From: Candidatus Limnocylindrales bacterium
GTDB lineage: Bacteria; Chloroflexota; Limnocylindria; Limnocylindrales; CSP1-4
NCBI GenBank assembly: GCA_044449585.1
Contig: JBIOID010000001.1
Location: 1-26,391 of the forward strand
Direction of reading: 5' to 3'
DNA: 26,391 nucleotides
Part shown: positions 1 to 26,391 of the stretch, piece by piece
Layout of the letters: the number at the start of each line of letters is the position of its first letter
Position numbering within the stretch: the stretch's first letter is position 1
Program-made: the position numbers and the translations under genes
Notes under the pieces: model-generated
Told to the model about the DNA's origin: nothing
Database searches by the model: none
What the model saw: the letters and a program-made list of their open reading frames with translations, nothing else

Positions 1-50
1 CGGTCGGCGTGGTGGTACTGGGCGAGCAGCTGGCGGTCGGTGGGCAGCAT
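1..50 (-). CDS. 5' part of a hypothetical protein running off the left edge (MLPTDRQLLAQYHHADR...)
   Basis: On the reverse strand, AAGGAGG is followed 5 nt later by ATG at 50 and an open frame to the window edge. It is divergent from the cyclase gene and absent from the ORF track because it is truncated. Confidence 0.6.
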   Translation of the reverse strand, partial: MLPTDRQLLAQYHHAD

Positions 51-276
51 CACATCCTCCTTGGCGGTCCCGGTGGCGCGACCGCATCGCTGGCGCTCAT
101 GCTCGGTCGCCGACGCGCGGCCGGCCATCACGTGCGCGACCACGGCCCGGTCATCCGCGCGAACCCCGGCCTGCCACCGCGCCGGCGCCCCAGGTGTCGC
201 GTGGGCGACCCCACGGGGCCGGCCAGCTCCGGCAGAACCCTATCGCGCGAGGCGGTAGAGGCCTGATGATGCACGC

Positions 277-3200
277 ATGACGACGTCGTGCGCTGTCTGC
301 GGGGCGGACAATCCGCGGTCCTCGCGGTACTGCGCGGCATGCGGCAGCGCGCTCGGGGCCCACTGCTCGGCGTGCGGTGCGGCGGTCGCTCGCGGCGTGC
401 GGTTCTGCGGCACCTGCGGGGTCGAGGTGGCTCCTCAGCGCGGCCCATCGGCGTCCGCCGTCGCCGATGGGGAGCCGCTGTCGGCGGGAGCAGGCGCCAA
501 GGCGGCCTCCGCCGTCGCCGAGCGACGCCAGGTCTCCGTCCTGTTCGTCGACCTGGTCGGCTTCACCAGTCTCGCCGATGGGCGGGACCCAGAGGAGGTC
601 CGCGAACTCCTGGACCGCTACTTCGCGACGTGCCGGACGCTGATCGTGCGGTATGGCGGCGCCCTCGAGAAGTTCATCGGTGACGCGGTCATGGCCGTCT
701 GGGGCGCACCGATGGCGCACGAGGACGATGCGGAGCGGGCGGTTCGGGCGGCCCTGGACCTCGTGACGGCGGTCGCCGGTCTTGGTGCGGAGCTTGGTCT
801 CCCGAGCCTGGCGGCCCGTGGTGGGGTCGTCACCGGCGAGGCGGCCGTGACCGTCGGTGCCGTCGGCCAGGGGATGGTCGCCGGGGATGTCGTGAACACC
901 GCGTCACGGCTCCAGGGGGCCGCGCGATCAGGCGCGGTGCTGGTGGACGAGGCGACCTATCGGATCGCCCGGGATTCGATCGCCTTCACGCCGGCTGGAG
1001 CGCGCACGCTACGCGGTAAACCGCAAGCCGTTCCGGCGTGGGAGGCGCGGGAGGTGGTGGCCCTCCGGCGCGGTCGGGGCCGCAGCCCACGCCTGGAGGG
1101 CCCGCTGGTGGGGCGCCAGAGCACGCTCGCCATCCTCAAACAGCTCCTCATGGCCGTGCGCGAGGAGCGGACCGTGCGGCTGGTCTCGATCTTCGGGCAG
1201 GCGGGCGTAGGCAAGAGCCGCCTGGTCTGGGAGCTGGAGAAGTACATCGACGGCGTCGTCGAGGGGATCTGGTGGCACCAGGCCAGCTTCCCCGCCTATG
1301 GGGAGGGCCTCGCCTTCTGGCCCCTTGCCGCCATGGTTCGTGCCCGGGCGGGGATCATCGGCGACGAGCGCCCCGACGCAGCACGGCAGCGACTCGCTGC
1401 CTGCCTGGCCCGCTTCGTACCAGACGACGCGGAGCGCCGATGGATCGCGCCGTTCCTGGCGACCCTCGTCGGTCTCGGCCCGCCGACCGACGGCGAGCGG
1501 GAGGAGCAGTTCGCCGCCTGGCGGACCTTCTTCGAGCGGATCGCCGACCAGGGCACCACCGTCCTCGTCTTCGACGACCTGCACTGGGCCGACGCGGGCA
1601 CGCTCGATTTCGTGGACTACCTCATCGAGCGTTCCGCAGCGCGGCCGATCCTGGTCGTCACGGTGGCGCGGCCCGAACTCCTCGAGCGGCGGCCGGACTG
1701 GGGCGTCGGTCGCCGCGGGTACGTCGGCATCAGCCTCGAACCGCTGACCGGGTCGGCGATGACCGAGCTCCTCCTGCGGCTGGCGCCCGGCCTGCCGGCC
1801 GACCTCACCGACCGTATCCTCGCCCGCGCGGAAGGCGTCCCCCTCTACGCTGCGGAGTTCCTGCGCATGCTGGTGGACCGAGGCGATCTCGCCCCCGGCG
1901 TGGGCGGGTACGAGGCCCGCCGCGCCCTCGATCGGCTGGCGGTCCCGGGATCGCTGCACGCGTTGGTCGCGGCCCGCCTCGACGGCCTCGCGCCCGACGA
2001 CCGGGCGCTCCTGCTCGACGCCGCAGTCCTCAACGACCCGTTCCGTCCGGCGGCGCTCGCGGCGGTGGGCGCCACCACCGTCGGAGCGATCGAGCCGGGC
2101 CTGGGCCGCCTCATCCGGCGCGAGATGATCGCCCGCGTCGGGGATGAACGGGCGCGCGATCCGGATCGACTTCGGTTCGTCGAGTGGCTCGTGCGTGACG
2201 TGGCCTACGGGACACTGGCCCTGCGCGACCGGCGGGTCCGTCACCTCGCCGCTGCGGATCACTACGAGTCGCTCGACGATCCCGACGCGAGCGGCGTCAT
2301 CGCCGGCCACGTCCTTGCGGCCTACCGGTCCGGCAGCGGGGGGCGGGGTGATCCGGCGCTCGCGGATCGCGCCGTCGCTGCGCTGCGGACGGCGGCCGAT
2401 CGCGCTTCCGCGCTGCACGCGCCGGAGACGGCGCTCGCGTTCCTCGTGGAGGCGCTCACGGTGGCCACGGACCCCGCGCAGGTCGCCGGCTTGCGCGAGC
2501 ACGCAGCCGCCGCGGCGCATGCGCTCGCGCGGCTGGAGGAGGCGGAGACGTACGCGCGGGCCGCGCTCGACTGGTATCGCGAGCGCAGCGAGGCGGCGGC
2601 GATGGCGCGCACCGCTGCCCGGCTCGGCTCGATCCAGGTCGCCCGCTATGACCCCGGCGCGATCGCCACCATGCGCGGAGTCGTCGAGGAGCTGCGTGAC
2701 GGAGGTGTCGACGGGGGGTTCGCGGTGGCCGACGACCCGGCCGTGGTGGCGCTGCTGGCCGAGCTCGCGCGCGCCTGCCTGGTCAACGGGCGGATGGCGG
2801 AGGCGATCGCCTGGGCTGACCAGGCGCTTGCCGGGGCCGATCGCCTGGGGCTCGTGCAGCTCACCGCCGATGCCATGGCCGGCAAGGGTGCGGCACTCCT
2901 GGAGGAGCGCCGCACCACCGAGGGGATCGCCCTGCTGCGGGCCGCGCTCGTCGTGGCCGAGGATCACGGACTGGTCGTATCGGCGCTGCGGGCGCGCAAC
3001 GGGCTCGCCGTCGGCCTGCTCGCTGATGACCCGAGGGCGGCTCACGCGACGGCTGCGGCCGGGCTGGCGGTGGCCCGTCGCTTCGGGTTCCGCGACCTCG
3101 CCATCCGACTCGCCAGCAACTGGGCGGAGGCGGCGCTCGAGGTCGGTGACTGGGACGACGCGCTCCAGGTGCTGGCCGAGCTCGCCGACGAACGGCTGCC

Positions 3201-3852
3201 GATCACCGATCGCGTCGACCTCGGCGGCGTCGTCGCCCTCGTCCGGGCGTGGCGCGGCGACCGCGACGCGACCGACCGCTTCGACGCGCTGGCCGCCCTC
3301 ATCCCGCCACGCGGGGAGGAGCTGGCCGCGGCGACCCTGCTGTACCGACGTTCGCTGGCGGCCATCGCGCAGGGTCGGCCGATCGCGGCCCAGGCGGACG
3401 CAGAGGCGGCCATGGCCCGTCTGGCCGCGTTCGGCGGCCGGACCGCCGTGCGCGAAGGGGGCGTGGCCGTCGCCCGGGCCGCCCTCTGGAACGGCGATGC
3501 CGCCCGCCTGACACGGGCCATCGCCGACCTCCGATCGTCGGGCCTGGGTGGTCGCTGGGTGGAGGCCATCGTGGGGACGCTGGATGCTGGCCTGGCGGCA
3601 CGGCAGGGTGACGCGGTGACGGCCACCGAGCGATACGCCGACGCCTCAGCCGCGTGGCGGCGGCTCGACCTGCCGCTCCAGTCGGCGCTCTGCCAGCTGG
3701 AGGCCGCGCTGTTCCTGCCGGCCGACTCCGCCGATGCGGCGGCGGCCGCTCAAGAGGCGCGCACGACCCTGACGGGCCTTGGCGCGCTCGGCTTCCTGGA
3801 ACGGTTGTCCGACGGGCTGGTCGAGGATCCGCTGGTCAGTCGTCCGGCCTGA
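277..3852 (+). CDS. Double zinc-ribbon / class III adenylate-guanylate cyclase / STAND (AAA_16-type) ATPase / TPR-like helical repeat protein, 1191 aa
   Basis: Four CxxC pairs (CAVC, CAAC, CSAC, CGTC). Cyclase motifs LFVDLVGFT, EKFIGDAVMA, GDVVNTASRL. Walker A GQAGVGKS and Walker B VLVFDDLHWAD. Long Ala-rich helical C-terminus. Confidence 0.92.
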   Translation: MTTSCAVCGADNPRSSRYCAACGSALGAHCSACGAAVARGVRFCGTCGVEVAPQRGPSASAVADGEPLSAGAGAKAASAVAERRQVSVLFVDLVGFTSLADGRDPEEVRELLDRYFATCRTLIVRYGGALEKFIGDAVMAVWGAPMAHEDDAERAVRAALDLVTAVAGLGAELGLPSLAARGGVVTGEAAVTVGAVGQGMVAGDVVNTASRLQGAARSGAVLVDEATYRIARDSIAFTPAGARTLRGKPQAVPAWEAREVVALRRGRGRSPRLEGPLVGRQSTLAILKQLLMAVREERTVRLVSIFGQAGVGKSRLVWELEKYIDGVVEGIWWHQASFPAYGEGLAFWPLAAMVRARAGIIGDERPDAARQRLAACLARFVPDDAERRWIAPFLATLVGLGPPTDGEREEQFAAWRTFFERIADQGTTVLVFDDLHWADAGTLDFVDYLIERSAARPILVVTVARPELLERRPDWGVGRRGYVGISLEPLTGSAMTELLLRLAPGLPADLTDRILARAEGVPLYAAEFLRMLVDRGDLAPGVGGYEARRALDRLAVPGSLHALVAARLDGLAPDDRALLLDAAVLNDPFRPAALAAVGATTVGAIEPGLGRLIRREMIARVGDERARDPDRLRFVEWLVRDVAYGTLALRDRRVRHLAAADHYESLDDPDASGVIAGHVLAAYRSGSGGRGDPALADRAVAALRTAADRASALHAPETALAFLVEALTVATDPAQVAGLREHAAAAAHALARLEEAETYARAALDWYRERSEAAAMARTAARLGSIQVARYDPGAIATMRGVVEELRDGGVDGGFAVADDPAVVALLAELARACLVNGRMAEAIAWADQALAGADRLGLVQLTADAMAGKGAALLEERRTTEGIALLRAALVVAEDHGLVVSALRARNGLAVGLLADDPRAAHATAAAGLAVARRFGFRDLAIRLASNWAEAALEVGDWDDALQVLAELADERLPITDRVDLGGVVALVRAWRGDRDATDRFDALAALIPPRGEELAAATLLYRRSLAAIAQGRPIAAQADAEAAMARLAAFGGRTAVREGGVAVARAALWNGDAARLTRAIADLRSSGLGGRWVEAIVGTLDAGLAARQGDAVTATERYADASAAWRRLDLPLQSALCQLEAALFLPADSADAAAAAQEARTTLTGLGALGFLERLSDGLVEDPLVSRPA

Positions 3853-4192
3853 CCTTGTAGATCGTGACGCCGACCGTCTTCTCGACGGGCGCCACGGTCA
3901 CCATCACGTACATGTAGATGCGACTGAGCGTCCGGTGGTGGTTGACCACGAACGTCGTGACGTGCCAGTCGTCGCCCACCTCGTCGATCTCTTCCACCAG
4001 GACCTGGAGCGGGTCATGGATGAACCGCTCGGAGTCGGGCGAGCTGCTCTTGAGCCGCTTGGCCAGGACCCGGAACGGGATCGGTGAGCCGTCGGTCGGT
4101 TTCAGGTCCGTCAGTTCGAGCTGGATCCACTCGCTGGAGTCATTGGGCTCATCGTCCCCGTAGCCCGCGTCACTCGATTTGAACCCTGCCAT
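3836..4192 (-). CDS. Hypothetical protein, 118 aa
   Basis: Strong RBS AAGGAGG 6 nt before the ATG. Globular-looking, non-shadow composition. Downstream of the SnoaL gene on the same strand, with a 17-nt convergent overlap with the cyclase gene. Confidence 0.75.
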   Translation of the reverse strand: MAGFKSSDAGYGDDEPNDSSEWIQLELTDLKPTDGSPIPFRVLAKRLKSSSPDSERFIHDPLQVLVEEIDEVGDDWHVTTFVVNHHRTLSRIYMYVMVTVAPVEKTVGVTIYKVRPDD

Positions 4193-4207
4193 GGTGCGCC
4201 TCCTTTG

Positions 4208-4585
4208 TCAGGCGAAGAAGGCGGTGATGGCGGCGGTATCGTCGGAGAACGCCCACCGTTCGATCACCTTGCCGTCCCGGATGTGATAGATCTCGACCGT
4301 CCGATAGGTGAGGGTCCGGCCGCCCCGGGTGGCGGTGGCCTCGACCATCGCGATGGCGTGGTCGTCACTGGCGAGGAGGTCGTGGAGCGTGCCGGTGATC
4401 TCGTAGTCGGCGCTCCCGCCGGGCCCGCCCTCGCGCAGGGCTGCCTTGCCACGGCGCGGCTCGGCGCGGCCGATCTCGTGCCAGATCACGTCGTCGGCGA
4501 TCAGGGCATCGAGCTGGCCCATGTCACCTTGAGCGAAGGCGTCCTGCAGCCGGCGCGCGACAGCCGCGTTCTCTGCCTGGGTCAT
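4208..4585 (-). CDS. SnoaL-like / NTF2-fold protein, 125 aa
   Basis: MTQAENAAVARRLQDAFAQGDMGQLDALIADDVIWH...HIRDGKVIERW is a typical NTF2/SnoaL pattern. AGGAGG lies upstream of the ATG at 4585, so I shortened the start relative to the ORF track. Confidence 0.88.
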   Translation of the reverse strand: MTQAENAAVARRLQDAFAQGDMGQLDALIADDVIWHEIGRAEPRRGKAALREGGPGGSADYEITGTLHDLLASDDHAIAMVEATATRGGRTLTYRTVEIYHIRDGKVIERWAFSDDTAAITAFFA

Positions 4586-4760
4586 CGTCCGTCCTCCTGC
4601 CTTGTGCGGCGAGCGACCGCCGCCCTCATCGTGAGCGCGTTCACTGTGGCGCACGACGTCTCGTCCGGCAATCCCCTTCTGGCTCCGGTTCAGTTCAACG
4701 TGGCCCGAGCGATGGCGTCCCTGCCAGGTCCGGCCTGCGCGACGACCACCGGTTCCCGCA

Positions 4761-5234
4761 TCAGCCGTAGCGCTCGACGGCGACCGCCGCGAGATCCGCG
4801 CCGGCCTGGAGCAACGGCCGGACACCCTGCTCGACCGGCCGCTCATGGGCCAGCGCGAGGACGCCCAGCACCCGCTGTCTTCCGTCATGGGTCACCGTCA
4901 ATGGCAGGTGGCTGCGCAGCGCCGGACCGCCCGGGGCGGTCGGCTGGACGTCGAACGTCGCGACCGGGTTCGCGACGGTGCGCGCGATCGGGTGGCCCGG
5001 GTTGCCGATGGCCGCTGCCAGGCCAGCCTCGGCGTCCTGGCCGAGGCCGAACGACGCCGCGATCCTCAGGTGGCCGGATCGTGCGTCGGCCACGACGATG
5101 GCGGCGGAGGCGATACCCAGCGGCTCAGCGATGGCGTCAAGGAGCGCCCGAAGCGTCGGCACGAGGCCGTCCGCCTGCGCGAGCGCCCGTGCACTCGTCA
5201 CCAGGATCTCCTGCGCCTTGTCCGACACGTTCAT
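4761..5234 (-). CDS. Stand-alone GAF-domain protein, 157 aa
   Basis: GAF-like layout: N-terminal helices (LVPTLRALLDAIAEPLGI), LRIAASFGL, then HLPLTV...VLGVLALAH and a closing helix LLQAGADLAAVAVER. GGAGAGG upstream. Confidence 0.72.
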   Translation of the reverse strand: MNVSDKAQEILVTSARALAQADGLVPTLRALLDAIAEPLGIASAAIVVADARSGHLRIAASFGLGQDAEAGLAAAIGNPGHPIARTVANPVATFDVQPTAPGGPALRSHLPLTVTHDGRQRVLGVLALAHERPVEQGVRPLLQAGADLAAVAVERYG

Positions 5235-5350
5235 CCTCTCCGTCTGGATCCGATGACGCCGATCGCCGCCACGTCCGTCGTGCGATCGTAACCCTCCGAG
5301 CGGCTGTGTACGCTTGGCCGACCGAGCGTCAACGAGCGGAGGATGCGCAC

Positions 5351-5830
5351 ATGGTCACGTGGGGTGGATTCGAAGCCGCAGCACCGGACATCGCCGCGCG
5401 TGGGCGGGAGCTCCTGTACCGGATCGACCATGGTCAGGCGCTCCTGGTCACGGTGCGCGGCGAACAGCTGCCCGATGTGCACCCGATCTCGCTGGCCGTG
5501 GTCGGCAGCGGGCTGTACGCGTTCATCCTCCCGTCGCCCAAGCTGGAGGACCTCGAACGCGACGGCCGCTATGCGCTGCATGCCCATTTCGACCCCCTCG
5601 TACCGCACGAGTTCGTGCTGCGCGGTCGGGTCCGGCCGGTGGACGACGTCACGCGCGCCGCGCTCGCGGCGGACTGGAGCTGGACGGTGGGCAGCGCGCG
5701 GGCCTTCGAGTTCCTCGTGGAGCACGTCCTGCTTGGCGAGCGGGCGAGCGCCGACGATTGGCCGCCGCGCTACACCACCTGGCCGAGCCCAGCCCAGCCC
5801 AGCCTCACGGCGTCCACCGGTCGCGCCTAG
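5351..5830 (+). CDS. Pyridoxamine 5'-phosphate oxidase-like (split beta-barrel, PPOX-like) protein, 159 aa
   Basis: MVTWGGFEAAAPDIAARGRELL...LVTVRG...PDVHPI...SPKLEDLERDGRYALH matches the PPOX-like family pattern. GGAGG upstream of the ATG at 5351, which is the 3' part of track ORF 4205-5830. Confidence 0.8.
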   Translation: MVTWGGFEAAAPDIAARGRELLYRIDHGQALLVTVRGEQLPDVHPISLAVVGSGLYAFILPSPKLEDLERDGRYALHAHFDPLVPHEFVLRGRVRPVDDVTRAALAADWSWTVGSARAFEFLVEHVLLGERASADDWPPRYTTWPSPAQPSLTASTGRA

Positions 5831-5846
5831 GAGGCCCCGTCGCGCC

Positions 5847-6440
5847 TCAGAGCAGCTGGGTCACGAGCGCTTCCACCTGGGCCAGCGATGCCGGCGTCGC
5901 CGTCGCGGTGATGGCGACGAGCGTCGACCCCTTGGTCGCCACGACCTCCTCGTTGTCCTTGCCGTTGTTCAGCGACTGCACGAATGACGAGGCCTGGTCG
6001 CCCACCCCGGTCACGCTCACGGGTGGGACCGGGAACTTGGCGATGAACTTCGAGATGAGCGACGGGTCGGTGTTCGTGACCATCTCGATGATCACGTTGG
6101 CCGACGTTCCGGGATACTCGCATGACACGCCGGTCGCCCCGGTCGGCAATTGGGTCGCATCGCCGGTGGGGACCGACAAGGGCCCGGTGAGGCTGACGCC
6201 CAGGGCGGCGTTGACCGCGGCGGCCGTCGGGCAGGTGCTGGCGGCGGCGCCCGCCGTCGCGGTCGCCACGGCTGCCAAGCTGCCCGTCGGAGCGACCGTG
6301 GCCGCCGGCGCGGTGGCCGCAGTGGTCGGTGGCGCGGTGGCCCCGGTCGTGGGCGACCCGCCGCTCGTACTGCAGGCGGCGAGAGCCACCGCGACAAGGA
6401 CCGTGGTGAGCGTCAACCAGCGCGAGCTGCTGCGAGACAC
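5847..6440 (-). CDS. Lipoprotein with a Thr/Ala/Pro linker and a DUF3558-like Cys-pair domain, 197 aa
   Basis: Signal peptide with lipobox LAA-C, a TAP-rich linker, then CPTAAAVNAALG...SCEY...VTGVGDQA. GTG start with AAGGAGG upstream. The DUF assignment is by resemblance only. Confidence 0.8.
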   Translation of the reverse strand: MSRSSSRWLTLTTVLVAVALAACSTSGGSPTTGATAPPTTAATAPAATVAPTGSLAAVATATAGAAASTCPTAAAVNAALGVSLTGPLSVPTGDATQLPTGATGVSCEYPGTSANVIIEMVTNTDPSLISKFIAKFPVPPVSVTGVGDQASSFVQSLNNGKDNEEVVATKGSTLVAITATATPASLAQVEALVTQLL

Positions 6441-6625
6441 GTGCGACGCCTCCTTTCCGAGATCGTCGCACCCGGTTCGGCTGGAACGTCGTGGCTGCGG
6501 CGGCCCCTCGGCGCGGACAGGTTAGGGCATCTGCCAGGACGTGCGCCATGACTGGCCGGCTGATCTGCGGTGAGGGCGCTGCTTGAGCAGTAGGTTCCGT
6601 TCGCCACATAGATGGGTGTGCGCCG

Positions 6626-6655
6626 TTGACGCGCGACATCGGGCTCCACTAGGCT
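6626..6655 (+). promoter_or_regulatory. Putative sigma70-type promoter TTGACG-N18-TAGGCT
   Basis: -35 TTGACG at 6626-6631 and -10 TAGGCT at 6650-6655, upstream of the GAGGAG RBS and GTG at 6710. Confidence 0.55.
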
Positions 6656-6709
6656 CATCGTCCACGGCGGCGAAGGCAGACTGTCCTGCCCCACGCGGAG
6701 AGGAGTCTC

Positions 6710-7414
6710 GTGGCCCAGGCCCCCGTCCCGACCGGAACCTCGCGAGCCGCGGCGCTCCGTGCGCGGGTCACGGGACGACGGCCCTTGGGGGTCGCGCTGC
6801 TCGCCTTGTTCGGGTTGCTCAACGGTGCCCAGTCACTCCTCGCGGCGGCCGGCTTCGTCGGGGCCCGATTCGGTTCGCTGGGTTCGCTGCTGGCGGACCC
6901 GATGCAGTTCAAGATCGTGACGCTGACGTTCGGCATCATCTCGATCGCGGCGGCGGTGGCGACGTGGCAGCTGCACCGCGCCGGCTGGTACGCCACGATG
7001 TTTCTCGCCGGTGGCGGCCTCCTACTCCAGATCGCGTTGTATATCTTCGGGTCGGCGAACTTCCTGAACCTGACCGTCTTCGTCATCTCGGCGTTCTACC
7101 TGAACCAGGTCGCGGTCAAGCGTCTCTTCCTCGATCCCCCGACGGAGACGACGATCGTGGCCCTCGAAGCTGACGGGGACGGACGCGCTGTCGTTGCGCC
7201 TCGTGCAACACCCGATGGGCAGCCTGGAGCTGGCCCACTGGTATGGACGCCCAGGTCGGCCGCCGTTCCATGCCCCGAGTCGGCTGGCCTGCGTCGGCCT
7301 GTTCGCCCGCCTGGTCGATACTGGCTTCACGGCATCGCTGCTCCTGCGCGGCAGCGTGCCGGGTGGCACGACGGCCGCGGCCTCGGTCAAGTACGAGGCG
7401 GTGCGCGAGCGTGA
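6710..7414 (+). CDS. Small multi-TM membrane protein (RPxG-type N-terminus). The residues after about nt 7190 look like aberrant read-through.
   Basis: RRPLGVALLALFGLLNG followed by about four hydrophobic helices to ...YLNQVAVKRLFL. The tail becomes Pro/Arg/Gly-rich and overlaps the coding frame of the next fragment. Confidence 0.7.
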   Translation: MAQAPVPTGTSRAAALRARVTGRRPLGVALLALFGLLNGAQSLLAAAGFVGARFGSLGSLLADPMQFKIVTLTFGIISIAAAVATWQLHRAGWYATMFLAGGGLLLQIALYIFGSANFLNLTVFVISAFYLNQVAVKRLFLDPPTETTIVALEADGDGRAVVAPRATPDGQPGAGPLVWTPRSAAVPCPESAGLRRPVRPPGRYWLHGIAAPARQRAGWHDGRGLGQVRGGARA

Positions 7415-8058
7415 CCCGCGCTTCGTGTATCACGGGCGCGTCGTGCGCCGTGACGGCTGGATCGCGCTCCACTACATGTACTTCTACTTCATGAACGACT
7501 GGCGCTCCACGTTCGCGGGCGCCAACGACCACGAGTCCGACTGGGAGCAGATCCTGGTCTTCCTCGAGGATGCGCCGGAGGGTCCCCGCCCTGTCATCAA
7601 CGCCGGGCGCAGCCGAGAGGCGCAGCTGCTGGACACCTTGCGCGCCGGCCGCGCCGAACTCTCCCGGCTGAAGGCCGGCGACTTCGGTGATCCGCGGGCC
7701 CACCTGCACCACGCCCAGCATCCGGTCCCGCCTGAGCTGGTTCGCCAGGGGCGTTTTGTCGAGCTGTGGGCCGCCACGAGCATCAGCTTCGTGATGGTCG
7801 CCGTGATCATGCTGACCTACACCGGGGCGATGCGCTGGTGGGTGGCCCTGGCGGTCGGCATCGTCGCGTACACGACCATCGAGGCCGCCTTCTGGCGCCG
7901 GCTGACCACACTCCTCCTCCGCGCGACACTCGCCCTGGCCGCAGTGGGCGCCTTGAATCCTGGCGTACGAGTTCGCCGGGCTGCTCCTCGTGATCGCCCT
8001 GGTCGGTCTGGCGGCCTTGACGCTGGCGGACAACGTGCGCGAGATCCGGCGCGGCTGA
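7194..8058 (+). pseudogene. Degraded Vps62/NPP1-like (DHExDWE motif) membrane-anchored protein: 5'-truncated, probable internal deletion, +1 frameshift near 7956
   Basis: Core motif HYMYFYFMNDW...NDHESDWEQ at about 7470-7550. No good RBS or start. The hydrophobic C-terminus continues in another frame after TTG-A-ATC at 7953-7959 (ILAYEFAGLLLVIALVGLAALTLADNVREIRRG, stop at 8058). Confidence 0.65.
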
Positions 8059-8080
8059 GCCCCACGAGCTGAAGCGCGAC

Positions 8081-9082
8081 ATGCTCGAACGGGTCGCGGA
8101 CCTGGTGCATGGCAGCCAACCGTTGCCGGCGGACCTGGAGGCCCTGGAGGCCAAGCTCCTCTTCGATCGGCCGCCGGTCCGTGACCGCCTGGTCAGGTTC
8201 TTCGTCCTTCTGTTCCTGGCCACCGTCATCGCCGCCGGCGGCCTCATGGGGAACTCGAGCGCGGTGATCATCGGGGCGATGATCGTGGCACCGTTGATGA
8301 CGCCGATGATGGCCGCGTCGCTTGCGACGCTCACCGGAGATGGCCCCAACATCGTCCGATCGGTGGTCATCGTCACGATCGGCGTCGCCTTCGTCATGGT
8401 GGTGGCCGGCCTGATGGCGCTGCTCGTCCCGGCCGGCAGCCGGATCACGCCGGAGGTCCTGGCGCGGACATCGCCCCATCTGCTCGACCTGATCATCGCT
8501 CTGGCGGCCGGAGCCGCCGGGGCCTTCGCCATCGGCCGTACGGATGTCTCCGATGCCCTGCCAGGGGTCGCCATCGCCGTCTCGCTGGTGCCACCACTGG
8601 CCGCCTCCTCCATCCTGCTGGTGGCCGGCGAGCCGGCGGCAGCCGGCGGCGCCTTCCTGCTCTTCTTCACCAACTTCGTGGCGATCGTGGCGGCCGGGGT
8701 CGTCGTCCTCGCCCTGATGGGCTACGGCAGCCTGGCCCGTCGCCTGGCGAGTCGGGCTGCCCGACGCACGGCGAGCCTCGTCATCCTCATCGCGCTGCTC
8801 CTGATCATCGTGCCGCTCGGCATCACGAGCTACCACGTGCTGATCAACGACCAGCTCCAGGGTCAGGCGAGCACGGCTCTTTCGTTCTGGCTGGCGGGGA
8901 CCAGCTACGAGGTCCAATCGGTCTCGGCTGACGACGGCCACGTGGACGCGTACGTCGCCGGTGAAGGGGCGCCCCCCCCGATGTCCGCCCTGCTGGCCGA
9001 CTTGCAGAACGAGGGCGTGCAGGCGACCATCGCGGTCCACATCCAGCCTGAACAGACCCTCAACGGGTCCACCGATCCCTGA
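8081..9082 (+). CDS. DUF389-family hydrophobic membrane protein, 333 aa
   Basis: Signature segments SSAVIIGAMIVAPLMTP, RTSPHLLDLIIALAAGAAGA, LPGVAIAVSLVPPL and FFTNFVAI. Confidence 0.9.
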   Translation: MLERVADLVHGSQPLPADLEALEAKLLFDRPPVRDRLVRFFVLLFLATVIAAGGLMGNSSAVIIGAMIVAPLMTPMMAASLATLTGDGPNIVRSVVIVTIGVAFVMVVAGLMALLVPAGSRITPEVLARTSPHLLDLIIALAAGAAGAFAIGRTDVSDALPGVAIAVSLVPPLAASSILLVAGEPAAAGGAFLLFFTNFVAIVAAGVVVLALMGYGSLARRLASRAARRTASLVILIALLLIIVPLGITSYHVLINDQLQGQASTALSFWLAGTSYEVQSVSADDGHVDAYVAGEGAPPPMSALLADLQNEGVQATIAVHIQPEQTLNGSTDP

Positions 9083-9094
9083 CGCCCCGCTTCC

Positions 9095-9114
9095 GTCGCC
9101 GGGTACCCGGCGAC
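9095..9114. repeat. Perfect 20-bp palindrome GTCGCCGGGTACCCGGCGAC downstream of the DUF389 gene (possible terminator or structured leader)
   Basis: Self-complementary over all 20 nt, starting 12 nt after the stop codon. No U-tract. Confidence 0.5.
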
Positions 9115-9218
9115 CCAGATCGTCTGACCTGACCGGGAGGTCCGGTCGATGACGGGCCGTTCGACTCTGGCGCCGCCCTGACGGCAGCCTCACGCTGACC
9201 ACACAGAAGGAGGCGCTC

Positions 9219-9620
9219 ATGCCTGTCACCACCCCGCCCGTCACCACTCCGTTCGACGAGGACATCCTCGCCCGCGCCATGGGCAACGTGTACTTCCGCG
9301 AAGTCGTCTCGACCGGCCCGCACGCCCAGGTCGTCGTGATGAGCATCCCGCCCGGGGGCGAGATCGGCGAGGAGGTCCATGCCGACGTCGACCAGGTCCT
9401 GGTCTTCGTCGCCGGCACCGGCGTGGCCATGCTCGAGGGTCAGCGCCGCGCGGTGTCCCCCGGGTTCCTCGTCCATGTCCCGGCTGGCACCCGTCACAAC
9501 TTCGTCAATGAGGGGCTGGTCGACCTCAAGCTCTACACGGTGTACGCGCCACCCGAGCACGCGCCGGGCACGATCCACCGGACCAAGGCCGAGGCCGACG
9601 CGGACGAAGGGCATCGCTGA
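9219..9620 (+). CDS. Cupin-domain protein, 133 aa
   Basis: FREVVSTGPHAQVVVMSIPPGGEIGEEVH...DQVLVFVAG...VPAGTRHNFVN...LYTVYAPPEH. RBS AAGGAGG. Confidence 0.92.
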   Translation: MPVTTPPVTTPFDEDILARAMGNVYFREVVSTGPHAQVVVMSIPPGGEIGEEVHADVDQVLVFVAGTGVAMLEGQRRAVSPGFLVHVPAGTRHNFVNEGLVDLKLYTVYAPPEHAPGTIHRTKAEADADEGHR

Positions 9621-9761
9621 GGCTCACCGCGGACCCGGGTCCGCCGATCGGTCCCGGCTTGGGCCGCCGCTGGGCCGCAGGCCAGCGGGCGGCCGGTCGT
9701 CATGGAGTCGTCAGGCGGCCTGGCTACACTTGCAGGGTGGACCCCATGCGACGACCGGTCT

Positions 9762-10430
9762 ATGCGTCTGCTCGTCGCTGAGGATGACCTGCGGCTTCGC
9801 TCCGTCCTGATCCGGGGGCTGGAGGCGCACGGATACGTCGTCGACGCGGTGACCAGTGGCCAGGAGGCCCTCGATTACCTGCGTTTCTACGACCCGGCCG
9901 TGATCATCCTCGACTGGAGGATGCCCGGCCTGACCGGCCTCGAAGTCCTCGGGCGGATGCGGGCCCAGGGCCGGTCGACAGCGGTCCTGATGCTGACGGC
10001 CCGTGACGCGCCAGTGGACCGCGTCACGGGTCTCGACGCGGGTGCCGACGACTACCTCGTCAAACCCTTCGACTTCGACGAGTTGCTGGCGCGCATCCGC
10101 GCTCTCCTGCGGCGGCCCGGGAGCCCGGATGCGCGGCTGCTGCGGCGTGGTGCCTTGACCCTGGACCCGGCCACGCGACAGGTGACTTCGGCAGCCGGGG
10201 CGCTCCACCTGACGCACATCGAGTTCGCCATCCTCGAGGTGCTCATGCTGCGCGCTCCTGCGGTCGTGGAGCGGGCACAGATCGCACAACATGCGTGGAA
10301 GGACGAGACCACCCCGCTCGGTTCGAACGTCATCGACGTTCGGATGGCGCGCCTGCGCGCCAAACTCGCCGACTCCGGCGTCCACATCGTCACCGTGCGC
10401 GGGTCCGGCTACCGCCTGGCTGCGACGTGA
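9762..10430 (+). CDS. OmpR-family response regulator (module A), 222 aa
   Basis: MRLLVAEDD, ILDWRMPG (phosphoacceptor Asp), LMLTARD, GADDYLVKPF and a C-terminal winged helix TVRGSGY. Confidence 0.95.
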   Translation: MRLLVAEDDLRLRSVLIRGLEAHGYVVDAVTSGQEALDYLRFYDPAVIILDWRMPGLTGLEVLGRMRAQGRSTAVLMLTARDAPVDRVTGLDAGADDYLVKPFDFDELLARIRALLRRPGSPDARLLRRGALTLDPATRQVTSAAGALHLTHIEFAILEVLMLRAPAVVERAQIAQHAWKDETTPLGSNVIDVRMARLRAKLADSGVHIVTVRGSGYRLAAT

Positions 10431-11722
10431 GGCGTTCGCTGGGGCACGTGCTACACGATCGACCGACCCGCGTGGCGGCCGCCGCCACCATGCTCGTCGG
10501 CGCGCTGTACGTCGGGTTGGCCCTGACCGTGGTTGCGATCGTCCAGCGAAACCTCTTCGATGCCATCGACCAGCGGTTATCGGCGGAGATCCAGGCCACG
10601 AGCCAGCGCGCCGATGCCGCGACGTTCGTGCCTGGACAGGAGACGAACGACTCTGACGACAGTCACCGCTTCGATGCGCCCCTGCTGGTCTGGCTCGTGC
10701 GCCCCGAGGGCACGGTGGATGCGAGCGCCCTCGCCCCGGGCCTCCCGACCGAGTTCCTGCGCGTCGCGCAACCGACGACCGCCATCATCGCCGGAACGAC
10801 GCTTCGCCTGGCCGGGGGGCCCATGCCAGACGGTTGGCTGGTGATCGGCCAGTCGACCGCCCAGGCCGCCAGCGCGCTCGGCACCGTCGTGCTGGCAGAG
10901 GTGCTGGTCGCTCCGGTCCTGCTGGCGATGGTCTTCATCGGGACGCTCATGGTCGGGCGGCGGGTCGCGGCCCCACTGGAGCGCGCTCGGCGGCGACAAC
11001 TCGATTTCACCGCCGATGCCTCCCATGAGCTGCGCACGCCCTTGACGGTCATCGAGGCGGAGACATCCCTCGCCCTGGGCTCGCAACGAGATGCGGAGGA
11101 GGATCAGGGCACGTTCGAGCGGGTCCATGCGGAAAGCCTGCACCTGCGCCGGATGGTGGATGACATGCTGTGGCTCGCTCGCTTCGACGCGGCCCCTGCG
11201 CCGCCCGACGCTGTGCCCGTCGACCTCGGTACCCTGGCCACCACGGCGGCGGAGCGGTTCCGCGCGGTCTGCGAACAGCGGGGGCTGCATCTTGCCACGG
11301 CCGCCGGACCCGGCAACACCGTCATCGTGGCACCGCCCGAATGGCTGACCCGCCTGGTCGGCGTGCTGGTCGACAACGCCACGAAGTACGCGTCGAGGGG
11401 CGGGCATGTCTCCGTGCGTGTGGCCGCGGTGGGTAGCCGCGTCCAGCTGGCCGTGGAGGACGATGGGCCAGGCATCCCGGCGGACCAGCGGGGACGGGTC
11501 CTCGACCGCTTCCACCGCGCGACGGACGAGCCGGTCGGAGCTGGCCTGGGGCTCTCCATCGCCGACGCCGTCGTCCACGCGTCCGGTGGTCGGTGGGAGA
11601 TCGGTGACGCCCCCAGTGGCGGCGCGCGCATGGCGGTGTCGTGGCCCCGAGCACCAGGTGGCGCGGGCGAATGGAAAGGGTCCGAACGGGCCGACCTGGC
11701 CGAAGGATCGGACCAGGGCTGA
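10427..11722 (+). CDS. Sensor histidine kinase (module A), 431 aa
   Basis: GTGA overlap with the RR stop. Two TM helices, H-box ADASHELRTP, N-box LVDNATKY, G1 DDGPGIP, G2 GAGLGLSI. Confidence 0.95.
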   Translation: MRRSLGHVLHDRPTRVAAAATMLVGALYVGLALTVVAIVQRNLFDAIDQRLSAEIQATSQRADAATFVPGQETNDSDDSHRFDAPLLVWLVRPEGTVDASALAPGLPTEFLRVAQPTTAIIAGTTLRLAGGPMPDGWLVIGQSTAQAASALGTVVLAEVLVAPVLLAMVFIGTLMVGRRVAAPLERARRRQLDFTADASHELRTPLTVIEAETSLALGSQRDAEEDQGTFERVHAESLHLRRMVDDMLWLARFDAAPAPPDAVPVDLGTLATTAAERFRAVCEQRGLHLATAAGPGNTVIVAPPEWLTRLVGVLVDNATKYASRGGHVSVRVAAVGSRVQLAVEDDGPGIPADQRGRVLDRFHRATDEPVGAGLGLSIADAVVHASGGRWEIGDAPSGGARMAVSWPRAPGGAGEWKGSERADLAEGSDQG

Positions 11723-11839
11723 GTCGCTCTGACCGCCGGGACCTCATTTCGGCTGTAGCCACCTGTCCCAAGCATGACGACGCACGACCGGGCTTGACTA
11801 AACCGCGATGAAGGCTTCTTAACGTCGCCCCCGACCCCA

Positions 11840-11869
11840 TTGACGCTCGCGATACAGCATGGCTAGCGT
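11840..11869 (+). promoter_or_regulatory. Putative sigma70-type promoter TTGACG-N18-TAGCGT
   Basis: -35 at 11840-11845 and -10 at 11864-11869, upstream of the beta-propeller gene. Same architecture as the 6626 promoter. Confidence 0.5.
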
Positions 11870-11908
11870 CGGCCTGTGCAGAGATCCAGGCGCTTCGATG
11901 GCCGTCAC

Positions 11909-13066
11909 ATGGCCCGCCGCGTCGACGGCCCGCGATGGCGCCGCGGTGTCCGGCGGAGGTTCGCGGCGGGCGGAGCAGGCGCCGGCGTCGTCCTCGTCGC
12001 ATTCGCCCTCCTTGGGGGCCAGCGCGCCACGACGCCGAGCAGCGACAGCCTTACCGCCCGCAGCACCGCCCCGCCCGTCCTTTCGACCGCGGTCCCGTCC
12101 GTGGATCTGGCCGCCAGTACGTCGCCGACTTCCACCCGCCCGTCGGCGGCACCCATCGCGAGCGGTGTGTTCGCGGGCGACCTGCTCATCGCCGACCGCG
12201 GGAACGGCCGCATCCTGATCGTCAACGCAGCGGACCAGATCCTCTGGCGCTTCCCGGTCGCCGGCAGTCTGCCGCCCGGACAGACGTTCAGCGCCGACGA
12301 CGCCTTCCTCTCACCGGATGGGCGCACGATCTCCGCCAACGAGGAGATGCGCCAGGTCCTCGTGCGTATCGACATCGCGAGTCGTCGCATCGTCTGGGAA
12401 TACGGCCACTACGGGCGCGCCGGGGCGGGCGCCGGGTACCTCGACACGCCCGACGATGCGTACCCGATGGCGAACGGGGACGTGACCGTGGCCGACATCT
12501 TCAATTGCCGCATCCTTGAGATCGCCCCCGACAAGCAGGTGGTCCGTCAATGGGGCCACACCGGCATCTGTCGCGACGCCCCGCCGTACAGCTACGACCA
12601 GCCCAACGGTGACACCCCGCTGCCGGATGGCGGTCTGCTCATCACCGAGATCCGCGGCTCGCGGGTCGTGCGCCTCGACTCGGCCGGTCGGGTCGTCTTC
12701 GACATCCACGTCCCCGTCAGCTATCCCTCTGATGCGCAGCTCGACGCCGCCGGCAACGTCATCGTCGCGGACTATTCCGCCCCCGGTGCGGTGGTGAAGA
12801 TGTCACCGACTGGCCACCTCCTGTGGCTATACGGCCCGCGAACGGGCCCGGGGCGACTCGATCACCCGAGCCTGGCCGTGCCGCTGCCCGACGGGACGAT
12901 CTTGCTGAACGACGACTTCCGCCACCGCGTGATCATCATCGACCCGCGAACCGACGCTATCGTCTGGCAATACGGTCGCTCAGATGCGCCGGGCCGGTCG
13001 TCTGGACGGCTGAACACGCCCGACGGGATAAACCTTGTGCCAGCGGGCAGCATCGTTGGCATCTGA
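11909..13066 (+). CDS. Membrane-anchored or secreted beta-propeller protein (NHL / PQQ-like / arylsulfotransferase-like repeats), about 385 aa
   Basis: Arg-rich N-terminus, hydrophobic helix and S/T/P linker. About six repeats (ADDAFLSPDG, PDDAYPMANG, PNGDTPLPDG, PSDAQLDAAGN, PSLAVPLPDG, PDGINLVP), each followed by D..R.v.i and ivWqYG strands. Confidence 0.8.
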   Translation: MARRVDGPRWRRGVRRRFAAGGAGAGVVLVAFALLGGQRATTPSSDSLTARSTAPPVLSTAVPSVDLAASTSPTSTRPSAAPIASGVFAGDLLIADRGNGRILIVNAADQILWRFPVAGSLPPGQTFSADDAFLSPDGRTISANEEMRQVLVRIDIASRRIVWEYGHYGRAGAGAGYLDTPDDAYPMANGDVTVADIFNCRILEIAPDKQVVRQWGHTGICRDAPPYSYDQPNGDTPLPDGGLLITEIRGSRVVRLDSAGRVVFDIHVPVSYPSDAQLDAAGNVIVADYSAPGAVVKMSPTGHLLWLYGPRTGPGRLDHPSLAVPLPDGTILLNDDFRHRVIIIDPRTDAIVWQYGRSDAPGRSSGRLNTPDGINLVPAGSIVGI

Positions 13067-13128
13067 CCGTCGATCCGGGCAGGTGGGCGTCGGTCGCCCT
13101 TGTAAGGGATTCGACAGCTTCCTTCCTC

Positions 13129-13134
13129 TAGGCT
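13129..13134 (+). promoter_or_regulatory. Putative -10 element TAGGCT, 7 nt before the apbE ATG (leaderless transcript candidate)
   Basis: TANNNT hexamer at the usual leaderless spacing from ATG 13142. No Shine-Dalgarno sequence in front of the ATG. Confidence 0.4.
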
Positions 13135-13141
13135 GCCCCGG

Positions 13142-14113
13142 ATGCTCGCAACCTCGACCGACGCCCGGGCGACCGCGATGAACGGCGTCGCACGTCGCAC
13201 GTGGGCCGCCCTGGGCACGACGTGCACCGTGCTGGTGACCCGGCCGGACCGCCTGGCTCCGGCCTGCGCGGCCGTGGAGGCCGAGCTGGACCTGGTCGAC
13301 GCGACGTACAGCCGGTTCCGCGCGGACTCGGAGTCGACCCGCCTCAACGGATCCGCCGGCCGGCCGACCGTCGTGAGCCCGCTCCTTGGGGAGGCGATCT
13401 CGGCCGCCCTGCAGGCCGCGCGCGTGACGGATGGAGCGGTGGATCCCACGGTCGGGCGAGCGATGCGCGCGATCGGCTACGACACGGACTTCGCCGACCT
13501 GTCCGGACGGGACGTGCCGCTGGTGCTGCGCCTGGAAGCTGTCCCCGGTTGGCGGGCCGTCGGCTTCGACGCCACCCGTCGCCTGCTGACCCTGCCGCAG
13601 GGCGTCGAGCTCGACCTGGGCTCGGTCGGCAAGGCCCTTGCCGCCGATCGGTCGGCGGCAGCGGCGCATCGTGCGATGGGCGCCGGCGGCGTGCTGGTGG
13701 GGCTGGGCGGCGACATCGCCATCGCCGGCCCGACGCCTCGATCGGGTTGGCCCGTGCTGGTCGCCGAAGACAGCCATGCCCCGTCGGATGGGCCGGGTGA
13801 GGTCCTGCGACTGACCGGCGGCGCCATCGCAACCTCGAGCACGACGGTTCGTCGGTGGGCCCAGTCGGGTCTCGCCCGCCACCACCTGGTCGATCCCGCC
13901 ACGGGTGCCCCGGTGGTCACGCCGTGGCGGAGCGCGACGGTGCTCGCCGGTTCGTGCGTGGACGCCAACACGGCCGCGACCGCGGCGATCGTCAAGGCGG
14001 ATCGCGCGGTCGAGTGGCTGGCCCGGATCGGCCTTTCCGCCCGGCTCATCGCCAACGATGGGCGCGTGCTCCGGCTCAACGGCTGGCCGTCCGGCGAGGC
14101 GGTGGCGGCGTGA
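13142..14113 (+). CDS. apbE: FAD:protein FMN transferase (ApbE family), copy A, 323 aa
   Basis: ALGT, SRFRADSE, DPTVG, ELDLGSVGKALAAD, LGGDIA, IATSST and HHLVDPATG motifs. Confidence 0.93.
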   Translation: MLATSTDARATAMNGVARRTWAALGTTCTVLVTRPDRLAPACAAVEAELDLVDATYSRFRADSESTRLNGSAGRPTVVSPLLGEAISAALQAARVTDGAVDPTVGRAMRAIGYDTDFADLSGRDVPLVLRLEAVPGWRAVGFDATRRLLTLPQGVELDLGSVGKALAADRSAAAAHRAMGAGGVLVGLGGDIAIAGPTPRSGWPVLVAEDSHAPSDGPGEVLRLTGGAIATSSTTVRRWAQSGLARHHLVDPATGAPVVTPWRSATVLAGSCVDANTAATAAIVKADRAVEWLARIGLSARLIANDGRVLRLNGWPSGEAVAA

Positions 14114-14721
14114 CTGACCAGGTGTTGTGGTTCGCCACGCGTGGGGCCGGCGCCGTGTCGCTGCTCATGCTGACGGGGGTCGTGCTGCTCGGGGTGCTCA
14201 GCGTCCACCGCTGGCAGGGCCCCTCCTGGCCCCGCTTCCTGACGGCCGGTCTGCACCGCAACCTGGCGTTGCTCTCGCTGGTCTTCCTCGCCATCCATAT
14301 CGTGACCGCAATCGTCGACCCCTTCACGGCGCTCGGCCTGGCGGCCGCCGTGGTGCCCTTCGCCTCGAGCTACCGACCGCTATGGGTCGGCGTCGGGGTC
14401 ATCGCCTTCGACTTGCTCCTTGCGCTGGTCGTGACGAGCCTCGTGCGAGCCCGGCTGGGCCACCGGACCTGGCGGGCCATCCACTGGGTCGCGTATGCCA
14501 TGTGGCCCCTGGCCCTCGCCCATGGCATCGGCAGCGGGTCTGACAACCTGGCACCGTGGATGCTGGCGCTCGACGTCCTGTGCGTGACCGTGGTCAGCGT
14601 CGCGATCGTCTTGCGGGTCCTGATCGTCCGAGCGGGCAGTCCTGACGAACTGCAGCGTGTGGTCGAATCCGGCGTGGCCGAGACGACCGCGACGGGCCTG
14701 CCGTGGGAGGTCGGGCGATGA
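14110..14721 (+). CDS. Ferric-reductase-like / MsrQ-like di-heme b membrane cytochrome, copy A, 203 aa
   Basis: GTGA overlap with apbE. About five TM helices and two His pairs, LHRNLALLSLVFLAIH (i, i+14) and IHWVAYAMWPLALAH (i, i+13), followed by GIGSGSD. Confidence 0.9.
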   Translation: MTDQVLWFATRGAGAVSLLMLTGVVLLGVLSVHRWQGPSWPRFLTAGLHRNLALLSLVFLAIHIVTAIVDPFTALGLAAAVVPFASSYRPLWVGVGVIAFDLLLALVVTSLVRARLGHRTWRAIHWVAYAMWPLALAHGIGSGSDNLAPWMLALDVLCVTVVSVAIVLRVLIVRAGSPDELQRVVESGVAETTATGLPWEVGR

Positions 14722-15962
14722 CTCGGCCACTCCAGGCACCACGGCTCCTCGCCGGGCCGGCCCTTGCCGCGGGGGCCGAACCCTTCCCTGATCACCAGGC
14801 GCGTCTGGGCCCCTTGCCCAGCTGGCGGGATGGAGCGCTCATCCCGGTCCTCGACGCCAGTGGCTTGAGCGGCCGCGGCGGAGCCGGCTTCCCGGTCGGC
14901 CGCAAATGGCGAGCGGTGGCCGATGCCGCCGGCGACTGGCCCGTCGTCCTGGTGAACGGAGCGGAGGGCGAGCCGCTGAGCGCCAAGGATCGCGCCCTGA
15001 TGGCCACACGGCCGCACCTGATCCTCGACGGCGCCCTGCTGGCGGCTGAAGCGGTCGCGGCGGAGCGGATCATCCTCTACGTCGGCGACGCACATCGGGC
15101 CGCGCGAGCGGCACTGGGCCGCGCCATCGTCGAACGAGGCCCCGCCGCCCAGGGCCGTTTCCGACTCGTCGCCGCTCCGGATCGCTACGTGGCCGGCGAG
15201 GAGTCAGCCGCGGTCCATTTCATCGACACCGGTGACGCCCGACCGGTGACCGTCCCACCCAGGCCATTCGAGCGGGGGGTCGGGGGCCGGCCGACCCTGG
15301 TCCAGAACGTCGAGACCCTGGCGCACGTCGCGCTCATCGCCCGATACGGTGACGCCTGGTACCGGGCGGCCGGTCCCGACGCGGCCCCGGGTACCGCGCT
15401 GGTCACGACGAGCGGCCCGGGGCGCCAGACGATGGTCCATGAGATCGACTTCGGGGAGACGATCGGTACGGTCGGCCAGCGGTTGGGGACACAGGCGGCC
15501 GACGTCCAGGCCGTTCTCATCGGTGGCTACTTCGGCGGTTGGATGGCTGGGTCGCGGGCGTGGTCGCAGCCCCTCGACCCGCTGAAGCTGCGCGAACAGG
15601 GGGTCGGATTCGGCTGCGGCGTGATCTCGTTCCTGGACCACGAGACATGCGGCGTGGATGTGGCTGCCCAGGTCATGGGCTACATGGCGGGCCAGAGCGC
15701 CGCCCAGTGCGGACCGTGCGTCTTCGGCCTGCGTGCGATCGCCGACGCCACCCTCCGCCTGGCCGGGGGCCGGGCGCAGGGCGATGATCTCGCTCGCCTC
15801 GAGCGGTGGATCGGGCAGCTGCGTGGACGGGGTGCCTGCCGTCATCCCGACGGCGCGGTCAACCATCTGGCCAGTGCCATGCACGTGTTCGGTGATGAGT
15901 TCCGGCTCCACCAGGTGCGCCGCACCTGCTCGCGCCGTGTGCGGGCCGAGCGCATCTCGTGA
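14718..15962 (+). CDS. Stand-alone NuoF-like (complex I 51-kDa family) FMN/NADH-binding Fe-S protein, 414 aa
   Basis: SGLSGRGGAGFP.GRKW, NGAEGEP.SAKDR, YVAGEESA, QNVETLA and a C-terminal QSAAQCGPC...GACRHPDG. ATGA overlap. No other nuo genes nearby. Confidence 0.9.
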   Translation: MTRPLQAPRLLAGPALAAGAEPFPDHQARLGPLPSWRDGALIPVLDASGLSGRGGAGFPVGRKWRAVADAAGDWPVVLVNGAEGEPLSAKDRALMATRPHLILDGALLAAEAVAAERIILYVGDAHRAARAALGRAIVERGPAAQGRFRLVAAPDRYVAGEESAAVHFIDTGDARPVTVPPRPFERGVGGRPTLVQNVETLAHVALIARYGDAWYRAAGPDAAPGTALVTTSGPGRQTMVHEIDFGETIGTVGQRLGTQAADVQAVLIGGYFGGWMAGSRAWSQPLDPLKLREQGVGFGCGVISFLDHETCGVDVAAQVMGYMAGQSAAQCGPCVFGLRAIADATLRLAGGRAQGDDLARLERWIGQLRGRGACRHPDGAVNHLASAMHVFGDEFRLHQVRRTCSRRVRAERIS

Positions 15963-16228
15963 GCGGCGCGCAGCCGATGCAGCTTGCGGTGGACCGCATC
16001 CGCTGCGACGGATCGGCGCTCTGTGCGGAGATCCTGCCGGAGCTGATCAGCCTCGACGACTGGGGTTACCCGATCCTCTTGGCCGCACCGGTGCCGAACC
16101 ACCTGCTGGACCTCGCTCGACAGGCCGTCGATGCCTGTCCGGTGCTGGCCCTGCGGCTGCAGGGCACCGTCAACAACCCTGGATCAGGTACGCAGACGGC
16201 CCGCGCCGCCCGGGTCCGGGCCCGCTGA
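15959..16228 (+). CDS. Monocluster ferredoxin, probably [3Fe-4S] (CxxSxxC...CP), 89 aa
   Basis: VDRIRCDGSALCAEILPE...GYP...AVDACPVLAL. GTGA overlap with the NuoF-like gene, with an alternative ATG at 15977. Confidence 0.88.
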   Translation: MSGAQPMQLAVDRIRCDGSALCAEILPELISLDDWGYPILLAAPVPNHLLDLARQAVDACPVLALRLQGTVNNPGSGTQTARAARVRAR

Positions 16229-16289
16229 CCGTGGCACGTCCGAACGGTCTTTGTGCGGTCGTAACGTGGCTGCGGCTGCTCTTGCGCAC

Positions 16290-16667
16290 ATGAACCAGCG
16301 ATCACGACGAGCCGCCCGATCACCCGCCGCGTATGCACGCGATGCGGGGCTGCGCCGTCTGCATGAGCTGACCGTGGCTGCGGCCGTGCTCGGCGCGACC
16401 GGGACGGTCGTGCTGGGCGGGGCGGCGGCGGTCACCTACGCGGGGCATGCCAGCCCCAGCAGCACGCCCGTCGAGCAGGGTGCCGCCACCGATCCCGGCG
16501 CGACGGGTCCGACCGGGTCGACGCCGACCACCCCTCCGGCGACCAGCGGCGGTCAACACCACAACCACAGCTCTTCGTCGGGGTCTCTCGGGCAGGTCCC
16601 GCCGCCGGTCACGAACGTGAGGCCGGGCAACCCTGGCTCGGGCCTCATCACCTCCGGAGGCTCGTAG
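16290..16667 (+). CDS. Small single-TM protein with a disordered S/T/G/P tail ending ITSGGS, 125 aa. Candidate flavinylation substrate.
   Basis: ATG at 16290, Arg-rich n-region with LRRL, hydrophobic helix VAAAVLGATGTVVLGGAAAV and a low-complexity tail. A -10-like TAACGT lies at 16262-16267. Confidence 0.75.
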   Translation: MNQRSRRAARSPAAYARDAGLRRLHELTVAAAVLGATGTVVLGGAAAVTYAGHASPSSTPVEQGAATDPGATGPTGSTPTTPPATSGGQHHNHSSSSGSLGQVPPPVTNVRPGNPGSGLITSGGS

Positions 16668-16680
16668 GGCCCGCGCAGGA

Positions 16681-16700
16681 CCGTTTCGGCCCAAACGCGG
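16681..16700. terminator. Possible bidirectional terminator hairpin between the convergent modules
   Basis: CCGTTT-cggccc-AAACGCGG imperfect stem in the 33-nt gap between convergent stop codons. No clear U-tract. Confidence 0.3.
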
Positions 16701-18005
16701 TCAGCGCAGGGGGATCCTGACCGTGAACCGGGCGCCCCCGCCTGGTTCATCGCCGACGACGATGGTGCCCCCATGTCGCTGGGCGACCGTTCGTGCGACG
16801 GCCAGCCCGAGGCCCGTCCCCTCGGCGCGCTCGCGCCGCCCGCCGGCCGCGCGAACGAACGGTTCGAAGATCCGTTCGCGGTCACCGGCAGGGACGCCTG
16901 GCCCCCGATCGCCTACCGATACCCAGCCGAAGCCGCGGTCACGACCCATGTCGACGGTGACCGTCGAGCCGTGGGGCGAATGGCGCGTGGCATTGTCCAG
17001 CAGCACCAGCATGACCTGGAGCAAGCGGTCGGCGTCGCCGCTGATCGGCAGCGCCGGGGGTGGGTCGGCCGCGACGGCCACCGTGCACCCGCGTTCCGCC
17101 CCGAGCGGCGCCACCCGGGCGACGGCGTCGACCGCGATCGCCGCAAGGTCGAGTGGTTCGAGGTGGACGACACTGGGATCGACGCGCGAGACCGACAGGG
17201 CGAGCAGACCCGCCACCAACCGGCTCAGCCGATCGGCTTCGGCCACGATGCCCGTCACGAGGGCCGCGCCCTCGGGTCGCACCAGCGCCTCGCGCTGCAG
17301 CACCTCGCCCGAGGCGTGGATGATGGCCGCCGGGGTGCGCAACTCGTGGGACGCGGCGGCCACGAACCGTCGCTCGGTCGCGAACGCGGCCCGGATCGGG
17401 ACGAGCGCGCGGCCAGTCAGGAGCAGGGCGAGCAGGGCGGCACAGGCCAGGCCGACGAGACCCACGAGGGTCACCGTGCCCACCAGGTCAGACGCCTGCC
17501 GGTCGTGCAGGGTGAGGATGAGACCGGCCTGGACGGCGCCGATCGCGGCCGCCCCGTCGGACGAGGGGATCGCGAGCGTCAGCAGTCGGACCGGCAGCCC
17601 CCCGGCCGTGACCGTGCGCAGATCTGATCCGGCCGCCAATGCGTGCGACAGCGCGGCCCTATCGGGCAGACCTGCCAGCCGGATGCCCCGCGGGTTCTGC
17701 ACCACGTGGCCGGAGGGGTCGAGCACCGTCACGAATGTGTCTGACGAGCCGACCGGCTCGTCGCTGGTCGCCGTCTCGCTGTCGCCGCCGTCAGCCCCGG
17801 GAAGCTGTCCCTCCAGGCCAGTCAGGGCGTTCTGCGCGGTCGACCGCAGGGCGGCGTCCGTCGCGGCGTCGAGCTGGGCCGTGACCACCACGACCGTCGC
17901 GACCCCCATCGCGACCAGCAGAGCGGCGAGCAGACCGAGCGTCAAGAGCGCCAGTCGGCGACGCGTCGAAACGAGCAGGCGCTCGGTGGGATCGCGCACG
18001 GTCAC
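16701..18005 (-). CDS. Sensor histidine kinase (module B), 434 aa
   Basis: Two TM helices, H-box AAASHELRTP, LLDNATRH, DRGPGVP and GTGLGLAV. GTGA overlap with the RR. Confidence 0.95.
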   Translation of the reverse strand: MTVRDPTERLLVSTRRRLALLTLGLLAALLVAMGVATVVVVTAQLDAATDAALRSTAQNALTGLEGQLPGADGGDSETATSDEPVGSSDTFVTVLDPSGHVVQNPRGIRLAGLPDRAALSHALAAGSDLRTVTAGGLPVRLLTLAIPSSDGAAAIGAVQAGLILTLHDRQASDLVGTVTLVGLVGLACAALLALLLTGRALVPIRAAFATERRFVAAASHELRTPAAIIHASGEVLQREALVRPEGAALVTGIVAEADRLSRLVAGLLALSVSRVDPSVVHLEPLDLAAIAVDAVARVAPLGAERGCTVAVAADPPPALPISGDADRLLQVMLVLLDNATRHSPHGSTVTVDMGRDRGFGWVSVGDRGPGVPAGDRERIFEPFVRAAGGRRERAEGTGLGLAVARTVAQRHGGTIVVGDEPGGGARFTVRIPLR

Positions 18006-18673
18006 GCCTCACTGAGCGTATAGCCGACACCGCGCACGGTGCGCAGTCGCCGGCCACGGCCGAGCGTCGCCAGCTTCCGGCGAAGGTAGGAGACGTACAG
18101 GTCGACGACGTTCGAGTAGACGTCCGGCTCGGCGCCCCACACCGCATCGAGGATCTGGCGACGACTCAGCACGCGCCCCGCGTTGCGGATGAGGTACGCG
18201 AGCAAGGCGAACTCACGCGCCGTCAGCTCGACGCTGGCGTCGCCGACGCGGGCGACGTGGCGTTGCTGATCCAGCTCGATGTCGCCGGCCACCAACCGTT
18301 CCTCGGCGGTCGCGACCGGCCGCCGGCCGAGTGCACGAAGTCGCGCCAGGAGCTCGGCGAAGGCGAACGGCTTGGTCAGGTAATCATCTGCCCCGGCGTC
18401 GAGGCCGACGACCCGCTGCTCGACCGAGCCGAGGGCCGTCAGCATGAGCACGGGCGTCCGATCGCCGCGTCCGCGCAGGAGCTGGAGCACCTCGGTACCA
18501 TCCAGGTCGGGCAGCATGCGGTCGAGGACGATGGCGTCGTAGCCGCCGTTGCCAGCCAGCGCCAGCCCTGCCACCGCGTCCTCGGCGAGGTCGACCCCGA
18601 AGCGCTCAGCGACCAGCACCCGGCGGATCAATTCCCCCATCCGGGGCTCATCCTCGACGATCAGGACACGCAT
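18002..18673 (-). CDS. OmpR-family response regulator (module B), 223 aa
   Basis: MRVLIVEDE, VLDRMLPD, LMLTALG, GADDYLTKPF, VVDLYVSYLRRKL and TVRGVGY. Confidence 0.95.
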   Translation of the reverse strand: MRVLIVEDEPRMGELIRRVLVAERFGVDLAEDAVAGLALAGNGGYDAIVLDRMLPDLDGTEVLQLLRGRGDRTPVLMLTALGSVEQRVVGLDAGADDYLTKPFAFAELLARLRALGRRPVATAEERLVAGDIELDQQRHVARVGDASVELTAREFALLAYLIRNAGRVLSRRQILDAVWGAEPDVYSNVVDLYVSYLRRKLATLGRGRRLRTVRGVGYTLSEA

Positions 18674-18758
18674 CACCTCATCGTTGGGAGCTGGCGCCGG
18701 GCGGTCAACGTCCGAACGGCCCCTTTTCGGGGGAGCGTCCGGTCACCTGGGCGAGCGT

Positions 18759-19622
18759 TCACGCCGCCCGCGGTGCGCCCACGGCGACGGGCCAGTAGTT
18801 CTCGACGATGATGGCGGCGGTGGGGAAGCCGCATGCCACCAGGGCCGCCGTTGCCGCGGTGATCGCTTCAGGGTTGCCGCAGAGATAGGCGATCGTGCGG
18901 TCCGGGTCGACCGCTGATCGTTCGCAGACGCTGGCCAGGATCCCGTCGATGCGCCCGGTCAGGCCGGTCCACTCGCGGTTGTCGGGGTGCGCGGGTCGCG
19001 AGACCACCGGGATGTAGCGCAGCCGGGGATCGGTCTCGGCCCGACGCGCGAGCTCGTCCCGATACGCCAGTTCCGCCACGTAGGCGACGCCGTGGACGAC
19101 CACGGCGCTGGGCCGGATGCCACCGTCGGGCACGGACAGGACCGTCTCGAGCATCGAGCGCATGGGCGCCAGGCCCGTACCGGTCGCGATGAAGAGGTGC
19201 GCACGAGGATCCTGGGAGCGCAGGACGAAGAGGCCCTTGGGCTTCCCGATGCGGACGCGGGCGCCGACCGGCAATGTCCAAAGCCGCGGCGTCAGCGCGC
19301 CGCTCGCGACGCGCCGGATCAGGAACTCGAGGCTTTTGGACGGGCCCGGCACCGACGCGGTCGAGTAGGGCCGTTGCAGCAGATGGCCGTCGAGCAGCAG
19401 GCCAAGCGCGAGGTATTGACCGGGCTCGAAACGCGGGACGCCATCGTCCGGCCTGATCCAGAAGCGAGCGACGGATGGTGTGAGATCGACCCGGCGGACC
19501 AGCGTGGCATTCGGGACAGCGGCCCCCACCGCCGCGGCTCGGGTGGTGACTCCGCCGATGGCGTGCACGGGTTCGTCCCACGCACCGGCAGCGTCCCTCG
19601 TGACCATCGCCTCGACGCTCAT
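18759..19622 (-). CDS. Ferredoxin-NAD(P)+ reductase-like FAD/NAD(P)-binding oxidoreductase, 287 aa
   Basis: FEPGQY, RPYST (FAD), GALT, IATGTGLAPM, YLCGNP and ENYW. The ATG at 19622 overlaps the ferredoxin stop (ATGA). Confidence 0.92.
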   Translation of the reverse strand: MSVEAMVTRDAAGAWDEPVHAIGGVTTRAAAVGAAVPNATLVRRVDLTPSVARFWIRPDDGVPRFEPGQYLALGLLLDGHLLQRPYSTASVPGPSKSLEFLIRRVASGALTPRLWTLPVGARVRIGKPKGLFVLRSQDPRAHLFIATGTGLAPMRSMLETVLSVPDGGIRPSAVVVHGVAYVAELAYRDELARRAETDPRLRYIPVVSRPAHPDNREWTGLTGRIDGILASVCERSAVDPDRTIAYLCGNPEAITAATAALVACGFPTAAIIVENYWPVAVGAPRAA

Positions 19623-19909
19623 GCGGCGGGCATCAGGGCGTCGACGGCGGCGCGCGCGGCGTCGGGGTCCCGGTAGAACGACGCCTCGACGCGCGCGTAG
19701 GCGGCCCACTCGGCCGGTAGCGCATCGATGCGGAAGATGGCGCCATTGGGACACGCCGCTTCGCACGATCCACAGTCGATGCACCCGCCCGGGTCGACGT
19801 AGAACTTGCGGTCGATGTCAGGGTCGGCGCTGATGCAGTCGACCGGGCAGACGGCCACGCAGGACTGGTCCATATGATCGATGCACGGTTCGGCGATGAC
19901 GTAGGCCAT
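19619..19909 (-). CDS. fdxA: 7Fe (3Fe-4S + 4Fe-4S) FdxA-type ferredoxin, 96 aa
   Basis: MAYVIAEPCIDHMDQSCVAVCPVDCI...CIDCGSCEAACP with a C-terminal helical extension. RBS AAGGAGG. Confidence 0.9.
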   Translation of the reverse strand: MAYVIAEPCIDHMDQSCVAVCPVDCISADPDIDRKFYVDPGGCIDCGSCEAACPNGAIFRIDALPAEWAAYARVEASFYRDPDAARAAVDALMPAA

Positions 19910-19921
19910 GGTGGGACCTCC

Positions 19922-20674
19922 TTACACGGGATGAGCGGCGGACGCCAGGCGCGGCTGCGCAAGGGCGATGACCACCCGGTAGACGAAGAAGAAGACGACG
20001 AGGGCGCACGGCACCAGGTACGACCAATACGCCCAACCGGCGCCGCTGTCCGATCCGGACGCGATGCCGTGGGCGGTGACCCCCAGGAAGCCGGCGAAGG
20101 TCAGGTAGTGGATGAGGCGCCAGGCGCGCTGCCCGATCCGGCGGCGCACGTAGAAGCTGCCCGTCACGATGGCGATGACATAGAACGCCAGCTGGCCGAT
20201 GCCGACCGCGACCGGCGCATAGGGCGACGCGAACGGCACGGCGATGGCGACAGGTGTGAACGCATACGTGTGGTCGCCCAGGAGCAGGAGCCCGTGCAGC
20301 GCCGACAACGCCAGCCCGACCAGCGCCAGGTCCTTGTGCAGGGCGAAGCTCACCGGTCGATGGGCGATCCGGTCAAGGAGCTTGGTCGAGAGCAGCAGGC
20401 CGTAGGTGACCGACCCGGCCACCGCGAAGTAGGCCAGGAAGCCGGTGGCACGCACGGCATACCAGGCGATGTTGGCCGGCGTGATGGCGGCCGCCGTCGC
20501 CAGTGTCGACAGCGCGCCAGGCAGCGTCGCTCCGATGACGATGCCGAGCATGGCGCCGTAGGTGAGCGCGACCGCGACCGCCACTGGGCGCGGGAGCCCG
20601 CGATAGACCGGGACGCGGGCTGCGGCTCGGCCGGCCGGTGCGCCGGTGCTCGTTGCGGGGGTGGGCGGGGGCAT
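19922..20674 (-). CDS. Ferric-reductase-like / MsrQ-like di-heme b membrane cytochrome, copy B, about 250 aa
   Basis: WYAVRATG, His pairs LHKDLALVGLALSALH (i, i+14) and IHYLTFAGFLGVTAH (i, i+13), and GIASGSD. It has an extra N-terminal TM compared with copy A. Confidence 0.9.
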   Translation of the reverse strand: MPPPTPATSTGAPAGRAAARVPVYRGLPRPVAVAVALTYGAMLGIVIGATLPGALSTLATAAAITPANIAWYAVRATGFLAYFAVAGSVTYGLLLSTKLLDRIAHRPVSFALHKDLALVGLALSALHGLLLLGDHTYAFTPVAIAVPFASPYAPVAVGIGQLAFYVIAIVTGSFYVRRRIGQRAWRLIHYLTFAGFLGVTAHGIASGSDSGAGWAYWSYLVPCALVVFFFVYRVVIALAQPRLASAAHPV

Positions 20675-20687
20675 CTCGCGACTCGCT

Positions 20688-21659
20688 CTAGGCCGCAAGG
20701 AGCGCCAGCGTGCCGGGCAGGGCCAACGTCTCGTGACGCTCGGTCAGGATGACCGCCCCGTCCACACCCGCCCGTTCGAGCCGGGTGAGTCCGTCGTGGG
20801 AGCCGGCGATGACGGTCGCCTTCGCGAACGCCTCGGCCTGCAGCGCGGTCGCACAGATGACGGTGGCCTGGATGATGTCCGTGACTGCCGGCTGACGCGT
20901 GCGCGGATCGATGAGATGGTGACGGACGCGGCCGTCACGGTGCCAGCGGTGGACGGACGTACCCGATGTCGCCACGCCCCAGCGGCTCGGCCACCCGTCG
21001 TCCTGGGCATCGAGATGGAGGATGGCCAGGGTCGCTTCGGCGGCACGCGGGTCGTCGACGGCCACCTCCCAGCGCTGCCCCGAAGCGCCCCGTATCGCGA
21101 GGTCGCCATCGGCGTCGATCACGACGCTCGGCCACGAGGTGAGGAGGGCAAGGGCACGGTCGGCGAGCCAACCCTTGGCGATGCCGCCGAGGTCGAACCG
21201 CAGGCCCGCCGGCCGCTGCACGACCGCTCCGCGGCGCAGATCGGGCGTGACCGACCAGCGACCGGAAGCCGGCCCATGCGAACGGGCAGCGAGCAGCCCC
21301 TCGGCCGCCAACCGCTCGTCGAGCAGGGTGACGTCGACGAGGCCGTCGCCCAGGCGCTGAGCCGAGGCCCCGGCGGCCAAGGCCGCTGCGAGGGTCGGCC
21401 CGACGAGCACCTCCGAACCCGGCGCCGCGTTGAGCCGGGACAGTTCGGACGTGTCGAGGTGCCGGCTCAGGCGGTCACCCCAGTGGCACATCCGGGCCAG
21501 CACCCGCTGGGCATCACGACCGGCGCGTACCGCATCGGTCGACGCGATGTGGACCGCGAGCCGGCCACCCATGGCCGACGTCGTCTCCGAGATCGGGGCG
21601 ATCGGCTCGCGGATCGAACCGTGACGCGTCTTGGTCGCTCGAGGATGAGCCGATCCCAT
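20688..21659 (-). CDS. apbE: FAD:protein FMN transferase (ApbE family), copy B, 323 aa
   Basis: AMGG, LSRHLDTSELSRLN, FDLGGIAKGWLAD, DADGDL, GVATSGT and HHLIDPRT. The ATG at 21659 overlaps the upstream stop (TGATG). Confidence 0.93.
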   Translation of the reverse strand: MGSAHPRATKTRHGSIREPIAPISETTSAMGGRLAVHIASTDAVRAGRDAQRVLARMCHWGDRLSRHLDTSELSRLNAAPGSEVLVGPTLAAALAAGASAQRLGDGLVDVTLLDERLAAEGLLAARSHGPASGRWSVTPDLRRGAVVQRPAGLRFDLGGIAKGWLADRALALLTSWPSVVIDADGDLAIRGASGQRWEVAVDDPRAAEATLAILHLDAQDDGWPSRWGVATSGTSVHRWHRDGRVRHHLIDPRTRQPAVTDIIQATVICATALQAEAFAKATVIAGSHDGLTRLERAGVDGAVILTERHETLALPGTLALLAA

Positions 21660-22030
21660 CACGGGATCACCTTGCCGGACTGGGTCGTGCGCACCACCAC
21701 GGTCCTCTGGGCGGGTGCGGGTACGCGCGTCACGATCGTGATCGGGCGTGGTGCCTGGGCATCGATGACCGTCGCGCCCGGGGGCGGGGACTGGCCCGGC
21801 GCCAGCTGGACATACTGGATCGGCGTTTGCTGGGTGAGCGTGGCCGAGGTGGCGGACGTCGACCCAGGTGCGGTCGCTGCCGCGGAGGGAGGGACCACGA
21901 TGGCCGCGACGAGGGCCGACAGCGCCGCCGCCCCCGCCATGCCGACGGCGATGCGCAGTTGCGTCGGGTCCGGCCGCGCGGCGGTCGGCCGTACGGGCCG
22001 TGTCGGGGGGATCACCGGTCGCGTGTCCAT
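21659..22030 (-). CDS. Small single-TM Pro/Thr-rich protein ending VRTTQSGKVIP, 123 aa
   Basis: One hydrophobic helix IAVGMAGAAALSALVAAIVV. TGATG overlaps with both neighbours, indicating translational coupling. Confidence 0.78.
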   Translation of the reverse strand: MDTRPVIPPTRPVRPTAARPDPTQLRIAVGMAGAAALSALVAAIVVPPSAAATAPGSTSATSATLTQQTPIQYVQLAPGQSPPPGATVIDAQAPRPITIVTRVPAPAQRTVVVRTTQSGKVIP

Positions 22031-22356
22031 CAGCCGCCGCCGTCCTGCCCGTCGTCCCCGGGCTCACCGCCGGCGCCGGCCACCACGACGTGGACCACCT
22101 TCGGGGGGGCCGCGGGCGCCGCCTGCGTGACGTTGATGACCTGGGGCGGAGGCGCCGGCCGGACGTATACCAATTGCGGTGCCACCGACCCACCCGCGCT
22201 CGAAGGCGATGTCCCGTCCCCGACGGATCCGATCAGACCAGCCGACGGGGACGATGACGTCGCCTGGGAGCCGTGGGCGAGCCCGGCGCCGCCGACCGTC
22301 GCGACCACGGCGACAGTGGCCACGATCAGGGCGATGCGGTGAGCGGAGATGTCCAT
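22030..22356 (-). CDS. Small signal-peptide/TM protein with a Ser/Pro-rich body and a Gly/Asp tail, 108 aa
   Basis: MDISAHRIALIVATVAVVATVGGAGLA..., RBS AGAGGAAG, -10-like TAGCTT (22405-22400) and a TGATG overlap with the next gene. Confidence 0.75.
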   Translation of the reverse strand: MDISAHRIALIVATVAVVATVGGAGLAHGSQATSSSPSAGLIGSVGDGTSPSSAGGSVAPQLVYVRPAPPPQVINVTQAAPAAPPKVVHVVVAGAGGEPGDDGQDGGG

Positions 22357-22647
22357 GCGGTAGCTTCCTCTATTCGGCCGCGAGCCCGGCTTCACGAAGA
22401 AGCTAGTCGTCCAACCTGTGTCGCCACCTTGGACGAACGTGAGAAGACGCTCATGGGATGTGCTCGCCACTCGGAGGTCAGGGTCTGCCATGTGCCGACC
22501 CGCCTCTCAGGTAGTCAGAGGCCTGGCCGCGCCGGAAGGTTTCGGCGCACTTGGCGATACGCCCCACGTGACGGCGGCGATCGAGGCGCCGACAAAGCCC
22601 TCGCCCACGACTCGGTCGCCAGGCTCCGACCTGCTGGCGTGCGAGGA

Positions 22648-24090
22648 TCAGAGCACGAGTTCCTCTTCCGCTTCGGCCCGCACCCCGGCCGATACCGGCT
22701 CGCCCCACACCTCGCCGACCTCCTCGCCGGGCCGGGTTCGCGTCCGGCGCATGCTGATCTCGATGACGTCGTGGGCCAGCACCAGCTCGAGCGCCCAATC
22801 CAGCGCGACCCGCAGGCGGCGGTCGCGGCTCGGCAGGCGCAGCAGGTAGTAGGTCCGCCAGAGGAACCAGGCCACGAAGCCGGAGACCTTGATGCCCAGG
22901 ACCTCGCCGACGCCGTTGAAGCGGCCGAGCGAGACCAGCATGCCCTGCTGACCATAGTCGAACGGTAGTGGTCGCCCACCGTCGAGGACGGCCAGGATGT
23001 TGCGCGCCGCATGTGGCCCCTCGCGCACGGCATGCTGTGCAGTGGCCGGCATCGGCCGCCCGGTCCGCGGGTCGAGGATCGAGGCGCAGTCCCCGAGCGC
23101 CCACACCCGGTCGAGCCCCGGCACGGCGAAGGTGGCATCCGGCCGGATCCAGCCACTGGCTTCCACCGATCCGCCGAGACGGGCGACGACCGGATGGGGG
23201 GCATTCCCGACCGTGCTGACGACCGTTGCGGTCGCGATGGACGTCCCGTCGTCAAGCTCCACCCGGTCCGCCTCCACGCGCACCAGGCGATGCTTGAGCA
23301 CGAGTCTCACCCCGGCCCGCCCGAGCTTCCGCGTGGCATACCGGGCCAGCCGCTCCCCGAACTCGGAGAGCACGTTCGCCCGGCTGTGGACGAGCACGAC
23401 TTCCGGCTCCGGGAGGTTGGTGAAGGTCCGCCGCGCCGTGCGCAGCAGGTCCTCGAGCTCGGCTGCGACCTCCACCCCGGTCGATCCGCCACCGACGACC
23501 ACGAACGTAAGGAGGGCTTTCTGCCGCTCGGGATCCAGCTCGCTGGCGGCCTCCTCCAGCATCGACAGGGCCCGGTTCCGAAGGTAGAACGCATCCCCCA
23601 GGCTGCGCACTCCGATGGCGTGATCAGCCATGCCGGGTACCGTGTCGAAGTCGGTCACGCTTCCCAGCGCGACGACCAGCGCGTCGTAGTCCACGGTGAA
23701 CCGGGCATCGCTCTGTCGTCGCCGGATCTGGACACGCCGGCGGACCGGGTCGATCTCTTCGACGTTCCCGACTTCGACCTCGACGCCTCGCAGCATCCGT
23801 CGCAGGGGGACCACCACGTGCGTGGTCTCGATGGCCCCCGAGACGATGTCGGCGAGCAGCGGCTGGAAGACGAAGTAGTTGTCCCGGCTGATCAGGGTCA
23901 CGGAGACCGGGCCGCCCGGGGCGGCCATCGAGTCGCGAGCGCCCGGTCGGTGGCTGTCCGCGAGCCGACCCTGGCGGCGAAGTCGTCGGACCAGCTCCTG
24001 CGCCGCGGAGACGCCCGCGAATCCGCCCCCGAGCACGACGATGTGCTGGACGCGTGGCGAGCGCGATCGCTCGGTGGCCGACGATCCCAC
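22648..24090 (-). CDS. ndh: NAD(P)/FAD-dependent oxidoreductase of the type II NADH dehydrogenase (NDH-2) family, about 480 aa
   Basis: IVVLGGGFAG, YFVFQPLL, YDALVVALGS, VVGGGSTGVEVAAE, WALGDCA, ATAQHAVREG and WRTYYLLRLP. GTG start at 24090 after AAGGGAGA. Confidence 0.88.
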   Translation of the reverse strand: MGSSATERSRSPRVQHIVVLGGGFAGVSAAQELVRRLRRQGRLADSHRPGARDSMAAPGGPVSVTLISRDNYFVFQPLLADIVSGAIETTHVVVPLRRMLRGVEVEVGNVEEIDPVRRRVQIRRRQSDARFTVDYDALVVALGSVTDFDTVPGMADHAIGVRSLGDAFYLRNRALSMLEEAASELDPERQKALLTFVVVGGGSTGVEVAAELEDLLRTARRTFTNLPEPEVVLVHSRANVLSEFGERLARYATRKLGRAGVRLVLKHRLVRVEADRVELDDGTSIATATVVSTVGNAPHPVVARLGGSVEASGWIRPDATFAVPGLDRVWALGDCASILDPRTGRPMPATAQHAVREGPHAARNILAVLDGGRPLPFDYGQQGMLVSLGRFNGVGEVLGIKVSGFVAWFLWRTYYLLRLPSRDRRLRVALDWALELVLAHDVIEISMRRTRTRPGEEVGEVWGEPVSAGVRAEAEEELVL

Positions 24091-24131
24091 GTTTGGTCTC
24101 CCTTCAGCAGCCGGCGGCGCGACCGACCACC

Positions 24132-24758
24132 TCACGGCCGCGTGAGGAGATCGCGCAGCTGCCGATGAGCTCGGCGCGTCCTGGTCTTGACCGTGCCCAG
24201 GGGCCACCCGAGGCGCGTCGCGATCTCCGACTGTGAGAGCCCCTCTCCGTAGGCCAGCTGGACGACCTGTCGCTCCGGCAGACCCAGGTGCGCGAGCCCG
24301 GCCGTGATGGACGCGCGCGCCTCCTGGCGCAGCAGGGTGGCCTCGGGTCCGGCCTCGGGCTGGGCCGCGCCGACCAGCTCGCCCGTCTCCTCGAGCCGTT
24401 CCGCGATCGCGTCGCTCTCTGTCTCGTCACCGCCGAACCATGAGAAAGGTGTGGTGCGCACGCGCCGCGTGGCGCGCAGATGGTCGATGGCGCGGTTGCG
24501 AGCGATGGTGGTCAGCCACGTGCGCAACGACCCCCGCGACTCGTCGAACCGCTCGGCCCGGTCCCACAGCGTCAAGAATGTATCTTGCAGCACTTCGGTG
24601 GCGAGCGAGCGATCGCCGCACGTGCGCAGGGCCGTCGTGAAGACCGCCGAGCTGTGTCGATCGTACAGGGCCGCGAGGGCCTCCTCGGACCCCTCGATCA
24701 TGTGGCGGATGAGGTGCGTGTCGGGGGCCGCCCCGAGCGACGCGCCGTCGGTGTCCAT
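24132..24758 (-). CDS. ECF RNA polymerase sigma factor (SigK-like), 208 aa
   Basis: Region 2: ALAALYDRH...EVLQDTFL.LW...F...RGSLRTWL..IARNRAID. Region 4: YGEGLSQSEIA.RLG.PLGTVKTR. RBS GGGAG before ATG 24758. Confidence 0.93.
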   Translation of the reverse strand: MDTDGASLGAAPDTHLIRHMIEGSEEALAALYDRHSSAVFTTALRTCGDRSLATEVLQDTFLTLWDRAERFDESRGSLRTWLTTIARNRAIDHLRATRRVRTTPFSWFGGDETESDAIAERLEETGELVGAAQPEAGPEATLLRQEARASITAGLAHLGLPERQVVQLAYGEGLSQSEIATRLGWPLGTVKTRTRRAHRQLRDLLTRP

Positions 24759-24789
24759 CTCCCGTCTCCCGCGGTGTTTCTGGAGTAAG

Positions 24790-24833
24790 TAACTCGCGAG
24801 ATAGATACTATCATGAAACAAGTGCAGTACAAT
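24790..24833. promoter_or_regulatory. Overlapping divergent promoters and palindromic operator candidates between the sigma and MarR genes
   Basis: AT-rich island. Minus strand: TTGTAC-N16-TAGTAT with extended TGn. Plus strand: TACAAT at 24828-24833, 6 nt before ATG 24840. Palindromes TAACTCGCGAGATA (24790-24803, one mismatch) and GATAG-ATA-CTATC (24800-24812). Confidence 0.6.
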
Positions 24834-24839
24834 ACCGAG

Positions 24840-25337
24840 ATGACCGATGACTTCACGGATCGCCTGCTCGTCCGCTGGGATGCGGCCCGCCCCGATATCG
24901 GGGTCGGGGCACTCCAGGTGACCGCCCGACTGGCCCGGCTCGGGCCGCACCTCGCACGACGGCAGGAAGCCGTCTTCAGCCGTTTCGGGTTGAGCCGGGG
25001 GGAAGTCGGGCTGCTGAGCGCACTGCGTACCGCCGGTCCACCCCACCGCCTTTCGCCGACACGACTCGGCCATGGGCTGATGCTGTCGTCGGCGGGTGTG
25101 ACCAGCCGCCTGGACCGCCTCGAGCGCCGGGGATTCGTCCGCCGGCTGCCGGACCCCGACGATCGTCGGGGGGTGATCGTGGAGTTGACCGACGAAGGGC
25201 TCGAGGTCGTGGACGCGGCTGTCGCCGCCAACACGACCAGCGATCGTCAGCTCCTCGAGCGGCTAGACCCCCAAGAGATCGAGACCCTGGAGGTCCTCCT
25301 GCGCAAGGTCCTGGCCGGCCTGGAGCTGCCGGAATGA
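24840..25337 (+). CDS. MarR-family transcriptional regulator with a TamR/PecS-like N-terminal helix, 165 aa
   Basis: DFTDRLLVRWDAARPD, LSPTRL, SSAGVTSRLDRLERRGFVRRLPDPDDRRGVIVELT. I prefer the start at 24840 (leaderless) over 24813, which lies inside the promoter. Confidence 0.92.
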   Translation: MTDDFTDRLLVRWDAARPDIGVGALQVTARLARLGPHLARRQEAVFSRFGLSRGEVGLLSALRTAGPPHRLSPTRLGHGLMLSSAGVTSRLDRLERRGFVRRLPDPDDRRGVIVELTDEGLEVVDAAVAANTTSDRQLLERLDPQEIETLEVLLRKVLAGLELPE

Positions 25338-25445
25338 CGTAGCGGGCGCCGGAGCACGCGGCGGGCCGTCCTTCGGGCGGTAGACTTGGGCCCGAGGGAG
25401 TGGCGCGGGTGCGCCCGAGTGGGATCGCATGGAGGGTAGCCGACG

Positions 25446-26105
25446 GTGGACACGAAGAAGTTGCTGGCCGAGCTCATCGGCACGTTCACATTCTTCCTGA
25501 TCGGGTTCATGGCCATCCTGTCGGAGAAGGCGTTCTCGTCGGCCGGCGACCTGGTGGTCATCGCCTTCGGATTCGGGCTCGGGCTCTTCGCGGCCATCCA
25601 GATCTTCGGCGCGGTGTCGGGCGGCCACTTCAACCCGGCCGTCACGGTCGCCGCGGTGCTGGACAAGCGGCTCGACCCGATGACGGGCGTCGGCTATGTC
25701 GCCTCCCAGCTGATCGGCGGCCTCGCGGCGGCGGTCGTCGTCCTCTTCCTCTTCAACCAGGCCGCCGTCGCGAGCACGACGACCCTGCCCGGCAACGGGA
25801 TCGACGATCTGAAGGCCGTGGTCATCGAGTCCATCTTCACGGCCATCTTCATCCTGGTCATCCTCGTCTCGACCAAGAAGGCGGCGAACGTTGCGGGCTT
25901 TGCGATCCCGCTGACGCTCATGGTCATCCACTTCGCGATCGTGCCGTTCACCGGCTCGTCGGTGAACCCCGCCCGCTCGATCGCGTCCGCCCTCATCGGC
26001 GGCGACCTGACCTCACTGTGGGTGTACATCGTGGGGCCGATCATCGGCGCGGTCGTCGGCTGGGCGGTCTACCGCTTCGCGACCGGGGCAGCCGAGCCCG
26101 CCTGA
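25446..26105 (+). CDS. aqpZ: MIP-family aquaporin (AqpZ-like), 219 aa
   Basis: SGGHFNPAVT and SSVNPARS NPA boxes, six TM helices. The inferred ar/R filter F-H-S-R indicates a water-type channel. Confidence 0.9.
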   Translation: MDTKKLLAELIGTFTFFLIGFMAILSEKAFSSAGDLVVIAFGFGLGLFAAIQIFGAVSGGHFNPAVTVAAVLDKRLDPMTGVGYVASQLIGGLAAAVVVLFLFNQAAVASTTTLPGNGIDDLKAVVIESIFTAIFILVILVSTKKAANVAGFAIPLTLMVIHFAIVPFTGSSVNPARSIASALIGGDLTSLWVYIVGPIIGAVVGWAVYRFATGAAEPA

Positions 26106-26244
26106 CGGCCGCCGCCTCACCCGGATGGTGGGACCCGAAAGCAGGCCGCGACTGGCTACGCTGGTGGGCGCAGTCCGGGCATGAGGCGCCCCAAGCTCGC
26201 GCCTCCAGGGAGCGCACGTCCGCTCAGCGAGGGAGTCGAACACG

Positions 26245-26391
26245 ATGGAGAGCATGATGAAACGGCCGGCTGGGATCACCATCATCGCGGTCCTGTCGCT
26301 GGCTGCCGGGATCATCTACCTGTTCCAGGGTGTACGGATCCTGGGCTGGGTCGTCTTCGGCCCCGCCACGGCCTTCAGCAACGTCTCGCTC
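26245..26391 (+). CDS. 5' part of a membrane protein running off the right edge (MESMMKRPAGITIIAVLSLAAG...)
   Basis: GGGAG RBS, ATG at 26245 and an open hydrophobic frame to the window end. RPxG(I/V) N-terminal motif as in the 6710 ORF. Confidence 0.7.
   Translation, partial: MESMMKRPAGITIIAVLSLAAGIIYLFQGVRILGWVVFGPATAFSNVSL

Follow-up and report, generated by a model that had tools for sequence, protein, structure and literature searches.

Two convergent ApbE-cytochrome modules in a Chloroflexota genome with small tail proteins as candidate flavin acceptors

A six-transmembrane (six-TM) bis-His di-heme core mediates transmembrane electron transfer in E. coli MsrPQ and in eukaryotic NOX/STEAP. 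In MsrQ-like flavinylation clusters, which are enriched in Actinobacteria, electron transfer from the cytosol to the outside has been proposed (PMC8238504). Meheust et al. (2021, eLife) catalogued 31 clusters that combine ApbE with MsrQ-like and NuoF-like proteins (PMC8238504). Seven residues are enough as an ApbE tag, and terminal placement is best (Tong et al. 2021, reviewed in PMC12052999). In the Flavin-tag, the Asp is nearly dispensable and yield is halved by G→A or A→V; cytosolic ApbEs are also known (PMC12052999). In FMN_red proteins, the flavinylated sites lie on a C-terminal extension that is unstructured (Huang et al. 2024, 10.1101/2024.03.13.584918).

Here we describe two gene clusters in a 26,391-nucleotide stretch (the window) of a soil Chloroflexota MAG that is 66% complete. 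Both share with the MsrQ-like clusters of Meheust et al. an ApbE beside a PF01794 six-TM two-heme protein and an NAD(P)H input (PMC8238504). Unlike the catalogued clusters, they have no FMN_bind gene and carry small tail-motif proteins in the acceptor's place, and none of the target genes required by the catalogue has a signal peptide here. Their NAD-binding domain, rather than forming one chain with the cytochrome, comes as a separate flavoenzyme together with a ferredoxin. The resemblance to MsrPQ and NOX/STEAP lies in the six-TM core; neither an MsrP-like molybdoenzyme partner nor a fused dehydrogenase domain is present, and input runs through a ferredoxin. As in the Flavin-tag and FMN_red proteins, a short unstructured terminal peptide would present an acceptor Ser/Thr at the C-terminus or close to it. 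However, those systems keep [S/T]GA[S/T], the natural examples on a flavoprotein fold, whereas the tails in both clusters and their relatives are SGGS-stop, T.QSG, TRSSR-stop, SHAS-stop or R.R.S-stop, on carriers without a flavin-binding fold. Our literature search found no paper on such tail-tagged ApbE-cytochrome modules.

Organization and conservation of the two clusters

The two operons are convergent and tail-to-tail, with stops at 16667 (cluster 1, +) and 16701 (cluster 2, -) separated by 33 nt (Table 1), and not head-to-head as an earlier note on this DNA had it. Profile searches bore out the shared logic which that note had described, namely, an OmpR/HK pair, ApbE, a four-His cytochrome, a ferredoxin, an NAD(P)H flavoenzyme and one or more small single-TM proteins, as well as the difference in parts (NuoF-like plus 3Fe-type Fdx1 versus FNR plus 7Fe-type Fdx2). 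The membrane protein of each operon is short, four-His and Ferric_reduct/MsrQ-like. All of the claimed gene overlaps are present in the sequence (four GTGA, two ATGA and two TGATG), and smA, smB and ApbE2 are tightly coupled translationally via TGATG. A 501-aa ORF for ApbE2 was rejected as a frame artefact: both the TGATG junction and the analysis of GC3 by frame place the start at 21659. Also rejected as cluster 2 members were NDH2 (about 24051-22648), which lies ~290 nt from smA, and an ECF sigma factor (24761-24132), which is set apart from smA; neither is kept beside the cluster in relatives, and they do not belong to the conserved unit.

Table 1. Genes of the two clusters, with positions in the window
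Gene	Product	Position	Strand	Basis and remarks
RR1	OmpR-type response regulator	9762..10430	+	PF00072 + PF00486; GTGA overlap with HK1
HK1	Sensor histidine kinase	10427..11722	+	PF00512 + PF02518; extracytosolic loop between two TM segments
Beta-propeller	NHL/PQQ-like, N-terminally anchored	11909..13066	+	PQQ_2/NHL matches; one TM-like segment
ApbE1	Leaderless FAD:protein FMN transferase homolog, N..T Mg-site variant	13142..14113	+	PF02424, 167 bits
FR1	Short MsrQ/Ferric_reduct-like di-heme membrane protein	14110..14721	+	PF01794, 38-40 bits (cut-off 28); GTGA and ATGA junctions
NuoF-like	NADH-binding flavo-iron-sulfur protein	14718..15962	+	PF01512 + PF10589; orphan, without NuoE/G
Fdx1	Single-cluster ferredoxin, Fer4_15	15959..16228	+	PF13459/PF13370; CxxSxxC...CP, 3Fe-type pattern; GTGA junction
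smC	Small single-TM anchored protein, candidate ApbE1 acceptor	16290..16667	+	GC3 frame support; conserved in L013-L017
HK2	Sensor histidine kinase	16701..18005	-	PF00512 + PF02518; GTGA overlap with RR2
RR2	OmpR-type response regulator	18002..18676	-	PF00072 + PF00486
FNR	FNR-like NAD(P)H:ferredoxin reductase	18759..19622	-	PF00970 + PF00175; ATGA overlap with Fdx2
Fdx2	FdxA-like 7Fe-type ferredoxin	19619..19909	-	Fer4 families; Cys pattern read from sequence
FR2	MsrQ/Ferric_reduct-like di-heme membrane protein	19922..20698	-	PF01794, 28.4-29.1 bits, borderline (cut-off 28)
ApbE2	Leaderless, E..K subfamily	20688..21659	-	PF02424, 135 bits; 323 aa
smB	Small single-TM anchored protein, candidate acceptor/partner of ApbE2	21659..22030	-	TGATG coupling; conserved C-terminal module
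smA	Small single-TM anchored protein	22030..22356	-	GC3 frame support; TGATG junction

Conservation of both clusters was seen within Chloroflexota, and that of cluster 1 in Actinomycetota too. RR1 is kept with cluster 1 in relative loci L013-L017 and L035, and RR2 copies 69-85% identical adjoin ApbE2-type clusters in relatives. The FNR gene is kept in L020, L036 and many other surveyed loci, and smA, a Pro-rich protein with beta-strand-like blocks and an acidic/Gly tail, lies upstream of smB also in L019-L024, L036 and L038-L051. FR was found downstream of ApbE in nearly all of 80 loci surveyed. Behind the smA-smB-ApbE2-FR2 core, L038 and L044 carry NuoF and Fdx1 in place of FNR and Fdx2; thus, the input pairs are interchangeable. 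The earlier note was right that ApbE clusters with MsrQ-like cytochromes had been catalogued, and since the catalogue includes ApbE, MsrQ-like and NuoF-like combinations (PMC8238504), the side-by-side architectures stand out less than it claimed.

All 8 sequences of an alignment covering two phyla keep the four His (FR1 49/63/125/138; FR2 121/135/197/210). The NuoF-like protein scored 195 bits against the NuoF equivalog model (cut-off 558) and, as read from its sequence, has Ala in place of the first N3 Cys; Fdx2 scored 92 bits against the FdxA_Actino model, under the 125 cut-off. The TM-like segments of HK1 span residues 21-39 and 154-172. The beta-propeller gene was not found in loci L013-L017, and a homolog 57% identical follows FR2 in L084; the protein is an accessory with a possible role as external partner.

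Small tail proteins and their ApbEs

Which protein could take the place of FMN_bind? The canonical [S/T]GA[S/T] is absent from every protein of both clusters. In smC, an Arg-rich N-terminus, one TM segment and a variable linker lead to the C-terminus GSG[LM][IV]TSGGS-stop. Conservation is confined to the last ~10 residues, and the terminal TSGGS is invariant in 17/17 homologs; an actinomycete homolog ends in ASSGGS-stop, overlapping its ApbE start. In smB, the linker varies and a C-terminal module of ~55 residues is conserved, with the end [RK]T[TS]QSG...stop. This terminus is kept in 120/120 close homologs, T.QSG is present in 131 of the 145 representatives at 50% identity, and no Pfam domain was detected among smB homologs (n=181). 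The small ORFs adjoining homologous clusters are conserved families with invariant termini. The earlier note's description of them as single-TM holds, but "disordered" is incomplete for smB, given the conserved last ~55 residues.

The ApbEs themselves are variants. From residue ~20 on, ApbE1 can be aligned with the mature part of ApbEs of known structure, and it retains HHLVDP; its N-terminus has no hydrophobic segment, and its VDANTAAT, against canonical DAL(A/S)T, places Asn at the Asp position. In 109 homologs of ApbE2, an invariant E276 and a K280 kept in at least 90% replace the canonical Asp..Thr; among the window's protein and 119 homologs (120 sequences), the N-terminus shows no hydrophobic character. 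The tail co-varies with these residues: D..T goes with DTVSGAT in FMN_bind, N..T with SGGS-stop, and E..K with T.QSG, TRSSR, SHAS or R.R.S. Of 84 loci encoding an E..K-type ApbE, 73 have a Thr/Ser-tailed TM ORF that stops at the ApbE start. The SGGS of smC differs from the canonical motif at one core position and has no Asp, and the T-T-Q-S of smB retains only its two hydroxyl positions.

We modelled ApbE2 with FAD and smB residues 60-123. By the model's own confidence, the docking score was high and passed the mark applied, and that of the best control was nil; solved complexes reach this mark in 58/80 cases and mismatched pairs in 2/110, counts that are only rough here, given self-supplied alignments and an included ligand. 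Confident contacts join smB 98-118 to the FAD-site loops 180-187 (DADGD) and 229-235 (ATSGTS) of ApbE2. The modelled interface is broad, with beta-strand-like segments, and would suit a stable scaffold equally with a substrate. Invariant termini, coupling to ApbE and the docking model together make the small TM ORFs the leading candidates for the proposed tether.

Alternative roles for the tails and the ApbE variants

One potential explanation, which we consider improbable, is that smB and smC are scaffolds. By strand addition, their tails would dock onto the leaderless ApbE and so keep it membrane-bound beside the cytochrome, substituting for the lipid anchor of classical ApbEs, and the true acceptor would be another protein, either the cytochrome or one encoded elsewhere. 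The model is compatible with this, since smB 98-118 also meets several ApbE2 strands and the C-terminus, beyond the active-site loops. The entire last ~55 residues of smB, motif included, are conserved, yet the extreme terminus, with a Ser/Thr pair at the spacing of the canonical motif, is the most invariant part, and smC is conserved solely at its end. The distance of the smB motif from [S/T]GA[S/T] would fit a scaffold. The covariation of termini with active-site residues also argues against a scaffold, as does the finding of no other acceptor motif in FR or the remaining cluster proteins and of neither FMN_bind nor DUF2271 in the complete actinomycete chromosome described below.

Less probable still, the divergent ApbEs, especially the E..K type, may not transfer FMN. 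They would instead place another nucleotide-derived group on the tail or bind and traffic flavin to load the cytochrome or ferredoxin. With Lys for the Mg-ligand Thr and Glu for the Asp, the chemistry of ApbE2 may differ, and ApbE1 has its Asn; a precedent is T. pallidum Ftp, in which the fold is reported to hydrolyse FAD rather than transfer FMN (PMC4767422). However, two members of the proposed catalytic triad, the HHxxDP His and the TSG Ser, do not vary, an acidic residue is kept, and the FAD-site loops contact the tail in the model. In our alignment, ApbE1 has Phe, an aromatic residue, at the position that we take to separate transferases (Tyr) from the T. pallidum pyrophosphatase (Asn).

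The earlier note's missing FMN_bind substrate is indeed missing from both clusters but not from the genome: contig C19 of the same MAG encodes a PF04205 protein with DTVSGAT, adjoining its own ApbE. The note had counted such a protein, as the real substrate, among the findings that would refute it. The C19 locus (FMN_bind, a NOX-like Ferric_reduct-FAD-NAD fusion and ApbE) shares with the clusters three functions, a leaderless ApbE and an anchor-linker-acceptor plan. It differs in its folded FMN_bind domain, a canonical D..T ApbE and a reductase domain fused to the cytochrome. The C19 gene is the sole FMN_bind gene of the MAG, and the sole one in each of genomes G001-G003 likewise adjoins its own ApbE, and the complete actinomycete chromosome G005, with two homologous ApbE loci, has no PF04205 match at E <= 0.1 and no DUF2271; the pattern is one ApbE per acceptor. 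Thus, even with a third of the MAG missing, it is very unlikely that the C19 protein or one from the missing third is the substrate of all ApbEs and that the small ORFs, coupled to ApbE as they are, are unrelated membrane proteins.

Proposed route of electrons

We modestly favor a reading in which two paralogous, sensor-kinase-linked electron-transfer modules serve the FMN-tailed small acceptors smC and smB, each with its own ApbE. In the cytosol, the NAD(P)H flavoenzyme, which is the NuoF-like protein for cluster 1 and FNR for cluster 2, would reduce the small ferredoxin, which would pass electrons to the inner and then the outer heme of the four-His Ferric_reduct/MsrQ-like membrane protein. 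The acceptor would be a tiny protein anchored in the membrane by its N-terminal part, from which a flexible linker leads to the invariant Ser/Thr tail. ApbE1 would modify smC (TSGGS-stop) and ApbE2 smB (RTTQSG...stop), most likely by a phosphoester of FMN on the conserved tail Ser, made by the dedicated signal-less ApbE. The tails are predicted outside (Arg-rich N-flank, Ser/Thr/Pro linkers), which conflicts with ApbEs that have no export signal; with the ApbEs in the cytosol, the tails would therefore be modified before export. What the analysis shows is gene content, coupling, conservation, covariation and a docking model; from these we infer FMN attachment, tail topology, the final acceptor and which way the electrons flow.

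A route from NAD(P)H flavoenzyme through ferredoxin and di-heme protein to an ApbE-made tether had been proposed in the earlier note. Module conservation and swappable inputs support it. An external acceptor, with metal reduction or envelope repair as its possible role, was the note's further suggestion. Our best reading places the modules with the MsrQ-like flavinylation systems (Meheust 2021), as a variant in which minimal tail-tagged acceptors replace FMN_bind, and the smC/smB tail is likely a hitherto undescribed target for a flavin-attaching ApbE that has no signal.

Gene organization and electron-input partners

Because the window has a G+C content of 70 to 74%, genes were called by third-position GC bias (GC3) and then assigned with Pfam. 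The two clusters that this yielded (see the table) end only 33 nt apart and are therefore arranged tail-to-tail, not head-to-head as the earlier note had described them; the gene overlaps it had listed were all found in the sequence (GTGA four times, ATGA twice, and TGATG twice). A 501-aa "ApbE" open reading frame (ORF) proved to be a frame artefact: GC3 changes frame close to 21640, and ApbE2 really begins at the ATG at 21659, which overlaps the smB stop. Upstream of smA, across a gap of ∼290 nt, are genes for NDH2 and an ECF sigma factor; their position is not kept in relatives, and we rejected them as parts of the module. The long N-terminal extension of the ECF sigma ORF is spurious, since the opposite strand there carries a MarR gene. 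One soil DNA run contained 8% of the sampled words from the stretch, and no RNA runs containing it were found.

Features of the two clusters, their surroundings, and related loci
Feature	Location	Strand	Content or remark
Cluster 1	window 9762-16667	+	RR1, HK1, TM-anchored NHL/PQQ-like beta-propeller, ApbE1, FR1 (203 aa), NuoF-like protein, single-cluster ferredoxin (Fdx1), smC (125 aa)
Beta-propeller	window 11909-13066	+	in cluster 1
NuoF-like protein	window 14718-15962	+	in cluster 1
Cluster 2	window 22356-16701	-	smA (108 aa), smB (123 aa), ApbE2, FR2, 7Fe-type ferredoxin (Fdx2), FNR-like reductase, RR2, HK2
ECF sigma factor	window 24132-25337		region of the sigma gene (true start near 24761) and a divergent MarR-family regulator gene, which the over-extended sigma ORF overlaps
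MIP aquaporin	window 25446-26105		after the MarR/ECF sigma region
1191-aa protein	window 277-3852		N-terminal double zinc ribbon, adenylate/guanylate cyclase domain, AAA_16 ATPase domain
FMN_bind locus, contig C19, same genome	L011:5037-9213		anchored FMN_bind protein with DTVSGAT, NOX-like Ferric_reduct-FAD-NAD fusion, leaderless D..T ApbE, adjoining two-domain cupredoxin protein
Fourth ApbE, contig C21, same genome (G000)	L012:3816-6837		truncated at contig end; beside a P-type ATPase with C-terminal hemerythrin domain
Beta-propeller homolog, another Chloroflexota genome	L084:6775-7935		57% identity; directly after FR2
FR1 homolog, actinomycete G005	L035:6490-7623		∼200-residue Ser/Thr/Gly-rich C-terminal extension, absent from window FR1

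In both clusters, an ApbE gene (PF02424) is adjacent to one for a ferric-reductase/MsrQ-like membrane protein (PF01794); the definition of Meheust et al. (2021) calls for a PF01794 gene that shares a cluster with apbE or with a flavinylation-substrate gene. FR1 scored 38 to 40 bits against PF01794, and FR2 was borderline at 28.4 to 29.1 bits (cut-off, 28). Both are predicted di-heme cytochromes with two His pairs in TM3 and TM5, at spacings of 14 and 13, and the four His residues stay unchanged in the aligned homologs from Chloroflexota and Actinomycetota and in the NOX-like protein of the same genome.

The NuoF-like protein retains its FMN- and NADH-domain Pfam matches. It falls outside complex I NuoF on three counts: it scored 195 bits against an equivalog cut-off of 558, the first Cys of its N3 4Fe-4S motif is replaced by Ala, and Pfam found no nuoE or nuoG among the window ORFs. 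Its gene is joined by a GTGA overlap to that of a ferredoxin with a CxxSxxC...CP pattern. At two homologous loci (L038 and L044), an smA-smB-ApbE2-FR2 core is followed by NuoF and Fdx1, where cluster 2 of the window has FNR and Fdx2. Judged by gene order, the input pair of flavoenzyme and ferredoxin behind the core is modular, which fits a chain running from NAD(P)H through the flavoenzyme and the ferredoxin to the cytochrome. The closest cluster 1 relatives have no beta-propeller gene; since a homolog recurs directly after FR2 in L084, the protein is a possible external partner of the modules. The two modules also share a neighborhood elsewhere, since contig C2 of the Chloroflexota genome G001 carries cluster 1 and a complete cluster 2 ∼32 kb apart (L015 and L036).

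ApbE variants and the search for a canonical flavin acceptor

Both ApbEs are confident family members (PF02424 scores of 167 bits for ApbE1 and 135 bits for ApbE2; curated cut-off, 25.6). Each aligns, from around residue 20 to 30 onward, to the mature domain of solved ApbEs, and alignment and sequence inspection revealed no hydrophobic N terminus in either, the catalytic domain beginning at once; none was found across ApbE2 and 119 homologs among the matches listed. The catalytic His is kept (HHLVDP and HHLIDP, following the HHxxDP pattern), as is the TSG Ser of the proposed Asp-Ser-His triad, and T231, S232, G233, H247, and H248 (ApbE2 numbering) are invariant in 109 sequences. The canonical Mg-site motif, D-A-L-(A/S)-T, is present in neither enzyme. 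ApbE2 has Glu276 and Lys280 in place of the Asp...Thr of solved enzymes, a Glu...Lys pair found in at least 90% of its family, and ApbE1 has Asn at the Asp position, with the Thr kept and an Asp two residues upstream. The Lys-for-Thr variant of ApbE2 may be metal independent.

What, then, could these enzymes flavinylate? No [ST]GA[ST], the core of the canonical flavinylation motif D-x-x-[S/T]-G-A-[S/T], occurs in any protein of either cluster; no window ORF matched PF04205 (FMN_bind) at an E value of ≤0.1; and the remaining three target-gene families of the Meheust 2021 definition are absent from the clusters. That survey catalogued 1,797 MsrQ-like flavinylation clusters, mostly in Actinobacteria, of which 31 had a NuoF-like protein (PMC8238504). 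The catalogued clusters typically, although not obligatorily, include an FMN_bind gene, whereas the two clusters of the window have none. Its definition also demanded a signal peptide on one target gene (PMC8238504). By sequence inspection, neither window cluster carries such an export signal, and the survey would therefore have passed over clusters of this kind.

An acceptor encoded elsewhere in the genome is the obvious alternative. The genome, a metagenome-assembled genome (MAG) of 1.9 Mb that is 66% complete, holds one PF04205 protein, on contig C19. The earlier note had proposed that the modules lack an FMN_bind substrate and had named, as grounds for abandoning the idea, a PF04205 protein elsewhere in the genome serving as the real substrate; formally, the C19 gene supplies that protein. 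The C19 locus is, however, a textbook arrangement, with FMN_bind and a Ferric_reduct-FAD-NAD fusion beside their own ApbE. Each of three related Chloroflexota genomes has a single FMN_bind gene that again adjoins its own ApbE, and the extra leaderless ApbEs of those genomes have no FMN_bind gene adjacent. G005, a complete actinomycete chromosome of 3.55 Mb, carries two ApbE loci, one of them a full cluster 1 homolog (RR-HK-smC-like-ApbE-FR-NuoF-Fdx), and no PF04205 or DUF2271 match; its sole other acceptor candidate is one weak NqrB/RnfD-like match. Because FMN_bind sits beside its own ApbE and G005 has no PF04205, these comparisons argue that the C19 protein is not the explanation for ApbE1 and ApbE2.

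An iterative profile screen of low sensitivity, built on the C19 FMN_bind domain and run on six-frame ORFs of ∼100 related loci, recovered nothing beyond its own query and missed the L037 control, which makes it too insensitive as evidence of absence. Matches to D..[ST]GA[ST] just upstream of smB (L064, L069, and L092) were artefacts in the antisense frame of a response regulator gene, and a motif match in the L020 FNR is not shared by the window protein. At five loci (L023, L031, L064, L069, and L092), the antisense strand of OmpR-type regulator genes forms open shadow ORFs with a false DT.SGAT, and such high-GC shadow ORFs are a trap for motif scans.

Small anchored proteins with conserved termini

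The small single-TM proteins smA, smB, and smC had no Pfam family above threshold at an E value of ≤0.1, FMN_bind included, and obtained no name from ESM Atlas, where all neighbors were unnamed, or from NCBIfam. The smC homologs of five Chloroflexota cluster 1 loci end, after a variable linker, in GSGMVTSGGS at the stop codon, and GSG[LM][IV]TSGGS-stop closes 17 of 17 database relatives. The actinomycete copy ends in ASSGGS-stop and overlaps the start of its ApbE. The terminal S-G-G-S differs from [S/T]GA[S/T] by one core change and lacks the Asp. For smB, we obtained 181 relatives, all "hypothetical" and none with a Pfam domain. Its TM helix and last ∼55 residues are conserved, the linker between being variable, and a terminal [RK]T[TS]QSG is present in 120/120 close relatives. 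An exhaustive profile search gave 210 representatives at 50% identity, and T.QSG fell within the last ten residues in 131 of the 145 newly listed ones. Compared with the canonical motif, T-T-Q-S keeps only the two hydroxyl positions. By their sequence conservation, the small ORFs are real genes.

We pooled 80 further ApbE2-type loci with the earlier ones, giving 84 E..K-type ApbE genes (named, like D..T and N..T, for the Mg-site residue pair). A TM ORF with one of the terminal motifs immediately precedes ApbE in 73 of the 84, and FR lies downstream of ApbE in nearly all of the 80 surveyed loci. The terminus before an E..K ApbE is T.QSG in Limnocylindria; TRSS(R)-stop in Anaerolineae, Caldilineales, and Thermoflexus; SHAS-stop in Actinomycetota; and R.R.S-stop in low-GC Chloroflexia. 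The surveyed termini have a hydroxyl residue three positions before the conserved Ser, the spacing of the two hydroxyls in [S/T]-G-A-[S/T]. Terminus and active site co-vary: D..T accompanies DTVSGAT (in FMN_bind), N..T accompanies SGGS-stop, and E..K accompanies the Thr/Arg-rich motifs.

Docking of ApbE2 with FAD and smB residues 60 to 123 gave a median score of 0.89 over three runs, whereas the best of three controls scored 0.00. Among solved complexes, 58 of 80 attain the docking mark, as against 2 of 110 mismatched pairs, counts that are only rough here because our own alignments were supplied and the ligand was included. Confident contacts in the model join smB residues 98 to 118, including RTTQS, to ApbE2 residues 180 to 187 (DADGD loop) and 229 to 235 (ATSGTS loop) and to several strands. 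The model supports binding of the smB tail near the FAD site of ApbE2, and it bears on binding, not on catalysis. The docking interface is broad, which would also suit smB serving as a scaffold for ApbE2.

Two other ideas about the small proteins were set aside. As for a Tat export signal, smC and the actinomycete ORFs do share a conserved RR pair, but what comes next departs from the Tat consensus, and the pair is lacking in smB and the low-GC homologs. An anti-sigma role for smA was rejected because its cytosolic N terminus spans just a few residues.

A candidate class of ApbE substrates

In a reading that we consider possible rather than probable, these anchored proteins without a flavin fold form a class of ApbE substrates that is new. 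The cytosolic ApbE would attach FMN to a Ser located at the C terminus of the flexible tail or beside it, recognizing motifs (SGGS-stop, T-x-Q-S-G, and TRSSR-stop) that are unlike [S/T]GA[S/T] and would have co-evolved with the altered active sites. The flavin-loaded tail would then be exported and act as a swinging tethered carrier between the outer heme of the MsrQ-like cytochrome and an external acceptor. The tails of the small proteins look extracytosolic, whereas all three ApbEs of the genome (ApbE1, ApbE2, and the C19 enzyme with its anchored FMN_bind) are leaderless; modification before export appears to be the simplest reading.

Validated ApbE substrates to date all have an [S/T]GA[S/T]-like motif, located on a folded domain save in engineered flavin tags. 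In FMN_red proteins, flavinylation has been confirmed on an unstructured extension at the C terminus (Huang et al. 2024). According to a 2025 review, seven residues suffice as an ApbE tag, termini work best, the Asp is nearly dispensable, and cytosolic ApbEs exist (PMC12052999). Our literature search found no paper on the small tail-motif proteins. By gene content, the window clusters belong with the MsrQ-like flavinylation systems as a variant form that offers a specific candidate acceptor. The observation reported in the earlier note survives with corrections, and its interpretation is partly supported.

With three ApbE variants in one genome and a different candidate acceptor for each, the window offers a useful test bed. 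If the tail proteins are real substrates, protein labeling would gain very short flavin tags of natural origin along with new enzyme/tag pairs, and the ApbE substrate code would be wider than assumed. Surveys based on motifs or signals would then have overlooked a family of systems that is widespread in soil Chloroflexota and Actinomycetota, and extracytosolic flavoproteins would be made by a new route, with the cofactor attached in the cytosol before export.

Follow-up and report, generated by a model that had tools for sequence, protein, structure and literature searches.

A small membrane protein encoded at 16290..16667 on the plus strand, here called SMALL, is probably a new domain-less carrier of covalently bound flavin, because in soil Chloroflexota its conserved TSGGS tail almost always occurs beside ApbE and a membrane cytochrome. 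The gene lies in a window of 26,391 nucleotides, the whole stretch analysed, from Candidatus Limnocylindrales bacterium (GenBank assembly GCA_044449585.1, contig JBIOID010000001.1, positions 1 to 26,391). The best reading, to which we give slightly better than even chances, is that SMALL is a natural flavin tag with FMN on its terminal Ser at the outer face of the cytochrome. The fuller proposal comprises a tethered, disordered, domain-less tag that receives one FMN on its C-terminal Ser through a leaderless ApbE, and thus both a new substrate class and a tethered shuttle. This is put forward tentatively, at somewhat less than even chances.

SMALL is, as a preliminary description of this DNA had stated, the last gene of module A. 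It follows ApbE-A, an FAD:protein FMN transferase (13142..14113; PF02424, E 8.6e-49), an MsrQ-like (Ferric_reduct) membrane cytochrome (14110..14721; PF01794, E 9.8e-10), a NuoF-like NADH/FMN/4Fe-4S protein (14703..15962; PF01512 and PF10589), and a small Fer4_15 ferredoxin (15959..16228; PF13459, E 2.8e-12, with a matching GC3 frame), all on the plus strand. The start of the MsrQ-like gene overlaps the apbE stop in the sequence GTGA, and its product has two His pairs, read from the sequence, with spacings of 14 and 13 residues. The NuoF-like protein, whose match to the NCBIfam nuoF family falls short of the cut-off, would be the cytoplasmic electron input. Upstream of apbE lies a gene for a membrane-anchored NHL/PQQ-like beta-propeller (11876..13066, plus strand; PF13360) with an N-terminal hydrophobic anchor, which is a possible extracytoplasmic partner. 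Relatives carry YceI at this position (L004, L007, and others). On the minus strand, an OmpR/CopR-type histidine kinase (16701..18005) is convergent with SMALL and is paired with a response regulator (18002..18676, also minus), and most relatives have such a pair within the module.

Alignment of ApbE-A with solved ApbE/Ftp structures indicates that DPTVG, GGD, HHxxDP, and the D..T metal site are kept, and on these residues the enzyme looks catalytically competent. It has no signal peptide; the domain begins only about 22 residues from the N-terminus, and the reading frame does not extend further upstream. Neither a signal peptide nor an anchor was found on ApbE in about 35 modules. The window contains no FMN_bind domain. 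Another module protein was considered as the ApbE target and rejected, since none of them has a [ST]G[AGS][ST] motif.

The gene encodes a single-pass membrane protein of 125 aa with a disordered tail, as supported by its GC3 frame, homologues, and AlphaFold2 (AF2), and its coordinates include the stop. The ORF is a real gene. GC3 in its frame is 0.85-0.90, which supports coding, and in relatives TGATG and 4-nt overlaps with neighbouring genes point to translational coupling. The Arg-rich N-terminus, predicted to be cytoplasmic, covers residues 1-26 (16290..16367), has 8 Arg among residues 1-25 of the translation, and carries the conserved juxtamembrane motif R-D-x-[AG]-[LV]-x-R-[LV]-x-x-[LIM]-T. 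R17, R23, and T28 are invariant or nearly so in alignments A1 and A2. The transmembrane (TM) helix, from about L27 to V48 (16368..16433), is recognised by both Kyte-Doolittle hydropathy and AF2. It is followed by a T/S/A/G/P-rich linker (residues 49-118, 16434..16643), which is disordered by pLDDT and family composition, and by the C-terminal heptad L-I-T-S-G-G-S (16644..16664), which is defined by the register of the ApbE motif and by family conservation. AF2, run on a 54-sequence alignment, gives a single helix at 12-49 with a pLDDT of about 90 (88-95) and an unstructured tail with block mean pLDDT values of 47-63, and no folded domain. The earlier account of a 125-aa ORF with an Arg-rich N-terminus, one hydrophobic helix, and a low-complexity tail of about 70 residues therefore stands, as translation, GC3, AF2, and homologues agree.

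The translated tail ends in ...GSGLITSGGS, followed by a TAG stop (16665-16667). The ending GLITSGGS-stop had been described correctly, but its coordinates need amending, as 16647-16667 covers ITSGGS and the stop, and GLITSGGS starts at 16641. The linker contains an HHNH patch and the sequence ATSGGQ at residues 84-89 (16539-16556). This internal near-copy, also pointed out earlier, is present but carries no weight because it is not conserved; homologues have GSGQ(R/H)HHH at that place. For the same reason, ATSGGQ was rejected as a second flavinylation site.

SMALL belongs to an unannotated family spread over six families of the phylum Chloroflexota (Limnocylindrales and Dormibacteria, as judged from record titles). 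Pfam and NCBIfam scans of SMALL gave no match, and it has no match to the FMN_bind (PF04205), DUF2271, and DUF3570 profiles. The 54 A2 members, scanned in the same way, gave only stray sub-threshold Pfam matches (E 0.0007-0.009) to DUF1206 (3 members), SteA-like_C, Trp_oprn_chp, and Rv2743c, none of which is related to flavinylation. An ESM Atlas look-alike search with SMALL returned only unnamed hypothetical-protein clusters. The locus search with alignment A1 reaches close relatives only.

ApbE attaches FMN to the last residue of [S/T]-G-A-[S/T]. The SGGS of the window protein is a one-substitution variant of this motif, at position -1, in agreement with the preliminary description. A terminal [ST]-G-[G>>S,A]-S is kept in 119 of 124 non-redundant family members, 0-4 residues from the end, and the search pattern that defines these 119 fixed position 0 as Ser and position -2 as Gly. 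Position -1 is Gly in 110 of them (92%), Ser in 6, Ala in 2, and Val in 1. Position -6 is occupied across the family by His (60), Leu (19), Gln (14), Arg (9), or Met (8), and is Leu119 in the window protein; the conserved Asp found there in the canonical motif is absent from the family. Canonical SGAS or TGAS occurs in six members or look-alikes (P0060, P0075, L116, L119, L125, and L097). In 17 close homologues, GSG[LM][IV]TSGGS is invariant. The free C-terminus ascribed to SGGS holds for the window protein but not throughout the family: the motif lies at or near the end in the 119 members, and 33 of these have 1-4 residues after the Ser.

The tail is 47-88 aa long across the family and consists to 72% of T/S/A/G/P, and the linker sequence is not conserved. 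The expectation that (T)SG[GA]S would be conserved at the end of syntenic small ORFs while the linker varies is thus borne out. The conserved C-terminal motif is more than chance, because it is kept in nearly all members while the linker changes in length and sequence. At the motif, the Gly and Ser codons vary freely without a change of residue, and few family members have GGAGG; selection on the motif acts at the protein level. The most hydrophobic 19-residue window has a family mean Kyte-Doolittle value of 1.70. Lys and Arg together average 4.7 in the N-terminal flank of the helix versus 0.46 in the C-terminal flank, with the N-terminal value higher in 74/74 members, and the positive-inside rule predicts a tail outside the cell in all 74. 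A role of the N-terminus as a Tat signal, with export after cytoplasmic flavinylation, was rejected, since such a signal has an invariant twin arginine in an S/T-R-R-x-F-L-K-like motif before the h-region. In the SMALL family only one Arg is nearly invariant; the pair at this position reads AR, DR, ER, QR, GR, or DK in about half of the members, and the spacing is wrong for a Tat signal.

The linkage survey covered 72 SMALL family genes in 63 loci from the six families. A same-strand apbE lies within 6 kb of 60 of the 72 genes and within 200 nt of 37; an MsrQ-like gene lies within 6 kb of 63, and one or the other accompanies 66. On a rough estimate that assumes about three apbE genes per 3-Mb genome, chance alone would place one of them within 6 kb in about 1% of cases. 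Gene order varies and includes SMALL-ApbE-MsrQ-NuoF-Fd, ApbE-MsrQ-NuoF-Fd-SMALL (the window and L126), SMALL-MsrQ-NuoF-Fd-ApbE (L092, L123, and L127), and ApbE-MsrQ-RR-HK-SMALL. In genome G309, one contig has an ApbE+SMALL pair and another has MsrQ-NuoF-Fd-SMALL. The linkage of SMALL to apbE and the MsrQ-like gene is seen in many genera and survives rearrangement. Three apbE-MsrQ modules escaped the HMM and nevertheless carry a small ORF with a single TM segment adjoining apbE; these ORFs end in QSGGS, GSGGS, and STGASGG. An ApbE+SMALL pair without a cytochrome occurs at L113, and SMALL-MsrQ-NuoF-Fd without apbE nearby occurs at L075, L078, L114, L119, L124, and L125. Other copies stand apart from the module. 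A paralog in the same genome (contig C15) has the order MTHFR-RR-HK-SMALL with the redox module absent, one clade lies beside polysaccharide deacetylase and DUF1801, and L115 is a further case. Directly after a same-strand histidine kinase, within 300 nt, are 18 of the 72 copies. In most adjacent pairs, apbE is in the +2 frame relative to SMALL. A programmed frameshift or read-through that gives ApbE a SMALL anchor was considered and rejected, because the two genes are not adjacent in the window and in several lineages, and because conservation is at the amino-acid level.

The earlier proposal that SMALL is a candidate ApbE substrate is well supported as a hypothesis by the terminal motif, by the proximity of apbE and MsrQ-like genes, by the canonical SGAS/TGAS variants in a few members, and by the absence of a rival substrate in the modules. 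SMALL would then belong to the core of a transmembrane electron-transfer module and most likely be the module's ApbE substrate. Electrons would pass from NADH to the NuoF-like flavoprotein, on to the Fer4_15 ferredoxin, and then to the di-heme MsrQ-like cytochrome. The N-terminus of SMALL would stay in the cytoplasm, with its one helix as the membrane anchor, and a disordered linker of 50-90 residues would present the C-terminal heptad x-[VAI]-[TS]-[ST]-G-[G/A/S]-S. With FAD as the donor, ApbE would attach FMN to the final Ser of this heptad, which is Ser125 in the window protein. The tethered flavin would fill the place of the FMN_bind domain in ordinary MsrQ-like systems, take electrons at the outer heme, and hand them to an extracytoplasmic acceptor. 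In the fuller proposal, electrons would in this way pass through the cell envelope and reach acceptors that are extracellular or associated with the wall. The reach of the tethered flavin is estimated at roughly 15-30 nm, with about 0.35 nm for each of 47-88 residues. Installation of FMN may take place in the cytoplasm and precede translocation of the tail. Flavinylation of Ser125, redox coupling between flavin and cytochrome, the direction in which electrons flow, and the nature of the acceptor are inferred.

Several features count against the flavin reading. The motif is non-canonical, with Gly for Ala at -1 (92%) and no Asp at -6. Studied ApbEs favour Thr as the acceptor, and the acceptor in the SMALL family is always Ser. 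SMALL has no flavin-binding fold, and so nothing to hold or tune FMN. The topology also seems in conflict, as ApbE is leaderless and the tail is predicted outside. This conflict is weakened because the canonical FMN_bind carrier on contig C19 of the same genome also pairs with a leaderless ApbE. Finally, there are SMALL copies without the redox module, and 18/72 adjoin a histidine kinase. The departures in the motif can be compared with published substitutions: changing its first position from D to A had a minor effect on flavinylation, and with substitutions at the G and A positions about 50% flavinylation was still possible (PMC12052999). The A-to-G substitution at -1 is not reported in the cited literature.

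These features leave room for other explanations. SMALL could be an unflavinylated structural or assembly subunit of the MsrQ-like complex, with its helix packed on the cytochrome, its C-terminus binding a partner or cofactor, and the ApbE substrate elsewhere. The slightly stronger linkage to MsrQ-like genes than to apbE (63 vs 60 of 72), the modules without a nearby apbE, the conserved juxtamembrane motif and TM helix, and the departures of the motif at -1 and -6 all fit such a subunit. It is nevertheless considered unlikely, as it does not explain the immediate, often overlapping leaderless apbE neighbour of 37/72 copies or the ApbE+SMALL pair without a cytochrome (L113). Furthermore, no alternative ApbE substrate was found in the modules, and the C-terminal residues are in the register of the flavinylation motif, with canonical SGAS/TGAS in several lineages. 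A role as an OmpR/CopR-type two-component partner, in which SMALL, tethered to the membrane, serves the kinase as a ligand or modulator and the redox genes are no more than co-regulated, is given a low probability. The 18 copies close behind a kinase, the C15 paralog that stays with its RR-HK pair where the redox block is absent, the convergent kinase next to SMALL in the window, and the second copy that many modules carry after the kinase agree with it. In contrast, no RR-HK pair occurs in the examined stretch of L058, L072-L074, L080, L081, L083, L089, and L090, and at the window locus a SMALL copy has moved along with the redox block. The ApbE-like motif is also left unexplained, and a flavinylated SMALL could also be the signal that the kinase senses. 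Membership of SMALL in a two-component system only was overturned by the wider synteny survey.

The C-terminus might instead be the target of another modification or of sorting, for example if it is glycosylated, attached to the cell wall or to lipid, or processed by proteolysis, with the proximity of ApbE incidental to a shared envelope function. The S/T/P-rich tail resembles O-glycosylated linkers, and GtrA-family genes, glycosyltransferases, and polysaccharide deacetylase recur beside SMALL copies. These neighbours are lineage-specific, whereas the apbE/MsrQ-like linkage extends across six families and ApbE is the only consistently linked modifying enzyme. To our knowledge, the terminal motif is not among known sorting signals, which also counts against this explanation, and we consider it improbable. 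The remaining alternative is that the ORF is spurious, a chance frame in 72% GC DNA, or that the GGS codons are the ribosome-binding site of the next gene. Long open frames are abundant in high-GC DNA, and the last codons in the window, GGAGGC, are Shine-Dalgarno-like. Even so, GC3 supports the frame, and the same architecture recurs in more than 120 homologues. Where no same-strand gene lies downstream, as in the window, the motif is still present. A nucleotide-level origin of the GGS codons was rejected in view of the synonymous variation at the motif and the rarity of GGAGG. This last alternative is already refuted and has next to no probability.

ApbE-dependent flavinylation is a major route of electrons out of bacterial cells. 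No natural ApbE substrate without a folded flavin-holding domain was found described in the literature. If the flavin-tag reading of SMALL is true, it would add a new design for extracytoplasmic electron transfer and a new class of ApbE substrate, one that is invisible to domain-based and signal-peptide-based surveys. It would also explain an orphan apbE-MsrQ-NuoF module found widely among soil and peat Chloroflexota (Limnocylindria, Dormibacteria), and would raise a sharp question of cell biology, namely how a leaderless ApbE serves an exported acceptor. SMALL would further be a natural precedent for the engineered Flavin-tag, and the variant motif [ST]GGS could widen the tag repertoire.

Among known systems, the module resembles the MsrQ-like flavinylation-associated systems, of which 31 clusters have a NuoF-like protein (Meheust et al. 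2021, eLife, PMC8238504). Shared features are the clustering of apbE with a PF01794 di-heme cytochrome and a cytoplasmic NuoF-like PF01512/PF10589 module, and a membrane-anchored carrier, extracytoplasmic by prediction in the case of SMALL, whose linker is of low complexity and whose site is of the [S/T]G(A)[S/T] type. In contrast, SMALL modules lack FMN_bind (PF04205), DUF2271, and DUF3570, the putative acceptor is a bare C-terminal heptad, and the modules regularly include a Fer4_15 ferredoxin and an RR-HK pair. The survey in PMC8238504 accepted clusters only if a target gene had a signal peptide or lipobox. This filter would exclude SMALL clusters because ApbE and all other module proteins have no signal peptide. 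Orphan apbE genes with unknown substrates remain (PMC8238504). The canonical system on contig C19 comprises an MsrQ-FNR fusion, a TM-anchored FMN_bind protein (DTVSGAT), and a leaderless ApbE. It shares with SMALL the carrier design of a TM anchor and an S/T/P linker, and the leaderless ApbE. Unlike SMALL, the C19 carrier terminates in a folded FMN_bind domain that bears the canonical motif, and in the C19 system the cytochrome and the NAD(P)H module form one fusion.

The canonical acceptor motif D-x-x-[S/T]-G-A-[S/T] occurs in NqrB/C, RnfD/G, PplA, and similar proteins (PMC12052999). The SMALL heptad has the same seven-residue register, in which positions -3, -2, and 0 hold S/T, Gly, and a hydroxyl acceptor, respectively, and a minority of the family has Ala at -1. 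It differs in the predominant Gly at -1, in having His, Leu, Gln, or Arg for Asp at -6, and in its position at or within 4 residues of the C-terminus instead of inside a folded domain. FMN_red proteins have unstructured C-terminal extensions that are validated flavinylation sites (Huang et al. 2024, mSystems, PMC11334425). The putative site of SMALL is likewise on a disordered C-terminal extension, but in FMN_red proteins the extension folds back onto their own flavin-binding domain, and SMALL has no such domain. Seven residues of the motif suffice for flavinylation, with the best results when they stand at the end of a protein (PMC12052999). The Flavin-tag (Tong et al. 2021), as it is cited in PMC12052999, is a DxxSGAT sequence added artificially to soluble proteins, a short unstructured terminal peptide that is sufficient as an ApbE substrate. 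SMALL would be its natural counterpart. In contrast to the tag as cited there, SMALL is natural and membrane-tethered, has a variant motif, and is encoded beside its own ApbE.

The open frame at 16290-16667 (+), called SMALL together with its family, encodes 125 amino acids. Residues 1-25 contain 8 Arg and are followed by a hydrophobic stretch (about L27-V48) and a Thr-, Ser-, Pro-, Gly- and Ala-rich tail, which ends in GSGLITSGGS before a TAG stop. In an AlphaFold2 model built with 54 aligned relatives, residues 12-49 form a single helix at high confidence (pLDDT about 90) and the tail is unstructured. The Arg-rich N-terminus, single hydrophobic helix and TSGGS-stop end of the preliminary description are confirmed. 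The range 16647-16667, assigned there to GLITSGGS and its stop, holds ITSGGS plus the stop only, and an internal near-copy, ATSGGQ (residues 84-89), is not conserved among relatives. A mid-tail His-rich patch (HHNH, 16557-16568; QRHHH(H) in genus-level relatives), whose conservation stops at the genus, could bind metal.

Sixteen homologues came from a word-indexed search, each ending in an invariant GSG[LM][IV]TSGGS-stop; a profile search run exhaustively over 1.8 billion representatives gave 69 clusters, and a second indexed search gave 78 family proteins. By whole-genome searches, SMALL genes span six families of the phylum; of 151 genomes in the order, 43 have the family at E <= 0.001, and 34 of the 43 give strong matches (E <= 1e-10). 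The source records are titled Candidatus Limnocylindrales, 'Chloroflexi/Chloroflexia' MAGs and one Candidatus Dormibacteria MAG; two further MAGs are labelled Actinomycetota and Sulfotelmatobacter, and we would rely on neither label. The family has no match among Pfam and NCBIfam models, and its proteins are annotated as 'hypothetical'.

SMALL passes the comparison that the preliminary description proposed for small ORFs syntenic with apbE-cytochrome-nuoF-like clusters: the terminal motif is kept while the linker varies. A C-terminal [STAV]-[ST]-G-[GSAV]-S plus 0-4 residues is present in 119 of 124 non-redundant members, and Ser is the very last residue in 86 of the 119. Counting back from this Ser (position 0), which like Gly at -2 is fixed by the search pattern, the residues are G 110, S 6, A 2 and V 1 at -1; S 69 and T 49 at -3; T 67, S 37 and V 12 at -4; V 72, A 35 and I 8 at -5; and H 60, L 19, Q 14, R 9 and M 8 at -6. 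Ala at -1, giving canonical SGAS or TGAS, is found in family proteins P0060 and P0075 and at loci L116, L119, L125 and L097 (members or look-alikes). The motif codons vary synonymously (Gly GGC/GGG/GGA/GGT; Ser TCG/TCC/TCA/AGC), so it is the peptide, rather than a ribosome-binding site, that is under selection. The linker comprises 47-88 residues, is 72% T/S/A/G/P, and is unalignable across the family. The helix and a juxtamembrane motif, R-D-x-[AG]-[LV]-x-R-[LV]-x-x-[LIM]-T, are also conserved. Each of 74 members has more Lys plus Arg in the N flank than in the C flank (4.7 vs 0.46), so by the positive-inside rule and hydrophobicity an N-in, C-out orientation is predicted.

In the window, SMALL is preceded on the same strand by a membrane-anchored NHL/PQQ-like propeller (11876-13066), ApbE-A (13142-14113), an MsrQ-like Ferric_reduct cytochrome (14110-14721), a NuoF-like protein (14703-15962) and a Fer4_15 ferredoxin (15959-16228); an HK-RR pair lies downstream on the opposite strand. 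ApbE, MsrQ-like, NuoF-like, ferredoxin, RR and HK genes were mapped on 63 loci selected solely for a SMALL gene (72 SMALL genes). Within 6 kb on the same strand, apbE accompanies 60 of the 72, an MsrQ-like gene 63, a NuoF-like gene 55, and apbE or MsrQ-like 66; apbE lies within 200 nt of 37. One of the six genes with neither apbE nor MsrQ-like within 6 kb is truncated by a contig end. Close pairs frequently show TGATG or 4-nt overlaps. Since the genomes are related and not independent, independent events are fewer than these counts suggest, while the varied gene orders argue for repeated retention of the linkage. These orders are SMALL-ApbE-MsrQ-NuoF-Fd(-RR-HK-SMALL2), ApbE-MsrQ-NuoF-Fd-SMALL (window and L126), SMALL-MsrQ-NuoF-Fd-ApbE (L092, L123, L127), and ApbE-MsrQ-RR-HK-SMALL without NuoF or ferredoxin. 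In genome G309 the module is divided, with MsrQ-NuoF-Fd-SMALL on a different contig from an ApbE and SMALL pair. In three apbE-MsrQ modules missed by the HMM, a small single-TM ORF still adjoins apbE, with tails VVQSGGS, AVGSGGS and ASTGASGG. The last, at L097:6626-7378 (+) in genome G006, is an open frame between the MsrQ-like gene and apbE that encodes a TM segment, a region predicted to be helical and a tail with canonical TGAS. Its homology to SMALL is not recognisable, and the same design may here have arisen independently or diverged very far. Within the ApbE/MsrQ-like/NuoF-like module, SMALL is a core component, conserved and so far unannotated.

Some copies lie elsewhere. A 120-aa paralog on contig C15 of the same genome (L017:2037-2399 (-), ending GSGLVTSGGS) occurs in the order RACo-MTTB-MTHFR-RR-HK-SMALL-F420H2 quinone reductase, without the ApbE-MsrQ-NuoF-Fd block. 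In sister genomes the module occupies this position, its ancestral one; here the redox block appears to have moved away together with one SMALL copy, the other staying beside HK. A third clade of the same genus (L001, L005, L006, L048, L050, L051), with GGQPGSGLVTSGGS and an HHH(H) patch, always has a polysaccharide deacetylase on one side and DUF1801 on the other, and apbE genes are distant. The weak SMALL-ApbE link read from this clade and the C15 paralog was overturned by the 63-locus survey. A GtrA-family membrane protein gene is directly 3' of the post-HK copy at many loci (e.g., L007:10360-10785, L063, L082, L084, L085, L101), and the S/T-rich tail may be glycosylated because glycosyltransferase genes are near these copies. 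The window also encodes a large zinc-ribbon/adenylate-cyclase/AAA_16 signalling protein (277-3852 (+)), and a similar Guanylate_cyc-AAA_16-TPR protein is directly 5' of SMALL at a distant metagenomic locus (L092:1723-4554); the likeness may be coincidence.

Module B (18759-22506 (-)) comprises a FAD_binding_6/NAD_binding_1 reductase (18759-19784) followed by the RR-HK pair, an MsrQ-like protein (19922-20698), a leaderless ApbE-B (domain about 20688-21650) and, upstream, two small single-TM Pro-rich ORFs (21659-22063, 22030-22506), all (-). Neither small ORF ends in [ST]GGS. By eye, ApbE-B has TALQAEAFAKA where ApbE-A has VDANTAATA, with the metal-site Asp, and may therefore be divergent or inactive.

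ApbE-A, aligned to solved ApbE/Ftp structures, retains DPTVG, GGD, HHxxDP and the D..T metal site. No other protein of its module contains [ST]G[AGS][ST], and canonical [ST]GA[ST] is absent from real ORFs of either window module. Two putative window ORFs without Pfam matches bear flavinylation-like strings: a 537-aa one at 7817-9430 (-) with GDGSGASG, and a 270-aa one at 5827-6639 (-) with ..TSGGSPTTGATAPP.. and LPTGATG in a low-complexity region. The SMALL motif has the seven-residue register of canonical D-x-x-[S/T]-G-A-[S/T] but lacks Asp at -6, and Ser is its sole acceptor residue. Gly at -1 is not reported as a flavinylation variant in the cited ApbE literature, and SMALL has no flavin-holding fold. 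The seven-residue motif is sufficient for flavinylation, best at a protein terminus; D-to-A at its first position has a minor effect, and G-to-A and A-to-V retain about 50% (PMC12052999). Disordered C-terminal extensions of FMN_red proteins are validated sites (PMC11334425). Orphan apbE genes with substrates still unknown remain, and a published survey kept just those clusters in which a target gene was predicted to encode a signal peptide or lipobox (PMC8238504), a filter by which SMALL-type modules would be excluded. SMALL is the best candidate for the flavinylation substrate of its module, and its flavinylation is judged probable by a modest measure.

A mismatch of compartments counts against this reading: in about 35 module ApbEs there is neither space for a signal peptide nor a hydrophobic segment, whereas the SMALL tail is predicted outside. 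Cytoplasmic ApbEs are known (PMC12052999). The sole FMN_bind protein of the genome, on contig C19, belongs to a canonical MsrQ-like system (L018:6281-9213): the TM-anchored protein itself with DTVSGAT (L018:6281-6814 (-)), a Ferric_reduct-FAD/NAD fusion (L018:6830-8230 (-)), and its own divergently transcribed ApbE without signal peptide (L018:8323-9213 (+)). The mismatch is thus not SMALL-specific; leaderless ApbE with an exported substrate seems general in the lineage, which must already solve the export problem somehow. A Tat route is unlikely, since the twin arginine is not conserved. Possibly, such very short proteins leave the ribosome before membrane targeting, and SMALL might be flavinylated in the cytoplasm before its unfolded tail is translocated.

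SMALL could instead be a cytochrome subunit without flavinylation; its frequent MsrQ-like neighbour suits this, the terminal motif in ApbE register speaks against it, and this reading is considered unlikely. A two-component-system accessory would fit the copies beside HK genes, and is improbable given the apbE and MsrQ-like linkage. The conserved C-terminus might also signal some other modification or a sorting step; no modifying enzyme except ApbE is consistently linked to SMALL, and this explanation, too, is improbable. At the window's 72% GC, chance open frames are abundant; the SMALL frame has a third-position GC of 0.85-0.90, and the idea of an artefact is refuted.

In the mechanism proposed for SMALL as a flavinylated carrier, only the parts list, conservation and linkage are observed, and every electron-transfer step is drawn by analogy with MsrQ-like systems (PMC8238504, PMC11334425). 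The NuoF-like flavoprotein would oxidise NADH and pass electrons by way of the ferredoxin to the MsrQ-like cytochrome, first to its inner heme and next to its outer one; the cytochrome sequence has two His pairs spaced 14 and 13 residues apart. The outer heme would reduce FMN on the C-terminal Ser, and the disordered tether, by our estimate roughly 15-30 nm when extended, would bring the flavin within range of acceptors inside the envelope or outside it. Adjacent propeller or YceI proteins are candidate partners, and regulation or sensing of the system presumably falls to the RR-HK pair. If it is a true substrate, SMALL would represent a variant within the known class of ApbE-flavinylated carriers.

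Follow-up and report, generated by a model that had tools for sequence, protein, structure and literature searches.

The window analysed here, a stretch of 26,391 nucleotides from a Candidatus Limnocylindrales bacterium of the phylum Chloroflexota, contains a predicted operon that lies entirely on the reverse strand and begins with two small genes, T1 (22030..22356, 108 aa; companion gene) and T2 (21659..22030, 123 aa; tether and candidate FMN carrier). These are followed by the flavin transferase gene apbE-B (20688..21659, 323 aa), assigned by a PF02424 match (E 1e-39) and by PDB alignments; a gene for an MsrQ-like or ferric reductase-like membrane cytochrome (19922..20698; PF01794), in which His121, His135, His197 and His210 are candidate haem ligands; genes for a 4Fe-4S dicluster ferredoxin (19619..19909; domain match) and a ferredoxin-NAD(P)+ reductase-like flavoprotein (FNR; 18759..19619; PF00970 and PF00175); and, at the end of the operon, a two-component pair consisting of an OmpR-type response regulator and a sensor kinase (16701..18676). 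The T1/T2 and T2/apbE-B junctions both have the sequence TGATG, with a one-base overlap of stop and start, as the initial annotation had read them. Of 60 loci, 38 have a spacing of -1 between the T1 stop and the T2 start, and 10 have a spacing of +1. A scan for a sigma-70 promoter or a terminator 5' of T1 returned none.

ApbE-B was searched against 400 genomes of the class (a tally that includes the unpublished G154, G196 and G272, on which we make no claim), and 64 loci were fetched around the strongest matches. The T1-T2-apbE order is kept in about 60 relatives: T2 is present in 61 and T1 in 60 of the 64 loci, and the loci that lack either gene are those at contig ends (L025 and L083, and L064 for T1) and the divergent L082. 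Of 137 genomes sampled from this family of soil and freshwater bacteria, about 60 contain the module, and in a single-protein search the nearest loci in named records were Chloroflexota MAGs. The MsrQ-like gene lies beside apbE, on its 3' side, in 63 of the 64 loci; a ferredoxin gene occurs nearby in at least 30, an FNR gene in at least 17 and a NuoF-like gene in at least 5, all lower bounds from regions of about 8 kb. Response-regulator-like and sensor-kinase-like gene clusters are found near 42 and 38 related loci, respectively. The 4Fe-4S dicluster ferredoxin is likely to be the cytoplasmic electron donor. Among individual loci, L023 contains two T2-apbE-msrQ modules in tandem and a VIT1/CCC1 iron transporter gene (L023:7713-8597) immediately 5' of T1, and L026 encodes, 5' of T1, what by eye appears to be a P-type heavy-metal ATPase with a C-terminal hemerythrin-like domain. 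Elsewhere in the window, a gene for a β-propeller protein (PQQ_2/NHL-like) with an N-terminal hydrophobic segment (11876-13066) is located 5' of a second flavin transferase gene, apbE-A (13142-14113).

Conserved features of T1 and T2

Both short open reading frames, which the initial annotation had called as genes, hold up as such, given their conservation in 60 and 61 of the 64 loci, the T1 ribosome-binding site and the pattern of nucleotide substitution. The likely ribosome-binding site of T1, AGAGGA (22366..22371), lies 10-15 nt before the ATG at 22356, and T1 homologues share this start Met. The start at 22491 chosen by the ORF finder (153 aa) was rejected: it would add a 45-codon extension with a GC3 of 0.67, compared to 0.86. 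Against 10 close homologues, base differences at codon positions 1, 2 and 3 amount to 0.45, 0.32 and 0.53 in T1 and to 0.35, 0.21 and 0.53 in T2, and in both genes approximately half of the identical residues differ in codon; the minimum at position 2 together with the codon swaps indicates that T1 and T2 are under selection at the protein level. Neither protein matches a Pfam family, T2 has no meaningful match in NCBIfam, and the ESM Atlas returns only unnamed clusters, mostly from Chloroflexota. In the literature that we searched, neither the T-x-Q-S-G motif described below nor the T1/T2 family was reported.

T2 consists of a basic N-terminus, an RPDP-x-x-x-R stretch with a transmembrane (TM) helix, a linker, a YVQLxPGQxxPPGAxV segment, basic C-terminal strands and a terminal motif. 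The TM helix (residues 26-46; 21893..21955) is supported by charge bias and by the AlphaFold model, in which a helix of about residues 22-45 is the only element predicted (pTM 0.25) and the strands are absent. Within the segment Tyr73-Ile89 (21764..21814), Leu76, Pro78, Gly79 and Pro83 are nearly invariant. The terminal motif is Thr115-Thr-Gln-Ser118-Gly119 (21674..21688). Alignment of syntenic homologues, which the initial annotation had proposed as the way to find an invariant Ser or Thr, singles out Ser118: in 61 syntenic T2 proteins, Ser118 and Gly119 are present in all, Thr115 in 60 (with one Ser) and Gln117 in 57. An HMM search of 1.84 billion representative sequences yielded 248 T2-like proteins. 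Among the best 150 of these, all with E<1e-3 to a profile built without the motif, 139 end in [T/S]-x-x-S-G located no more than 5 residues from the C-terminus, and the other 11 are truncated, frameshifted, unrelated repeat proteins or, in two cases, KQSA variants. In 200 motif-bearing T2 sequences, taking the Ser as position 0, position -3 is Thr in 194 and Ser in 6, position -1 is Gln in 194, and positions 0 and +1 are Ser and Gly throughout. Codons vary at every motif position and the spacing to apbE is variable; the varied codons point to constraint on the protein rather than on the ribosome-binding site of apbE, and we accordingly rejected the possibility that the motif is a by-product of that site. 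An apparent T2-ApbE fusion, P0001 (L170:1044-2405), was discarded: in the one metagenome contig that contains it, a frameshift of a single base hides TTQSG and a stop codon in another frame. P0131 and P0152 likewise look like frameshifted read-throughs.

The strands and candidate attachment motifs that had been pointed out in the two proteins are all present, and neither protein contains [S/T]GA[S/T]. Among the candidates, TTQSG alone stands: STSATSAT sits in the variable linker of T2, PGAT occurs in 46 of 208 T2 sequences with its Thr kept in 36%, and SAGGS-like strings occur in 2 of 180 T1 homologues. The canonical D-x-x-[S/T]-G-A-[S/T] motif is found in 0 of 61 syntenic T2 proteins, 1 of the 150 database matches and 0 of 60 syntenic T1 proteins.

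In T1, a TM helix (residues 7-29, 22270..22338; mean KD 2.25, N-side charge +1.3) with conserved Arg7 and Gly29 is followed by a Pro/Ala/Thr linker and the LVYVRP motif (residues 62-67, 22156..22173), located by alignment. The V-Y-V-x-P core of this motif is the only strongly conserved element outside the membrane, with Tyr64 present in 179 of 180 homologues. The protein ends in an acidic Gly/Asp tail (22033..22068): across the family the last 20 residues carry a mean net charge of -5, and the last 25 include one to four His residues in 53 of 59 sequences, whereas the last 55 residues of T2 average +5. There is no invariant Ser or Thr among the 180 T1 homologues, and the best extramembrane column has Thr in 157 of them but Leu in the window protein. 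The contrast between the invariant tail of T2 and the lack of an invariant Ser or Thr in T1 makes T2, and not T1, the acceptor candidate, so that the suggestion that these small tethers replace an FMN_bind acceptor survives for T2 but not for T1. The T1 family shows no PepSY domain (PF03413), and hhalign comparison of its post-TM part with PepSY companions from other Chloroflexota stays at the level of shuffled sequences; the notion that T1 is a reduced PepSY protein, which has no profile support past the TM helix, was therefore dropped, leaving a positional analogy only. Given that T1 is laid out like the proteins in this companion slot and that its acidic, usually His-containing tail contrasts with the basic C-terminal part of T2, we read it as a conserved acidic-tailed accessory subunit rather than a second flavin carrier. 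The tail probably captures metal near the flavin, or else interacts with or positions the basic C-terminal half of T2.

The probable acceptor register and the ApbE-B enzyme

We sampled ApbE loci across the phylum and compared 53 tethers encoded beside other Chloroflexota ApbEs. Where the metal motif of the enzyme is the canonical ADxxST, the neighbour is an FMN_bind-type protein, and 6 of 12 loci of this kind yielded a D-x-x-[S/T]-G-A-T motif. The genes for ApbEs with ANxAxT or AExxAK mostly come immediately after that for a single-TM tether ending in SGAS, TGAS, SGGS, SRGS, SGVS or TRSS(R). In these 53 tails, position -3 is Ser or Thr in 48, position -2 is Gly or Arg in 44, and the last Ser is present in all 53, partly by selection of the set. 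The corresponding positions of the T2 family are T, R/T/K, Q, S and G, and the TRSS(R) tails nearly match TRQSG. The resulting gradation of tails among Chloroflexota tethers, from TGAS through SGGS and TRSS(R) to TxQSG, places Ser118 (21677-21679), the predicted FMN acceptor, in the canonical acceptor position; FMN is joined to the last Ser or Thr of the canonical motif (PMC12052999). ApbE accepts 7-residue tags, best at protein termini, and single substitutions of the canonical Asp, Gly or Ala cut flavinylation, to about 50% in the case of Gly and Ala (PMC12052999); T2 lacks all three of these residues, which counts against its flavinylation. On balance, the T-x-Q-S-G tail is probably a new variant of the flavin-attachment site. 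A second copy of the tether of module A, the apbE-A module, is encoded on contig C15 of the same genome (about 2040-2400, reverse strand); it is 41% identical and ends in TSGGS.

ApbE-B retains the catalytic Ser232 and His248, as do all aligned sequences. Glu276 and Lys280 replace the Mg-binding Asp and Thr (Glu in 64 of 64 clade members, Lys in 63 of 64), which in the Treponema pallidum ApbE are Asp284 and Thr288 of the second Mg site (PMC5655446). We found no report in the literature on the activity of an ApbE with Glu and Lys at this site. This Glu/Lys combination is widespread in Chloroflexota and is found next to canonical SGAS or TGAS tails as well (L087, L092), so that it probably does not signify decay. 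Two further substitutions are specific to the clade: 65 of 65 aligned members have Asp184, which lies in the GGD loop, and His237, whereas 77 of 77 other ApbEs have Gly and Arg. By PDB alignment, His237 occupies the position of Arg262 of FmnB, an active-site residue (PMC12052999). These changes fit an altered peptide specificity and, taken together with the TTQSG tail of T2, make probable the earlier proposal that ApbE-B may recognise a different motif. ApbE-B-type enzymes form their own clade (SH-aLRT 100) in a quick IQ-TREE analysis of 92 rows, midpoint-rooted and with about 70% of L021-L081 randomly dropped; the tree backs the grouping, but no sequence of events can be read from it. Because the co-variation of motif and enzyme comes from this one clade, it counts as a single event and not as statistical proof.

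At least four ApbEs, which fall into three types, are encoded in the genome. In ApbE-A, the triad/Mg Asp is replaced by Asn (ANTAAT), which makes a third type of metal site, and ApbE-A-type enzymes form a clade of their own, often accompanied by NuoF-like proteins and ferredoxin and by SGGS tails. On contig C19 (6296-9096; L171, L174), an FMN_bind protein with D-T-V-S-G-A-T is encoded near an ApbE with ADxxAT; this PF04205 match is the only FMN_bind found in the genome and stands beside a different, canonical ApbE. A further ApbE fragment (AEVWSK) is on contig C21.

Topology, proposed electron route and alternatives

By hydropathy, ApbE-B has no signal peptide, and 141 of 143 Chloroflexota ApbEs have no hydrophobic N-terminus. 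T2 has a signal-anchor-like helix and is predicted to be oriented N-in/C-out, with a charge of +3.1 on the N-terminal and -0.8 on the C-terminal side of the helix. A conserved twin-Arg motif is not apparent, RR being present in only 11 of 61 T2 and 8 of 59 T1 sequences; TatC was found in 5 of 5 relatives and was not found in this genome, which is 66% complete. The simplest conceivable route is one in which ApbE-B would load the tail in the cytoplasm and the short tail would then be exported. Some MsrQ-like proteins of Limnocylindria that accompany another ApbE subtype (L085-L100) possess one more TM helix and, at the C-terminus, a β-rich extracytoplasmic domain.

In the mechanism that we favor, T2 would be a domain-less, membrane-anchored FMN carrier, and ApbE-B would move FMN from FAD to Ser118 in the T-x-Q-S-G tail of T2; this tail would be the form taken in Limnocylindria by the [S/T]-x-x-S tail acceptors that occur across Chloroflexota. 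Electrons would pass from NAD(P)H via FNR, or a NuoF-like protein, to ferredoxin, then across the predicted di-haem MsrQ-like protein to the tail FMN, and from there to an acceptor outside the cytoplasm, which may be a metal such as Fe(III). T1 would be a co-translated accessory subunit that is not itself flavinylated. We consider it reasonably probable that T2 is flavinylated at Ser118 and has its function on the outside of the cell. A bolder version, to which we give rather little credence, holds that ApbE-B and T2 form an orthogonal enzyme-tag pair: the enzyme, located in the cytoplasm and with an active site rewired by Asp184, His237 and the Lys at the second Mg site, would flavinylate T-x-Q-S-G only and not the SGGS of module A, the loaded tail would be exported, and an obligatory T1 would present metal to FMN with its tail or supply in trans the acidic residue that the motif lacks.

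A different reading of the same tail, which seems to us unlikely, is that it serves as a docking or pseudo-substrate peptide and that ApbE-B is a non-covalent FAD-binding redox partner that T2 holds at the membrane. The S-G of T2 would then be aligned with the S-G of D-x-x-S-G-A-T, the acceptor position having been lost, and this register would account for an invariant S-G followed, two residues after the Gly, by Pro, Val or nothing, for the 11 of 139 T2 tails that end exactly at SG, and for the homologue P0040 that ends in a full SGAT; the altered Mg ligands of ApbE-B would fit as well. However, the first register pairs the Thr at -3 and the Arg at -2 with the same residues of the TRSS(R) tails, the Glu/Lys site also accompanies canonical tails, and no aligned sequence has lost the catalytic Ser or His.

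Also unlikely, and somewhat more so, is the possibility that T2 is flavinylated but that its tail acts on the cytoplasmic side, as an arm swinging between ferredoxin or FNR and the inner haem. Such an arrangement would explain why ApbE-B has no signal peptide and T2 no Tat motif, and it would suit an MsrQ-like protein without a fused FAD/NAD domain; cytoplasmic ApbEs do exist (PMC12052999). The positive-inside rule, however, places the Arg-rich N-terminus of T2 inside and the tail outside (+3.1 versus -0.8). Moreover, PepSY, a domain that is typically extracytoplasmic, is present in the companions encoded by related operons.

It is improbable that Thr115 rather than Ser118 is the acceptor: Thr is found there in 194 of 200 sequences and ApbEs prefer Thr (PMC12052999), but position -3 is also Ser or Thr in canonical motifs, where it is not modified, and it is the last Ser that is C-terminal and invariant in related tails (53 of 53, partly by selection). 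Least of all do we credit the claim that T1 and T2 are distant paralogues and both acceptors, despite their similar layouts (TM helix, linker, YV strand) and an hhalign match of 87.5%, because that match spans the TM helix and linker, drops with fuller alignments to 63%, close to the 60% for T1 against module-A-type tethers, and vanishes outside the TM region (strand regions score 15.8, against 14.8 for reversed T1), and because T1 shows no invariant Ser or Thr, Leu in its best column here, and few SAGGS-like strings. Complex prediction for T1 (1-96) with T2 (18-123), run with alignments, scored 0.02 and gives no evidence either way.

Relationship to known flavinylation systems

Compared to the canonical D-x-x-[S/T]-G-A-[S/T] motif and the 7-residue flavin-tag (PMC12052999), the T2 tail shares the terminal location, the Ser or Thr at -3 and the Ser at position 0; it differs in lacking the Asp at -6, in having R/T/K at -2 where the canonical motif has Gly and Gln at -1 where that motif has Ala, and in the invariant Gly after the Ser. 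What this analysis adds is the TxQSG variant, the matching changes in ApbE-B, and the finding that T1, like three of the four candidate motifs, drops out as an acceptor. Should T-x-Q-S-G prove to be flavinylated, the recognition code of ApbE would extend beyond D-x-x-[S/T]-G-A-[S/T]. Two different ApbE/tail pairs adjoin in one genome, which makes specificity directly testable and might provide orthogonal flavin-tags for labelling. The question is thereby sharpened to how an ApbE with no signal peptide loads a tail that is predicted to lie outside the cell.

A close parallel is provided by the TRSS(R) tethers of the Chloroflexia/Anaerolineae type (L112, L119, L129, L134, L136, L146), which share the order of companion, tether, apbE with a Glu/Lys Mg site, and MsrQ-like gene. 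Their companions, in the slot of T1, have a TM helix and an Asp/Glu/His-rich tail, like T1, but carry PepSY, unlike T1, and T1 has no profile similarity to them past the TM helix. We found no characterisation of this tether/PepSY-companion system in the literature searched. In the FMN_red proteins described by Huang et al. 2024 (PMC11334425), the flavinylation site is located on a disordered C-terminal extension, as is proposed for T2; however, they possess a flavin-binding domain and were found through flavinylation motif-like sequences, whereas T2 has no folded domain.

At the level of the operon, the module resembles the MsrQ-like clusters of Meheust et al. 2021 (eLife, PMC8238504), which are recognised by a PF01794 gene no more than 5 genes from apbE, as is the case here. 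Both have apbE beside a PF01794 di-haem protein and an NAD(P)H-linked cytoplasmic donor, either an FNR-type NAD-binding domain or a NuoF-like protein. An iron-reduction role has been proposed for some of these clusters (PMC8238504), and the VIT1 gene 5' of T1 in one related locus is in line with such a role and is a further point of likeness. An FMN acceptor normally belongs to an MsrQ-like cluster (PMC8238504); typical ones are FMN_bind (PF04205), DUF2271 or DUF3570, none of which is present in T1 or T2. Clusters passed the published pipeline only if a target gene had a predicted signal peptide, so that those with a signal-less ApbE were probably filtered out, and the survey described [S/T]GA[S/T]-like sites alone (PMC8238504); ApbE substrate surveys that rely on this motif and on signal peptides would miss the module described here. 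In contrast to those clusters, the acceptor candidate in this module is a disordered T-x-Q-S-G tail, the donor is a separate ferredoxin together with FNR, and there is an extra companion gene, T1, whose product has an acidic tail.
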